In this document: piece after piece, positions 1 to 40,898 of the stretch
Layout of the letters: each line of letters begins with the position of its first letter
Numbering within the stretch: position 1 is the stretch's first letter
Assembly: GCA_023248815.1 (NCBI GenBank)
Contig: JAHFDV010000002.1
Coordinates: 1-40,898, forward strand
DNA: 40,898 bases
Direction of reading: 5' to 3'
Source of the DNA: Myxococcales bacterium
GTDB taxonomy: Bacteria > Myxococcota_A > Polyangia > Polyangiales > Polyangiaceae
Notes under the pieces: model-generated
Database searches by the model: none
Told to the model about the DNA's origin: nothing
The model's input: only the letters and a program-made list of their open reading frames with translations
Position numbers and translations under genes: made by a program

Positions 1-269
1 GCGATGCGATAGCCCGAGATGGCGATGGCGGGAGGACCGGACTGCTCGTTTCGGATTCGCGTAAGGAGCACATCACCATCCATGTCGGGTAGCGAGAGAT
101 CGCAGAGCATGAGGTCGACCCCCTCACGCACGAGCTCGGCGAGCGCTTGCGTTCCCGAAGCGGCCGAAACGACGGTCATCCCCTGTTGCTCGAGCGCGAT
201 CGTGAGGAGCTCTCGCATGTCCTCGTCGTCATCCACCAAAAGTACGCGCAATCCTTCGAGCAAAGTCAC
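1..269 (-). CDS. Response regulator receiver (REC) domain protein, N-terminal part only; the gene runs off the window start
   Basis: Minus-strand translation from GTG (267-269) gives VTLLEGLRVLLVDDDEDMRELLTIALEQQGMTVVSAASGTQALAELVREGVDLMLCDLSLPDMDGDVLLTRIRN... This is a CheY-like REC domain with the DD acidic pair and a phospho-acceptor Asp in LMLCDLSLP. It is absent from the ORF track because the window edge truncates it. Confidence 0.8.
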   Translation of the reverse strand, partial: MTLLEGLRVLLVDDDEDMRELLTIALEQQGMTVVSAASGTQALAELVREGVDLMLCDLSLPDMDGDVLLTRIRNEQSGPPAIAISGYRI

Positions 270-514
270 CGCCTTTCCCCAGAGCAATGGTTCATAGCAG
301 CGCGCCCCGAATGCGACGAGGGGTCAGCAATGATTAGGCATAATCAATTCAAGTACTTAGATTAAATTGAAGGGGATGCATCGGCCATTCCGAGGTGTTG
401 GGGAAACCGCGGATTCAAAAACGCCACGCTGCATCCATTTTTCCCCGGGGATTCGTCCGAGTCCTTCGAGATTTCCGAGGTTCTGCGTGATGTGGTGCTG
501 GGCACGCGCAATGC

Positions 515-1450
515 ATGATGCGCTGCGTGCTCAACTTCAACCATCTCCATTACTTTCACGCCGTGGCTGCCGAAGGCTCGATTGTCCGCGCCGCCGAGAA
601 GCTCGGACTCTCCCAACCGACCGTCAGCGAACAGGTGCGCCAACTCGAACGCGCGCTCCAGACCTCGCTCTTTGATCGCACGCCGTCAGGGCTCAAGCTG
701 ACGGATGCGGGTCGCCAAGCGCTGGCGCAGACGAGCGTGATGTTCGGTGCAGCCGAGCGAATGGTTCAGGAGCTCTCCGGCGTGGCGGCGCGTCCCCGCA
801 CGTTGCGAGTCGGCATCAGCAACTCGGCTTCGCGAAGCGTCGCGGCAGATTTCCTCACGCCCCTGCTGAAGATGGAGGAGTGTATTCCGAGCGTGCGTTC
901 GGGCGACTCGCTCGAGCTCCTTCGCCAAGTGCGCGACAGCGAGCTCGATCTCGTTCTCAGCGAAGAGACGCCGCCGTCGATGGAAGGGCTCGCCGTCGTC
1001 GAGATCTATCGTCCGCACTTGATCGCCGTCACGACGCCCGATCGCGCAGAAAAAGCCCCCAACAAGGTGTGGGACGAGCTGCCGATGATTCACTATCTGC
1101 CGGGGTCTCGTTGGCGCTGGATGATCGATTCCTTCTTCAAGACGGGCGGACGCACGCCGCGAGTCATTGCCGAGTCCGATGACGCGCAGTTCATGGTGGA
1201 GGCGGCCATTCGCGGAATGTGCGTCGCCTTCGTGCCTTACTCCGTCGCGCGAGATGCAATTCAGCAGAACAAGCTCCGCGCGATCGCCGCGCTGCCCACC
1301 TCGGATGTCGCGCTAAATGCCTTCAGCAGTGACGGCAAGGGCGTCGCGCACACGCAACGCGCCATCGAGCTTTTGTTGGCGTACGCGCAAGAGAACACGG
1401 AATCGTATCCGGTCACCCTGCGCACGGATCTCGTCAAGACGAAGCACTGA
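515..1450 (+). CDS. LysR-family transcriptional regulator (NhaR-like N-terminal HTH)
   Basis: The N-terminus LNFNHLHYFHAVAAEGSIVRAAEKLGLSQPTVSEQVRQLERALQTSLFDRTPSGLKLTDAG is a canonical LysR wHTH, followed by a substrate-binding-like C-terminal region. It is divergent from the REC gene. The start could be 515, 518 or a few codons later. Confidence 0.9.
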   Translation: MMRCVLNFNHLHYFHAVAAEGSIVRAAEKLGLSQPTVSEQVRQLERALQTSLFDRTPSGLKLTDAGRQALAQTSVMFGAAERMVQELSGVAARPRTLRVGISNSASRSVAADFLTPLLKMEECIPSVRSGDSLELLRQVRDSELDLVLSEETPPSMEGLAVVEIYRPHLIAVTTPDRAEKAPNKVWDELPMIHYLPGSRWRWMIDSFFKTGGRTPRVIAESDDAQFMVEAAIRGMCVAFVPYSVARDAIQQNKLRAIAALPTSDVALNAFSSDGKGVAHTQRAIELLLAYAQENTESYPVTLRTDLVKTKH

Positions 1451-1533
1451 GAGCATGGCCATAGGCGTCGGCCGTGCTCCCCTTCGTCCTTTGGCGAGTC
1501 CGGTTTCCGGACCCGCTCTAAGAACGAACGAAT

Positions 1534-1573
1534 AAAAAGGGCTACGTGACCTTCTCGGTCCGTAGCCCTTTTT
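1534..1573. terminator. Bidirectional rho-independent terminator between convergent genes
   Basis: AAAAA-GGGCTACG (1539-1546), a 14-nt loop, then CGTAGCCC (1561-1568)-TTTTT. It is a perfect 8-bp stem with an A-run on one side and a T-run on the other. It lies between the LysR stop (1450) and the stop of the minus-strand hydrolase (1603). Confidence 0.8.
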
Positions 1574-1602
1574 GCGCTCGCAGCGAACGAGCTCGGCGCG
1601 CG

Positions 1603-4095
1603 CTACTTCACGTCGGAGTTGCTCGCGTCCGCGTCGACGTCGTCGAGATCGCCGTCGCCGTCGTAATCGCGCACGGCAGCGGGAATGTCGGTCCCGAGAA
1701 TGGCGGGAACCTTGCCCTCGAATCCAGCTTGGAAGAACTGGGTCGCGATCGTTTGCAGCGAGCGATAGGGATTCTTCACTTTGATCTTCGTTCCGCTCGG
1801 AATCGGAGAATACGGATCGTTCGTATCCCAACGGCCGAAGGGAATCGCACCGCTGTGCGTCGTGCTCGAGTGGATGAACTCGATGCCGTGACCGCTCGGT
1901 GAGACCTGAATCAAGAACGCCGTCACGCCTGCGACCGGCGTGTCGTGGATGGTTCCGTCCGCGCCCACGGGAACGTCGACGAAGGGAACGCGCCACGCAT
2001 TGTTGGCGATGTTCTTGATGTCCGTGATCTCCGCGTTGGAGCCCACGTTCGGTGCCGCTACGCCGATGCCCGCGGCGCGCATGAAGGCTTCATTTGCGTC
2101 GTTCGGAACGGTCGAGTCGTAGATGACTTCCGTCTGCAAAAAATTGCGCGGCGGAATCTTCACTCCCATGACCTCTCGCGGATCCGTGATGAGGTGCGGC
2201 GCAAAGATCATCGGATCGGCGGGCTCGAGCACGGTTTGGAACACCGAAGCGACGGGGTTCGAAGAGTTGAGGAGGTCGCCCACGAGATCGAAGTTGATCG
2301 CGAGGCCGCCATTCACGAGCGAGTTGATGTCGTAGCTGCCGACGACGAGCTCGGAGACGAGGCCGCCGCCGATGACGCCGAAGATGTAGTTCTTGATTCG
2401 CGGCTCCGTCGCCGCGAAGAGCGAGCCTTCGATCGCACCGAGCGAGTTGCCCTGATACGCGATGCGCGCAGGATCGATCTTGAGCGCTGCGCCCGTCGGT
2501 GAGAGCGGCGTCATGTCGGCGCCGGTGAGCGCGCGCGAAACCTCTGCCATGTCGATGGCGGACTGACGGAACTGATCGCGTGCCGCACCGAGGTTCGCAA
2601 ACGATCCGAAGAGATCCGACGAATCTTGACGTGCACCGGACGAGCTCGCATCACCGATGCCGTCGGGGCCCTTGTAGACGGCGCCCGGCGCGCTTTCGTA
2701 GTCGGTCTTCTTGTCGACGCGCCATCGCTCGTTGCGCGAGCGCGCGCCGAACGTGACGCTATCGATCGCAGCGACGGCCCAACCTTTGGCTGCGAACGTA
2801 TTCGCAATTTGGAGGATGACGTGACGCGAAGCATCGAGCCCGTGCGCGTAGATCACGAGTGGATATCCCTCGGCCGGCATCGGGGTCTTCGGAAGCGTGA
2901 TCGAGACCCAGATCTTTTCTTTGCCGAAGGGAACGTAGACGCCGTTCGCGTCTTTCGTGAACGTCGCAAAGTCCGTCTTCGTGTAGCTATTCGAATTCGA
3001 GCCCGGCGGAACGTTCAAGAACGTCGTCACGTCGACGGCCGCTGTCCCCATCGACAGAATTTGATCGTGCGCGCGCACCGAGATCGAGATGTCGGTGTCG
3101 TCGACGCCGGACGGCAGTTTCTTCGCGGGATCGAACACGCCGAGATAGTCGTCGAGGGTCGCCGTGAAGCCTGCGGGAAGCGGCGTGACACTCGTGAACT
3201 TTTGATTGCCCATCGGCGCGAGCGCTTCGGCGCTCCACTGAAGAACGGGCGCGGGCTGTGCTTCGACGATGTCACGAAGCTTGAAGAGCTCTTTCGAATT
3301 CGTGTTGGTGGTGAAGGGCGCAATGCCGAGGATTTGATCGGCGCCGAGAACCTCGCGGAGACGCTCGTCGACGAGCTTGTAAGCGTCGGAATAAAACTTC
3401 GCGCGCGGCGTGGGCGCGTCGCCGGCAACGATCTTCGTCCACTCGGCCGAGGGCTCGAGGTTGACTCCGCCTTCGCCTTTCACGCGACTCGTGATGACGG
3501 CGGCATAACGATGACCTTCCTTGAGAAGAACGCCGCGCGCGGGACCGACGCCGACCGTCGGGTGCGCGGCCGATCGCGGTCCGTCCGTATGGAAGTACGC
3601 ACGACAGGGAATACGCGCGCTCTCTTTGGCGGCTTCGAGATCGACGAGGAACACGGAGCTCGTGCCCGCAGCGCAGGCGACTTCGCCTTTCGGAATCGTG
3701 TTGCGATCGATCTTCGTGCTCGTGGGGCCAGGGTAAGACTCGTTCGTCGTGCCGCGATCGTCGACGTAAAAGTGCGACATGCCGATGCGCGAGAACCCGT
3801 CCATCTTCGCGAGCTCGTGCGCGATTCGTTCGCTCGAAGAAGGGAGGATGCGCGAAAGGCCCGGGAGCTGCTCCGTGATGTGCCCATCTTGGAGATAGAT
3901 GTCCGAAGGGAAGGGGACATCGAGGAAGGGCGGAAGCGCAGCGTCGGTTCCCAACGCGAAGCGAACCTCGGAGCCCTTCAACACGGGCGTCACGGGAACG
4001 TCGGGCTTGTCGGGATCACCCGAACAGGCGAGCGCGAAAGCAACGGAGAGTGACGGGAAGAAAACGGAACGAAAAAGCGAGGGCATCGCCCGCAA
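1603..4095 (-). CDS. Large secreted lipoprotein with an alpha/beta-hydrolase (lipase/esterase-like) core
   Basis: The 830-aa ORF has a lipoprotein signal MRAMPSLFRSVFFPSLSVAFALAC-SG. It has a hydrolase core with VIYAHGLDASRH and nucleophile elbow YQGNSLGA (GxSxG), and an acidic DYDGDGDLDDVDAD C-terminus. The plus-strand ORF 2626-4053 is an Arg-rich shadow ORF. Confidence 0.75.
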   Translation of the reverse strand: MRAMPSLFRSVFFPSLSVAFALACSGDPDKPDVPVTPVLKGSEVRFALGTDAALPPFLDVPFPSDIYLQDGHITEQLPGLSRILPSSSERIAHELAKMDGFSRIGMSHFYVDDRGTTNESYPGPTSTKIDRNTIPKGEVACAAGTSSVFLVDLEAAKESARIPCRAYFHTDGPRSAAHPTVGVGPARGVLLKEGHRYAAVITSRVKGEGGVNLEPSAEWTKIVAGDAPTPRAKFYSDAYKLVDERLREVLGADQILGIAPFTTNTNSKELFKLRDIVEAQPAPVLQWSAEALAPMGNQKFTSVTPLPAGFTATLDDYLGVFDPAKKLPSGVDDTDISISVRAHDQILSMGTAAVDVTTFLNVPPGSNSNSYTKTDFATFTKDANGVYVPFGKEKIWVSITLPKTPMPAEGYPLVIYAHGLDASRHVILQIANTFAAKGWAVAAIDSVTFGARSRNERWRVDKKTDYESAPGAVYKGPDGIGDASSSGARQDSSDLFGSFANLGAARDQFRQSAIDMAEVSRALTGADMTPLSPTGAALKIDPARIAYQGNSLGAIEGSLFAATEPRIKNYIFGVIGGGLVSELVVGSYDINSLVNGGLAINFDLVGDLLNSSNPVASVFQTVLEPADPMIFAPHLITDPREVMGVKIPPRNFLQTEVIYDSTVPNDANEAFMRAAGIGVAAPNVGSNAEITDIKNIANNAWRVPFVDVPVGADGTIHDTPVAGVTAFLIQVSPSGHGIEFIHSSTTHSGAIPFGRWDTNDPYSPIPSGTKIKVKNPYRSLQTIATQFFQAGFEGKVPAILGTDIPAAVRDYDGDGDLDDVDADASNSDVK

Positions 4096-4096
4096 A

Positions 4097-5020
4097 TTAG
4101 AACCGTTCAGCGAGAAGTGCCACGTCGTTCGGCGAATTTACGCCCTGAAGGAGGAACGGAAGAAGGCGCGGGCTCCGATGCATTTCGCTCTCGAGGCGCG
4201 CAATACTGCGTGCTTGCAGGCGTTCGCGCAGGGCTCTTCGGGCCGCCGCATCGATTTCGCGATCGCCCGGATTCACGCCGCCTTGACCGAGCGTGCCTTC
4301 CAGCAATTGACCAGTTGCCTCGTCGAAAATTGGTGCAAGGACGCCATTCACGACGATTTCGCCGATGGGCAATTGCAGCTCTTTTTCGAGCGCGGAAGCG
4401 AGCTCGAGCGTCTCCGTCACGGGCAGCTCTTCGGGGAGCGTCACGAGAAGGACGTGGCTCTCCTTCGGATTTTTGAACATGTTGTAGGCGCGTTCCGCAT
4501 CGCGACGAAGGAGGCCTGGCGGGACGATGTCGACGATTACTTTTGGAACGCGAAGCATGTCGAGACCGTGTCCCGTTGCGGGCGCATCGAGAATGACGAC
4601 GTCGAAGCGCGGACTTCCATCGGGCAAAATCTCGGTCGTGTGAAACCACGCTTTACCGAGGAGCGTCCACTCTTGGATGCCCGGTACGGCTTTGAAAAAT
4701 GCGCGCACGAATTTGTTGTCGAAGAGAATGCCGTAAAGCATCTTCGATCGCAGCGCGAGCATGCCGTACTCTTCCATCGCGCGCGCGGGATCCATGTTGA
4801 CCGCCGAAATGTTCGGCGCGACCACGACGATGTCTGCCCCGATGGGTGCCGAGGCAAAGAGATCGCTCAAGCGCTCCTTCGCGTTGCACATCGCGATGAG
4901 CACGCGCTTTCCCTCTTTGGCATAGGCAATCGCGCGCGCTGCGGCGACCGACGTTTTGCCAACGCCACCTTTCCCGGTGACGAAAACGAAACGTACCGAG
5001 TCGGACTGCGAACGAGCCAT
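4097..5020 (-). CDS. ArsA/GET3-family P-loop ATPase, single-domain half-size form
   Basis: The internal start MARSQSDSVRFVFVTGKGGVGKTSVAAA carries a deviant Walker A motif (GKGGVGKT). The switch-II-like motif is ILDAPATGH. The tracked ORF 4097-5305 extends upstream across the neighbouring gene, so I trimmed it to the ATG at 5018-5020. Its stop lies 1 nt from the start of the downstream hydrolase, which suggests an operon. Confidence 0.8.
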   Translation of the reverse strand: MARSQSDSVRFVFVTGKGGVGKTSVAAARAIAYAKEGKRVLIAMCNAKERLSDLFASAPIGADIVVVAPNISAVNMDPARAMEEYGMLALRSKMLYGILFDNKFVRAFFKAVPGIQEWTLLGKAWFHTTEILPDGSPRFDVVILDAPATGHGLDMLRVPKVIVDIVPPGLLRRDAERAYNMFKNPKESHVLLVTLPEELPVTETLELASALEKELQLPIGEIVVNGVLAPIFDEATGQLLEGTLGQGGVNPGDREIDAAARRALRERLQARSIARLESEMHRSPRLLPFLLQGVNSPNDVALLAERF

Positions 5021-5049
5021 TTGGGACTGCCCTCGAAATTTCGTGCGCG

Positions 5050-5574
5050 TTACTTCGCGTTCGCGTCGCGGCCGCGCGTGAACACGAAGGGATAACGAAT
5101 CTTCGATTCCATTCCGCGCTGGCTCTCGGGGAACTGGAACGTCTTGATGAAGGTGATGAGGCAGCTCGTCACTTTTTCGTCGGTGAGCGTCGTCTGCTCC
5201 GAGTCGAGCGAGGCCTCGGTGACTTTGCCCTTCACGTCGACCGAGAAGTTGACACTGACCTGACCCTCGAGCTTCGGATTGATCTTCTTGGCGTCGTCGT
5301 AGCACTTGCGCGACTCTTCGCGGCGCGTCTGAATTTGCGCGCGGAGCTCCTCGGGCGAGCGTCCCGGATCCTTCTTCTTGTCGGCTTTCTCTTCGAGCTT
5401 TTGCCCGGCGCCGGCATCGGTCGAGAGCTCGGTCGTCGTCGACGAGGGGGTCGCGCTGCCCGCGGGTGCTCCTACCGAATCAACCGGTGTTTTCGGTTCA
5501 TCTTTGCCACCGCAAGCGATGAAGAGCCCAGAAGCCACGAGGAAACCGGCGAGCGGAAGGATGTTCGTACGCAC
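5050..5574 (-). CDS. Lipoprotein with an AgmX/PglI-type (TonB-C-like) C-terminal domain
   Basis: The signal and lipobox are MRTNILPLAGFLVASGLFIAC-GG, followed by a low-complexity linker. The C-terminus is CYDDAKKINPKLEGQVSVNFSVDVKGKVTEASLDSEQTTLTDEKVTSCLITFIKTFQFPE...IRYPFVF, a pattern typical of the myxobacterial AgmX/PglI C-terminal family. Confidence 0.7.
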   Translation of the reverse strand: MRTNILPLAGFLVASGLFIACGGKDEPKTPVDSVGAPAGSATPSSTTTELSTDAGAGQKLEEKADKKKDPGRSPEELRAQIQTRREESRKCYDDAKKINPKLEGQVSVNFSVDVKGKVTEASLDSEQTTLTDEKVTSCLITFIKTFQFPESQRGMESKIRYPFVFTRGRDANAK

Positions 5575-5594
5575 AATTCGCGTATAACACAGCG

Positions 5595-6050
5595 GTGTCG
5601 CGCGATCGCTCGGTTTTGAAGCGGCTCGTTGTCCTGGGCGGGCTCGTCGCGAGTGGCGCTCTTTTCTGCTGCTCGGACGGCTTCGATCTCCCGAAACCCT
5701 GCGGAACGATTCCCGAGAACGGCTGCCCCGACAAAGGTCAGCAGTGCGCCGATCCCCTGTGCGCCACGCTTTATTCCTGCACGGACGGCGTCTGGCGCTT
5801 CACGATGTCCTGCCCCTTCGATCCCGATGCTGGAGACGCGAGTCGTCCCGAGGCTTCGGCGCCGGTGGAGGCAGGGTTCGATCCCAACGAAGCGAAGTGT
5901 CCATCGCTGGAAGAGCCCGACTGCCCGCGATCGTTCGCGCGCGCGTGCACGAGCGGTTGCTGCGGCTGTGAAGACGTCTTTGCGTGCGAAAACGGCGAAT
6001 GGAGCCTCATCGGCGGCTGCACCGATGGCGGACTCATGCTGTCTCCCTGA
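5595..6050 (+). CDS. Small secreted Cys-rich protein (hypothetical)
   Basis: The signal-like N-terminus is LKRLVVLGGLVASGALFCCS. The protein has about 19 Cys residues, and codon third positions are GC-rich. The start is uncertain (GTG 5595 or TTG 5616), and only 20 bp separate it from the divergent gene. Confidence 0.6.
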   Translation: MSRDRSVLKRLVVLGGLVASGALFCCSDGFDLPKPCGTIPENGCPDKGQQCADPLCATLYSCTDGVWRFTMSCPFDPDAGDASRPEASAPVEAGFDPNEAKCPSLEEPDCPRSFARACTSGCCGCEDVFACENGEWSLIGGCTDGGLMLSP

Positions 6051-6183
6051 GCGGCCCTCTCTCTCTCTCGATCCTCCTCGAATCGCGAAGAACGCGCAGT
6101 TAGCGCTTCTCGAATCGAACTCGAAACGCGAACGCGTTTCCAAACAACAAAGCAGCTGCGATTCAGACTCGTGGCATGTGCGA

Positions 6184-6226
6184 AGCATCCTTCGCGTCGC
6201 TCACCCCAGTGGCGACCGAAGGATGC
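6184..6226 (-). terminator. Strong hairpin just downstream of the GT2 gene; terminator-like but lacks a U-tract
   Basis: GCATCCTTCG (6184-6193) pairs with CGAAGGATGC (6217-6226), with an inner GTCGC/GCGAC extension. It lies 5 nt downstream of the minus-strand stop at 6231-6233. Confidence 0.45.
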
Positions 6227-6230
6227 GCAG

Positions 6231-6938
6231 CTAGCGTTTCTCGAAGCGAAGCGCCCACACGACGCCGACGGCTTCGAGGAAGATCTTGCGGCTCATCTTC
6301 GATTTGCCGGCCGTGCGGTCGACGAAGATAATCGGCACTTCGGTGACTTTCATGCCGCGTTTTGCCGCGCGAAACGTCATTTCGATCTGGAATGAGTAGC
6401 CGTTCGAATGAATGCTCGCGAGATCGATCGTCTCGAGGGCGCGACGGGTGAAGGCCTTGTAGCCGCTCGTGAGATCCTTGATCGGAAGGCCGAGAATCGT
6501 GCGCGAATAAATCGAGCCGCCCTTCGAGATGAAGTGGCGTCCGGGACCCCAGCCTTCGACTCCGCCGCCGGGAATGTTGCGCGAGCCGATGACGACGTCG
6601 GCGCCGTTTTCGAGGGCACGGAAGAAATCGGGCAGGTACCGCACGTCGTGCGAGAGATCGGCGTCCATCTCGAAGAACTGGTCGTAGCCTTCGCCGAGAC
6701 CTTTCGTGAAAGCTTGGATATACGCCGTTCCGAGGCCCTGTTTTCCGGGGCGATGAAGGACGCGAACTTTCGGGTCTTTCTTGGCGATCTCGTCGGCGAT
6801 GTCGCCCGTACCGTCCGGAGAGTTGTCGTCCACGACGAGAATATCCGCCTCTGGAGCCGCTCCGCGAACGGCGGCGATGAAGCGAGGAAGGTTCTCTTTT
6901 TCGTTGTAAGTCGGAGTGACGATCAACGTTTTCGGCAT
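6231..6938 (-). CDS. GT2-family polyprenol-phosphate mannosyl/glycosyl transferase (DPM1/Ppm1-like)
   Basis: MPKTLIVTPTYNEKENL...ILVVDDNSPDGTGDIA...GKQGLGTAYIQAF...FEMDADLSHD... matches the dolichol/polyprenol-phosphate mannose synthase pattern. I trimmed the tracked ORF 6231-7220 to the ATG at 6936-6938. Confidence 0.85.
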   Translation of the reverse strand: MPKTLIVTPTYNEKENLPRFIAAVRGAAPEADILVVDDNSPDGTGDIADEIAKKDPKVRVLHRPGKQGLGTAYIQAFTKGLGEGYDQFFEMDADLSHDVRYLPDFFRALENGADVVIGSRNIPGGGVEGWGPGRHFISKGGSIYSRTILGLPIKDLTSGYKAFTRRALETIDLASIHSNGYSFQIEMTFRAAKRGMKVTEVPIIFVDRTAGKSKMSRKIFLEAVGVVWALRFEKR

Positions 6939-7100
6939 GGTGGACCGGGCTTTAGCACGAGATTGCCAGCCTGCGCATTTCCCAACCGTAGCTGTCGCCA
7001 AATTCCGCCCGGATGGAGCCTCCGACGTCCATTCCCGAGGCCCTGGGAGGAGCGTAGGATCCAGGACGTGCGAAAGAGCACGCCGCCGCCCGGGAAAGTC

Positions 7101-8966
7101 ATGTCGGCTCTGCCACCTCCATCGGTGCGCGGACTGCAGGCCCGCGTCGTCGACTTGGAGCAAGCGTTGGGGCGCGAGATGCGCGTGGGTGCGGCGCTTC
7201 GTGACGTCGGGGCGGCGCAAGCGACGCCGCTCAACTTGGACCAGCAGCTCCAGCTCATGGTGCGCAAGATCTCCGAGGCGCTCGATGCCGAGCGCGCGAC
7301 GCTGTATTTCATCGACGAAGAAGAGGGGACGCTCACCTCACGCGTGCTCCTCGGCGGAAACATTCGCTCGATTCGCCTCAAGGTCGGCGCAGGCATCGCG
7401 GGGCACGTCGCGAAGACGGGGCGCCCGCTCCTCGTCGAAGACGCGTATGCCGATGCTCGTTTCGACCGCAGCTGGGACGAGCGTAGCGGCTACAAAACGC
7501 GCACGCTCGTGACGGCGCCGCTGCTCGATCACAATGGGCGCATCATTGGCGTCGTTCAAGCGCTCAACAAACGTCAAGGCGCGTTTCGACGTGAAGATCT
7601 CTCGCTCCTCGAGGTCCTCGCCGGACAAGCGTCCCTCACGATCGATCACTCGCACGTCATCATCGAGCTCCGCGAGCAGACGCAAGAGTTGCAGCAGACG
7701 AAGGCCGAGCTCGAGCTCCGCGTGCGCGATCTCGACATCCTCGTACGACTCGAAAAAGCGATGGCGCGCGCGGCGTCTTTCGAAGAGCTCGCGCTCTCGG
7801 TTCTCGGTGAAGCGATGCGCACGATCGAAGCGCAGGCCGGCGCGATTGCGTTGCGCGACGCCGAAACGGGGGCGGTGTCGCTCTACGTCGTCGACGACAA
7901 GCACGGCAATCTGCGGCGTTTCCCGCTCAAAGAAGGCCAAGGCCTCGTCGGTCACGCGATGCGCACGGGCGAGCCCATCATGACGGACGCGGCCGATGCG
8001 GACTCTCGTGCCGATCTCACGTTGAACGAGCTCGCCGGCTTCGACTGTACCTCCGCGATCGTCGTTCCGCTCGAAGGCGAAGACCAAGCGTGGACGGGAG
8101 CGATCGCGCTCTACAACAAGCGCGCCGCGGCACGTTCGAAGGAGGAAGACGCCTTTCACGACCGCCGGCGTACCCTCCCGCCGATCATCGTTCCCGCGCG
8201 CTTCTCCGAAGACGATCTCGCACTCATGGTGATGATCACGTCGAACGCTTCGACCGCGATTCAATTGCAGGTTGCACGTGAATTGCGCGAGCGCGACGAA
8301 CGCCTTGGGACGATCGGGCGCTTGCTCTCGGGCGTCATGCACGACCTCAAAACGCCGCTCTCCGTGATCCGCGGCTACGTGCAGTTCATGGTGAAAGAAG
8401 GCCGCGAAGCCAAACGCGAAGAGCAGGCGGGCCACATTTTCAAGCAGTTCGATCACATCAGCGCGATGCAGCGTGACGTCCTCGAGTTCGCACGCGGCGA
8501 GCGAGCGCTCTTCGTTCGCAAAGTGTTTCTCACGAAGTTCTTCGACGAGATTCGCGTCGCGCTCGAGCCGCTGATGGAACGGAACAACATCCAGCTCGTC
8601 GTCGATCTCCAAGAGAATGGCGCCGCCCGTTTCGACGAAGCGCAGATGACGCGCGCGATCAACAATCTCGCGCGCAACGCCGTCGAAGCGATGGGCGAGA
8701 AGGGCGGAACGTTCACGATCAAGTCCACGCGCGATCGCGACGGTGTGCTCGTGTTCGCATTCACCGACACGGGCCCCGGTATTCCCAAGGAGATCGAACA
8801 TCGCCTCTTCCGATCCTTCGTCACGAGCGGCAAAGAGGGCGGAACGGGGCTCGGCCTCGCGATCGTAAGGCGCATCGCAGAAGAGCACGGTGGAAGTGTC
8901 GAAGTGAGCTCGACGCCGCGTGGCGCGACGTTCCGCATCCGTCTGCCCGAACCCGAAGAGAGCTGA
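7101..8966 (+). CDS. Cytoplasmic sensor histidine kinase with two GAF domains
   Basis: The start is MSALPPPS at 7101; the upstream part of tracked ORF 6408-8966 is antisense to the GT2 gene. GAF-like segments are LYFIDEEEGTL...GIAGHVAKTGRPLLVEDAYAD and a second GQGLVGHAMRTGEPI. The kinase core shows H-box SGVMHDLKTPLSVIRGY, N-box INNLARNAVEA, and G-boxes DTGPGIP and GTGLGLAI. Confidence 0.9.
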   Translation: MSALPPPSVRGLQARVVDLEQALGREMRVGAALRDVGAAQATPLNLDQQLQLMVRKISEALDAERATLYFIDEEEGTLTSRVLLGGNIRSIRLKVGAGIAGHVAKTGRPLLVEDAYADARFDRSWDERSGYKTRTLVTAPLLDHNGRIIGVVQALNKRQGAFRREDLSLLEVLAGQASLTIDHSHVIIELREQTQELQQTKAELELRVRDLDILVRLEKAMARAASFEELALSVLGEAMRTIEAQAGAIALRDAETGAVSLYVVDDKHGNLRRFPLKEGQGLVGHAMRTGEPIMTDAADADSRADLTLNELAGFDCTSAIVVPLEGEDQAWTGAIALYNKRAAARSKEEDAFHDRRRTLPPIIVPARFSEDDLALMVMITSNASTAIQLQVARELRERDERLGTIGRLLSGVMHDLKTPLSVIRGYVQFMVKEGREAKREEQAGHIFKQFDHISAMQRDVLEFARGERALFVRKVFLTKFFDEIRVALEPLMERNNIQLVVDLQENGAARFDEAQMTRAINNLARNAVEAMGEKGGTFTIKSTRDRDGVLVFAFTDTGPGIPKEIEHRLFRSFVTSGKEGGTGLGLAIVRRIAEEHGGSVEVSSTPRGATFRIRLPEPEES

Positions 8967-8968
8967 AA

Positions 8969-10291
8969 ATGAGGGGGCTCTCGCAAGGGACGGCGCTCGC
9001 GCTCGCATGCCTCGTGGTGGGCACTTCGAGGCTCGCCCACTCCGACGAGCGCGGTCTCGCCGAGAGTCCGCCGTGGACGGTGCCGGGGGATTTGCCGCTC
9101 CCATTCGACGCGCGTTCGGTGCGCATCAAGCTACCCAAAGAGCCGGCGTCGCCGCAGATGGGACCGGCGATCGTGGCGGAGCCAGGACTTCTCTCCAAGC
9201 GTCGTGGAACGGCAGCCTTCGAAGCGACGTTGCCGCTCTTCGGTGCCAAGCGCGGCGCAGAGTGTCTCGGACGCTGGCTGCTCGTCGGACCGCTCGCTTG
9301 GGTTTGCTCGGACGCCGTCGAGTTTTCGAGTGCGCTCTCGCTTCCTCCCGACACGCCTTCGATGTTTTCGTATCGCTACTTCTTCGCGGGGGCTGACGGC
9401 GCGACGGCGTTCGAATCGCCGCAAGCTGCCGAAGAAGGCGCGCCGCTGAAAGAATACGAGCACGGGTTCGGCATCGCAGGCATCGAAGAGCGAAGACTTG
9501 GTCGCAACGTTTACGTGAAGACGGCCGCCGGGCTCTTCATCGATCGCGCCGCGCTCGTCCCTTCGCGGATCTCGGAATTTCACGGCGAAGATCTCCGCAA
9601 GGACACGCACGTATCACTGACGAATGGAATTACAGGCCCTGCTCACCTCACGATCGCTTGGGCGAAAAAAGGAACGCGCGCATTCGACGACGCCAAGATC
9701 GCCTTCAACCGCCGCGAACCGCTCACGGTGACTTCGCGTGACTCGCTGAAGAAGATCGACGTGCTGCGCGCAACGCGCAAGGACGGAACGGCAGTCGTCG
9801 TTCGTGAGAAAGACGTCGTGTGGCCGACGCTCGAAGCGCCTCCTGCCGAGCTCAAAAAAGGCGAACGGTGGATCGCGATCGATCGCAGCACGCAGACGCT
9901 CGTCGCTTACGAGTTCGAGACGCCCGTTTTTGCGACACTCGTATCGACGGGGCGCGGCGCGGAAGGAACCGAGACGTCTACGCCCAAAGGAAGCTTTCGC
10001 ATCTGGGTGAAGCTCGCCACGAGCAACATGGACAATCTCGAAGACGAAAATCTCTCGGAGCACTATTCCCTCGAAGACGTGCCCTTCGTGCAGTTCTTCT
10101 CGAAAGGCGTTGCCCTTCACGGCGCGTTTTGGCACGACGATTTCGGTGTCGCGCGAAGCCATGGCTGCGTGAATCTCACGCTCGCCGACGCCGAGTGGCT
10201 CTTCAAGTTCACGGGTCCGCATCTTCCGAACGGCTGGAGCGCCGCGCTGCCTTCCGAGCTCGAGCGAGGAACGCTCATCGTCGTGAAGTGA
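8969..10291 (+). CDS. Secreted L,D-transpeptidase (YkuD domain) protein
   Basis: The signal is MRGLSQGTALALACLVVGTS. The C-terminal YkuD domain reads WIAIDRSTQTLVAYE...TPKGSFRI...ALHGAFWHDDFGVARSHGCVNL, with the catalytic His and Cys. The start lies 2 nt after the kinase stop. Confidence 0.85.
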   Translation: MRGLSQGTALALACLVVGTSRLAHSDERGLAESPPWTVPGDLPLPFDARSVRIKLPKEPASPQMGPAIVAEPGLLSKRRGTAAFEATLPLFGAKRGAECLGRWLLVGPLAWVCSDAVEFSSALSLPPDTPSMFSYRYFFAGADGATAFESPQAAEEGAPLKEYEHGFGIAGIEERRLGRNVYVKTAAGLFIDRAALVPSRISEFHGEDLRKDTHVSLTNGITGPAHLTIAWAKKGTRAFDDAKIAFNRREPLTVTSRDSLKKIDVLRATRKDGTAVVVREKDVVWPTLEAPPAELKKGERWIAIDRSTQTLVAYEFETPVFATLVSTGRGAEGTETSTPKGSFRIWVKLATSNMDNLEDENLSEHYSLEDVPFVQFFSKGVALHGAFWHDDFGVARSHGCVNLTLADAEWLFKFTGPHLPNGWSAALPSELERGTLIVVK

Positions 10292-10319
10292 TCAGGTTCC
10301 GCCCGCGTGCGGCTCCTCG

Positions 10320-11609
10320 CTAAGTGCCAATCGCGAAGCCGCCGCTCGCAAAATCGGTGATGCCTTCGCCGGAAGTACCTTCGTCGACGCTGCGATCACC
10401 GAAGAACGCGAGGAGCTCGTCGCGCCGTGCGCGGGCGTCAGAACGTCCCATTTCGATCATGCGGCGACAGAAGGGGCCGTCGAACATGATGTAGCTCGCG
10501 AGATCCGCTTCGTCGCCGACGCCTGAATCCAAGAGCGAGAAGAGGCGCTTCGTGAGGAAGGGATCGCCTCGGAAGCTGCCACGCTTCACGTGCTCGCTGG
10601 CGACGTGCCCGATGTCTTCGCTGGGGCGCACCGTGAGGTTCTGGACGTAGGAATAATCCGGGCCGCCGCGCTTTTTCGACTCCTCACTCAAGGTGTTCGT
10701 GAAGCCGGGCCCGTACGCCGACGTGCCGTCCGTGAGGACGCCATTCAAACGGCGCAAGAGCTCGAGATCGACGTCGACGTGGTCGAGCAAGAACGCGTTC
10801 AAGACTTTTCCAAGCAAGAACGCAGCGCCTGGCGCTTTCGCCGTCGTCGCCGTCGGCGCTTCACTCGCCGCGATACCGCTCACGTGCCTCGAGCTTCCGA
10901 CGACGAAGATGTGACTCGCGCCGAGGCGCAATGCGGGAGCAATCGGCGTGTTTTGCCGCAAGCCGCCGTCGAGATAGAGCTCGCCGTCGATGCGCACGGC
11001 GGGGAAAATCAGGGGAATCGCCGCACTCGCGAGCGCATGCTGCGGACCGATGAGCTCCGCTTGAAAGAGTGTTCGCGGTGGAGGAGGCGAGGGTACGACC
11101 ATGTCCGGCGCGAGCTGCATGAAGACGACGGTACGTCCCGTCGACACCTCCGTTGTGGAGACGCTCAACGCCGAGAGCTGCTTCGACTGGAGCGCACGCG
11201 ACACTGCGCGCCAACTCACTTCTTTTTGAACGAGCTCCGCCATCGGCCGCACGTCGAAGAGTCCTGCGCCGTGCTCGCCACCGCCCGTGAGGAGGCGTGG
11301 AATCGTGATGAGCTGACGCATGCCGAAGCCGAGAACGCGCGTGATTTCGAGCTCGCTCCAGAGCTCGACGAGGCGGCGAATTCCGAGCCCCGGATCGAAA
11401 AGGTGCGCGGCGATGTAGCAGGCGTTGATCGCGCCGACGCTGGTTCCGCAGAGGATGTCGATGCGTGGCGGCCCACCGCGAAGGCGCGCCAGCTCTTCGA
11501 ACACGTACCAAAGGACGCCTACTTCGTAGGCACCACGTGCGCCGCCGCCGGAGAGGACGATGGCCACTCGACGCGGCCGCGGGCCTCCAGTGCTCGGGGG
11601 GGCGTACAT
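10320..11609 (-). CDS. Patatin-like phospholipase
   Basis: It has the oxyanion motif VLSGGGARGAYEVG, the nucleophile elbow GTSVGA, and the catalytic Asp in LYLDGGLRQNTP. Confidence 0.9.
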   Translation of the reverse strand: MYAPPSTGGPRPRRVAIVLSGGGARGAYEVGVLWYVFEELARLRGGPPRIDILCGTSVGAINACYIAAHLFDPGLGIRRLVELWSELEITRVLGFGMRQLITIPRLLTGGGEHGAGLFDVRPMAELVQKEVSWRAVSRALQSKQLSALSVSTTEVSTGRTVVFMQLAPDMVVPSPPPPRTLFQAELIGPQHALASAAIPLIFPAVRIDGELYLDGGLRQNTPIAPALRLGASHIFVVGSSRHVSGIAASEAPTATTAKAPGAAFLLGKVLNAFLLDHVDVDLELLRRLNGVLTDGTSAYGPGFTNTLSEESKKRGGPDYSYVQNLTVRPSEDIGHVASEHVKRGSFRGDPFLTKRLFSLLDSGVGDEADLASYIMFDGPFCRRMIEMGRSDARARRDELLAFFGDRSVDEGTSGEGITDFASGGFAIGT

Positions 11610-11724
11610 GAACGAACCATTCTATTCGGGCTTGGTCGGAGAAGAACAGCTTTTGGCACTTGTCCCGAGAATGCGGCAACCGGCGGACTATCGTTTTGTC
11701 GCGAGGTCCGTATGATTCGCGCCC

Positions 11725-12789
11725 ATGACGCGCCCACTCGTCGCACTGCTTCCGGGAGATGGAATTGGTAAAGATGTCGTTCGCGAAGGGAAGCGCCTGC
11801 TCGCGCATCTCGAAAAGACACGCAGCGTCGCACTGGACCTCTGGGATCTGGATCTCGGCGCCGACCGTTATTTGAAAGACGGGACGACGTATCCAAAAGA
11901 GATTCGCGCGCGCATCGAGAGCGAAGCGAAGGCGGTGCTCCTCGGAGCGCTCGGCGATCCGCGAGTCCCCGGTCTCGAGCATGCCCGCGACATTCTCTTT
12001 GGGCTTCGCTTTGGGCTCGACCTCTATGCGAATGTGCGCCCCGTAAAAGCGCTCGACGATCGCCTCGTACCGCTGAAGGGCAAAGGCGCCAAGGATGTCG
12101 ACTTCGTCGTGTTCCGCGAGAACACGGAAGGCATCTATGTCGGCATGGGCGGGCAGTTCAAGCGCGGCACCGCAGACGAGATTGCGATCAACGAAGACGT
12201 GAACACGCGCAAAGGCGTCGAGCGCCTCATTCGTGCGGGCTTCGAATACGCGAAAAAGAACGGCAAAAAGACCGTGCACATGGCCGACAAGTCCAACGCG
12301 ATGAAACACGCGCACGAGCTCTGGTATCGCGCGTTCTTCGAGATCGCGAAGGAGTATCCCGGCATCGAGCCGAAGCACGTTTATGTCGATGCGCTCTGTC
12401 TCTACCTCGTCCAGGATCCTTCGCCCTTCGAGGTAGTTGTAACCTGCAACCTTTTCGGCGACATCGTGACGGACCTCGGCGCAGGTCTTCAGGGTGGGCT
12501 CGGCATGGCCGGAAGCGCGAACATCCACGCGAGTGACCCCTCGCGCGTCGCCCTTTTCGAACCCGTGCACGGCTCGGCTCCGCCCCTCGCTGGGAAAGAT
12601 CTTGCGAACCCTTTCGCGTGCTTTCTCACGATCGGAATGATGCTCACGCATCTCGGCTTCGAGAACGTCGAGCAGGACATCGAGGCGCTCGTAGGTCGGG
12701 GCATCCGCGAGAGAAAATGCACGCGCGATGTCGGCGGTGAGCTCGGGACGAAGGCCGTCACCGACTGGTTCATCGACGCCTTCCGCTGA
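11725..12789 (+). CDS. Isocitrate/isopropylmalate dehydrogenase family enzyme (LeuB or tartrate-dehydrogenase-like)
   Basis: VALLPGDGIGKDV..., FRENTEGIY, the family signature NLFGDIVTDLGAGLQGGLGMAGSANI, and FEPVHGSAP. Substrate specificity cannot be assigned by eye. Confidence 0.85.
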   Translation: MTRPLVALLPGDGIGKDVVREGKRLLAHLEKTRSVALDLWDLDLGADRYLKDGTTYPKEIRARIESEAKAVLLGALGDPRVPGLEHARDILFGLRFGLDLYANVRPVKALDDRLVPLKGKGAKDVDFVVFRENTEGIYVGMGGQFKRGTADEIAINEDVNTRKGVERLIRAGFEYAKKNGKKTVHMADKSNAMKHAHELWYRAFFEIAKEYPGIEPKHVYVDALCLYLVQDPSPFEVVVTCNLFGDIVTDLGAGLQGGLGMAGSANIHASDPSRVALFEPVHGSAPPLAGKDLANPFACFLTIGMMLTHLGFENVEQDIEALVGRGIRERKCTRDVGGELGTKAVTDWFIDAFR

Positions 12790-12970
12790 AGCGCCCCTTT
12801 TGGCGGGCTTTCGCTCGCCTACGAAGTCTTGGTGGCGCCTTCGTGAGGGAACCTCCCACCTTGGGCGCTCGAAAAAAGATGGGAACTATTTCGAACCCAA
12901 GCTGTCGCAAGGTTCGCGTGTAACAATCGAGGCGTCGTCTTTCTGGATGAAGGACGCCTAGGAGTGCCCG

Positions 12971-13489
12971 ATGCGGTGGTGGAGCGGTGCCGTCATCTCT
13001 TTTGGACTGATTCTCGGCATGTCGGGAACGACTGGGCGGGAGCATTCCATCGTTCGGGTCTCCGACGCGGATTGGAACCAGAAGATCTTGGAGCTCGAAG
13101 ACCGCGTTGCCGCCGATCCCAAGAACGTTCGAGCGCGCACGACGCTCGCGCAGACGTATCTGGATGTCGGCCTCGGCGGTCACGCGCTTTCGCTCATCTC
13201 GGCGACGCCGAACGTTCCGCCCGAGCTCGAGCACGTGCGTGCGCGCGCACTCTTCGAGGAAGGTCGCGCCTCCGATGCGCTCGTCTCGGAGAATCGCGTG
13301 CTCGACGAATGTCAGAAGGCCCTCCTGAATCCGCCGTGCCCTTCATGGCTCACGGGCTCTGCGACGTATCGCGCGGATCTCCTTCGACGCCTCGTCGAGG
13401 CTGGAATCGAAGACGCGCACGAGCACGAACGCCTTTCTGCGATCGCCGTATCGAAGGCGACCCGACCCGTGACCTTCGAGGCTCGATGA
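12971..13489 (+). CDS. Hypothetical membrane-anchored or secreted helical (TPR-like) protein
   Basis: A good SD (AGGAG) sits 7 nt upstream of the ATG. The N-terminus is hydrophobic (WWSGAVISFGLILGM), followed by helical repeat-like sequence. The stop overlaps the next start (ATGA at 13486-13489). Confidence 0.6.
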   Translation: MRWWSGAVISFGLILGMSGTTGREHSIVRVSDADWNQKILELEDRVAADPKNVRARTTLAQTYLDVGLGGHALSLISATPNVPPELEHVRARALFEEGRASDALVSENRVLDECQKALLNPPCPSWLTGSATYRADLLRRLVEAGIEDAHEHERLSAIAVSKATRPVTFEAR

Positions 13490-14289
13490 AGAAAGCGATC
13501 GTGGCGTTGTTCGGCGTCATCACGGGGTGCGCCCCTGAACATCCGGCACGGACGCCTGCGAGCGGTAACGACGTCGACAAGAGTCCGTCCTTTTTTCCGC
13601 CACCTTTCGAGCTCCGTGGCCCCATCGACTCCGTGCTGCGACTCGTGGGCCCATCGGCAACGTGCTCGGGCACGCTCATCGAAGACGATCTCGTGCTGAC
13701 GGCACACCACTGCGTCGTCGTGCGCGCACGCACCGGCGAATTCACGAACGAGGTCGTCCCGGCAGCGTCGATGAAGATCGAGCTCGGCGGGGACACGCTC
13801 GCCTGGGGTCGCGTCGGAGTCCGCTCGATCGTCGTTCCACCCTGCGGAGAGTCCGGCGGGCCTCACGATGTCGCCGTCCTCGTACTCGAGCGCAAGCTCA
13901 CGGGGCTTCACACGATGAGGCCACGCCTTGGACAACCGCCGAGCGTGGGCGAACCGCTCGAGCCTGCAGGATTCGGTCGCTGCGGACTCTCGAGCGACGC
14001 CGTTCATCGTTCGACACGGCTCGGTGGAGTCGTGACGGCCGTCGTGCCCGAAGTCTTCTTCATGCAAGCCTCGATCTGTCCCGGCGACTCGGGAGGACCG
14101 GTATTCACGCCGGGAGGCGAGGAGGTCGTCGGCATCATCAGCTTGGCAGCGATGGACAACGACGAGCGCACGCGCGGCTCGGCGATGCTCACGCGGATCG
14201 ATCGCGCCCGTCCCGTCGTCGCTCAGGCACGTCTCATCGCCGATGGCACGCCCGCGACCGAGCTTCCGCCACTTGCTTGCGAGCCTTGA
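13486..14289 (+). CDS. Trypsin-like (S1 family) serine protease lipoprotein
   Basis: The lipobox is MKKAIVALFGVITGC. The catalytic residues are His in LTAHHC and Ser in CPGDSGGPVF. I split it from tracked ORF 12964-14289 at the internal ATG. Confidence 0.85.
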   Translation: MKKAIVALFGVITGCAPEHPARTPASGNDVDKSPSFFPPPFELRGPIDSVLRLVGPSATCSGTLIEDDLVLTAHHCVVVRARTGEFTNEVVPAASMKIELGGDTLAWGRVGVRSIVVPPCGESGGPHDVAVLVLERKLTGLHTMRPRLGQPPSVGEPLEPAGFGRCGLSSDAVHRSTRLGGVVTAVVPEVFFMQASICPGDSGGPVFTPGGEEVVGIISLAAMDNDERTRGSAMLTRIDRARPVVAQARLIADGTPATELPPLACEP

Positions 14290-14330
14290 GCCTCTACTGC
14301 GCCCCAAGAGATATCCGCTATAACGGATGA

Positions 14331-16319
14331 TTGGGCCGGCGATGCGTTCACCCCTCACATCGAACGCGACTTGTTTCGAAGCGTGTCGTCACCAGAAAGG
14401 GCATGCGTATCCGTTATAATGGACGTATCTTGCCAACCTTGGAACGCCCCGCGCCTTCGCTCGTGACGAGCACGCCGATCTTTTTCCCCACTTCTCCCGA
14501 AGCCGCGCCCTCGCATGGAGTGCTCTTCGGATGGACACATCTTCCCGCGCACGCAACGCGCGATGCCGGCATCGTCCTCGTTCCGACGCTCGGCGAAGAA
14601 TACATGATGGCGTATCAAGCGCTGCGTGGTCTCGCGGAACAGCTCGCGGCAGCGGGCTTTCCGGTCTTGCGCATCGACCTCCACGGGACCGGCAACTCGT
14701 CGGGCGACGATCGCGACGAGAGCCGTCTCGATGCTTGGAAGAAGAGCGTGGATGCGGCGATCGACCGCTTGAAGGCCGATGCGCACGTGTCACGCGTCGC
14801 CGTCTTCGGCGTGCGATTCGGCGCGGCACTCGCACTCGAAGCGCTTTCGACGCGCGGAGACGTCGCCAGTGCCGTCATCGCGTACGCGCAAGCGAATGGG
14901 CGTGCGTTGGCGCGCGAGGTGAAAGCGTTTCATGCACTCTCGGGACGCACGGAAACGGATCCCGAATGGGCCGGCTTCTTGTTCACCAAGGCGACGATGG
15001 AGTCGCTCGGCAAGTTCGAACCTCTCGCGCGCGAGCTGAATTCGAGCGCAGGCGCGAAGAAGGTGCACGTCATTCAGCGCGACGATCGCTCGCCGGACGA
15101 TCGCCTTCCGGCACGGCTCAAGGAGCTCGGAGCCGAAGTGACCGAAGTCACGACGCCCGGCATTCGCGACCTCACGACGGCTCCGCATAAATCGCGTCTC
15201 CCGACGGAGCTCTATGCAGAGGTCGTGCGCGCGTTCGACGTGCTGCACCCCCGGCTCGAAAACGGCGGAGCAAAGGCGGCTACGGGCGGCAAAAAGCCGA
15301 GCCCGACCGCGCGCGTGGTCGTTGCGCCGAACGTCGAAGAAGAATTCGTCACTTTCGGAAACGAGCTTCGCGGCGTTTACGCGAGTCCTGCGAAGGGCGA
15401 TGCGAAAGGGGCCGTCCTCTTCCTCAACACCAGCGCGAATCATCACGTGGGGCCAAGCCGTATGTACGTGCGCTTCGCAAGGCAGCTCGCTGCTTCGGGG
15501 ATCGCAAGCTTGCGATTCGATCTATCGCTTCTCGGAGACAGCGGATCTCGAGCGCGCGCCGCGTTGCCCGACGAGATCTACTCTCTCGGAAAAGTGCCCG
15601 ACGCGAAAAAGGCGATCGCTTTTTTGAAAGAGCACGGACACGAGGACGTGATTCTCGCGGGACTTTGCTCGGGCGCCTTCACGAGCTTTCATACGGCTCT
15701 CGAAAAGGACGTGGACGTCAAAGGCATCTTCCTCGTCAACACGCAGGTGTTCGTGTGGCGAGACGGCGATTCACTCGACGTGGGACACTCGCGCAACTTC
15801 GAAGAGGTCGATCGCTACAAGCGCGGCGTCTTCGAGCTCGAACGCTGGAAAAAATTGCTCCGCGGTGACGTGCCTCTCGGACGCATTGCCAAAGCGTTTG
15901 CCGACCGCGCTGCGATTCGTGGAGAAGCTGCGCTCGGACAAGTGCTCGCACGTGCTCGCGGCCAGCGAACCATCGCCGATCAATTTCGCGAGCTCGTGCT
16001 CGATCGCAGCATCGCGGTGAAGCTCGTGTACGCGACACACGATCCCGGCATCGACTATCTGAAGCTCCATGTTGGAAGGCTGATCTCGCGCCTCGAAGCT
16101 TCGTCGTTTTTCAACGTCACGATCGTTCCCGAGGGCGACCACGTGTTTTCTCCGTACGTGTCCCAGGAGCGGCTCGGTGAGCTGTTGCTCGGTTTCGCAA
16201 ACGAGACCTTCGCAAAATCCGCGGCGATGGAGAACGGGAACGGCGACTTGCGAGGCGCGAAGAACTCGAAGCGCCGGCGCGCACTTGGCGCCGTTCGTAA
16301 ACACTTCGCGACGATCTGA
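14331..16319 (+). CDS. Two-lobed alpha/beta-hydrolase-fold protein
   Basis: The first lobe reads IVLVPTLGEEYM...LRIDLHGTGNSSGD...VAVFGVRFGAALA. The second reads AVLFLNTSANHHVGP...LRFDLSLLGDSG...VILAGLCSGAF. The start is uncertain (14331, ATG 14403 or TTG 14430). Confidence 0.65.
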   Translation: MGRRCVHPSHRTRLVSKRVVTRKGMRIRYNGRILPTLERPAPSLVTSTPIFFPTSPEAAPSHGVLFGWTHLPAHATRDAGIVLVPTLGEEYMMAYQALRGLAEQLAAAGFPVLRIDLHGTGNSSGDDRDESRLDAWKKSVDAAIDRLKADAHVSRVAVFGVRFGAALALEALSTRGDVASAVIAYAQANGRALAREVKAFHALSGRTETDPEWAGFLFTKATMESLGKFEPLARELNSSAGAKKVHVIQRDDRSPDDRLPARLKELGAEVTEVTTPGIRDLTTAPHKSRLPTELYAEVVRAFDVLHPRLENGGAKAATGGKKPSPTARVVVAPNVEEEFVTFGNELRGVYASPAKGDAKGAVLFLNTSANHHVGPSRMYVRFARQLAASGIASLRFDLSLLGDSGSRARAALPDEIYSLGKVPDAKKAIAFLKEHGHEDVILAGLCSGAFTSFHTALEKDVDVKGIFLVNTQVFVWRDGDSLDVGHSRNFEEVDRYKRGVFELERWKKLLRGDVPLGRIAKAFADRAAIRGEAALGQVLARARGQRTIADQFRELVLDRSIAVKLVYATHDPGIDYLKLHVGRLISRLEASSFFNVTIVPEGDHVFSPYVSQERLGELLLGFANETFAKSAAMENGNGDLRGAKNSKRRRALGAVRKHFATI

Positions 16320-16551
16320 AGCGGAGGTTGCCGAAGGTAGCCGAGCGATGCGGCGGCGCGGTGCCGGTGGCACGCCTCCCCGGATGCCCGTTCTATTATA
16401 GCTACATATCCTGCTATACAGGATTGTAAGTGCTCGATATTGTAATGTTTTATGCGTGTATGCTGCAATGCATTAATACCTGCATTCCTTCATCGCTTCG
16501 GGAGTGCACAGCACGCCAACGACACCGTCGCCGTCCCTAACTGACAGTCTC

Positions 16552-17403
16552 TCACCGCGTGAGTTTCTCGCTGACGTCCCAAAGACGCTTCGCATCCTCG
16601 TTGCTGCGTGCCCGGGCGCTCGGATTCAGCGGTTTTATGTTCGCGAAGTACTTGCCGCTGACGCCTTCTACTTCGGGCGAGCTCGCGAGATAGATCTGGG
16701 TCTTCGCTCCGCCTTCGTTCGACTTCAGAAAGGGCGCTGCGACCGAATAGAACATCTTGATGATGCCTTTGTTGTTCTGACCGAAGCCGCTCGCAACGAC
16801 GCCAGGGTGGACACAATTGGCCGTGACGCCCGTGCCTTCGAGTTTCCGCGCGAGCTCGAACGTGAAGAGAATGTTCGCGAGCTTGGACTGCGCGTAAGCG
16901 GCCCAACCGCTGAACCCTTTTTCGAGCTGGAGATCGTCCCAGTTCATCTTGCCCGCCTTGTGAGCGTCCGAAGCGACATTGACGATGCGTGCGGGCGAGC
17001 TCTTCTTGAGCGTTTCCAAAAGGAGCTCCGTGAATAGAAAATAGCCGAGGTGGTTCGTCGCGAACGTGAGCTCGAGTCCGTCGACTGTCTTCTCGTACTT
17101 GTCGTTGATTGCGCCCGCATTGTTCACGAGCACGTCGAGCCGATCATGCTTGCCCAGAAACTCGGCTGCTGCTCTGCGGATGTCCTTCTGCGAGCTCATG
17201 TCGCAAAGGAGCAGCTCCGTCTTCGTGCTTCCCGTCTTCTCCTGAATCTCGGCGATCGCGCTTTCACCTTTCTCGCGGTTGCGGCACACCAAGACGACAT
17301 GCGCGCCCTGTCGCGCGAGCTCGAGAGCGGTGACACGTCCGATACCCGTGCTCGCTCCCGTAACGATGCAAACCTTGCCGTCCATGTATCCCGATTGATT
17401 CAT
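16552..17403 (-). CDS. Short-chain dehydrogenase/reductase (retinol-dehydrogenase-like SDR)
   Basis: CIVTGASTGIGR (TGxxxGxG), NNAG, and the catalytic YAQSK (YxxxK). Confidence 0.9.
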   Translation of the reverse strand: MNQSGYMDGKVCIVTGASTGIGRVTALELARQGAHVVLVCRNREKGESAIAEIQEKTGSTKTELLLCDMSSQKDIRRAAAEFLGKHDRLDVLVNNAGAINDKYEKTVDGLELTFATNHLGYFLFTELLLETLKKSSPARIVNVASDAHKAGKMNWDDLQLEKGFSGWAAYAQSKLANILFTFELARKLEGTGVTANCVHPGVVASGFGQNNKGIIKMFYSVAAPFLKSNEGGAKTQIYLASSPEVEGVSGKYFANIKPLNPSARARSNEDAKRLWDVSEKLTR

Positions 17404-17518
17404 TGGGCCCGAGAGTAGGCACTCTCTCGTCGTTGTCGAGAAGCGGTCCTACATTTCGGGCCGAGCGTCGCGACCCGTGAGGGAATGCGCATGCCGATTG
17501 CGATCGAAGAGCTTGCAG

Positions 17519-18232
17519 ATGACGCCAGATTCAAAAGCAGAGATCCGCGTGACCGCGAGACGCATCGACGATCTCATCGTCGCCCTTTGCAACGAGCGCG
17601 CACCGAAGAGCATTTGCCCCTCGGATGTCGCTCGCGCCATCTCACCCGAACACTTTCGTCCACTGATGGCACGCGTGCGCGAACGAGCCGCGAAGCTAGC
17701 CGCGCGAAAAGAGGTGGTCGTCACGCAGCGAGGAAAAGAGGTCGACATCGAGACCGTTCGAGGTCCGGTTCGCATTTCGCGCTCTCCAAAGATGCTCCGT
17801 CACGACGCGCTCTATCGCGCGATCGACTTCAGAAAGACCCCCGAGCTCTATCGCGTAGGACGCGGCGAGGAAGGCGTGCTCACCGTCGCGCCCTACAAGT
17901 CCGAGCTCCTCCCTCTCTGGAAATTTCGGACTCCCGAGCTAGCAAAAAAATCAGCCGCCGCTCTCTTCGCCGCCTTCAAAAGGTACCGCGACCAGGGCGA
18001 TTTCGTCGGAATGGACATGGCCAGAAAGTTCATCCAAATGGGCTTCACGCGCGCCCGCCGCTACGCCAACCACAAAGGCGGTCTCAAATACGACGCCCAT
18101 CACCGAGCGCTCTCAAGAGCTCAAGACCCCGTCAAAGCAGAGTCCGCGCAAATCTTCCAGACCACCCTCACCCGCCTCCTAAAGGACCCTCACTACCAAT
18201 CCGCTCGTAAAGCCTGGCCCTCTTCCAGCTGA
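17519..18232 (+). CDS. Fusion of a DUF3253-like N-terminal domain and a DUF4385-like C-terminal domain (hypothetical)
   Basis: The N-terminal part reads ICPSDVARAISPEHFRPLMARVRERAAKLAARKEVVVTQRGKEVDIETVRGPVRI. The C-terminal part reads DFRKTPELYRVGRGEEGVLTVAPYKSELLPLWKFRTPE...GDFVGMDMARKFIQMGFTRARRYANHKGG. The family names are recalled, not searched. The start is ATG 17519, or the upstream 17477. Confidence 0.7.
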   Translation: MTPDSKAEIRVTARRIDDLIVALCNERAPKSICPSDVARAISPEHFRPLMARVRERAAKLAARKEVVVTQRGKEVDIETVRGPVRISRSPKMLRHDALYRAIDFRKTPELYRVGRGEEGVLTVAPYKSELLPLWKFRTPELAKKSAAALFAAFKRYRDQGDFVGMDMARKFIQMGFTRARRYANHKGGLKYDAHHRALSRAQDPVKAESAQIFQTTLTRLLKDPHYQSARKAWPSSS

Positions 18233-18357
18233 TCAGCGGTGCCCGCGCGCGACCGCGCCAACGACAAGGACGCTCCGCAAATAGAGATCGACGAGCCTCC
18301 GCGAACTGATCAGAGGAGCCCGCGCGCGACCGCGCGCCAACAACAAGGACACTCCGC
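18229..18357. repeat. Two roughly 50-bp imperfect direct repeats, period 77 bp
   Basis: Copy 1 is 18229-18278, CTGATCAGCGGTGCCCGCGCGCGACCGCGCCAACGACAAGGACGCTCCGC. Copy 2 is 18306-18357, CTGATCAGAGGAGCCCGCGCGCGACCGCGCGCCAACAACAAGGACACTCCGC. Confidence 0.8.
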
Positions 18358-18377
18358 CGACACACGATGGGCCCAGA

Positions 18378-18426
18378 AGAACGAATCCGCGTCCCCTCGC
18401 CCCGTCGGGGGGCGCGTATTCGTTCG
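18378..18426 (-). terminator. GC-rich hairpin downstream (minus strand) of the displaced tRNA-Ser 3' end; likely the native tRNA terminator
   Basis: GAACGAATCCGCGTCCCC...GGGGGGCGCGTATTCGTTC forms a long imperfect stem. On the minus strand it follows the tRNA 3' fragment and is followed by TTCTTCT. Confidence 0.5.
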
Positions 18427-18446
18427 AGCTATCTATCGCTGGTCAG

Positions 18447-18505
18447 AGGAGAGGAAGGGATTCGAACCCTCGGTACGGTTGCCCGCACACATGATTTCCA
18501 AGCAT
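18447..18505 (-). repeat. Displaced 3' half of tRNA-Ser (acceptor 3' strand, T-arm, variable arm, anticodon stem-loop); left att junction
   Basis: It shares GGGATTCGAACCCTCGGT (18457-18474) and CACACATGATTTCCAA (18486-18501) with the full tRNA at 34473-34559. Beyond 18505 it lacks the 5' anticodon-stem strand, the D-arm and the 5' acceptor strand. Confidence 0.85.
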
Positions 18506-18768
18506 ACCCATCGTCCTCGGAAAACCGGAGCGCTGAAGATGCTTCAGAAATAAGTCCGTGTAACCCTCACGTATCCACTGAACGCAGGGCAGACGATGGG
18601 CAATCCGAGGAGCTCGACCGGGCTCTGACGGCGGCCCTCGAGGGGGCTACGGCCGATCGGCGTTGGGATGTCGTAGCACAGCTCGTGAAGGAGCTCGAAG
18701 CACGCAGGCTCGGCAGAGAGCCGAACGTCATTCCTCTCGATGCGAAGCGCAAGGGCAGGCGGGGATAG
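18502..18768 (+). other. Start-less coding-like segment in frame with the att core; predicted alternative C-terminal tail of Int in the excised (attP) form
   Basis: The frame reading the core as T-H-D-F-Q stays open for 88 more codons (AYPSSSENRS...ELDRALTAALEGATADRRWDVVAQLVKELEARRLGREPNVIPLDAKRKGRRG*). It has GC-rich third positions and no ATG, GTG or TTG start of its own. The int ORF uses the same frame at the right-hand core. Confidence 0.4.
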
Positions 18769-18866
18769 GCGTCGCGTTCGCGAGCCTGCCGTCGTCGCTC
18801 ACTCGGAGCGTTCCAAGACGGCGGCAGGCTTGTGAGCATGACGCTTACGAGAAGGATGAAACGACC

Positions 18867-19484
18867 ATGGCACACGATGTACTAAGCACGAACACCTGGG
18901 ACGCGGCGATCGCATTCGAACCGACGAACGAGCAGATCGCGATCGAGTGCGCGCGCTGGCTCTATTCAAAAGCCGGCGCTGATTGGGACGCGGGCGACCG
19001 CGTGACAGTGGGCGATCTTCGCGTGGCTCTTGGCTACGAGACGCGAATATTCCCGCTCCGTGCGGGGGCCGCGCTGGGACGCTTTGCAGAAGACTTCCGT
19101 CCCGTGCTTCCGGGCTGGCCGGTTTCGGACGAGGGCTCTCGGTTTCTGGTCCTTCATGCCTCGGTGATTCACAAAGGCGACAAGACGCGCGCATTCGTCG
19201 GGCAGCTCCTCGCCGAGGAAGCGCTACGTGCGATGGGCGTAGGTCGGTCGGCGCGTGCTTGCAGCATCCTGCGCGAAGTCGGACACCTGCTCGCCTGCCG
19301 TGGCGCTGGCATCGAGCTGAAGCGAGACGAAACGATTAGGGACGCCGAATACTGGAATCGGGTCATCGACCAAGACGAGGCGATCGCACGCAAGCGGCAG
19401 CCCGGCGTGTGGCGTCGAATCGATCGAGACGCACGACGTAGCGACAAGCGAGGTCGCCACAGCGAAGGCACGGAGCGCGCATGA
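18867..19484 (+). CDS. Hypothetical protein (element left-end cargo gene 1)
   Basis: The ATG at 18867 is preceded by GAAGGA. The 205-aa product has no motif I recognise. The stop overlaps the next start (ATGA). Confidence 0.6.
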   Translation: MAHDVLSTNTWDAAIAFEPTNEQIAIECARWLYSKAGADWDAGDRVTVGDLRVALGYETRIFPLRAGAALGRFAEDFRPVLPGWPVSDEGSRFLVLHASVIHKGDKTRAFVGQLLAEEALRAMGVGRSARACSILREVGHLLACRGAGIELKRDETIRDAEYWNRVIDQDEAIARKRQPGVWRRIDRDARRSDKRGRHSEGTERA

Positions 19485-19828
19485 TCGATCTCACGAGCAC
19501 CCATCACAAGGTGAAGAAGACAATCGAGGAGGTGCAGCGATCGGGGAAGCCCCTTCGCGAGCGGGCGAAGATGATTCGAGAAGCCCTCGCAGAGCTGCAT
19601 TGCCGCGCGCGCGGCGAAGACGTGCCGTTCACCGACGCGTCGATTCGTGCCCTCATGTGCGTCCTCGCTGTCGCGTGGAACTACACGGGCGAGGCCTCTC
19701 TTTTGGAGATCCTCGAACGCTGGCAGACGACAGCCGTCGACAAGATGCTCGATTCACTCGCCATCAATCCCGACGACGAGGCCGAGGTCCTTCGGTTCGT
19801 CGATGGCGGAAAGCGGCGGCGCAAATGA
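19481..19828 (+). CDS. Hypothetical protein (cargo gene 2)
   Basis: The 115-aa ORF is translationally coupled at both ends (ATGA overlaps at 19481 and 19825). Confidence 0.6.
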   Translation: MIDLTSTHHKVKKTIEEVQRSGKPLRERAKMIREALAELHCRARGEDVPFTDASIRALMCVLAVAWNYTGEASLLEILERWQTTAVDKMLDSLAINPDDEAEVLRFVDGGKRRRK

Positions 19829-20646
19829 GAGCTTCGCCAGCACTACAAAGCGCCATCAGCAAACCTCTGGAATCGAAGGACATTCCGCCGAAAGACAGGG
19901 CGAGAGGCATCCGAATTGCGCCATCGGCCGCGGTTCAGTCGTACGATGACATCGTGCCTCGCAGCGGAGAGAAGCCGGGTCGAAAGGGTCGACTTCCTCT
20001 CGCGGAACTCGCAGATCGCGAGCTCGTCGCTCAAGCCGTTCCGATTGTGTGGCGGGCGATGCGGGAGCTTCAAGAACTCCGCTCTACCGAAGGCGCTTCG
20101 GACGCGGCGCTCGCGCATCTCGATGAGATGAGGATCGTGCTCGAAGCCGTGCGGCTCTCTTTAGGACCGAAGCTCGCCGAGCGCACCGTTGTTAGCGTGG
20201 CAGATCTGTTGCGCGCAAAATGGGCGAGGGATGCGAAGTCTTCTCTCACGAGCAACGGGTGGTCGTTCGTGCACGGCAGACTGCCCGAAGAGGACGCCGC
20301 TGCGAAGGTAGTCAAGCTGCTGCCACCAATCCCAGGCACTGCGGTGCTCTCGCAAGAGGAAGCGACGTCGCGTGCTGAAATCGCGGTGACGTTTCTGTCG
20401 GAGTTCGTGCCGCCCTCGGTGAGGCGTCAACCTGGATGGTTCGAGAGCGTCGTGGGCAAGACTGAGAAGGCCATGGTGTCGGCGAAGGAGCGATACTTCT
20501 CCGTTTCCTCTGAGGAGCAGACACGACTCGCTCTCAATGCGCTTGGCCTGAAAGCATCGAACTTCTTTCGAACCAAGAAAAAGAAAGCCAGCAAGCTCAC
20601 ACTCCTGAGTGTGAGCCCACCTGCGTCGAAGCGCTCGCGACGCTAA
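19825..20646 (+). CDS. Hypothetical protein with a Lys/Arg-rich C-terminus (cargo gene 3)
   Basis: The internal ATG of tracked ORF 19600-20646 overlaps the preceding stop. The product is 273 aa, from MRASPALQSAISKPLE... to ...FFRTKKKKASKLTLLSVSPPASKRSRR. Confidence 0.6.
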   Translation: MRASPALQSAISKPLESKDIPPKDRARGIRIAPSAAVQSYDDIVPRSGEKPGRKGRLPLAELADRELVAQAVPIVWRAMRELQELRSTEGASDAALAHLDEMRIVLEAVRLSLGPKLAERTVVSVADLLRAKWARDAKSSLTSNGWSFVHGRLPEEDAAAKVVKLLPPIPGTAVLSQEEATSRAEIAVTFLSEFVPPSVRRQPGWFESVVGKTEKAMVSAKERYFSVSSEEQTRLALNALGLKASNFFRTKKKKASKLTLLSVSPPASKRSRR

Positions 20647-20661
20647 CGGCCTCATCGCATC

Positions 20662-20865
20662 GTGCTCATCATGAGCACCGAACAACGCACCCTCGCGCTG
20701 AAGCTTGCAGCCACTGCAGACGTCGATCCGCGGACGGCGTTGAAGGCACTCACGCGTGGCATCGCGTCGGTGCGCGGCCGCGCGGCTGAAAAGCTCAGCG
20801 AAGCGGCGCACTCCCTAGGCGCCCGATTTCCTTCCGACCCGCCCCCTCCGGGCGTCGCCGCCTAA
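20662..20865 (+). CDS. Small hypothetical protein (cargo gene 4)
   Basis: The 67-aa ORF (possibly starting at 20671, MSTEQR) has GC-rich third positions and is followed by a hairpin and T-run. Confidence 0.45.
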   Translation: MLIMSTEQRTLALKLAATADVDPRTALKALTRGIASVRGRAAEKLSEAAHSLGARFPSDPPPPGVAA

Positions 20866-20886
20866 CCATCAACCCGAGCGCGCACG

Positions 20887-20941
20887 CCGTTCGCACAAAA
20901 AAGCGAACGGCCCGGGGGTCGCATCCCGAGCCGCTCTTTTT
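20887..20941 (+). terminator. Terminator-like hairpins ending the left-end module
   Basis: A perfect 8-bp stem, CCGTTCGC (20887-20894) with GCGAACGG (20903-20910), is followed by a second imperfect GC hairpin and TTTTT (20937-20941). Confidence 0.5.
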
Positions 20942-20952
20942 GGAGTCCAGCA

Positions 20953-21288
20953 ATGAAGAATCGTAATCAGAAAGACGAAGAACGCAAGCCGAACGAAACG
21001 GGGAATGTGCATGCAATCGCGTCCGTGCTCCCGTTCACAATCTCGGCAGCCAACTGCGAGCTGCTAACGGGCCGGCCGTGGACGGCGACGCTCGCATGGG
21101 CGAAGCGGAAGGGACTTCCGATTGTCTCCACGCGGCCTCCGGCCATCCTCGCGCGGCCGTTGCTGAAGCTCCTCGAGGAGGAGGCGCAAGCGGGAGAGCT
21201 CGAGAGCGTGAACGAAGAGACGTCGACCTCGAGCGCGGACGACGTACTTGCGGCCGTCGGCCTTCGTCGCATGGGCGGTGCGAAGTGA
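20953..21288 (+). CDS. Putative DNA-binding protein (HTH-like); first gene of the long rightward operon
   Basis: The 111-aa product has an HTH-like segment, ISAANCELLTGRPWTATLAWAKRKGLPIV, and an acidic C-terminal part. Confidence 0.5.
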   Translation: MKNRNQKDEERKPNETGNVHAIASVLPFTISAANCELLTGRPWTATLAWAKRKGLPIVSTRPPAILARPLLKLLEEEAQAGELESVNEETSTSSADDVLAAVGLRRMGGAK

Positions 21289-21497
21289 GTCGTAACCGCG
21301 AAGGCGCCGTGGACAACTCAGAACAACTTCGCATTGCTGCGCGCTCCGTCGCCAACGTGCGGCTGCTTCACGAGGTCTCGTGCGGCGTAAGCGGCTGTCT
21401 CGCGCCAGCGCGTCAGTTTCGCGTGCCGCCGTCGCAGCCCTATGCCGTCGTGCCCGTCTGCTCGAAGCACAAGATTCACTGGGCGGAGGTGGCATGA
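21285..21497 (+). CDS. Small Cys/His protein (possible zinc-binding)
   Basis: The GTG start overlaps the preceding stop (GTGA). The 70-aa product reads ...VSCGVSGCLAPARQF...VVPVCSKHKIHW. Confidence 0.45.
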   Translation: MSRNREGAVDNSEQLRIAARSVANVRLLHEVSCGVSGCLAPARQFRVPPSQPYAVVPVCSKHKIHWAEVA

Positions 21498-22345
21498 GCT
21501 GGCTTCGCATCGACGATCGCGCGCACTCGCACATCAAGTTCCTTCGAGCCGGTCACGAGGCGACCGGCTTCTGGATGATGTGCGGCTCCTACGCGGCAGA
21601 TCACGAGCTAAACGGCGAGGTTCCTCGGGAGTTTGCCGAGCGTTTGGCGGGATCTCCTCAAGCTCTTCGCCGCCTTTCGTCAAAACTTATCGCCGTTGGT
21701 CTCTGGGAAGTTTCGGAGACCGGTTGGCGCATGCACGACTACCTCGCGTGGAACCCGTCACGCGAAGAACTCGAACGAAAACGAGTGGATGCTTCGGCAA
21801 AAGGGCGAAAGGGAGCGGGCGCACGATGGGGATCTCGTGATGCCACGGGCATAGCTGCGGGCAATGCCACGGGCATAGCGGCAAGCAATGCGGCCTGTAT
21901 GCCCCCGTCCCGTCCCGACCCGACCAGTCCCAGAGAGAGAGAAAAAGATCTCCCTTCGGGAGATGTAAAAACCCCCACCGCCAAGAGCGCGTCTTCGGCG
22001 AAGCGGGGCGAGCGCCTTCCCGAAAACTGGCAGGCATCGCCGGAGCTCCTCGCGAAGCTTCGTTCGAAGTTCAAGGTCGATGCGGCTGCAGCCGTTGACC
22101 GCTTCAAGAATCACTGGCTCGCTGCCAGCGGCCGCAACGCGACAAAGCTCGATTGGAATCGAGCGTTCGAAAACTGGGTCGACGAGGACACGAGCCGCGG
22201 GAAGCTCCCGGTGTGGATTGCGCCGCGCCCGCGCCTCGCAAAGGTCGCGGACGTTGGCTTCGCGCTCGACGGCGAAAAGCTCATCGACGCTCGAGCGCAA
22301 ATCACCGAACTCGAAAACAAGATCTCCGCTGGGGTGCTTCGATGA
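21494..22345 (+). CDS. Putative phage replication organizer/initiator (lambda O / DnaD-like role)
   Basis: The ATGA-coupled start gives an N-terminus MSWLRIDDRAHSHIKFLRAGHEATGFWMMCGSYAA. The C-terminus LPENWQASPELLAKL...VDRFKNHWLAASGRNATKLDWNRAFENWV resembles C-terminal motifs of phage replication proteins. It lies directly upstream of the primase and helicase genes. Confidence 0.5.
   Translation: MSWLRIDDRAHSHIKFLRAGHEATGFWMMCGSYAADHELNGEVPREFAERLAGSPQALRRLSSKLIAVGLWEVSETGWRMHDYLAWNPSREELERKRVDASAKGRKGAGARWGSRDATGIAAGNATGIAASNAACMPPSRPDPTSPREREKDLPSGDVKTPTAKSASSAKRGERLPENWQASPELLAKLRSKFKVDAAAAVDRFKNHWLAASGRNATKLDWNRAFENWVDEDTSRGKLPVWIAPRPRLAKVADVGFALDGEKLIDARAQITELENKISAGVLR
21841..21888 (+). 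repeat. Tandem 24-bp repeat inside the replication-organizer gene (candidate iterons)
   Basis: TGCCACGGGCATAGCTGCGGGCAA (21841-21864) is followed by TGCCACGGGCATAGCGGCAAGCAA (21865-21888). Together they encode ATGIAAGNATGIAASN. Confidence 0.7.
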
Positions 22346-23418
22346 GCGCCTCGACGAACCGACCCGACTACGCACGCGAGATTCGCTATGCGCTCACCGA
22401 CGCTCGAGCGCTTTGCGACGCCCTCGGGCTCCTCGCTCGCGGCAAGTGGTCGAAGCAGCCGCGGGGCGTAATCGTCGCGTGTCCCTGGCACGATGACCGC
22501 TCGCCGTCCTGCTCCGTCCGCGTCGCAAAGGACGGCACGATCTCGGCAAAGTGCTTCTCGTGCGACCAATCGGGCGACGCGCTCGCGCTCATCGCGCAGG
22601 TGCGAGGCATCTCGCTCACGCGTGAGTTTCCCGCCGTCCTCCTCGAGGCCGCCGAGCTTGCAGGCCTTCATGCGATCGCGCACGAACTTCGAACGGGCGC
22701 CCCGTCCGCCGAAGCTCGCCAGCCGGCGGCGCTTCCGCCAGTGTCCACCGAACCCGAGCGGGACTATCCCGCGCGCAGCGAAGTGCTTGCGCTCTGGGAG
22801 CGCGCAGGGGACGTGAGCGACGACCACGAGGCCGCGGCATGGCTGCGCTCTCGCGGCATGGATCGCTTCGCGGTGGCCGGCGCTGACGTCGTTCGGTGCC
22901 TTCCACCGAAGGCTCGTCTTCCGCGCTGGGCGAGCTACCGCGGCCGTTCGTGGGTGGAGACGGGGCATCGACTCGTCTTCGCGATGCGCGACGCCAGCGG
23001 GTCGCTGAGGAGCCTTCGCGCGTGTCGCATCGTCGAGGGCGACTCGCCGAAACGTCTACCGCCGGGCGGTCACCGGGCGAGCGGCCTCGTGCTCGCATGC
23101 GGTCTGGCGACGGCGATGCTTGCGGGGACGTACCGCCCTCGCCTCGTGGTGATCTCGGAGGGCGAGCCCGACTTCCTGACGTGGGCCTCGCGTCCCGGCA
23201 TGGCCCCGACGGCGCGGATCGGAATCGTTTCCGGCTCGTGGTCCGAATCCTTCGCCGCGCGCTTCCCGTCCGCCGCCTACGGCGCTCCCTGCACGGTCGT
23301 GATCCGAACCGACCGCGACGAAGCAGGAACCCGATACGCGAAAGAGATTGCTCCGTCGCTCCAGCAACGCGGCTGCCTCGTTCGTTGGACTCCTCGTGAG
23401 GTGCGCCATGCTGCATGA
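22342..23418 (+). CDS. DNA primase (CHC2 zinc finger plus TOPRIM)
   Basis: CPWHDDRSPSCSV...KCFSCDQSGDALALI is a CHC2 zinc finger. The TOPRIM-like motifs are VVISEGEPDFLT and VIRTDRDEAG. The start is ATGA-coupled. Confidence 0.8.
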   Translation: MSASTNRPDYAREIRYALTDARALCDALGLLARGKWSKQPRGVIVACPWHDDRSPSCSVRVAKDGTISAKCFSCDQSGDALALIAQVRGISLTREFPAVLLEAAELAGLHAIAHELRTGAPSAEARQPAALPPVSTEPERDYPARSEVLALWERAGDVSDDHEAAAWLRSRGMDRFAVAGADVVRCLPPKARLPRWASYRGRSWVETGHRLVFAMRDASGSLRSLRACRIVEGDSPKRLPPGGHRASGLVLACGLATAMLAGTYRPRLVVISEGEPDFLTWASRPGMAPTARIGIVSGSWSESFAARFPSAAYGAPCTVVIRTDRDEAGTRYAKEIAPSLQQRGCLVRWTPREVRHAA

Positions 23419-24931
23419 GACACGCGATGACAACGCGCTCCACGTCGCAGGAGAGCTCCCGATTGATCCGACCGCGGACGCCGTGCCGATGCCGCCGGAC
23501 ACGTCCGCGCGCCAAGCGACCCTGCAGCTCGTCACGGCGGACACGGACGCGCGCCGGCTCGCGACGCCGATCGATCACATCGCCGAAGCTCAGCTGCTTG
23601 GAATGATCCTTTGGGCGGGCAAGCACTCGCCCGGGGCCGTGACGATGGGGATGGTTCGAGACCTCGTCGATGCCGGGAAATTCGCGCTATCCGCGCATCA
23701 GACGATAGCTACCGCGATCGTTCAGCTTGAACAGTCGGGCGCCGGCGTCGATCCGGTGTCAGTTCATTCCGAGCTCGTACGCACGTCGATTGCTCGAACC
23801 GTGGGCGGAATCGACTACCTCGAGAAGCTCACGAGCTCCGTGGGCGTTCCAACCGAGAAGAGCCTGCGCGAGCACGCAGCGTCGATCCGTCAGATGTGGG
23901 ATCGACGCGGGCTGATGAAGCTCGGTCGGTTCTTCGAGGAGCGCGCGAAGAAGGCGAGCTCGAGCGCGGAGGCACTCACGGATGCGCGCCGTGCGTTCGA
24001 GGAGTACGCAACCAAAGTCGGCGCGACATCGACGGGTACCGTCTCGCTTGCGACATGCACCGCGACGGTGATCCGTCAGGTGCTCGAGGAGCGCAAAGAC
24101 GGCTTCCGAACGGGACTTGAAACCCTCGACGATCTGACGGGCGGTTTCTTTCCGGGAGAGTTCTCGATCCTCGGAGCGCGCACTTCGGTCGGCAAGAGCG
24201 CGTTCGCGCTCCAATGCGGCATAGGCACCGTCGATCACAATGAGAACGCAGCAGTGCTTTTCATCACCCTCGAGATGACTGGCATGGCGTTCTCTCGCCG
24301 CGCTCTGGCCGCCATGGCTGGCGTTCAAACGAACAAGCTGCGGCGCGGCCTGATCAATCAAAGCGAGTACTCGCGGCTGATGGCGGCGGCTCAGCAGATC
24401 GAAACGAAAGCCATCACGTTCGCCGAATCCCAAAGCCAGACGGTCGCGAGCATCGAGGCGCTCGCGAGAAGCCACGCGGAGGCTCTGGCGCGTAGCGGGA
24501 AGCGTCTCGCGCTCGTCGTGATCGATCACGTCGGGCTCGTGCAACCCGACGCCGCTTCGCAAAAGAAGAATCGCGAGCAGCAGGTAGCCGAGACGTCGCG
24601 CGCGTGCGTGCGCATGGCGGCCGAGCTGAACTGCGCCGTGCTCGGACTAGTGCAGATCAAGCGCGAAGCCGAGGGCCAGAACGGCAGCAAGATGCCGCGC
24701 CTTCACCATCTTCGCGAGAGCGGCGCGCTCGAGCAGGACGCACACAATGTGCTGATCCTTCACCGCGCACGCGACGCGAGTGGCGCGCGCTTCGAAGATG
24801 AGCCCGCCGTGCTCGCGCTCGCGAAGGCGCGCGACGACGAACCCGCGATCGTACGTCTTGGTTTCGAGTCAGCGAAGCAGCGCTTCTTCGACCTCCAATA
24901 CGAAGAACGATCGGTGGAGGTCGCGCCATGA
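23408..24931 (+). CDS. DnaB-family replicative helicase
   Basis: The N-terminal DnaB-like domain reads IAEAQLLGMIL...GIDYLEKL. The motifs are LDDLTGGFFPGEFSILGARTSVGKSAFAL (Walker A), LVVIDHVGL (Walker B) and QIKREAE. The start MLHETR at 23408 overlaps the primase stop by 11 nt. Confidence 0.85.
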   Translation: MLHETRDDNALHVAGELPIDPTADAVPMPPDTSARQATLQLVTADTDARRLATPIDHIAEAQLLGMILWAGKHSPGAVTMGMVRDLVDAGKFALSAHQTIATAIVQLEQSGAGVDPVSVHSELVRTSIARTVGGIDYLEKLTSSVGVPTEKSLREHAASIRQMWDRRGLMKLGRFFEERAKKASSSAEALTDARRAFEEYATKVGATSTGTVSLATCTATVIRQVLEERKDGFRTGLETLDDLTGGFFPGEFSILGARTSVGKSAFALQCGIGTVDHNENAAVLFITLEMTGMAFSRRALAAMAGVQTNKLRRGLINQSEYSRLMAAAQQIETKAITFAESQSQTVASIEALARSHAEALARSGKRLALVVIDHVGLVQPDAASQKKNREQQVAETSRACVRMAAELNCAVLGLVQIKREAEGQNGSKMPRLHHLRESGALEQDAHNVLILHRARDASGARFEDEPAVLALAKARDDEPAIVRLGFESAKQRFFDLQYEERSVEVAP

Positions 24932-25332
24932 AGCGCCACGGAAGACCCGTCGCGTCGTCGCGACGTCCAGCAACGGGCAACACTCCGAGCGAGCTTCGTC
25001 CCCTCGTACCGCTCGCAGTGAAAGCCCTAAGCGGCTCGCCGTTCGCCTCTCCCGCGAAATGGCCTCACGCTGTAGTGATCCTGCGCGCCGACGAGAGGAG
25101 CGTGTCGCATCGGAGCGCATTCGCCGCATGGCTCTCTGCCAACGATCTCGGAGCGCTCGCTAACGAGGCCCGCAGGCGCGTCGTGAGGCCCGGCGAGGCT
25201 CTCGTCTACGTCGATGTCGACACCTCCGAATTTGCGATCGCCCGCTTTTACGTCCTCGACGTCTTCGCCGCAGCGAGCGCGGAGATCGCACGATCTGAAA
25301 CCACGAACCACGAAAAGGAAAATCAGCCATGA
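24928..25332 (+). CDS. Hypothetical protein
   Basis: The 134-aa ORF is ATGA-coupled at both ends. Confidence 0.55.
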   Translation: MKRHGRPVASSRRPATGNTPSELRPLVPLAVKALSGSPFASPAKWPHAVVILRADERSVSHRSAFAAWLSANDLGALANEARRRVVRPGEALVYVDVDTSEFAIARFYVLDVFAAASAEIARSETTNHEKENQP

Positions 25333-26384
25333 ATAAGCAAATCGAAGAACTCACGATGAAAGCTGCGCAATCGAAAGCGGCGGAGAGCAAAGCGCACGAC
25401 GAACTAAGTCGCTGCGAGCGCGCTTACGTCGCCGACCGATCGGACGCTGCCTACAAGGCTCTTCAGAAGGCACGTCAAGACGTTGAGCGCGCATCGATGC
25501 ACGCAGAAGCCGATGCCACGACCCTCGCTGACGCGACCGAGGCCGCTGCGAACGACGAGAGAGCCCGAAAGATCTCGGAGCTTCGAGCGCGACGTGACGT
25601 GCGGCTGCTCGACGACACGATGCGAGTCGCGATCATCGATTCGACGTACCTCTTGAATCAGGTGCTGCGCACGCTCGATGAGCGCGGCAACGCGCTCAAG
25701 CTCGCGGACGCCGAACTAGGGCAGCTCGTGGCTCTCGAGAAGGAGTCACCGCGGGATCGAAAGGAAGACGCCTATAGCGAACTCCGCGATCTTATCGGCG
25801 CGTGCCAGTTCTTTGCGGAGCGCGGCCCAACGCACCTCGCTGCGAACCCTTCGCCTTCGAAGCCTGCATTGGAGCGCGTGCGCCGGCACCTCCCGGAGCT
25901 CGCGTCGTCGTATGACGACCGACGCGCCAGAGAAGCTCAAGAGCGCGAGCGGGTAGCGCTCGAGTTCGACGCAGCAGATCGCGCCCACAGAGGCGTGTGC
26001 ACCATTCACAATCGCGCTCCCTGGTCGACATTCGTTCGCGTCGATGGCGGTAGGACGATCGAGGGGGAGTTCATCGGACCTCGTCGCCTCGAGATCGATG
26101 GTGGTGAGGTCATCCGTCTTCGGGTCGGTCACTTTGCCGGAGACCGGGTCACGAATGCAGACGTCGAGCGCTTCCACTTGGACGAGATACTCACCGTCAC
26201 GCTCGAGCTTGGCGAGGACGCCTTCGCGCGGGGGAGCGTGGTGAGCACATTCACTGAGCGGCAGATCAACTGGAAGGAGAAGACGAGCGAGCGCGTGAAG
26301 GAGTTTGAGGATCGCGAGCGCCAACGACTATTCAACGCGACCCGAGCTCCGGGCCAAACCAGCCGAGACGGAGCGGAGGCCTGA
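25329..26384 (+). CDS. Hypothetical coiled-coil protein
   Basis: The 351-aa product has a long helical, charged N-terminal half and a beta-rich-looking C-terminal half. I recognise no motif. Confidence 0.6.
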   Translation: MNKQIEELTMKAAQSKAAESKAHDELSRCERAYVADRSDAAYKALQKARQDVERASMHAEADATTLADATEAAANDERARKISELRARRDVRLLDDTMRVAIIDSTYLLNQVLRTLDERGNALKLADAELGQLVALEKESPRDRKEDAYSELRDLIGACQFFAERGPTHLAANPSPSKPALERVRRHLPELASSYDDRRAREAQERERVALEFDAADRAHRGVCTIHNRAPWSTFVRVDGGRTIEGEFIGPRRLEIDGGEVIRLRVGHFAGDRVTNADVERFHLDEILTVTLELGEDAFARGSVVSTFTERQINWKEKTSERVKEFEDRERQRLFNATRAPGQTSRDGAEA

Positions 26385-26386
26385 CG

Positions 26387-26959
26387 ATGGCGAATCCGAT
26401 GAAGACGGCAATCTACCTGCCGAAGCTGCTTGCTGCCCTCGACGTGGCTACCCCTGAAGAAGCGGTCGGCGCGATCGAAGGGTTGAAGGCGCAGGCCGAG
26501 CACGTCGACGCGCTAACTCTCGAGCTTGCGAAGCTGAAAAGGTTCGCCGGTGAGAAAGACGTGAGCGAGATCCTGCGAGTGGGCGAGGAAGCGGGCAAGA
26601 TCACGCCCGCGAACAAGGCCTCGTTCCTGGAGATCTGCGGAGCGACCGTCGCGAAAATGGATGAGCGCGGCCGCGTCGTCGCTTCGAAGAGCAAGACGGG
26701 CCACGTCGACGTGCGTGGCGTGCCGCTCGAGACGCTTCCCGATGTCGCACGGCTAAGCACGCTCATAGCCAGCCTTCCCGTCATCGCACCACGAGAGCCG
26801 ACGAGGACGCGCGCGCCGGGCGAGAGCGGTTCACGTCTCAGCGCACGGCAAAAGGCCACCGTGAAGCGGCTTGGCGTCACCGAGGAGGATTACATCGCGC
26901 AATACAACGCGATCGTTGCAGGCCCGGAAGACCTCACCCCGATCGACACCGATCGGTAA
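26387..26959 (+). CDS. Phage scaffold-like protein (Mu gpI/Z-type motifs)
   Basis: LDVATPEEAVGAIEGLKAQ, the GKITPANKASFLE motif, and the C-terminal LSARQKATVKRLGVTEEDYIAQY are all patterns common in phage protease/scaffold proteins. The family is recalled, not searched. Confidence 0.55.
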   Translation: MANPMKTAIYLPKLLAALDVATPEEAVGAIEGLKAQAEHVDALTLELAKLKRFAGEKDVSEILRVGEEAGKITPANKASFLEICGATVAKMDERGRVVASKSKTGHVDVRGVPLETLPDVARLSTLIASLPVIAPREPTRTRAPGESGSRLSARQKATVKRLGVTEEDYIAQYNAIVAGPEDLTPIDTDR

Positions 26960-26987
26960 GCGCAACCAAGGGAGCGAAGGAGCACGC

Positions 26988-28835
26988 ATGGCAGACATCA
27001 ACTGGATCTTCGAGATGGTGGACAAGGTGAGCAAGCCGCTCGACGACGTCCAGAAGAAACTCGACGCGATGCCGAAGAGCGCCGACGCCGTCGAGAAGGC
27101 GATCGCGAAGGTAGAGCGCGCGATGATGCTCAAGAAGATCCAAGGGACGTCGGACCCTCTCCAGAAGACACTGCTCACGCTGAAGGCGCAGCAGAAGGCG
27201 CTGAAGGAGAACGGCGGCGTCCTCGGTTGGTTCAAGGACAAGCTCGGCGGCAATGGCGTAGCAGCGGGCGTCGCAGGCGCGGGCGTGCTGCTCTTTGCGA
27301 GCGCTGCGGGGTCGCTCATGCACAGCTTGCTCGGAGCTGGGGTGGGGATGGCGAAACTCGCCTTCGAGTCGTCGGAGGGCAAGCGCGCCATGATGGGCGC
27401 GCTCGAGGTGTTCGAAGGCAGCGGCACCGATGCCGCATTCGACACGCTTCAACAGATGGGCATCAAGGCCGGCGTCTCCGCTGACGCAACCGTCGAAGCT
27501 TTCACGCGCATGCGCACGGCCGGCTTCAAGGCGAAGGAAGCACAGGACATCATCGCCGCATCCTTCGACCTCTCGGCCAAGTTTGGCGGTGGAGAGAAGG
27601 GGCTCGAACACGCGACCAAGTTCCAAGACCTGATGGCGAAGGTTGACGTGCTCTCGAAGTCGGGAGCGAAAGACATGAAGGCCGCCGTTCTCGGCGCCGG
27701 CGTCAACATCGACGCTTTGCAGGCGTCGGTCGCGCAAAGAATGAAGGTGCCGGTCGATCAAGCGAAGACGTTGCTCGCTGAAGGAAAAGTCGGCGAGGCG
27801 ACCATGAAGAACGCGCTCATCGATGCTGTGCAAGACTCGCTCGACAATGGTGGAGCACTCGGTAGCAATGCTCTCAAGTTCGCGAAGGGCAGCATCGTCG
27901 CGCAGGTCACGAGTCTGAAGGGGGTCTTCGACAACATTTTCGAAGACGTCAATCTCGGCCCATTCGCCAGCGTGCTCGGAAGGATCACCGACGAGCTTTC
28001 TCGCAAAGGCGGGCCCGCCGACAAACTCAAGGCCATGGCGGGTGGCGCTTTCGAAATGGTCGGAGCTTTCACTTCCGGAATCGACATCGCCGGGGTCATC
28101 GGAACCGTTGTCGACTGGATCGGCAAAGGCGGCGACCTCATCGGGGAACTAGTTTCGGGCTTCAACGAAGTCTTCAACTCCGTCATGATCGACACGATCG
28201 ATCAGATGTCCGGCTCTACGCAGGGTATGGGGATGTCGTTCGAAGACGTGAAGATGGTTATCCACGCGACCGGGCAAGTGCTCGGGACGATGGTGACGAT
28301 TGGCTACGCCGTCGGCAAGGCCGTCATCGGCGTCGTCGAGACGATCGCCGAAGCGGTGATGGGGCTCGGCATGGCGCTCGGTTGGATTCTCGACAAGATG
28401 GGACTCATCGGCGAGGAAGCCCCGAAGTTTGGCGGTGCGTTCAAGGATGGCCTCGACCAGGGCACGAACGCTATCAAGGGCGGCAAGTTCGCGGACACCG
28501 TTTACGACGAGTACGCCGTTCAGCCTGGCGCGAAAATGGAAGTCGCTTCCCCGTCGAAGGTGACGACGCGCATCGGTGGTCACATTGCCGAAGGCTACAA
28601 CGTCGGCTTCGACGACAAGATCGGCACGGGCGACGTGCAAAGCTTCCTCTCGAGCGACTCGGTCGCTTTCGATTCATCCGGCTACTCCGATAGCGGGAGC
28701 GGCATCCGCGATGTCAACGTCACGTTCGGAGACATCTACGTCAACGGCGACAGCGCAAGCGCGATCGCGAACGACCTCCGCGCGCAAGTTCGCGTCGAGG
28801 TGATTGGGCTCTTCGAAGAGATGGGACAAGGGTAA
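26988..28835 (+). CDS. Tape-measure-like protein
   Basis: The ATG is preceded by GGAGCGAAGGAG. The 615-aa product is largely helical with Gly/Ala-rich hydrophobic stretches (GVAAGVAGAGVLLFASAAG; IAGVIGTVVDWIG; GLGMALGWIL). It also has a TMP-core-like segment, LQQMGIKAGVSADATVEAFTRMRTAGFKAKEAQDII. Confidence 0.5.
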   Translation: MADINWIFEMVDKVSKPLDDVQKKLDAMPKSADAVEKAIAKVERAMMLKKIQGTSDPLQKTLLTLKAQQKALKENGGVLGWFKDKLGGNGVAAGVAGAGVLLFASAAGSLMHSLLGAGVGMAKLAFESSEGKRAMMGALEVFEGSGTDAAFDTLQQMGIKAGVSADATVEAFTRMRTAGFKAKEAQDIIAASFDLSAKFGGGEKGLEHATKFQDLMAKVDVLSKSGAKDMKAAVLGAGVNIDALQASVAQRMKVPVDQAKTLLAEGKVGEATMKNALIDAVQDSLDNGGALGSNALKFAKGSIVAQVTSLKGVFDNIFEDVNLGPFASVLGRITDELSRKGGPADKLKAMAGGAFEMVGAFTSGIDIAGVIGTVVDWIGKGGDLIGELVSGFNEVFNSVMIDTIDQMSGSTQGMGMSFEDVKMVIHATGQVLGTMVTIGYAVGKAVIGVVETIAEAVMGLGMALGWILDKMGLIGEEAPKFGGAFKDGLDQGTNAIKGGKFADTVYDEYAVQPGAKMEVASPSKVTTRIGGHIAEGYNVGFDDKIGTGDVQSFLSSDSVAFDSSGYSDSGSGIRDVNVTFGDIYVNGDSASAIANDLRAQVRVEVIGLFEEMGQG

Positions 28836-29251
28836 TGATGAGTGCAGAGGACACCAACGCTCCTACGACGCTGACCTCGGACGAGCTCGATGCGGTGGTG
28901 CGATACCTATCCAGCCTCGGCACGCCGGCGCCTTGCCCTGTCTGCAGCGCGAACGCGTGGTTCGTGTTGAGAGAGCTCGTGTGCCAGCCGATGGTGAAGC
29001 CCAACTCAACGCTTCTCCTGGATTGGTGCGTTCCGTTCGTCACCCTGACCTGCAACGCTTGCTCGTTCGCGAGGCAGTTCGCATGGCAAACGCTGCGCGA
29101 GCGTGTCTTCGGATCATCGCTCACCCATACCCCCCCGCCAAAATTACAGCGGAAGCGCAAAATGGCCGACGGCGGCCGCCTTCGGCTCAAAACGCATTCT
29201 GAACGAAACTTTGCATATGCGAACCGTCATCCAGTGGAGGTGAAACCGTGA
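28835..29251 (+). CDS. Small protein with two CxxC pairs (zinc-ribbon-like)
   Basis: The start overlaps the stop as TAATG. The CxxC pairs are CPVCSANAW... and ...LTCNACSF. The C-terminus is basic. Confidence 0.5.
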   Translation: MMSAEDTNAPTTLTSDELDAVVRYLSSLGTPAPCPVCSANAWFVLRELVCQPMVKPNSTLLLDWCVPFVTLTCNACSFARQFAWQTLRERVFGSSLTHTPPPKLQRKRKMADGGRLRLKTHSERNFAYANRHPVEVKP

Positions 29252-29688
29252 AACTGACGCCCGAAATTCTCGAAGAGCTCTTGAGGCTCCGCGCATCCGG
29301 CAAAACGCAAAACGATCTGCAGAAGCACGTCCTCAAAAAGCACGGCATCAAGGTGAACCAGTCGTCGCTCTCTCGCTGCCTCGCGAAGCATCGTGGCGAG
29401 CGCGCCGAAATTTCGCGCGCCGTGGTCCAAGCATATGCGGAGAAGTCGATCCCGGCAGATCTCGAAGCGATGGATCGCGTGCAGGAGAAAAACCTGCAAC
29501 TCCTCGACGAAGCGCAGGAGGCCGCGCGGAAGGTTCCATCGCTGGCGAATGTCGACAAGGTAGTCAAGCTCACCGCGGCCGTCGCGCGCGCAGACGAGAC
29601 GAAACGTAAGGCACTCGGTCTCGATGACCCGACCGAGTCGATCAACTACCAGGGCCTTGCAGATCTCGTGGGCCTCGCACTCGAATGA
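29248..29688 (+). CDS. HTH plus coiled-coil protein with small-terminase-like architecture (speculative)
   Basis: The GTG start is GTGA-coupled. The N-terminal HTH is LTPEILEELLRLRASGKTQNDLQKHVLKKHGIKVNQSSLSRCL, followed by a helical region. Confidence 0.45.
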   Translation: MKLTPEILEELLRLRASGKTQNDLQKHVLKKHGIKVNQSSLSRCLAKHRGERAEISRAVVQAYAEKSIPADLEAMDRVQEKNLQLLDEAQEAARKVPSLANVDKVVKLTAAVARADETKRKALGLDDPTESINYQGLADLVGLALE

Positions 29689-29930
29689 GAGCGAACACGC
29701 TTCCCGCGATCGCCGCGCTGCTTCTGCATAAGCCGCATCCCGCCGAGGATATTTCGGACGAGCTCGCCGTGCTCGAGAACCTGCACGCGCTGTTCTTCGC
29801 GCTTGAGGTGCGGACGCTCGACGAGGCGGTCGGCATGGCCGCCGGCCTCGTGGCGAAGGGCAAGCTCTACGACACCGAGCACGAACTCTTCACCGCTCTA
29901 TTCAAGAACCAACAACCGAAAGAAGAATGA
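29685..29930 (+). CDS. Small protein carrying the scaffold-like LxVxTxxEAxGxxxGL motif
   Basis: ALEVRTLDEAVGMAAGLVAKGKLYDTEHE (nt 29799-29852 and a little beyond) is paralogous to motifs in the 26387 and 29927 genes. The ORF is ATGA-coupled. Confidence 0.5.
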   Translation: MRANTLPAIAALLLHKPHPAEDISDELAVLENLHALFFALEVRTLDEAVGMAAGLVAKGKLYDTEHELFTALFKNQQPKEE

Positions 29931-30484
29931 GGCACCAAATGACCCGACCAATGATGACCAGCCAATTCCGATCAGGCTCGCTCGACGAACAGCTCGAGCG
30001 AATCAGGAACCGAAGTAAGGCCGCTGCTTCCGACAACGGCTCGGGCGCGAAGCCTGAGGAGCTGCAGAAACTCTTCGACACTCTCGGTGTGAAAACGATC
30101 GCCGAGGCGATCGGCGCCGCGGCGGGACTCGTCGTGAAGGGCGCCAAGTACGACGAGGAGCACGCGGACGAGGAGGATCCGCCGACGGGTGAACAGGCGG
30201 CGTCCCACCGTCCCCATGCTCACGCGAGCAGCTCGTCGACAGGTGCTCGGCTCACCCTTCGAGAGCGTGAGATCGCTGCTCGTCACGGCGTGTCGGCCGA
30301 AGACTTCCTGGCGCAAAAGAGAGTATTCACGGGGGAGCCGCCTGTGGCGTCTTCACCGCAGCGTGCGAGCGGGTCGCCGACGAAGATCACCCAACGCGGG
30401 CGCCAGCTTGCCGCGCTGAGAGGAGTAAGCGAGGAAGAGTGGCTTGCCGAACGGCAGAAGGTCGTGACGGGTCACTTCGGGTGA
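29927..30484 (+). CDS. Scaffold-motif protein (paralogous motifs)
   Basis: It carries TLGVKTIAEAIGAAAGLVVKGAKYDEEHA (nt 30080-30133 and a little beyond). It also has two copies of the xTxRxxxxAxxxGVSxEDF/WLAxxQ motif (LTLREREIAARHGVSAEDFLAQKR and ITQRGRQLAALRGVSEEEWLAERQ). Confidence 0.55.
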   Translation: MRHQMTRPMMTSQFRSGSLDEQLERIRNRSKAAASDNGSGAKPEELQKLFDTLGVKTIAEAIGAAAGLVVKGAKYDEEHADEEDPPTGEQAASHRPHAHASSSSTGARLTLREREIAARHGVSAEDFLAQKRVFTGEPPVASSPQRASGSPTKITQRGRQLAALRGVSEEEWLAERQKVVTGHFG

Positions 30485-30831
30485 CGGAGCTCGGCCCCGT
30501 CCTCACCGTCGCCGAGCTCGCGACGAAAGCAGGCTGGAACTATCAACGGATGTGGCGGCACCTCCGCGCGCTCAACGATGAACGCGGAGGTACGCTGCTT
30601 CGCAACACGTCGCGCTCGAAGAAGCGAGCTCGCTGGACGGCGAGCCTCGCCGCGCTTCGCTCGGCGTCTCCCGAGTGGTTTGGCGCGGGCGGAGCGCTTA
30701 CTGACCAGGAAAGCTATGAAGATCTCGACGCGCGCGTGCGCCGACTCGAGCACACGCTCGAAGCGCTGATTCGGAAGGACTTAAGGGAACGGGCGTCAGC
30801 GCCCCTTCAAGTAGCGCGCCGCGCGAGCTAA
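30481..30831 (+). CDS. HTH DNA-binding protein (excisionase/MerR-like N-terminus)
   Basis: The GTG start is GTGA-coupled. The sequence is VTELGPVLTVAELATKAGWNYQRMWRHLRAL followed by a coiled-coil tail. Confidence 0.5.
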   Translation: MTELGPVLTVAELATKAGWNYQRMWRHLRALNDERGGTLLRNTSRSKKRARWTASLAALRSASPEWFGAGGALTDQESYEDLDARVRRLEHTLEALIRKDLRERASAPLQVARRAS

Positions 30832-30878
30832 GCCGCAAGCGAAGCGAAACTTCGCACTCGTGCGCTACCAATCAACGC

Positions 30879-31067
30879 ATGAGGGTCTGGATAGGTGCGA
30901 GCGGAAGCAAGCCGCCGCGAATCTTCGCGTCAGAAAGCTCGGCGAAGAAGGCCGGTCAGTTCGAGGCTTACTTTAATAGCTACCCCGCCGAACTCACGCG
31001 TGACGTCTTTGAGCAGCTCTGCGAAGCAATGCGAGAGCCCGGCGACGGGCACCAGGAAGAACCTTAG
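30879..31067 (+). CDS. Small hypothetical protein
   Basis: This 62-aa ORF is the last gene of the rightward block. Its stop overlaps the stop of the convergent minus-strand ORF. Confidence 0.4.
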   Translation: MRVWIGASGSKPPRIFASESSAKKAGQFEAYFNSYPAELTRDVFEQLCEAMREPGDGHQEEP

Positions 31068-31333
31068 GAAGGACGGCTGTGATCAGCGCGCTCGAGCTGC
31101 TCTTCGGCTGCGCGCATTGTGCGGAGCGCGAGCACGATCGCTTCTCGTGCGGCGGAGGTCCTGCCGTGGTCGTACTCGACGAGTAGAGTGCTCAGTTCGT
31201 TGGAGGCAGAGGCGAGGGTGTCGCGAAGGGATTGCATATGATGCGCATCGACCATTCCTCGCGCTGGGTTGCTTCCCGAAGCACGAGGAGTCCGCCCCGT
31301 CGCCAAACTGCGCGACGGGGCTTCCTCACTCAT
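31064..31333 (-). CDS. Hypothetical protein
   Basis: The MSEEAPSRS... start at 31333 lies inside tracked ORF 31064-31381. It begins 5 nt after the stop of the small upstream ORF. Confidence 0.4.
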   Translation of the reverse strand: MSEEAPSRSLATGRTPRASGSNPARGMVDAHHMQSLRDTLASASNELSTLLVEYDHGRTSAAREAIVLALRTMRAAEEQLERADHSRPS

Positions 31334-31337
31334 CACC

Positions 31338-31466
31338 TCACGCGCCGAATGGCCACGCGCGGTATCCGTAGTCCGCAGCAAACATCAGCTTTCCAGTGCG
31401 GTAGTGGCGATAAACCGTACAAAAACCACGACCTGCCTTGGAACGCTTTTTATTTTTGCGTTTCAT
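31338..31466 (-). CDS. Very small basic protein (42 aa), hypothetical
   Basis: The minus-strand translation is MKRKNKKRSKAGRGFCTVYRHYRTGKLMFAADYGYRAWPFGA*. It is below the ORF-track size cutoff. An AAAGGG sequence lies upstream. Its third-position GC is lower than that of its neighbours. Confidence 0.3.
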   Translation of the reverse strand: MKRKNKKRSKAGRGFCTVYRHYRTGKLMFAADYGYRAWPFGA

Positions 31467-31597
31467 GGGGGTACACCCTTTCCGCTGCTCGAGAGCTGAG
31501 CGCTTGACTAAGGGGGTCCGACGGATGCACGCTATCTGTCCCTGCAGAGTGCGCGTCGGCTTACGTCAATACGTTGGCCCGGCAGCATTAGGCCAAT

Positions 31598-31640
31598 CGA
31601 ACGTCACAGGCGCCAACCCGTGACGTTCGAAACTTTTTGT
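31598..31640 (+). terminator. Perfect 10-bp inverted repeat followed by a T-run (terminator or operator)
   Basis: CGAACGTCAC (31598-31607), a 12-nt loop, then GTGACGTTCG (31620-31629), followed by AAACTTTTTGT. TTACGTCA direct repeats flank it at 31561-31568 and 31648-31655. Confidence 0.45.
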
Positions 31641-31652
31641 CTTGGGATTACG

Positions 31653-32270
31653 TCACTCGTACCTCCCAAGAAGTTTCAGTCTCTTCAGATGCGAGCGCAT
31701 CATGCTCCCGCTTACCTCGAAGCGGTCTGCCAGGGCTTGGACGGTGTTCTCGCCAGACGCGAGAATGGCCGCACGAGGCGCCAGAAAATTCCCGGCGAAA
31801 GCCCACGCCTGCCATTCCGGGTCTCGGTACGGCGGGATTTCGTCCCTTCGCATCTTGCGATTCAGGAGGGTCTCAGCGTTCGGGAGACTCATGCGTCTCC
31901 TAAGTATAGGTACGTGCAAAATGGCGTGACCAAGCTCGTGCGCGAGCGTCGCACGAGCGCGATTTGCAGCGCGCCCCCCATCGAGCAGCTCGTGCCAAAG
32001 CGACTGCTGAATGAGGATGTGCGTCTCGTCCTTCTCGGTCGCGATGGGCACGGTAGCGGCCAGCCGGTCTTCCAACTCGACCGCGCTCGCCGGATAGACG
32101 TGAATACCGTACGCGGGAAGCTGCTCGACCAATGAGACGAGGTCAATCGCGCAAGACGCCTCTGCGCCTCCGTCGTAAAATAGGCCGCGAGTGCTGGCGC
32201 CGATGGCCTCAATGCCGGCCGTCGGAACGGGCGGCATCATAGGAACGCGCTCGGTGCCAAAGTCACTCAT
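31653..32270 (-). CDS. ImmA/IrrE-family zinc metallopeptidase
   Basis: The HEXXH motif lies in ATLAHELGHAILH. The MSDFG start at 32270 overlaps the stop of the upstream XRE gene by 8 nt. This is the typical XRE-ImmA pair of mobile elements. Confidence 0.8.
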   Translation of the reverse strand: MSDFGTERVPMMPPVPTAGIEAIGASTRGLFYDGGAEASCAIDLVSLVEQLPAYGIHVYPASAVELEDRLAATVPIATEKDETHILIQQSLWHELLDGGRAANRARATLAHELGHAILHVPILRRRMSLPNAETLLNRKMRRDEIPPYRDPEWQAWAFAGNFLAPRAAILASGENTVQALADRFEVSGSMMRSHLKRLKLLGRYE

Positions 32271-32646
32271 CGTCGTCCTCACTGTTCAGAATAGAGAGTA
32301 GGGCGTCGAGTTCGGCGGGCCGCAGGTCACGGCGGTCTATGCGACGCGCAAGTGCGAGGCCCAAGTCTAAATATGCGCGCGGCGCGTCCGTAAGCTCAAG
32401 CTGCACGCCTCTGAGTGGCGCCATTTCGCGTTCGATCTCGTCCTCAGAGAAGCCCGGGATGATCTCGGCGAGCTGCTTCCAGCGCTCGCGTTTCAGGGAT
32501 GTGCGCACACCGCGTTCAACTTCGGCGATCAAGACATGCGAGACGCTCATTGCATCGGCCACTTCGCGAAGACTCATTCCAGCCGCGATGCGTCGTTTGC
32601 GCAGGTATCTGCCGAAAACGCTGGGTTCCGGGGTCTTGTTAACCAT
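32263..32646 (-). CDS. XRE-family HTH repressor (cI/ImmR-like)
   Basis: The HTH is FGRYLRKRRIAAGMSLREVADAMSVSHVLIAEVERG. The start is uncertain: MVNKTPE at 32646 is preferred, but the ORF stays open to the GTG at 32739. Confidence 0.8.
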   Translation of the reverse strand: MVNKTPEPSVFGRYLRKRRIAAGMSLREVADAMSVSHVLIAEVERGVRTSLKRERWKQLAEIIPGFSEDEIEREMAPLRGVQLELTDAPRAYLDLGLALARRIDRRDLRPAELDALLSILNSEDDDE

Positions 32647-32787
32647 CTGGTTCACAGGAGAACACATCACCTTGTTATCGTCCAAAAATTTGGCCATTTT
32701 TGAAATATGAAAATGAATTTTGGTAGGACCATTCAGCACTTGAACGTTTGAGCAGTGACTTGGACGAAGGTTTAGTTACTTTCGACC

Positions 32788-32841
32788 TGGACAACGTCGT
32801 AGCTCGTTGTATATACATTGGGCGACTGTAGTACGTCGTAC
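32788..32841 (+). promoter_or_regulatory. Candidate rightward promoter with overlapping palindromic operators in the AT-rich divergent region
   Basis: TGGACA (32788-32793), a 16-nt spacer, then TATATA (32810-32815). ACAACG-N8-CGTTGT (32791-32810) sits between them. Also present are the perfect palindrome TGTATATACA (32808-32817), GTACG-T-CGTAC (32831-32841), and the direct 8-mer ACGTCGTA at 32793-32800 and 32833-32840. Confidence 0.35.
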
Positions 32842-32858
32842 ATACGAAAGGCGCCGTC

Positions 32859-33038
32859 GTGCATACTGATTCGATGCGAGAGAAGGTGTTCAACATCCGC
32901 TTCAGCGAGGAGGAGTGGGCACGAATCCAAGCACTCGCGGCTCATCACGAGTTGCCCGCTGCTCAGATTCTTCGACTGCTCATCAAGCGCGAACACGCGG
33001 CCATCTTCCCTGCGCCGGCAAAGAAGTCGAAGCGTTGA
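32859..33038 (+). CDS. Ribbon-helix-helix (CopG/Arc/MetJ-like) small protein upstream of int; candidate Cro or excision factor
   Basis: The GTG at 32859 is preceded by GAAAGG 8 nt upstream. The translation is VHTDSMREKVFNIRFSEEEWARIQALAAHHELPAAQILRLLIKREHAAIFPAPAKKSKR*. A beta-strand followed by two helices is the typical RHH pattern. At 59 aa it falls just below the track cutoff. Confidence 0.6.
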   Translation: MHTDSMREKVFNIRFSEEEWARIQALAAHHELPAAQILRLLIKREHAAIFPAPAKKSKR

Positions 33039-33138
33039 AAATGAAAGCTCCCGCGCTGCGCTAACAGCCGGGAGCGTGGTCCGACCTAGGAAAGAGATCG
33101 AACAATGCAAACCCTAACTCTCGCACTCGAGGTGCGCC

Positions 33139-34689
33139 ATGGCTAAGCCAGCCGTCGGCGAGCTCATCCCCACCGCGACCGGGTACTCCGCGCGCATCCG
33201 CGTTGCCGGCGACCGCGTCACGCTTCCGCTCGTGCACTTCACGCGCGAGCAGCCCGACGAAGCACGGGAGCGCATGACAGCGCTCGCAGGAATCGCGCAG
33301 CGCCTCTTTCGTGCGAAGCGCGCAGACGACGCCGCCAAGCTCGTGAAGATCGGTGCAGATGCTCGGCCCGGCGCGCCGTGGGCGGCTGTGCTCTCAGCCG
33401 TCGACGTCATCTGTCGGGGAGAGGCGGAAGCGCTTTCTCCCGATGGCGTGACGTTCGAGGGATTCGCGAAGCGTTGGACCGAAGGTGAGCTCGCGCGACG
33501 CTACCCCGATCACGTTTTGAAGAAGCGCTCCGTCGAGGCCGATCGCCGCTTTCTTCGCCTCTACGTACTCCCCACGATCGGGCACTTGCCGATCGAGAGC
33601 GTCACGCTCGAGCATGCGGACGCCGTCCTCGAGGCCATTCCTACGCGCCTCGGAGCGGCATCGCGCCGCCACGTCGCCCAGGTGCTGCGCCGCGTACTCG
33701 CGCTCGCGGTCTACCCTGGTCGCTTGCTCAACACGAACCCCATCCCGGCGCGCTGGCTGCCTTCAGTGAAGGTTTCGCGACGCTTCACGCTTCTCTACCC
33801 GTCCGAAGATCGGGCGCTCCTCGCATGCCCGAAGGTGCCACTGTGGCGCCGGCTCTACTTCGGCATTCTCTCGAGGGAGGGACTTCGCCGCGACGAGCTC
33901 GCTTCGCTTCGCTGGCGACACATCGATCTCGAGCGAGGGATGCTCTTCCTCGACCGGAACAAGACGGACCAGACGCGTGGATGGGTACTCGAGCCGAGTG
34001 TGGTCGCTGCGCTCAAAGTCTGGAAGCGCATCTCTCGGCCGAAGGCAACGGCGGACCATCACATCTTCGGGGAGGGCGACGGAAGGGTGTACACGAACGA
34101 CCTCTCGGATCACCTACGCGCGGGCCTCCGAACGGCGGGTGTCACTCGAGAAGATCTGTTCGTCGAGAACGACGAGGTCCGCCGCGCGCTGCGAGTGCAT
34201 GACCTACGCGCAACGTTCGTCACGAGCTCCCTCGCGAACGGGAAAACGGAAACGTGGGTCTCCGATCGAACGGGCCACACCACTTCGAAGATGATCAATC
34301 ACTACCGCCGCGCCGCTCGCCAATGGTCCGAGATCAATCTCGGGACGCTGTCGCCGCTCGTGACGGCCATCCCTGAGATCGCCACTGAACACGAGCGCGA
34401 TTGCCCACCGATTGCCCATTCAGGAAATGGGGGCGGTGGTGGGGGTGGGCTCGCAACACCCGAAAAAACTAGAGGAGAGAGAGGGATTCGAACCCTCGGT
34501 GAGCTTGCACCCACACATGATTTCCAATCATGCGCCTTCGACCACTCGGCCACCTCCCCAACAGAGCCTCGCTCGTACCATAGCGGCCGCCATCGTGAAA
34601 GGCAGGTCTTGCGGAGAGGGCTGGAAAGCGCTTCTCATGGGGCCCCATGCTGGCGATTCCCCTCCTCATCCTTTCGAACATCTTCATGA
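33139..34689 (+). CDS. int: Tyrosine recombinase (phage integrase); the 3' end reads through the att core and tRNA-Ser on the opposite strand
   Basis: The catalytic signature is present: R in SREGLRRDELASLRW, HDLRATF (HxxR), and GHTTSKMINHY (H...Y). The catalytic domain is complete by about nt 34330. The ORF stays open through the tRNA to 34689. Confidence 0.9.
   Translation: MAKPAVGELIPTATGYSARIRVAGDRVTLPLVHFTREQPDEARERMTALAGIAQRLFRAKRADDAAKLVKIGADARPGAPWAAVLSAVDVICRGEAEALSPDGVTFEGFAKRWTEGELARRYPDHVLKKRSVEADRRFLRLYVLPTIGHLPIESVTLEHADAVLEAIPTRLGAASRRHVAQVLRRVLALAVYPGRLLNTNPIPARWLPSVKVSRRFTLLYPSEDRALLACPKVPLWRRLYFGILSREGLRRDELASLRWRHIDLERGMLFLDRNKTDQTRGWVLEPSVVAALKVWKRISRPKATADHHIFGEGDGRVYTNDLSDHLRAGLRTAGVTREDLFVENDEVRRALRVHDLRATFVTSSLANGKTETWVSDRTGHTTSKMINHYRRAARQWSEINLGTLSPLVTAIPEIATEHERDCPPIAHSGNGGGGGGGLATPEKTRGERGIRTLGELAPTHDFQSCAFDHSATSPTEPRSYHSGRHRERQVLRRGLESASHGAPCWRFPSSSFRTSS
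34473..34559 (-). tRNA. tRNA-Ser (anticodon GGA), 87 nt, CCA not encoded
   Basis: The minus-strand sequence is GGGGAGG-TG-GCC-GAGTGGTCGAA-GGC-G-CATGA-TTGGAAA-TCATG-TGTGGGTGCAAGCTCACC-GAGGG-TTCGAAT-CCCTC-TCTCTCC-T. It folds as a cloverleaf with the long variable arm typical of type II tRNAs, and the anticodon loop is TT-GGA-AA. Confidence 0.85.
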
Positions 34690-34973
34690 CCGTCGCCTGG
34701 TACGGGCACCTGAAGTTCAAAGAGTCGCCGCTCTTCAAGGTGATTCTCGTGAGCTGGGCCATCGCGTTCTTCGAATATGTCCTGCAGGTACCGGCCAACC
34801 GCATTGGCTCGGCGACGTTCTCGGTGATTCAGCTGAAAGTGATGCAGGAGGTGATCTCGCTCGTCGTTTTCGCCGTTTTCTCCGTGCTCTACCTGAACGA
34901 GACGTTGAAGTGGAACCACCTCGTCTCGTTCTTCTTTCTCGTCCTCGCGGTCGCGTTCGGCTTCAAGCGCTGA
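34647..34973 (+). CDS. Small DMT-superfamily membrane protein (DUF486-like)
   Basis: The 108-aa product has about four hydrophobic helices. NIFMTVAWYGHLKF...WAIAFFEYVLQVPANRIG... matches the DUF486 pattern as I recall it. Confidence 0.7.
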   Translation: MLAIPLLILSNIFMTVAWYGHLKFKESPLFKVILVSWAIAFFEYVLQVPANRIGSATFSVIQLKVMQEVISLVVFAVFSVLYLNETLKWNHLVSFFFLVLAVAFGFKR

Positions 34974-34979
34974 GCGCGC

Positions 34980-37241
34980 TCAAGGTTCGTCGTGTCCCCA
35001 GGAAAGAAGATCGAGCGCTTCCTTGGCGCCGATGACGGCGGCGTCACGTTTGACGTCGGTCTTCGGCTCTGCGCGTCGCCGCGCCGTCAAGAGCTCGAGT
35101 GTGACGGGATGTGAGCTCGAAAGATCCGTGAGGCAGTCGGGATCAATCGCGAGATCGCACAAGCGGACGAGGTTCCTGCGCTCTTCGAGAACGAACGTCC
35201 CTTGTTCGACCAGTCTGCGATCGCGGCTCGCGGCGACGATGGGACGAAAGAGCCTCGAAAATGCGCCCTTCGCAAGATCTTCACCGATGAAAGTAGGCGG
35301 CGTCGAGAAGCCGAGCGCTTCGAGCACCGTGCGCGTCACGTCGTAGTCCATGCTCGGAAGTGCGTCGTGGCGAGGTGTGCCATTCGGCCAATGGAGAATC
35401 AGCGGAATGCGGCGCGCACCTTCGTTGAGAGCGCCGCCTTCGGCAAATGGACTCACGAGGCTCGCGTTCGGTCCCACATCGCTCGTCACGACGATGAGCG
35501 TCTCAGGATCCGTCTCGCGAATGGCTTCGAGAAGGAGGCCGAGCGCGCGATCATGCGCTTCGAGCGACTGGCGGAGGAGCGCCGAAGTGCGCGTGCGATC
35601 GGCGTCGGTGAGCCGAAGGAGCGGCGGGATATGACGTGCGCGAGCGAGCGTATCTCCCGCGTGGCGTGGATCGATCGCACCGGCGTAGTCGGGGGGCGCG
35701 AGCACCTTCAGGTCCGTTGCGGTGACATCCCATGGCGGATGCGCGCCGCGAGCGTGGACGACCGCGAGAAACCTCTTTCCCTTCGCACCGCGCACGAAGT
35801 TTGCGGCGCGATCAAAAACGACGGTCGCCGGTTCGCCCAGCCCGATCTCGCTGCGGTCCGTGAAGCCACGCGCGAACCCAAAGTTCGAAAATGTCGTCGG
35901 ATTGGCCGTGAAGTAGCCATTTACGAAACCGGCAGGGCCCGTCGCAACGGAGAGCGTTACGACCGAATCACCGATCCGACTTCCGCCATCCGTCATGCGC
36001 AGCTCGCTCGCGGGTCTGCCGGCGAGGACACTCGCGACACTTCCGTTGGCGACGTTGGTCGTAGCGAAGTGATTTTCGAACAGCGTTCCTGTCGTCGCGA
36101 GGCTTTCGATATTCGGGAGTGAGAGGGCACCTCCGTAACTCCGGAGCGCATGAGGGTCGGTGAAACCGAGAATGACGATGACGGCGTTCTTTACGGACGG
36201 CGTCTTCGGGGGAGACTCGGGAGCGGGGACTCCGATGATCGGCTCGACGATCGCGACGCGTCCAGTCCCGCTACTGGTCGCGCCGAATTCGAACGAGACG
36301 GCTTCGTCGGAGTCATTCCCGAGCGCGATGTCTTGTTTGTTCGTCGCCGGAAGGCGCACGGGAACCGTCGCTACGTTCTTCGTACCTCGGCGATCCGAGT
36401 GAACTTTGATCGCGAGATCTCCCTCGCCGCTGCTCGCCGACGTCTCGAACTGAAGACGCGCACCGCGCGGCGCCCATGTCGTGCACCGAATCGTCGCTCC
36501 GTTGCGAAGATGAATCGTCCGACGCGGCACACCGTCGATCGTGCGCTCGCCACGCAGATAAGTTTCCGTCGGCGCTCGATAGTTGGCTTCTGCGGGGCTC
36601 GTGCCGAGGTGCACCCATGCGAGCTCACCGAGAGCGTCCGCGTGAATCTTCGGCGCTCCCGTGAAGTGGAGCACGAGGTGATTCGCCCCGGGCCGGAGCC
36701 GCATGTCGTCGGTCGCAAGGGGGATCGTGACGATGTCGTTGCTCTTCGAGGGCGTGCGTCCGATGCGACGCCCGTTCAAGGTCGCCTCGATGCCTTTTGC
36801 CGCGAGGAAATGCACGCGCAGGCTCAGGTGATCGAGCGGAACCTCCGCCTCACTTGCCGTCGCGAAGAACGGGAGGTCGATTTGACGCGGCTGGATGCGC
36901 GCCCACGATTCGCCCTCTCTCATGACCTTTTCTCGACCTTCGGCTTCGCTCGTTCCGACGTCGACGAAGACTCCGTGATCGTTCGCCACGCAGTTTCCGA
37001 ATGAGCGCGTTGCGTCGAATCCGACGATGAACTTCGCGGGTTCGGTCGCGGTCCCTCCGCTCTTCTCGGAAGCCGGCGCCGCGGCCTCAGCCTTGTCGGT
37101 CGAGACGTTCTTCTTGGAGCCACAACCGCCGCATGCCGCGATGACCGAAGTCATGCACACAAATCGGACGAAGCGTCTCTCCGAGCGTGAACTTGATGTA
37201 CGCGCGACCGCGGAACGGTCGTCGCGAAGGCGAGCCGACAT
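34980..37241 (-). CDS. Lipoprotein with a sulfatase/alkaline-phosphatase-superfamily-like C-terminal domain
   Basis: I trimmed tracked ORF 34980-37865 to the ATG at 37241 (or 37154). The lipobox is MTSVIAAC-GGCG. The C-terminal region reads VIVILGFTDPHALRSYGG...LPNIESLATTGTLFENHF...LIVVTSDVGP...IPLILHWP, which is sulfatase-like but lacks a C/SxPxR signature. Confidence 0.55.
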   Translation of the reverse strand: MSARLRDDRSAVARTSSSRSERRFVRFVCMTSVIAACGGCGSKKNVSTDKAEAAAPASEKSGGTATEPAKFIVGFDATRSFGNCVANDHGVFVDVGTSEAEGREKVMREGESWARIQPRQIDLPFFATASEAEVPLDHLSLRVHFLAAKGIEATLNGRRIGRTPSKSNDIVTIPLATDDMRLRPGANHLVLHFTGAPKIHADALGELAWVHLGTSPAEANYRAPTETYLRGERTIDGVPRRTIHLRNGATIRCTTWAPRGARLQFETSASSGEGDLAIKVHSDRRGTKNVATVPVRLPATNKQDIALGNDSDEAVSFEFGATSSGTGRVAIVEPIIGVPAPESPPKTPSVKNAVIVILGFTDPHALRSYGGALSLPNIESLATTGTLFENHFATTNVANGSVASVLAGRPASELRMTDGGSRIGDSVVTLSVATGPAGFVNGYFTANPTTFSNFGFARGFTDRSEIGLGEPATVVFDRAANFVRGAKGKRFLAVVHARGAHPPWDVTATDLKVLAPPDYAGAIDPRHAGDTLARARHIPPLLRLTDADRTRTSALLRQSLEAHDRALGLLLEAIRETDPETLIVVTSDVGPNASLVSPFAEGGALNEGARRIPLILHWPNGTPRHDALPSMDYDVTRTVLEALGFSTPPTFIGEDLAKGAFSRLFRPIVAASRDRRLVEQGTFVLEERRNLVRLCDLAIDPDCLTDLSSSHPVTLELLTARRRAEPKTDVKRDAAVIGAKEALDLLSWGHDEP

Positions 37242-37249
37242 TCGTCGGA

Positions 37250-40108
37250 CTATGGCGCGATTCCGGCGTCGCGGGTGAGAGAGACTGCACTTGGCGAGAC
37301 ACTCTCCGCGTTCGGAAGCGTTTCGACCGCAAGGGGTGTGGGGGTGGCCGTCACGACGGGAGGCAAGGTCGCCGGGGATTCGCCCTCGTAACGCTCGGCC
37401 TCGGCGGCTGGGGCGTTGGAGGCAGGCGCAATCATCGTGCTCGTGCGGAAGGGGGCGAGCAGAAATACGAGAGCGATCGCGACGACGGCAGCGCCGATGT
37501 AGATTCCGCGGTTGCTCTTTTCTTTCTTCGTGCCGTGGCTCTCGACCTCGCCTGCAAGTGGTGTCAATCGGACGTCGATCTCGACGGGATACTCGCTGGG
37601 CGTCGGCGTGAGGTTGAGCGGAGCCACGTCGACGCGCGCAGTCGTCGGCGAGATATCGCTGACGCCATAGATCGAATCGACATCGGTGCGGCCGTAGAGA
37701 TCTTGGGCGGGCGGCACGGGCGACTTCGCGGAGAAGAGGCTCGCGAGCGTGTCGAGCGTCGGCGAAGGAGTCGGTGAAAGAAGTGGTGCCGAGGCGAGCT
37801 CTGTTCGAACAGGCGGCGTTTCGTTCTTCGTCGAGAAAGAGATTCCACGGACGAGTCCGCGCCACGCGAGGAACGTCAAGACAGGCTCGATTTCTGCGAG
37901 ATCCATCGTGCGCGCGATTTCAGAGATCGACGCGCCTCCCGCAATCGCTTCGGCGATGGCGCGTGCGCTCGGCGGAAAGGCTGCGAGCTCGGCGGTCGCT
38001 GCGGCAAGGTGGAGGTCGACCTTCTCGACGTGGAAGAGGCGATGTCCCGAAAGTGCATGTGCGGCGCCACGAGCGCGGCCGATGATGGGATCGAGAAGAT
38101 CTTCGAGAGAGCCTTCGAGATTCGGCACTTCTGCAGGCGCGCACGCGTCGAGAACCGCGAAGCGTGCCGATCGGAGCGCGAGAAAATGCGGGACGACGCC
38201 GCGTCCACGAATCGGATGCGGCCCGAGCCGCGCTGCGTAGGCGAGCGTTCCGCCGCTCACATGAAGCTCGAGCGTGTGCACGTCGTCCTCGACGACGAGG
38301 CGCGCGCTAGGACGAAACTTCGCGAGCGAGCGGATGAGCGTCGTCGGTGCGAGACCGTCCATGCGCCCGCGCACGTCGCCGCGCTCGATGAGACGATCTT
38401 CGAAACGCGCTCGTCGCCAGAGCGCTTCGCGAACGCGCGCAAGGACGACGCCTTCACCGCTCTCTTTTCGCAAGAAGCCGTCCGCAAGACCGCCGAGCTC
38501 GCGCGCACGTCGCGGAAGATCGTCTTTCCACGAGAGAAGAAGCACGGGGAGATCACGCAGCACGATGTCTTGCTTGAGGAGGCGCGTGAGCGCGAGACCG
38601 TCCACGGTCGGAAGCAAGATGTCGACGAGAAGGAGATCCGGCGAGTGCTTCAACGTCAACTCGAGCGCGGCAGTTCCGTCGGTGGCTTCGAGGACCGTCG
38701 CTCCTTGCGCGCGAAGCACGTCACCCAAGAACCACACGATGCCGGGATCGTGATCGGCGACGACGATCGTTCGACCCTCGAGCGATACGTGCGCTTGCGC
38801 GTGACGACTCGAAGACGCGCGCGTTCCGGCGACGTCGGCAACGTTCGAAAGAGCCTTGGGGCGTGCGGGAACGGGCTTGTCGACGAGCGCGCGAATGCGC
38901 GAAAGCGTCGAAGAGATATCGTGCAAGACGTCGTTCGTGTCGGGAGACCAATCTTGCGCGGCGGACACATTTTCAGTGTTCGTCGTGATCGCGTTGCTCG
39001 CGACCTCTTCCGAAGCGGGAATGAACTCGCCAATCGCATCGATCAACGTGCCACGTGTGAAGGGCTTCTCGAGCACGCGGGCAGCGCCGAGCGCGATGAA
39101 ACGCGAAGCGGCGCCTGGGCGCTCGAACGAACCGATGACGATGACGGGGATCGCTTCCGTCGACGCGTCGTCCATCCACTCTTCGAGAACGGCGTCCATT
39201 TCTGCGAGATCCGCATCCAGTAGTGCAATCGACGGAGGAGCCGCTCGTCCGACGAACGAGAACTCGCCTGCGTTCTCTGCATTGCGAAGCGACCACGGCA
39301 ATTTGGCCGCGGCAAAGTCTCCGAGGGCGAGGATGTCGACACGCGCTAGCGATCGCAATTCGGCGATGGTGCGCGGCGCGGGCTCGATCGCACTTCTTCC
39401 GAATGACGCTGGTTCGAGGGGCACCATCTCGAGAGCTCCCGGCTCGAGGGGCGCGACATCTGCAGGCGGCTGGCTTTCGGCTTCGAGCTTTTGCAGGCTC
39501 GATTCGATGACCTCGTCGATCGAGGCGTTCACCGAGGAGGTGGACGGAGCTGTCGCCATCGCTTCATGAACGGGGTCGGCGGCGACCGCGACGAGCGGTA
39601 GCGCGAGGCTGCGCTCTTCTTCGTGGACGACGTCGTCTTGTGCCATCGCGTCGTCTGCGCTCGCGTCATCCTCGAGCAGTGCTCCCGCGGAGTCGCCCTT
39701 TGCGTTCGTCTCTTCCGAACGAGTCTCAAGGGGCACATCTTCGAGGATGGCTTCGGGGAGGCGGCTCGGCGTTACGGTCCACGCGAGCTCGGGCATGCGA
39801 TCGAGAAGCGCCGCTACTTCGCGTGCGTCTTGGGGAAATTTCAGCGAGGGGAGGCGCGCCGTGAGAGCCGCCAACGATTCCGTCATTGCGTCGAAGCGGA
39901 AAAGTCGCGACGAATTCTCGAGCATGTGAACGCGTCTCGAAAAGTCGATGAGGGCTTCGTCCTTGGGGCCGCGAATGCGCAAGAGTGCGAGCTTGGCGTC
40001 GGCAATGCGTCGGCCGAGAGAAGCGACGAACTCTCCGCGGACGCCGGAGAGGCCCTGTGAGGGGACAGCGGCAGGAGTCGGCGAGGGAGTCGAAGAAGAG
40101 CGAGCCAT
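37250..40108 (-). CDS. Multidomain response regulator: HPt-like N-terminus, degenerate REC, REC, DUF4388-like domain, C-terminal TM helix
   Basis: The REC domain reads RTIVVADHDPGIVWFLGDVLRAQGATVLEATDGTAALELTLKHSPDLLLVDILLPTVDGLAL. The DUF4388-like segment is GDVRGRMDGLAPTTLIRSLAKFRPSARLVVEDDVHTLELHVSGGTL. The TM helix is IYIGAAVVAIALVFLLAPF. The HPt-like segment is RRVHMLENSSRLFRFD. Confidence 0.75.
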   Translation of the reverse strand: MARSSSTPSPTPAAVPSQGLSGVRGEFVASLGRRIADAKLALLRIRGPKDEALIDFSRRVHMLENSSRLFRFDAMTESLAALTARLPSLKFPQDAREVAALLDRMPELAWTVTPSRLPEAILEDVPLETRSEETNAKGDSAGALLEDDASADDAMAQDDVVHEEERSLALPLVAVAADPVHEAMATAPSTSSVNASIDEVIESSLQKLEAESQPPADVAPLEPGALEMVPLEPASFGRSAIEPAPRTIAELRSLARVDILALGDFAAAKLPWSLRNAENAGEFSFVGRAAPPSIALLDADLAEMDAVLEEWMDDASTEAIPVIVIGSFERPGAASRFIALGAARVLEKPFTRGTLIDAIGEFIPASEEVASNAITTNTENVSAAQDWSPDTNDVLHDISSTLSRIRALVDKPVPARPKALSNVADVAGTRASSSRHAQAHVSLEGRTIVVADHDPGIVWFLGDVLRAQGATVLEATDGTAALELTLKHSPDLLLVDILLPTVDGLALTRLLKQDIVLRDLPVLLLSWKDDLPRRARELGGLADGFLRKESGEGVVLARVREALWRRARFEDRLIERGDVRGRMDGLAPTTLIRSLAKFRPSARLVVEDDVHTLELHVSGGTLAYAARLGPHPIRGRGVVPHFLALRSARFAVLDACAPAEVPNLEGSLEDLLDPIIGRARGAAHALSGHRLFHVEKVDLHLAAATAELAAFPPSARAIAEAIAGGASISEIARTMDLAEIEPVLTFLAWRGLVRGISFSTKNETPPVRTELASAPLLSPTPSPTLDTLASLFSAKSPVPPAQDLYGRTDVDSIYGVSDISPTTARVDVAPLNLTPTPSEYPVEIDVRLTPLAGEVESHGTKKEKSNRGIYIGAAVVAIALVFLLAPFRTSTMIAPASNAPAAEAERYEGESPATLPPVVTATPTPLAVETLPNAESVSPSAVSLTRDAGIAP

Positions 40109-40289
40109 GATCCGCGGGTACCAAACTTGATCTCGAGCGGACCAGTTCTCCGTTCAGTGCGGTCGCATAAGGTGCGACAATGTAAGCTCAATCTTGTCGA
40201 TGACCTGTCGTTGGCAATGCGATCTACGTGAGGCGGTTCTTGGCGCTGTCGGTTGAGGGCGAGGCGCGTAGGGCTACGATGAAAGAGAG

Positions 40290-40757
40290 ATGGTTCGCGC
40301 CGTGAAGACGAAACGAGGATGGCCGCTCACGCCCATGGTCGACCTCCAGACAAAGCTGCGCGCGAAAGGGCTGCGCAGCACCTCGCCACGGATCGCGGCG
40401 CTTCGCGTCCTCATCTTGGCGAAGACGCCGATGAGTCACGCAGAGCTCTTCGACGCCGTGCGTGATCAAGGCTTCGATCGCGCGACCGTGTATCGCAACC
40501 TCGTGGACATGGCCGATGCCGGAATCTTGTCGCGCACGGATCACGGCGATCACGTGTGGCGTTTCGAGCTTCGCTCCGAAGCCGAGGCCGAAGGCGGTGA
40601 GACCATGCATCCGCATTTCATTTGCACCGACTGCGGAGAGGTCGCCTGCCTTCCCGGAGTCGCAGTGAAGGTGACGACCACTGCATTTGCGCCCCGCGCC
40701 GTTTCGGCGAAAAACTTCGAGCTGCAGCTCAAAGGCCGCTGCGATCAGTGCGAGTAA
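40290..40757 (+). CDS. Fur-family metalloregulator (probably Zur, given the downstream CobW-type GTPase)
   Basis: GLRSTSPRIAALRVLILAKTPMSHAELFDAV...ATVYRNLVDMADAGIL is the wHTH. The two CxxC pairs are HFICTDCGEV and GRCDQCE. The start may be the internal MVDLQTK at 40335. Confidence 0.85.
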   Translation: MVRAVKTKRGWPLTPMVDLQTKLRAKGLRSTSPRIAALRVLILAKTPMSHAELFDAVRDQGFDRATVYRNLVDMADAGILSRTDHGDHVWRFELRSEAEAEGGETMHPHFICTDCGEVACLPGVAVKVTTTAFAPRAVSAKNFELQLKGRCDQCE

Positions 40758-40847
40758 CGCAACGCCCGAGCTGACCCCACGGGCATCGACGAACTCCGTG
40801 GCGCGATCAGGGTTCTCGCCTGTTCTCGGGCGGTGTACACCCAAACG

Positions 40848-40898
40848 ATGCGTCCAATCGTCGTCAGCGGGTTCATGGGGGCAGGAAAAACCACCGTC
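40848..40898 (+). CDS. CobW/G3E-family GTPase, N-terminal fragment; runs off the window end
   Basis: MRPIVVSGFMGAGKTTV matches the GF(L/M)GAGKTT P-loop start of COG0523 proteins. The location downstream of a Fur/Zur gene is classical. Confidence 0.7.
   Translation, partial: MRPIVVSGFMGAGKTTV

Follow-up and report, generated by a model that had tools for sequence, protein, structure and literature searches.

In phage Mx8, the attachment site attP is embedded in the coding sequence of int, in its 3′ part; on integration the gene acquires another 3′ end and its product another C-terminus, IntP becoming IntX (PMC6070905). Tape measure proteins, for their part, have been found in satellites: PLE of Vibrio cholerae encodes its own and forms chimeric tails whose other parts come from the helper phage (PMC12987554), and the EPIPs of Mycolicibacterium specify their own tape measure protein, TerS and scaffold and borrow the rest of the tail and capsid from a helper (PMC12822802). 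For the phylum of the host studied here, no satellites are described in the literature searched. Islands that are inserted into tRNA genes by tyrosine integrases have reportedly been divided into classes, by Williams in 2002, one of which has its crossover in the anticodon loop. The 16-kb element considered here lies within a window of 40,898 nucleotides (the whole stretch of DNA that was analysed; Table 1), and we regard it as rather probable that it combines integration in tRNA-Ser(GGA), an integrase gene split by its own attP and a satellite lifestyle.

The complete minus-strand tRNA-Ser that the original prediction placed near 34473-34559 is the only tRNA called by ARAGORN in the window, and the Rfam tRNA model agrees, matching 34473-34559 (57.9 bits) and, over the whole window, giving no match at 18.45 kb. 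The predicted second copy, consisting only of the tRNA 3′ half, is also present as part of a 61-nt direct repeat (53 of 61 positions, or 87%, identical; right copy at 34471-34531), and is not called as a tRNA when taken alone, so that there is no functional second tRNA at this position. Exact blocks shared by the copies, each restricted to them within the window, are GGGATTCGAACCCTCGGT (18 bp, at 18457 and 34483), CACACATGATTTCCAA (16 bp, at 18486 and 34512) and AGAGGAGAG (starting at 18445 and 34471). The first two had already been noted, as had the differing variable arm, to which 2 nt at the acceptor/T-stem junction are added. By our own estimate, the chance of 53 of 61 in-register matches anywhere in 41 kb is ~1e-13. 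Site-specific integration in tRNA-Ser(GGA) is supported because a single tRNA is accompanied by a partial repeat at a spacing of 16,026 bp, because attB reconstructed from 18446-18501 and 34528-34559 is called as an 88-nt tRNA-Ser(GGA), and because host genes flank the element on both sides. Recomputed from core plus interior (34527-18502+1), the size is likewise the predicted 16,026 bp.

Within the hybrid tRNA of attR, the chromosome contributes the 5′ part (34528-34559) and the element the 3′ part (34472-34511), on either side of the core (34512-34527). The variable arm at attL, ACGGTTGCCCG, is the common natural version, found in 14 of 20 complete metagenomic tRNA-Ser(GGA) genes, with GCGGTTGCCCG in four more of the same 20; the element-type arm of attR, GAGCTTGCACC, also occurs in two natural tRNA-Ser genes (L027 and L032). 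The sequence supports the earlier placement of the junction in the 16-bp anticodon-loop block, but a crossover in the 18-bp T-loop block could equally have occurred, with reading frame and element length unchanged. Similarly, the hairpin that had been taken for the native terminator exists and may have that function, possibly shared with the upstream DUF3253-DUF4385 gene, but its terminator signals are weak; there is a terminator-like match on the plus strand at 18398-18414. No empty site was found, as public data contain no close relative of the host: for the left-flank gene the best homologue shows 62% identity, with synteny lost. A second dataset includes the same strain, but its contigs break away from the att cores.

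The element had been described as looking intact, with an integrase that has all catalytic residues. These residues are indeed present (R250, K275, H354, R357, H380 and Y389), but in the integrated state the integrase is not intact: its conserved C-terminus is cut off and resides at the opposite end of the element, a split that had been missed. In the integrated state the ORF has no stop before the core and runs through the core and the tRNA, the first in-frame stop lying at 34687; residues 1-463 (33139-34527) are the element's own, the last 53 are the antisense of the tRNA 5′ half plus host flank, and the coding signal fades past ~34340. The tRNA-like segment is translated within the integrase linker (…ERGIRTLGELAPTHDFQ…). 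When 34527 is joined to 18502, as in the excised circle, the result is a 551-aa integrase that can be aligned over its whole length with homologues of 523-566 aa. Its 88-aa tail, encoded at 18502-18766, matches the C-termini of at least 12 homologues (E down to 3e-14), with 12 matches in the correct frame and none in the other five, and contains a motif that is kept in at least 13 homologues in the alignment. In five other homologues similarity breaks off precisely where the core ends, at residue 464, which is what integrated copies should show. The same tail occurs in the IMG/VR loci L037 and L043, and L036 also carries the full-length form; L037 is a circular genome with a 127-bp terminal repeat, which places this form in free viral DNA. 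Restoration of a conserved full-length integrase thus independently corroborates the proposed attP join (34511, core, 18502) at the level of sequence, by which attP lies inside the 3′ part of the element's own integrase gene and integration severs the last 88 codons. By analogy with Mx8, we infer that the exchange of these for 53 unrelated residues in the lysogen probably alters integrase activity.

Table 1. Features of the element and its attachment sites (window coordinates)
Feature	Position	Strand	Basis or remark
Hairpin 3′ of displaced tRNA 3′ end	18378-18426	-	-32.5 kcal/mol, z = -1.6, then only UUCU
attL: displaced tRNA-Ser(GGA) 3′ half, acceptor 3′ strand to anticodon loop	18445-18505	-	Non-functional as tRNA; core 18486-18501
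Orphaned integrase 3′ end, 88 codons + stop	18502-18768	+	In frame with 33139-34527 only in circular attP form
Three translationally coupled genes: 205 aa (18867-19484), 115 aa (19481-19828), 273 aa (19825-20646)	18867-20646	+	Public-assembly gene calls
Two small genes, 111 and 70 aa, upstream of replication genes	20953-21497	+	
Replication initiation protein, 283 aa	21494-22345	+	phrog_2447 E = 7.8e-36
DnaG-type primase, CHC2 zinc finger and Toprim domain	22342-23418	+	PF01807 E = 2.3e-8; Toprim_2 weak; phrog_47
DnaB-like replicative helicase	23408-24931	+	PF03796 E = 3.7e-55; phrog_19 E = 6e-67
134-aa protein and 351-aa orphan	24928-26384	+	Both translationally coupled to helicase gene
Stand-alone scaffold-like protein, 190 aa	26387-26959	+	PF10123 E = 1.1e-7; phrog_328 E = 5.3e-10
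Full-length tape measure protein homologue, 615 aa	26988-28835	+	Homology and neighbourhood of homologues
Cys-rich protein, 138 aa, no assigned role	28835-29251	+	
Small-terminase-like (TerS-like) protein, 146 aa	29248-29688	+	51% identity to L011 gene; AF2 model
Two further scaffold-like paralogues: 81 aa (29685-29930), 181 aa (29939-30484)	29685-30484	+	
116-aa protein, last gene of long plus-strand operon	30481-30831	+	
~0.8 kb without coding signal	30832-31630		Flat codon-position GC; closing strong hairpin 31597-31630
M78 metallopeptidase (31653-32270) and XRE-type HTH repressor (32263-32697)	31653-32697	-	PF06114 E = 5.8e-8; PF13560 E = 3e-10
Possible small ribbon-helix-helix regulator or recombination directionality factor	32859-33038	+	Divergent from repressor, upstream of int
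Integrated-state integrase ORF, 516 aa	33139-34689	+	PF00589 E = 2.3e-15; phrog_1 E = 9.7e-26
attR: complete hybrid tRNA-Ser(GGA)	34472-34559	-	ARAGORN, Rfam, attB reconstruction

Only the integrase family is widespread among the element's genes, and several of the others are orphans. The 205-, 115- and 273-aa proteins have no match in Pfam, PHROG, NCBIfam or PADLOC, and the 351-aa protein, which displays an N-terminal coiled-coil hairpin (AF2 model confident only at residues 1-80), has no homologue among 1.84 billion representative proteins. The non-coding region has no Rfam match and is a candidate ori or pac region plus terminator, the closing hairpin (-26.6 kcal/mol, z = -3.3) being situated just downstream of the minus-strand operon. 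That operon's metallopeptidase and repressor form a regulatory pair of ImmA/ImmR or CapP/CapH type and also match the capP and capH models. Opposite it, the possible ribbon-helix-helix product has sub-threshold matches to such proteins (NikA-like, E = 0.0024; ParD_like, E = 0.034). Public pipelines call an antisense 74-aa ORF (32772-32996) here instead.

Three kinds of morphogenesis-like gene have homologues in Mu-head-like myoviruses, where the gene order is different. The 190-aa scaffold-like protein resembles the C-terminal half of Mu gpI-type protease/scaffold proteins, its residues 13-173 matching positions 182-335 of 339 in the phrog_328 profile, and is 31% identical to the C-terminal part of the protease/scaffold of one such phage, L011. 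Of its paralogues, the 181-aa protein is 28% identical to it over 172 aa (E = 3e-5), and the 81-aa protein is 58% identical to the 181-aa one over 36 aa (E = 1e-9). The tape measure protein has only six homologues (31-43% identity, 97-100% query coverage), those of L011 and L013 lying between the sheath/tube/chaperone and baseplate genes; L012 starts at its homologue, directly followed by baseplate genes. A weak match also links it to the protein annotated as tape measure in Thermus phage Riverbug. The TerS-like assignment is based on position and on full-length identity to an unannotated L011 gene (79-591) that overlaps the start of the L011 TerL gene (phrog_2, E = 3.4e-33); family searches were negative and a fold search was not significant, and the AF2 model displays an N-terminal helix-turn-helix followed by a helical hairpin. 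The 116-aa protein has no significant family match and, judged by its sequence, may bind DNA.

The original view of the element as phage-like and apparently intact is only partly supported. Pfam, PHROGs, NCBIfam and comparison with three related phages detected no TerL, portal, capsid, tail tube, sheath, baseplate or lysis genes, nor was a tail assembly chaperone or baseplate hub recognised in the element, which is therefore not a complete prophage. We cautiously favour a phage satellite with a tape measure gene of its own, for which PLE (PMC12987554) and the EPIPs (PMC12822802) offer precedents. A tyrosine recombinase has inserted the 16,026-bp circle at the anticodon-loop region of tRNA-Ser(GGA), the element-borne 3′ half rebuilding a working tRNA at attR and the native half being stranded at attL. 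The circular form encodes the 551-aa integrase with its conserved C-terminal helical motif; integration exchanges the tail and separates int from the long plus-strand operon located behind it in the circle. The element would be able to excise, to switch through the ImmR/ImmA-like pair, and to replicate itself with the initiator, primase and DnaB helicase. We further infer dependence on a Mu-head-like myovirus helper that would supply capsid, packaging motor and tail, with the TerS-like protein redirecting packaging specificity, the scaffold-like paralogues possibly giving small capsids, for a genome that would be roughly one third to two fifths as large as the helper's, and the tape measure protein leading to chimeric tails, as recently shown for PLE. 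Searches of the same genome and sample identified no helper phage.

The main rival, which we consider unlikely, is a defective prophage: a Mu-head-like temperate myovirus integrated in tRNA-Ser and stripped of capsid, terminase, tail and lysis genes, now an immobile or merely excisable relic. Random decay can produce a solitary tape measure gene deprived of its tube and sheath neighbours, relatives of the tape measure, scaffold and TerS genes are confined to complete myoviruses, and GC content is indistinguishable from the host's. In addition, neither a second copy nor a relative came to light among 5.8 billion proteins and in IMG/VR, and with one copy of the 16-kb architecture its conservation, the usual argument for a satellite family, is missing. 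However, neither pseudogenes nor frameshifts nor truncated ORFs were seen, in keeping with the original prediction, and the homologues of the tape measure protein are matched over 100% of their length. The tight coupling noted earlier is also borne out: coding density is 91%, and genes that follow one another on the plus strand overlap, by 1-11 nt, at 12 of 16 junctions, among them junctions of unrelated modules (helicase/134 aa, tape measure/138 aa and 138 aa/TerS). The replication, switch and integration modules are complete, and the scaffold gene is a clean ORF on its own, accompanied by two additional paralogues. The element's order (scaffold, tape measure, 138 aa, TerS, scaffold paralogues) is not collinear with that of phages (TerS-TerL-portal-protease...tape measure) and is unreachable from it by deletions alone.

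Very improbably, the element is a very small autonomous temperate phage whose capsid, portal, terminase and tail proteins have diverged beyond recognition. Nine or more ORFs are without detectable homologues, the 351-, 273- and 205-aa orphans could hide divergent structural proteins, and L037, at 14.9 kb and with the same integrase family, encodes recognisable major capsid and tape measure proteins. Against this, TerL, portal and HK97-fold capsid are normally detectable with PHROGs or Pfam, and the same tools found them in L011, L013, L036 and L037; the unassigned ORFs have too little capacity for a myovirus tail fitting a 615-aa tape measure protein, and the 351-aa orphan is modelled as mostly coiled coil. 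Least probable of all is a non-viral integrative element, for example a plasmid-like replicon or a genomic island, that has by chance picked up some phage genes and never undergoes packaging: an initiator/primase/DnaB module with an ImmR/ImmA-type switch is found in ICEBs1-like elements, but the searches revealed no genes for a relaxase, a coupling protein, type IV secretion or partitioning, and we know of no role for TerS-like, scaffold or tape measure proteins beyond virion assembly.

Taken as a satellite, the element shares with PICI/SaPI a size of ~15-16 kb, an integrase at one end adjoining a divergent repressor module, a replication module of its own, a TerS-like protein that could redirect packaging, scaffold-type morphogenesis proteins (compare CpmB) and the absence of capsid, tail and lysis genes. 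It differs in having no detected sequence homology to PICI proteins, no AlpA, a replication module divided among three genes, with DnaB as one of them, and a self-encoded tape measure protein. The latter is common to PLE and the EPIPs, which in the case of the EPIPs extends to TerS and scaffold, whereas both have serine integrases, unrelated replication proteins and different helpers. As in tRNA islands with anticodon-loop crossover, the identity block reaches from the anticodon loop to the tRNA 3′ end, the tRNA is restored and int abuts it; unlike in those islands, the tRNA-like segment is itself translated. With Mx8 (IntP/IntX), and also Mx9, the element shares an attP inside int and an integrase C-terminus changed by integration, as well as similar integrase length (533 aa in Mx8) and a Myxococcota-like host lineage. 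However, Mx8 is a complete phage of 49.5 kb, its target is tRNA-Asp, and the two integrases are only remote relatives, at 29% over 176 aa of the N-terminal half, while their C-terminal tails lack similarity; it is in the element that the swap removes a conserved motif.

A single tRNA is present in the window according to ARAGORN, a tRNA-Ser(GGA) on the minus strand, and the Rfam tRNA model agrees on this assignment; a functional second tRNA near 18.45 kb is predicted by neither. What resides at the latter position is one copy of a 61-nt direct repeat (18445-18505 and 34471-34531), whose copies are 87% identical (53/61) and spaced by 16,026 bp. The original prediction of a complete minus-strand tRNA-Ser and a second copy of only its 3′ half is borne out by these results, and its coordinates and arithmetic are correct. 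Within the window, the exact blocks AGAGGAGAG, GGGATTCGAACCCTCGGT and CACACATGATTTCCAA are each found at these two repeat positions only, and the seven mismatches within the tRNA-derived part are confined to the variable arm and the acceptor/T-stem junction. On its own, the left copy is not a tRNA, and joining 18446-18501 to 34528-34559 yields an 88-nt tRNA-Ser(GGA); both this reconstructed native tRNA and the hybrid tRNA at the right end form a cloverleaf with a paired variable arm. A complete tRNA on one side and a partial 3′ direct repeat on the other is the junction structure of a tRNA-integrated element with a tyrosine recombinase.

A metagenome scan with a degenerate variable-arm-plus-core pattern returned 20 complete, unrelated tRNA-Ser(GGA) genes, and because both variable arms occur among them, the left and right arms are natural variants. 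The left-copy arm is present in 14 of the 20, with a one-base variant in 4 more, and the right-copy arm in two (L027 and L032). A second copy of the core is absent from all 20 loci, and the same pattern found nothing in IMG/VR. The hairpin that had been proposed as the native terminator left of attL does exist, although its folding score (z = -1.6) argues only weakly for a terminator. Just left of attL there is also a 40-nt imperfect direct repeat, which may be the scar of an older event; a Logan contig of the same strain (L009) ends at 18250, within the first repeat copy.

Proof of how the two ends are related comes from the integrase gene. Its ORF begins at 33139 with no in-frame stop ahead of the core and, in the integrated state, continues through the tRNA in antisense to encode 516 aa, with a coding signal that fades past ~34340. 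When 34527 is joined to 18502, the arrangement in the excised circle, the ORF is instead 551 aa long and ends at 18768. Its last 88 residues come from the left end of the element and match 12 homologous integrases at their C-termini (E down to 3e-14). Homologues of 523-566 aa align with the joined protein over its entire length and share with it a conserved terminal motif, roughly ALAxALxxAxxAGRFDVVAQLAxELEARRLxxxxNVVxL. When all six frames of 18502-18771 were compared as a control, the predicted frame gave 12 hits and the others 0. Integration thus swaps 88 conserved residues for 53 unrelated ones. Five homologues (P0132, P0142, P0152, P0157 and P0168) contain the same peptide encoded by antisense tRNA-Ser, IRT…DFQ, and lose similarity exactly at residue 464, where the core ends, which is what would be expected of integrated copies. 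Full-length integrase is encoded in free viral DNA at two loci found through integrase homologues (L036 and L043) and in L037, a circular 14,874-bp IMG/VR genome with a 127-bp terminal repeat. The catalytic set is present in the window integrase (R250, K275, H354, R357, H380 and Y389; matches to PF00589 and phrog_1), and all of them are invariant in alignment A3 apart from H380, which is nearly so. Just ahead of the tRNA-derived codons, a stretch encoding GNGGGGGGG constitutes a low-complexity spacer between the catalytic domain and the attP segment.

This reconstitution establishes that the DNA beginning at 18502 and the DNA ending at 34527 were formerly contiguous, from which it follows that the element measures 16,026 bp and that attP lies inside int. 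Integration at the tRNA with splitting of int is therefore the very probable mechanism, and the integration model as first proposed is strengthened by restoration of the gene across both ends. The proposed placement of the crossover in the 16-bp core is favored because identity stops at the 5′ edge of the anticodon loop. Exchange in the 18-bp T-loop block, from which an identical reading frame and element length would result, is a less favored possibility. When attP lies in int, a C-terminus restored across both ends proves the boundaries and the circular junction without recourse to an empty site.

Exact matches to flank proteins led to the same strain in ENA ERZ27297570 and Logan SRR14366766. 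Its contigs are 100% identical to the window on the left flank and in the interior and differ from it at a single position over 6,341 nt of right flank; one of them (L010) is collinear and 100% identical. Contig breaks fall at 18250, about 19780, 21275, 31649 and 34556: inside the element, ENA coverage stops at about 19783 and resumes at 21275, and the Logan breaks are at 19778 and 31649. None of the breaks coincides with an att core, so these contigs are uninformative on excision; the breaks within the element may reflect population variants or repeats in its left part. The Logan right-flank contig (L005) stops 4 nt into the tRNA (34556-34559), with its first two bases outside the alignment and its second base differing from the window (ctcc versus cccc); this end is probably a graph branch with other metagenome tRNA-Ser genes rather than an att polymorphism. 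No close relative of the host lineage was found in the searched collections through homologues of the flank genes. The left-flank DUF3253-DUF4385 protein has a best homologue at 62% identity, named homologues of the gene belong to Kofleriaceae, Polyangiaceae and Myxococcales, and the homologue contexts (L006-L008) are not syntenic; a search of genome contigs with the right-flank sulfatase gave hits at 23-27% identity only. IMG/VR yielded no match to the tape measure protein (TMP) alignment, to the 351-aa protein, to DnaB or to the TerS-like protein.

Gene order was taken from the gene calls of the public assemblies and from our own frame analysis, which agree. Most of the element consists of a long plus-strand operon of tightly coupled genes.

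Features of the element and its immediate surroundings, in window coordinates
Feature	Position	Strand	Remarks
40-nt imperfect direct repeat	18219-18258; 18296-18335		85% identity; duplicates 3′ end of DUF3253-DUF4385 gene
attL	18445-18505		displaced 3′ half of tRNA-Ser(GGA)
16-bp core	18486-18501; 34512-34527		
Three genes of unknown function (205, 115, 273 aa)		+	operon start
Two genes of unknown function (111, 70 aa)		+	after 306-nt gap
Replication initiator		+	phrog_2447
24-nt tandem duplication in initiator gene	21840-21887		perfect register; encodes repeated ATGIAAxNA peptide
DnaG-type primase		+	family matches
DnaB helicase		+	family matches
134-aa protein, then 351-aa orphan		+	
Stand-alone scaffold (190 aa)		+	equivalent to C-terminal half of Mu gpI
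TMP (615 aa)	26988-28835	+	
Cys-rich protein (138 aa)		+	
TerS-like protein (146 aa)	29248-29688	+	
Two scaffold-like paralogues, then 116-aa protein		+	operon end
Noncoding region, ~0.8 kb	30832-31630		no coding signal; between plus-strand operon and minus-strand regulatory pair
M78 peptidase and XRE repressor pair		-	ImmA/ImmR or CapP/CapH type
ORF called by public pipelines (74 aa)	32772-32996	-	
Possible ribbon-helix-helix (RHH) gene	32859-33038	+	followed by int
int, integrated form	33139-34689	+	
Stretch encoding GNGGGGGGG	34417-34446		integrase linker
attR	34472-34559	-	complete hybrid tRNA-Ser(GGA)

The 615-aa protein has six homologues only. In two loci of related Mu-head-like myoviruses (L011 and L013), the homologue resides between sheath, tube and chaperone genes and baseplate genes, and a third locus (L012) begins at the homologue, with baseplate genes directly after it. 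From this gene context, together with a weak match to an annotated tape measure protein, the 615-aa protein is identified as a full-length TMP. The 146-aa protein is designated TerS-like because it is 51% identical to the L011 gene overlapping the start of TerL. Its AF2 model (pLDDT 70), a helix-turn-helix followed by a helical hairpin, fits TerS; a fold search of the PDB gave no significant match, with the small terminases of P74-26 and G20c at ranks 6-8 (E > 1). Family- and fold-level searches did not confirm the TerS-like assignment, and PDB sequence searches were negative for the TMP, the 351-aa protein, the TerS-like protein and the scaffold-like protein. The 351-aa orphan has no homologue among 1.84 billion representatives, and its single-sequence AF2 model (pLDDT 55) is too poor for a fold search.

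The noncoding region ends in a strong hairpin (15-bp perfect, z = -3.3) and may be an ori or pac region, although neither an Rfam match nor iterons were found in it. Upstream of int, the plus-strand ORF (54-59 aa) has an RHH-like N-terminus (…FNIRFSEEEWARIQALA…) with sub-threshold matches to NikA and ParD, and makes a more plausible Cro- or Xis-like regulator than the overlapping 74-aa ORF that public pipelines call instead.

Searches with Pfam, PHROGs and NCBIfam, and tblastn against L011-L013, revealed no TerL, portal, major capsid, tail tube, sheath, baseplate or lysis genes in the element, and the same tools detect such virion genes in L011, L013, L036 and L037. A tblastx comparison of the element with L011-L013 was set aside, since its matches reflected nothing but the composition of this high-GC DNA. 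The element is best read, by a modest preference, as a phage satellite, because it has its own switch, integration and replication genes together with TerS-like, scaffold-like and TMP genes and no other virion gene. The description of an intact phage-like element is accordingly revised to that of a satellite-like element in which integration splits the integrase gene. Weaknesses of the satellite reading are that the element is a singleton in the searches made and that no helper phage has been identified. A decayed prophage, which would account for the same small set of phage genes by loss of the remainder, seems rather unlikely: every ORF is intact and the TMP is full length, unrelated modules overlap by 1-11 nt at their junctions with a coding density of 91%, and the genes run scaffold-TMP-x-TerS-scaffold paralogues, which is not collinear with TerS-TerL-portal-protease…TMP in the phages. 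By these searches the element is not a complete temperate tailed prophage, since TerL, portal, capsid, tail, baseplate and lysis genes were all undetected.

Integration itself is ordinary; what is new is the way in which features of known kinds are combined. In the myxophage Mx8, attP lies within int, and the new 3′ end acquired upon integration alters but does not abolish integrase function (PMC6070905). The element resembles Mx8 in having its attP core inside the int ORF, which is continuous across the circular junction, and in that the C-terminal segment of its integrase is replaced on integration. The proteins themselves differ, with 29% identity over 176 aa (BLASTP, E = 3e-10) confined to the N-terminal half and unrelated tails, and Mx8 is not among the tblastn matches of the integrase at E <= 1e-5. 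Sequence comparison thus places the element's integrase as only a distant relative of Mx8 Int, in a separate and widespread family that numbers 716 homologues at E <= 1e-10. Among 119 listed homologues, lengths range from 316 to 715 aa, and 13 carry the C-terminal motif, whereas others cease to match exactly at the core. The restored C-terminus also allows “free” and “integrated” forms to be told apart among integrases in databases. The linker of the L036 integrase contains a tRNA-like segment that differs from that of the window integrase. This stretch (L036 11290-11340, in P0173, with the same peptide in P0167) is in sense orientation, and it resembles the 5′ half of the E. coli tRNA-Leu(CAG) through the anticodon loop. 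Members of the family seem to carry different translated tRNA-like attP cassettes. Together with the distribution of the C-terminal motif, this indicates that the attP-in-int peculiarity of Mx8 extends to a broader, distinct integrase family, whose exchangeable linker segments could be used to predict or re-engineer target specificity.

Apart from the integrase, the loci recovered with it have nothing in common with the element. The best integrase match among deposited phages (46% over residues 92-415) is in Virus Rctr16k (L034; KX853514.1), a 16.7-kb partial genome from a DAMO enrichment, which also gives weak tape-measure-like and scaffold-like matches to window proteins. L037 (IMGVR_UViG_3300025154_000044) encodes a full-length integrase of the same family, a TMP, a major capsid protein and a helicase, and is a second very small TMP-encoding element that shares the integrase alone with the window.

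Similar comparisons can be made with known satellites. The element fits the PICI-like satellites in its size (16,026 bp, against ~10-18 kb), integrase, repressor switch and own replication module, with the XRE repressor and M78 peptidase as counterparts of the switch and the initiator, primase and DnaB as those of the replication genes. For the PICI redirection genes (TerS, Cpm, Rpp), the putative counterparts are the TerS-like gene, through its identity to the L011 gene, and the scaffold-like paralogues. The major capsid protein, portal, protease and head-tail connectors that cfPICIs encode for themselves were not detected, and there are no Pfam or PHROG matches to the P4-like Psu, Sid, Delta, AlpA or alpha-type primase-helicase; unlike in P4-like satellites, a DnaG-like primase and a DnaB-like helicase are encoded as two proteins. 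Satellites that encode a TMP, the PLEs and EPIPs, were first recognized in 2025-26 (PMC12987554, PMC12822802). PLEs build chimeric tails, and putative tmp genes have been noted in cfPICIs and other satellites (PMC12987554); EPIPs encode TerS, scaffold and TMP (PMC12822802). The element likewise encodes a TMP, but its integrase is a tyrosine recombinase rather than the serine integrase of PLE and EPIP, and the family-specific genes (RepA and TcaP in PLE; major capsid protein and adaptors in EPIP) do not link it to either, capsid and adaptor genes being undetected. No description of satellites in Myxococcota was found in the literature searched. Conceivably, though this falls somewhat short of probable, the element is the first of a new Myxococcota satellite family on Mu-head-like myoviruses, whose own TerS, scaffold paralogues and TMP lead to small capsids and chimeric tails, and whose integration state is hard-wired in the integrase, the linker being an exchangeable tRNA-like attP cassette that is translated and that precedes a conserved C-terminal motif confined to the excised form. 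If so, it would be an independent TMP-encoding satellite whose integrase and replication modules are unrelated, in a phylum without described satellites, which would suggest that manipulating the helper tail, as in PLE and EPIP, is a general satellite strategy.

Follow-up and report, generated by a model that had tools for sequence, protein, structure and literature searches.

A 16-kb element in a tRNA-Ser gene of a Myxococcales bacterium with a satellite-like set of phage genes

In a Myxococcales genome, an element of 16,026 bp (18445-34531) is integrated in a tRNA-Ser gene between att repeats, with a tyrosine integrase adjoining; all positions are those of the window, the whole stretch of 40,898 nt that was analysed. 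The best reading of this element, towards which we lean modestly, is that of a satellite-like hijacker that depends on a related phage for its virion. Its gene set is one that would be predicted for a phage satellite and not for a complete or a randomly decayed virus.

Integration site, boundaries and control genes

A direct repeat of 61 nt (18445-18505 and 34471-34531; 87% identical when aligned, spacing 16,026) bounds the element, and its copy on the right is the 3′ part of tRNA-Ser(GGA). The features of the two ends, the control region and one intergenic stretch are:

18445-18505, no strand: attL, a 3′ fragment displaced from the host tRNA-Ser, recognised by the repeat
18506-18768, plus strand: left-arm sequence, a potential extension of the int frame in the excised circle (in-silico attR-attL joining)
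20590-20936, no strand: ~300 bp of intergenic DNA with a strong hairpin at either end (20590-20621, terminator-like stem of 14 pairs; 20905-20936, terminator-like stem of 12 pairs)
31653-32282, minus strand: ImmA/IrrE-type metalloprotease (Peptidase_M78, 6e-8)
32263-32739, minus strand: XRE-family repressor (HTH_31, 4e-10; HTH_3, 8e-8)
32859-33038, plus strand: RHH-like protein of 59 aa (weak matches only, NikA-like 0.002 and phrog_4113 5e-5; 41% identical to Rctr16k_06)
33139-34689, plus strand: tyrosine integrase, its reading frame running across attR into the tRNA gene (Phage_integrase, 2e-15; phrog_1, 1e-25)
34472-34559, minus strand: tRNA-Ser(GGA) with attR (34471-34531) inside (ARAGORN; Rfam tRNA, 57.9 bits; repeat)

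The integrase is 46.5% identical to that of Virus Rctr16k. When attR was joined to attL in silico, the int frame stayed open (551 aa vs 516 aa), and 18506-18768 would lengthen the integrase frame in the excised circular form. The RHH-like protein is a candidate excisionase or regulator, and the hairpin-bounded DNA at 20590-20936 probably marks an operon boundary or a regulatory region. All element genes are intact, their starts are preceded by Shine-Dalgarno-like motifs, and 12 of the 16 gene junctions are 4-nt overlaps. The flanking genes within the window are ordinary host genes, and no helper phage was identified there or elsewhere. Each element protein looked up in 90%-identity clusters (10 and the tape measure protein) is the sole member of its own cluster, and the databases searched yielded no close relative or sister element.

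Every gene that the sequence-only reading had listed was recovered at or near where that reading had placed it. Family matches confirm int, XRE and ImmA, and the RHH assignment is backed by weak matches together with the identity to Rctr16k_06. Outside the stated range 20953-31067, the left arm adds three plus-strand genes (18867-19484, 19481-19828 and 19825-20646).

Replication module

The initiator-primase-DnaB module is complete in the element:

21494-22345, plus strand: replication initiation protein (phrog_2447, 8e-36; weak DnaT-like C-terminus)
21840-21891, no strand: 24-nt tandem repeat of 2.2 copies within the initiator gene
22342-23418, plus strand: DnaG-type primase with CHC2 zinc ribbon and Toprim (CHC2, 2e-8; Toprim_2, 0.0016; phrog_47, 4e-12)
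23408-24931, plus strand: DnaB-family replicative helicase (DnaB_C, 4e-55; DnaB N-terminal domain, 4e-11)

These Pfam and PHROGs matches bear out the replication organizer, CHC2-TOPRIM primase and DnaB helicase proposed earlier. In L012, L015 and L017, the gene that precedes the primase encodes a protein ~31-33% identical to the initiator (local alignments over ~125-250 residues). The tandem repeat in the initiator gene may represent origin iterons. The primase has at least 357 homologues, the best of them 62% identical.

Assembly genes and the missing virion core

Five proteins could be assigned to virion assembly, among them a tape measure protein (TMP) and a small terminase subunit (TerS):

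26387-26959, plus strand: scaffold-only protein of 190 aa (C-terminus of Mu-like_Pro, positions 272-329 of 330, 1e-7; phrog_328, 182-335 of 339, 5e-10)
26988-28835, plus strand: full-length TMP of 615 aa (homologue synteny; profile match to 6v8i)
29248-29688, plus strand: TerS of 146 aa with N-terminal HTH and helical region (homology and synteny)
29685-29930, plus strand: 81-aa protein with N-terminal scaffold motif (motif alignment)
29927-30484, plus strand: scaffold-like paralogue of 185 aa (or 181 aa) with one N-terminal and two C-terminal motifs (BLASTP, phmmer, alignment)

The 190-aa protein equals the portion of a Mu gpI-type protease/scaffold that follows the protease, and it aligns at 31% identity with the C-terminal 40% of the protein of this type in L001 (~residues 190-318 of 327). 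The 185-aa paralogue matches both the 190-aa protein (BLASTP, 1e-6) and Rctr16k_21 (phmmer, 4.6e-6), and the 81-aa and 185-aa proteins have motifs in common with the 190-aa protein. The scaffold is present in three copies, diverged paralogues that all lack the protease, and these paralogues keep a C-terminal motif common to phage scaffolds, presumably the capsid-binding end. The Mu-like_Pro and phrog_328 matches and the paralogue alignments substantiate the three scaffold-motif proteins seen in the letters.

The 615-aa protein had no match in Pfam and PHROGs. Its homologues show 31-46% identity (the top value from a fragment of 221 residues); one relative sits in a Myxococcales MAG, in keeping with the Myxococcota assignment of the genome, and all those with a readable neighbourhood occupy the tape-measure slot of myovirus tail modules, in a survey that left out L010 and the 2.8-kb contig of P0005. 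A match at 8e-11 also links the family profile to 6v8i, the solved TMP of 80alpha; together with the synteny, this upholds the earlier description as tape-measure-like. The element TMP retains 116 of the 157 columns (74%) that are invariant in six phage TMPs at an overall identity of 34-45%, which points to purifying selection.

TerS is 51% identical to L001:79-591 and matches L003:144-602 at 2e-9, and both homologues lie directly upstream of a large terminase (phrog_2, 3e-33 and 1e-27), so that the protein first described as HTH plus coiled coil with small-terminase architecture can be named by homology and synteny. It ends without the C-terminal tail of 8-26 residues that its phage homologues have and that could be needed for binding of the large terminase.

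Scans of the called ORFs with Pfam, PHROGs and NCBIfam (the 205-aa protein with PHROGs and NCBIfam, not Pfam) gave no match for capsid, portal, large terminase, tube, sheath, baseplate, holin or lysin, and tblastn with 1219 ORFs of related phages detected no remnants of lost virion genes in any frame. The models of the two largest proteins without assignment (351 and 273 aa), which are of low confidence, are helical and show no HK97-like fold. Profile scans, tblastn and these two models agree with the absence of virion core genes in the sequence-only reading, and no capsid, portal or large terminase emerged among the hypothetical ORFs (two modelled). From the ~25 morphogenesis genes of the phage relatives, only TerS, the three scaffold-domain proteins and TMP are retained.

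Proteins without assigned function

18867-19484, plus strand: 205-aa protein, left-arm cargo (GC-frame plot; overlaps the following gene by 4 nt); PHROGs, PADLOC and NCBIfam without match
19481-19828, plus strand: 115-aa protein (GC3 0.78); no PHROGs or PADLOC match, and in Pfam two sub-cutoff matches only (E 0.05-0.09)
19825-20646, plus strand: 273-aa protein (gene call in Logan contig); no family match in Pfam, PHROGs, PADLOC and NCBIfam
20953-21288, plus strand: 111-aa protein opening the long operon, HTH-like by eye (GC3 0.77); no family match in Pfam, PHROGs, PADLOC and NCBIfam
21285-21497, plus strand: 70-aa Cys/His-containing protein (gene call in Logan and ENA contigs); no family match in PADLOC and NCBIfam
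24928-25332, plus strand: 134-aa protein (ORF); no family match above thresholds, the sole sub-cutoff Pfam match being DUF4880 (E 0.015)
25329-26384, plus strand: 351-aa ORFan, its N-terminus a long helical hairpin (AF2 model)
28835-29251, plus strand: 138-aa Cys-rich protein (a single weak match, phrog_4293, 8e-5)
30481-30831, plus strand: 116-aa HTH-like protein with coiled coil (gene call in ENA and Logan contigs; weak HalX match only)
30879-31067, plus strand: 62-aa ORF of doubtful status closing the operon (GC3 0.69); no match in Pfam, PHROGs and PADLOC

The unassigned ORFs are small, as had been noted for those of 134, 351, 138 and 81 aa among others, but the set also includes proteins of 205, 115 and 273 aa. 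The 351-aa protein found only itself among 5.8e9 proteins and among 1.84e9 representatives; residues 1-117 of its AF2 model form a confident helical hairpin, the remainder is of low confidence, and Foldseek against BFVD and PDB returned no match at E<=1e-3. The AF2 model of the 273-aa protein is all-alpha (pLDDT 44). A 34-residue similarity of the 134-aa protein to a capsid protein was judged to be noise.

Relation to a lineage of temperate myoviruses

Relatives of the replication module (primase ~51-55%, DnaB 36-40% identical) occur on contigs of 50-190 kb, within apparently complete temperate phages in which genes for a large terminase and a Mu-type portal follow downstream. Because these backbone relatives lie in such phages, whose large terminase shares 40% identity with that of the phages with TerS, scaffold and TMP homologues, the element is, judging from these comparisons, phage-derived and reduced; replication module and assembly genes go back to a single, poorly sampled lineage of temperate myoviruses whose heads are of Mu type. 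Such a shared phage lineage of backbone and assembly genes is also the pattern expected of a decayed prophage.

The gene order in the relatives is TerS-TerL-portal-protease/scaffold-capsid...TMP-baseplate, whereas that of the element is scaffold-TMP-138aa-TerS-scaffold-scaffold, with TerS downstream of TMP, and ORFans absent from all relatives, such as the 351-aa protein, are interspersed. Since the order is non-colinear, the scaffold is present three times, ORFans are interleaved and most junctions are 4-nt overlaps, the element is not a simple deletion product. The sequence-only reading had named, as grounds for refuting it, closely related genomes with a 40-60 kb version of the prophage from which the element evidently arose by deletion; relatives of the backbone in what seem to be full phages do exist, but an origin by deletion is not evident.

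Alternative explanations and proposed mode of action

The main rival to the satellite reading is a cryptic prophage remnant, a Mu-head myovirus at tRNA-Ser that lost its morphogenesis and lysis genes by deletions and rearrangement and whose leftovers have no role in transfer; we place it on the unlikely side. The full-size phages that harbour the replication relatives and the terminase identity across both phage sets suit this explanation, as does the 190-aa protein, which matches exactly the 3′ part of a protease/scaffold gene that an upstream deletion would spare, given a pre-existing internal start. A TMP without chaperone, tube and sheath likewise resembles a leftover, and the element is a singleton. 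However, such a history would call for four or five independent deletions at the least, and for TerS to have been transposed to a site beyond TMP; each event would have to leave behind an intact ORF with a Shine-Dalgarno-like motif before it (seen for TerS, scaffold and TMP) and either a short gap or a 4-nt overlap. The lack of any pseudogene or lost-gene fragment in the tblastn search of all frames, the divergence among the three scaffold copies, the interleaved genes missing from all relatives and the fact that the retained genes are of classes used by known satellites also weigh against a remnant.

An assembly-interference (defence) island appears quite improbable. Here TerS, scaffold and TMP would be dominant-negative decoys against packaging, capsid and tail assembly of related phages, and the element would remain unpackaged, mobile by integration and excision only or not at all. 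A TerS without the phage-type C-terminal tail is what a non-productive decoy might look like, several truncated scaffold paralogues would fit, prophage- and PICI-carried defences against tail and virion assembly are documented (PMC11364771, PMC10884400; Rta in PMC12987554). PADLOC, however, gave no match for any protein without assigned function, and a full replication module with an element-specific TerS would be costly for defence alone and is better explained by amplification and packaging; moreover, one element can both interfere with phages and be transferred as a satellite. A very small autonomous tailed phage with capsid, portal and terminase among ORFans too divergent for recognition (351, 273, 205, 138 and 134 aa, without detectable homologue) is scarcely credible, as the unassigned coding capacity is ~1,500 aa (ORF-length tally) in small proteins, none of them big enough for a large terminase or typical portal, the low-confidence models are helical and not HK97-like, and the source lineage of the assembly genes has a conventional, readily recognised capsid, portal and terminase.

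The interpretation as a satellite, already proposed from the letters, keeps its inventory, its missing core genes and its rank as best available explanation, but is qualified by the derivation from a phage lineage, by the lack of a helper and a sister element among the finds and by the TMP, which is not a classical satellite hallmark; in a satellite survey, tail components were consistently present in phages only (PMC10085698). Reports of TMPs encoded by satellites date only from 2025-26 and concern PLEs (PMC12987554) and EPIPs (PMC12822802). The EPIP satellites, ~11 kb in size, have genes for TerS, scaffold protein and TMP (PMC12822802), the same three classes as this element. Transduction of PLEs requires the PLE-encoded TMP, and the tails that they build are chimeric (PMC12987554); their TMP comes with a tail assembly chaperone or hub gene, whereas that of the element has neither. 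The size ratio of 16 kb to a genome of 45-50 kb, about one third, is the same as in P2/P4 and 80alpha/SaPI1.

As a satellite-like hijacker, the element might respond to DNA damage or a helper signal by ImmA cleavage of the XRE repressor, which would de-repress the RHH-like gene and int and lead to excision. The long plus-strand operon would then lie downstream of int across attP, and the excised element would replicate autonomously. TerS would steer the helper large terminase onto element DNA, the scaffold paralogues could act as competitors of the helper scaffold and shift assembly towards a small capsid, and the element TMP may take the place of the helper TMP in chimeric tails, comparable to the Vibrio PLEs.

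The integrated element and its integrase

The sole tRNA gene of the window, tRNA-Ser(GGA), provides one copy of a 61-nt direct repeat, 87% identical between copies 16,026 bp apart, the right copy being the 3′ part of the tRNA gene. A tyrosine integrase gene (Phage_integrase 2e-15, phrog_1 1e-25) adjoins the intact tRNA copy, and the whole is a classical tRNA-integrated element of 16.0 kb. G+C of the window is ~62%, and the flanking genes are of ordinary host type (LysR regulator, GAF histidine kinase, YkuD transpeptidase, patatin, isopropylmalate dehydrogenase, hydrolases, sulfatase and response regulator). The main features are as follows:

18445-18505, left copy of the direct repeat (attL)
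18867-31067, plus strand, main gene series
25329-26384, plus strand, 351-aa protein
26387-26959, plus strand, 190-aa scaffold-motif protein
26988-28835, plus strand, 615-aa tape measure protein (TMP)
29248-29688, plus strand, 146-aa small terminase (TerS)
29685-29930, plus strand, 81-aa scaffold-motif protein
29927-30484, plus strand, 185-aa scaffold-motif protein
33139-34689, plus strand, integrase
34471-34531, right copy of the direct repeat (attR)
34472-34559, minus strand, tRNA-Ser(GGA)

The integrase frame reads through attR into the tRNA gene. When attR and attL were joined in silico (33139-34689 with 18506-18768), the frame remained open and encoded a 551-aa product with a helical C-terminus unlike that of the 516-aa integrated form; integration would therefore alter the C-terminus of the integrase. 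This resembles intP/intX of Mx8, a likeness that is limited to an int frame crossing the att site and analogous only; homology to the Mx8-type integrase was not supported, Myxococcus phages being absent from the integrase matches. Just ahead of the att core, a (TGGGGG)n run at 34428-34449 gives the integrase a poly-glycine tract.

The 11,872-bp Logan contig L004 (SRR14366766), from a second public assembly, was considered as a second copy of the element and rejected: it is 100% identical to window 19778-31649, therefore adds no comparative information, and ends inside the element, away from the att sites.

Gene organization and control regions

Gene calls were based on GC-frame statistics and on the calls for two public copies of the contig. 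The plus-strand series is followed by a minus-strand ImmA/XRE pair and then by plus-strand RHH-int. Within the series, 4-nt overlaps occur at 12 of the 16 junctions and Shine-Dalgarno-like motifs precede many starts. The element has its own replication and regulation modules, consisting of a replication initiator (phrog_2447, 8e-36), a primase of the CHC2/Toprim type according to family scans, DnaB (4e-55), and XRE (4e-10) plus ImmA (Peptidase_M78, 6e-8); a 59-aa protein gave a weak RHH-like match.

Several repeats accompany these genes. The linker region of the initiator gene contains, at 21840-21931, a 24-nt tandem repeat (2.2 copies, with 12-nt sub-repeats) followed by (CCCGT)x5.6, which are candidate origin iterons, as in lambda O. 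The plus-strand series has only one intergenic gap of notable size, flanked by two strong GC-rich hairpins (20590-20621, 14 pairs; 20905-20936, 12 pairs) that show T-runs on the minus strand; these separate three left-arm genes of unassigned product from the replication and assembly operon. Just 3′ of the immA stop, a near-perfect 14-nt inverted repeat (TCGAACGTCACAGG / CCCGTGACGTTCGA, window 31597-31630) lies within the ~800-bp zone in which two convergent transcription units meet. The divergent region between XRE and RHH-int (32672-32840) has a reduced G+C and carries an AT-rich inverted repeat (32672-32713), a palindrome (32799-32826) and 15-nt direct repeats at 32787 and 32826, all candidate operators.

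Packaging and assembly genes

From the sequence-only reading we had an HTH plus coiled-coil protein with small-terminase architecture, three proteins with scaffold motifs and a 615-aa tape-measure-like protein, and the homology searches bore out each of these assignments. The 146-aa HTH protein is 51% identical to the product of the gene directly upstream of the large terminase gene in the related contig L001 and matches the equivalent gene of a second one, L003, at 2e-9; the genes 3′ of the homologue encode large terminases by phrog_2 (3e-33 and 1e-27, respectively). Because both homologues lie directly upstream of large terminases, homology and synteny identify it as the TerS of the element. 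It stops 8-26 residues short of the phage homologues, whose acidic, proline-rich C-terminal tail is missing.

The 190-aa protein matches the C-terminal part only of the Mu gpI-type protease/scaffold (Pfam positions 272-329 of 330; phrog_328 positions 182-335 of 339) and its motifs recur in the 81-aa and 185-aa proteins downstream, while the protease domain is missing from all three. The scaffold is 31% identical to its homologue in the phages described below as the source lineage.

The TMP has no match in Pfam or PHROGs, and six full-length homologues with 31-43% identity were found among 5.8e9 proteins; contig scans added three more loci, and identity to the phage homologues is 31-46%. In the four contigs reaching far enough upstream (L001, L003, L007 and L009), the homologue occupies the position of the tape measure gene within a conserved module of myoviruses, in which the order is HTH protein, large terminase, Portal_Mu, S78 protease/scaffold, gpT-type capsid, Gp36, sheath (DUF2586), tube, chaperones, TMP and baseplate J. 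The shorter contigs L002, L008 and L011 contain the matching tail or baseplate part, and the phage-tail-module context holds for all loci whose context was read. One TMP relative is located in a Myxococcales MAG (JAAFHV010000147), and a search with the TMP-family profile retrieved the solved TMP structure (6v8i) of phage 80alpha at 8e-11. Six phage TMPs share 157 invariant columns, of which the element TMP retains 116 despite an overall identity of 34-45%; no neighbouring gene was recognised as encoding a chaperone or hub.

Absence of virion genes

No virion core or lysis genes had been recognised from the sequence alone, and family scans and tblastn agreed, with some ORFans left without assignment. 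For the called ORFs, Pfam, PHROGs and NCBIfam gave no match to a capsid, portal, large terminase, tube, sheath, baseplate, holin or lysin family. When 1219 ORFs from 15 related loci were compared by tblastn with all six frames of the window, the matches were confined to the replication genes, scaffold, TMP, TerS, XRE repressor and integrase, and no pseudogene remnants of lost phage genes were detected. The 134-aa protein was rejected as a capsid fragment, its 34-residue alignment being at noise level.

The 351-aa protein, the largest one of unassigned function, is encoded next to the scaffold gene on its upstream side; its gene has coding-like GC3 and a Shine-Dalgarno-like motif. As a query it recovered only itself, both in a word-indexed search and when 1.84e9 representatives were scanned in full with HMMER. 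Its single-sequence AF2 model (pLDDT 55) shows a confident long helical hairpin in the first 117 residues and little else, with no Foldseek match at E<=1e-3, and the model of the 273-aa protein (single-sequence AF2, pLDDT 44) is all-alpha at low confidence; Foldseek on the two models returned generic coiled-coil matches only. The proposed Foldseek check gave no capsid-type match for these two proteins; the models are poor, and the result argues only weakly against hidden capsid genes or an HK97 fold and proves nothing.

Origin in a myovirus lineage

At least 357 primase homologues were found. In long contigs, the Rep-primase-DnaB block lies within apparent full-size temperate phages, accompanied by RusA (3 of 5 loci) and methylases, and is followed within a few kilobases by a large terminase and a Mu-type portal. 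Because two such contigs (L013/L014) carry a large terminase with 40% identity to the one in L001 and L003, the backbone and the three assembly genes trace to one phage lineage. By sequence, its members (L001, L003, L007, L009, L010, L012-L016 and the Myxococcales MAG JAAFHV010000147) are assigned to temperate myoviruses from metagenomes with a Mu-type head and a P2-type baseplate, and the element is itself phage-derived, its primase being 51-55% and its DnaB 36-40% identical to those of the source-lineage contigs. A larger version of the prophage in closely related genomes had been named beforehand as what would speak against a satellite; this was borne out in part, full-size phages having been found, but only at 36-55% protein identity in primase and DnaB and not in closely related genomes.

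The source-lineage myoviruses share TerS (51%), scaffold (31%), TMP (31-46%), primase and DnaB homologues with the element but carry the full set of TerL, portal, protease, capsid, sheath, tube, chaperones, baseplate and lysis genes, which it lacks. Their gene order is conserved among the phages, whereas the element is not colinear with the Mu-head phage order TerS-TerL-portal-protease/scaffold-capsid-...-TMP-baseplate; of that module it has no more than TerS, the scaffold domain and the TMP, in a changed order.

No sister element was found among TMP homologues, in the search with the 351-aa protein, in a cluster check or in TerS and scaffold scans. All 11 element proteins checked are the sole members of their own 90%-identity clusters, and no hit came from TerS and scaffold searches of IMG/VR, TerS searches of JGI metagenomes or tblastn searches of GenBank phages with either protein. 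The nearest primase relatives (59-62% identical), on contigs too short to classify (L017 and L018), share only Rep-primase-DnaB with the element. Virus Rctr16k (KX853514.1, 16.7 kb), from a methane-oxidising enrichment culture, was rejected as a sister mini-element because its record is a partial phage genome that includes a terminase and has only three features in common with the element, namely an integrase (46.5% identical), an RHH-like protein (41%) and the C-terminal scaffold motif (in Rctr16k_21). The Rctr16k 'tail protein' weakly matches the element TMP.

Comparison with known satellites

Three general features of satellites are present, namely a small integrated element with an integrase, att sites, its own replication and regulation and no recognised autonomous-virion or lysis genes. 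With the SaPIs and PICIs (e.g. SaPI1, with TerS-S and the scaffold mimics CpmA/CpmB) it has in common a size of ~15-16 kb, integration, an integrase, a repressor switch, its own replication module and small terminase, scaffold-like proteins and the lack of a large terminase, portal and capsid gene. None of the PICI core families (AlpA or Stl, Pri-Rep, PICI TerS, Cpm/Ppi/Rpp) was identified with the general libraries Pfam and PHROGs. PICIs replicate through Pri-Rep, whereas the element has a separate initiator, DnaG-type primase and DnaB; their layout is int-stl / str-xis-rep-packaging, whereas int is here co-oriented with the main operon; their regulators are Stl or AlpA rather than ImmA/XRE; and PICIs and SaPIs are defined as free of phage tail genes, whereas the element carries a full-length TMP. 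The cf-PICIs encode their own capsid, portal, protease and head-tail connector, none of which was found in the element, whose scaffolds are without a protease domain. The P4-like set (sid, psu, delta, epsilon, alpA, alpha primase-helicase) has no Pfam or PHROGs match in the element, where separate DnaG-type and DnaB-type genes contrast with the alpha primase-helicase.

Vibrio PLEs encode a TMP, chaperone and hub and build chimeric tails, and their TMP is needed for transduction (PMC12987554). Set beside the element by description, they have in common with it a satellite-encoded TMP moderately diverged from the helper type, but the PLE core includes a tmp-tac-hub cluster, whereas the element TMP has no recognised chaperone or hub neighbour. 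PLEs also appear unrelated in sequence and host, parasitise a lytic phage and use other capsid-remodelling proteins (TcaP). The Mycolicibacterium EPIPs are likewise small and combine TerS, a scaffold protein and a TMP with an integrase without the full virion set (PMC12822802), but they measure ~11 kb, have a serine integrase and reportedly carry head-tail adaptors and a capsid protein, whereas the element has 16.0 kb and a tyrosine recombinase. EPIP adaptor, stopper and capsid genes were not found in the element, and tblastn of its TMP, TerS and scaffold against GenBank phages, expected to hold EPIP records, yielded one weak Thermus match or nothing. As these groups are defined, the element belongs to neither the PICIs, the cf-PICIs, the P4-like satellites nor the EPIPs; its closest analogue in function would be a SaPI or PICI to which a PLE-like TMP had been added.

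Satellite, remnant or other

We consider the element to be probably, though by no means surely, a satellite-like hijacker. Against simple decay speak the order scaffold-TMP-138aa-TerS-scaffold-scaffold, which is not colinear with the phages, the presence of the scaffold domain as three diverged paralogues, the interleaved ORFans that are absent from all relatives, the intactness and translational coupling of all retained genes, the lack of any fragment of a lost gene and the conservation of the invariant TMP columns (116/157). Moreover, the retained classes match satellite usage: SaPIs and PICIs employ TerS and scaffold mimics, and PLEs and EPIPs encode TMPs. On the other side, tail genes were characteristic of phages, not satellites, in an earlier survey (PMC10085698), the TMP has no chaperone or hub gene beside it, TerS is without the short C-terminal tail of its phage homologues, and excision and packaging are predicted only. 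Of the phage satellite claimed in the sequence-only reading, the reduced gene set, boundaries and modules stand, but neither a helper phage, with no second prophage in the window, nor a sister element was found.

A cryptic prophage remnant is possible but unlikely. Cryptic prophages such as E. coli e14 or Rac are also small and integrated and have kept an integrase and a few phage genes, but ancestral gene order and truncated genes or pseudogenes are typical of them, whereas the element is reordered, duplicated and tightly coupled, with no detectable remnants. An interference island that is not itself transferred is improbable; PADLOC gave no defence match among the unassigned element proteins. 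An autonomous mini-phage is highly improbable, and what coding capacity is left does not suffice to encode a virion, as had been argued for the hypothetical ORFs.

Proposed mode of action

For a satellite-like hijacker we propose the following scheme, each step of which we infer. ImmA-mediated loss of the XRE repressor would de-repress the divergent RHH-int promoter. Excision would join int to the left arm, with the frame open across the reconstructed attP and the long operon then downstream, and replication might start at the 24-nt repeats within the initiator gene. The element TerS would direct the large terminase of the helper to element DNA, the scaffold paralogues, through the C-terminal motif common to phage scaffolds, would push the helper capsid protein toward a small 16-kb shell, and the element TMP would stand in for the helper TMP during tail assembly.

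Significance

Most known phage satellites come from Proteobacteria, Firmicutes and, as a recent addition, Actinobacteria. The first reading had held that they are uncharacterised in Myxococcota, and in line with this, our literature search retrieved no paper describing one or relevantly linking phage satellites with this phylum. Tentatively, and as a combination that is rather less than probable, the element may represent the first satellite family of Myxococcota (the presumed host), reduced from the lineage of its own helper and carrying three hijack devices in one operon: its own TerS for packaging, protease-less scaffold paralogues for capsid size and its own TMP for chimeric tails. The 351-aa coiled-coil ORFan may, within the same combination, be a new assembly modifier.

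Were the element merely a prophage remnant, it would be ordinary. If it works as a satellite, TMP-based chimeric tail assembly, to our knowledge so far demonstrated for Vibrio PLEs alone, would be known from another phylum as well, in a temperate myovirus system. The descent of a satellite from the lineage of its own helper would also be unusually plain here, because backbone and hijack genes trace to the same phage group, and, if real, the element would constitute a new satellite family.

Follow-up and report, generated by a model that had tools for sequence, protein, structure and literature searches.

Background

Where does an integrase gene end when its reading frame runs across its own attachment site? 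The question is raised by the int gene at 33139-34689 (plus strand) of the window, by which is meant the whole stretch of 40,898 nucleotides of Myxococcales bacterium DNA analysed here (GCA_023248815.1, JAHFDV010000002.1:1-40898). The initial annotation had proposed that integration and excision exchange the C-terminus of the encoded protein, in the manner of Myxococcus phage Mx8 and at a different tRNA. So far, Mx8 has provided essentially the sole well-studied bacterial integrase gene that is rewritten by its own reaction. In that phage attP lies within int, and integration creates a new int 3' end, by which the specificity of the enzyme is altered and the enzyme is not inactivated (review); Islander names the integrases of Mx8 and SSV, which both extend across attP, as the cases known.

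An integrated element in tRNA-Ser(GGA)

The region 18502-34511, about 16 kb lying between two copies of a core repeat, is regarded as an integrated element because the core repeat and the tRNA halves at its two ends rebuild a tRNA-Ser(GGA). It is phage-like; attL marks its left edge and int lies against the right one, and on Pfam/PHROG matches it encodes a replication initiator (21380-22345), a primase (22153-23418), a DnaB-type helicase (23348-24931) and a protein whose C-terminus is Mu-like prophage I or prohead protease-scaffold-like (26387-26959). The attR core, CACACATGATTTCCAA (34512-34527), is repeated exactly at attL (18486-18501), in keeping with the 16-bp core originally described, yet it sits inside a longer, imperfect repeat of 57 bp (18445-18501 versus 34471-34527) that corresponds to the 3' half of tRNA-Ser(GGA). 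The tRNA gene itself, the sole one found by ARAGORN in the window, occupies 34472-34559 on the minus strand, with the attR core covering its anticodon stem-loop. As it stands the gene is a hybrid, its 3' part (34472-34511) coming from the element and its 5' part (34528-34559) from the host, and the displaced original 3' part, identified by the imperfect repeat, forms the host arm of attL (18445-18485, minus strand). When attB is rebuilt by joining 18445-18501 to 34528-34559, a tRNA-Ser(GGA) is restored; ARAGORN recognises both the rebuilt and the hybrid form, the acceptor stem being slightly better in the former.

Two small genes accompany the integrase. An XRE-type helix-turn-helix, repressor-like gene (32263-32739, minus strand; HTH_31, HTH_3) is divergent from a unit formed by int and, directly upstream of it, a small RHH-like gene (32859-33038, plus strand), a candidate directionality factor or regulator. 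The RHH-like product has weak NikA/ParD-like matches, below the cut-off. Its homologues lie upstream of int, in the same position, at two other loci (L009 and L069); tblastn gave further matches at L001 and L056, and BLASTP weakly matched an upstream ORF of L066. The gene is thus conserved beside int among relatives of this integrase family. It had been said to occupy the position of Mx8 uoi, and this is true of the position, without similarity in sequence: BLASTP between the RHH protein and Mx8 Uoi returned no alignment.

The prophage gene and its rebuilt form

In the prophage, int encodes 516 residues, namely a lambda-Int-like body, the left half of attP and 53 read-through codons. Its frame reads ACACATGATTTCCAA in the core as T-H-D-F-Q (codons 459-463, 34513-34527) and then continues, antisense, through the 5' half of the tRNA and host DNA to a stop (34528-34689, plus strand). 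At attL the same core is read in the same frame (18487-18501) into a segment of 88 codons and a stop (18502-18768, plus strand), closed after Q463 by TAG at 18766-18768. This detached segment comprises a linker part (18502-18597) and a conserved tail (18598-18765), the latter delimited by tblastn, codon-position entropy and AlphaFold2 as a predicted two-helix hairpin with a basic end. Joining 33139-34527 to 18502-18768 yields a protein of 551 residues (463 + 88), whose start is backed by alignment (M1 is invariant). On all these points the initial annotation agrees with the ORF list and with ARAGORN, down to the very tail it had quoted for the circular form.

Two of its descriptions need narrowing. 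The 88-codon segment had been called start-less, which holds for the element-derived part, but the frame across attL is open back to 18310 and includes an ATG in host DNA (18367) that yields an ORF of 133 aa ending in the tail. It had also been called GC3-rich, which is correct for the last 53 or so codons only (GC by codon position 0.79/0.49/0.74, similar to the coding-type 0.70/0.49/0.77 of the int body), and not for the 35 codons adjoining the core, which have no coding GC profile (GC3 0.46). The 53-codon prophage tail has none either (0.53/0.70/0.60).

The enzyme is a tyrosine recombinase. It matches PF00589 (Phage_integrase, E 2.7e-15) and PF22022, carries a Phage_int_M domain, and shows the expected catalytic residues (Arg, His-x-x-Arg, His and Tyr); R246, K275, H354, R357 and Y389 are invariant in the alignment of homologues, and H380 is nearly so. 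Structural matches include lambda Int, XerA and Tn1549 Int, the best being full-length lambda Int (1z1b, 1z1g). In an AlphaFold2 model of the 551-aa protein, built from 18 sequences only, the body (pLDDT about 90) opens with a three-stranded sheet, after which come the core-binding and the catalytic domain, residues 426-495 are disordered (pLDDT about 30), and the tail folds as a hairpin of two helices (496-514 and 518-534, pLDDT about 90). In the preferred reading the body has a putative N-terminus of arm-binding type and a core-binding domain, its catalytic domain closes near Tyr389, and it is followed by a linker of some 75 residues (about 421-495), predicted to be disordered, and by a tail made of a hairpin of about 40 residues and a basic end.

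Conservation of the tail

In a search of 5.8 billion proteins, 17 homologues (523-599 aa) proved to align with the rebuilt sequence from end to end (98-100% coverage, 41-51% identity). Of the two alternative C-termini, it is accordingly the one of 88 residues, and not that of 53, which is conserved. In the alignment of the 17, residues from about 420 to 495 are hypervariable whereas the body is conserved, and the last 50 or so residues (LDRALTAALEGATADRRWDVVAQLVKELEARRL..NV..L) form the best-conserved region outside the catalytic domain, with nine invariant positions in the tail (L505, A508, L509, A512, V521, L524, R531, R532 and V539).

With the tail alignment as query, 59 tail loci were recovered from 185,579 species genomes, nearly all from assemblies titled Polyangiaceae, Labilithrix, Myxococcales/Polyangiales or uncultured delta proteobacterium MAGs. 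Among 60 distinct tail DNAs, mean entropy at codon positions 1, 2 and 3 is 0.63, 0.63 and 1.46, no sequence contains a stop codon, and invariant Arg, Gly, Ala and Leu residues are encoded by four to six different codons. Third-position variation, the want of stops and the synonymous codons together indicate that the tail is protein-coding and under purifying selection. Judged from sequence, the tail is real and conserved, the architecture is present, and the family generally behaves in this way.

The notion that 18502-18768 is a chance open frame and that Int functionally ends near residue 400-460, to which a genome of 60-65% GC with many long spurious ORFs and the poor coding profile of the 35 core-proximal codons might lend some colour, has a negligible probability, being refuted by conservation to the last residues in the 17 homologues and across the genome loci and by the codon-position entropy, to which the confident predicted fold may be added.

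The tail resembles little that is catalogued. It has no match to any Pfam family even at E = 10, and among PDB profiles its sole match is short and falls on a single ankyrin repeat of FEM1B (E 1e-4), no stretch being significant alone; a possible ankyrin-repeat likeness is to be taken as a lead only. Searches of the literature for this Polyangia integrase family found no description of it. The element thus belongs to an integrase family that is large and, as far as these searches go, undescribed, and that has a conserved detachable domain of its own.

Candidate arm sites and the probable attP

The hypervariable linker lacks the coding-like GC profile of the body and the tail domain, which agrees with its conserved features being those of DNA. 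Two direct copies of GATTGCCCA, spaced 11 bp apart about 100 bp to the left of the core (34399-34407 and 34410-34418, plus strand), lie in int codons 421-427 and are candidate P-arm sites; an inverted copy 96 bp to the right of the core (18597-18605, minus strand; codons 495-498, read DGQS) is a candidate P'-arm site. The motif occurs four times in the window, against 0.16 expected, and three of the four flank the core. Comparable repeats are seen elsewhere in the family: in one other full-length gene (L003) two direct copies of ATTGCCCCA precede the core, in another (L004) a related tandem repeat sharing GCCCCACG is accompanied by an inverted TCGCCCCA downstream, and at several orphan tails, that is, tails lying apart from an integrase body, TGGGGCAA is found twice, the copies being 11 bp apart and translated in two frames to give G-Q-S-W-G-N. 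Because a short repeat is thus read in different frames, the semi-conserved LPHxLPH and GQS peptides of the linker reflect the DNA and not the protein. From its sequence, the linker DNA appears to be attP itself, with two GATTGCCCA copies, the tRNA-derived core and the inverted GATTGCCCA copy; these candidate repeats around the core, together with the N-terminal three-stranded sheet, may point to a heterobivalent integrase of the lambda type.

Could the conservation beyond the core then be a constraint on DNA, imposed by attP arm sites, rather than on a protein domain? The derivation of LPHxLPH and GQSWGN from a repeat of 8-9 bp read in different frames would speak for it, but in the linker only: in the tail, positions 1 and 2 are conserved, position 3 is free and each invariant residue is served by its four to six codons, so that for the tail domain the codon-position entropy refutes this explanation, which is scarcely credible overall.

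Tail and body across the family

An exhaustive search of 1.84 billion cluster representatives with the tail profile found at least 1945 that carry the tail, 868 of them at E <= 1e-10. The best 150 of these 1945 matches are mostly ORFs of 57-150 aa that end in the tail. Taken with the 133-aa ORF available from the ATG at 18367, they might suggest that the tail is a separate small gene beside attP and that its fusion to int is due to read-through or to gene calling. This is very improbable. Within the element-derived part, no start codon precedes the tail domain; the N-termini of the short ORFs are mutually unrelated, and several hold tRNA-derived peptides (GFEP, GIRT, DSNP) in varying frames; and every episomal or full-length copy keeps body and tail in one frame, though linker sequence, linker length and tRNA target differ. 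Short ORFs of this description are exactly such as gene callers would produce at attL junctions.

That integration splits int in the family generally is indicated by four kinds of observation. The first is contig size: none of the 17 tail-bearing homologues is on a contig longer than 17.4 kb, and 34 of the 102 tail-less relatives listed are on contigs of more than 20 kb, and up to 9.9 Mb (hypergeometric P = 2e-3). The second is a tail-bearing int of 566 aa (P0005) on an element of 13.8 kb, which was assembled separately in two samples. The resulting contigs are permuted versions of one circle, 99.9% identical and with terminal overlaps; they contain no tRNA gene, and the int linker holds an antisense tRNA-Ser-like stretch. 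This circle is the attP state.

The opposite state is seen in chromosomal relatives, which were checked at the DNA level at four loci (L066-L069) carrying two integrases, P0004 (three loci) and P0009 (one locus). In all four, int ends antisense in tRNA-Ser(GGA), the host neighbours being similar (sulfatase, response regulator). The same tRNA is crossed in two reading frames, giving GIRT...HDFQ in one and EREGFEPS...HMISNHAPS in the other, and past it the relatives differ in both sequence and length. Other truncated relatives likewise end in a tRNA-antisense peptide followed by a short, non-conserved read-through.

As to the detached part, an integrase body is missing upstream of 56 of the 59 tail matches in Polyangia genomes. 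A tRNA T-arm motif was found within 400 nt upstream of 19-23 orphan tails, against about 0.01-0.015 expected per locus, by two simple motif searches that each detect some 35-40% of cases, ARAGORN being blind to fragments; about half of the orphan tails have no upstream tRNA motif recognisable by such simple patterns. The pairing of orphan tails with integrases was sought within a 10-kb flank. At L009 a strong match to the int of this family lies about 9.4 kb downstream of the tail, on the same strand and preceded by the RHH homologue, which is the layout of the window; at L008 and L039 the integrase matches found downstream are weak, and L044 has a partial match to the body at the end of the locus. 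The split is not universal among chromosomal copies: at one locus (L049) the tail directly continues the body.

Proposed meaning of the swap

Taken as a whole, the account of an element of about 16 kb in tRNA-Ser(GGA), whose int contains its own attP and whose integrase is swapped between two isoforms, is given a probability of roughly 0.85. According to this account, crossover at the core during integration would carry the tail segment off to attL, at a distance of 16 kb, and would leave the int body at attR, where it would read 53 unrelated codons through the tRNA. The prophage would then make a tail-less Int of 516 aa from the RHH-int unit, and the excised circle, whose junction is predicted to read ACACATGATTTCCAAGCATACCC with int in frame into the tail, a tailed Int of 551 aa. 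The tailed protein would be the integration-proficient form; for excision the tail-less one would be enough, probably aided by the RHH protein, and the full gene would thereby be restored. The physical state of the element would in this way set the Int isoform, and the isoform would bias the direction of recombination. That the two Ints may differ in function, and what the tail may do, I infer by analogy with the two forms of the Mx8 gene, intP in the phage and intX in the prophage, even though the tails of the two integrases are not homologous.

It is also conceivable, although unlikely, that the architecture is real but neutral, both Ints being equal and the tail either dispensable or used otherwise, for stability, localisation or the binding of a host factor. 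The 516-aa form does retain complete catalytic and DNA-binding domains, and the overlap of attP with int would then be merely a compact form of packing. Against this, a domain of about 50 residues is kept under purifying selection in those 1945 or more clusters, the detached state included. As only the circle can express the tail fused to Int, such selection indicates that the tail is needed at some stage. In Mx8, moreover, the swap alters both the specificity and the efficiency of the integrase, according to the review.

Comparison with other integrases

The likeness of the present integrase to that of Mx8 concerns the arrangement. In both cases a tyrosine integrase has its att core within the ORF, downstream of the catalytic Tyr, a tRNA target is read antisense by int, the C-terminal segment is replaced on integration, and int is immediately preceded by a small gene. 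Here the core occupies codons 459-463 of 551, with the catalytic residue at Tyr389; in Mx8 int (533 aa) an antisense sequence resembling a tRNA T-arm is found at codon 417, about 63 codons past the catalytic Tyr. The target of Mx8 is tRNA-Asp, as against tRNA-Ser(GGA) for the present element, and the elements differ in size (49.5 kb for Mx8, about 16 kb here).

Sequence kinship does not follow the arrangement. In profile comparison the int body aligns with that of Mx8 at 27% identity and over residues 97-390 only, and the tail profile against the Mx8 C-terminus gives an hhalign probability of 0.1, so that the tails are not homologous. Homology to the Mx8 Int family along the whole protein is rejected on these grounds, and a resemblance of the tails noted by eye (ALERLAAAL...ADDRW) finds no support in the profile comparison. 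Mx8 was not among the tblastn matches of the 551-aa protein in 50,697 phage records, the best of which was Virus Rctr16k (46.5% identity, body only). The proposal of an Mx8-like architecture at a different tRNA is supported as regards the design of int, the core lying inside the gene and its 3' end being swapped, as the four loci with tRNA-crossing relatives also indicate.

A second point of comparison is offered by the SSV-type archaeal integrases, also termed suicidal (SSV1, pTN3, pT26-2), in which attP likewise lies in the gene and integration partitions int, and in which integrase gene, site and directionality control likewise make up one compact module. There, attP falls in the 5' part of int, the split parts the N-terminal from the catalytic portion, and both fragments are considered inactive (2021 review). 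In the present family integration takes away no more than a C-terminal accessory domain and the DNA-binding and catalytic body stays whole; the split falls 70 codons past the catalytic Tyr, and the domain matches are to PF00589 and PF22022, not to the Phage_integr_3 domain of the SSV type. The same review holds self-disrupting recombinases to be exclusive to archaea, a statement that does not cover this bacterial family, nor Mx8.

Lambda Int, the best structural match, whose arm-site layout the candidate repeats around the present core may parallel, differs in that attP lies outside int and the same protein is made by phage and prophage. It has neither a long disordered linker nor a separate C-terminal hairpin domain.

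Conclusions

The abundance of tail clusters (1945 or more), their many tRNA targets, the differing frames in which these are crossed and the independent conservation of the C-terminal domain suggest that the design is common in Polyangia. One consequence concerns annotation, since the prophage int is systematically given a false C-terminus and the orphan tail is labelled a small hypothetical protein. For the mapping of genomic islands, the exact boundaries of an element can be read off once an orphan tail is matched to an integrase body. The Mx8 and Mx9 integrases are already standard in integration vectors for myxobacteria, for which the present family is a possible source of new ones, and it makes a tractable system in which to ask how a removable domain controls the direction of recombination.

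More tentatively, and with the odds somewhat against it, the tail may be regarded as a built-in state sensor of a large family of Polyangia elements. The hairpin, small, perhaps ankyrin-repeat-like and tethered by a disordered linker whose DNA would be attP, would license or assemble the integrative complex. As the tail can be fused to Int only while the element is circular, the topology of the gene would hard-wire directionality instead of leaving it solely to a separate directionality factor, and the thousands of intact orphan tails would be stored halves of int genes, selected for the next excision.

Reading frames across the tRNA gene

In the prophage state, a 133-aa ORF (window 18367-18768, forward strand) starts at an ATG in host DNA, its frame crossing the displaced part of the tRNA gene and then the att core before it enters the tail, i.e. 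the conserved 3' segment of the integrase gene int that is left at attL after integration. Comparison of family loci L066-L069 with the tRNA-Ser(GGA) gene of the window (34472-34559) shows that related integrases run antisense across this gene in either of two frames, one giving GIRT..HDFQ and the other EREGFEPS..HMISNHAPS. As the same tRNA is crossed in two frames, the core-encoded peptide is therefore incidental.

The opposite geometry is seen in some family members, where a complete tRNA (Cys or Leu) lies in sense orientation directly upstream of an orphan tail, that is, one lacking an integrase body upstream; the sites bearing on this geometry are L025 9300-9559, L033 9838-10159 and the int linker of L003. 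Some full-length integrases (P0023 and P0032) encode LAKVAELADALDSGS, presumably the 5' half of a class II tRNA translated in sense.

The int linker of the window contains G-rich DNA (34425-34451) that is translated as seven consecutive glycines (G431-G437, in SGNGGGGGGGL). This stretch, in which relatives differ, has the candidate P-arm sites on one side and the segment derived from the tRNA on the other. The repeat flanking the core, GATTGCCCA, a candidate arm site, has a fourth exact copy far outside the element (window 3204-3212), which is probably due to chance.

Tail fold and tail copies

The predicted fold of tail residues 499-534 (window 18607-18714) is a helical hairpin. Over this segment the tail profile gives a short ankyrin match to one repeat of human FEM1B (E 1e-4), with the pattern AL..AA..G..DVV..L.

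Two tail copies occur a few kb apart in several loci (L024, L029, L036), and the 276-aa protein P0123 comprises an integrase fragment between two tails; such double tails suggest that elements have inserted in tandem or close to one another, or have recombined with each other. On a 1.7-Mb chromosomal contig (L049, 8446-10108), integrase body and tail are contiguous, the frame of the tail being broken between them by a stop codon before position 9641. This arrangement may be the junction of a tandem insertion, or the element may have become integrated via another route.

Nature of the element and bearing on the literature

The element spans only about 16 kb (window 18502-34511) and encodes a replication initiator, a primase, a DnaB helicase and a Mu-like prophage I/prohead protease-scaffold-like C-terminus; no terminase or phage tail genes were recognised within it. 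Among the relatives considered (L003, L004/L005, L066 and L001), contigs measure 13.8-17 kb, some being circular, and a prohead protease (Peptidase_S78 or Mu-like_Pro) is present in relatives of the element. The element may be a phage of very small size, or else a satellite.

Self-disrupting recombinases have been regarded as exclusive to archaea (PMC8371274). Because integration removes a C-terminal domain, the Myxococcus phage Mx8 and the present bacterial integrase family are partial counter-examples to that statement.
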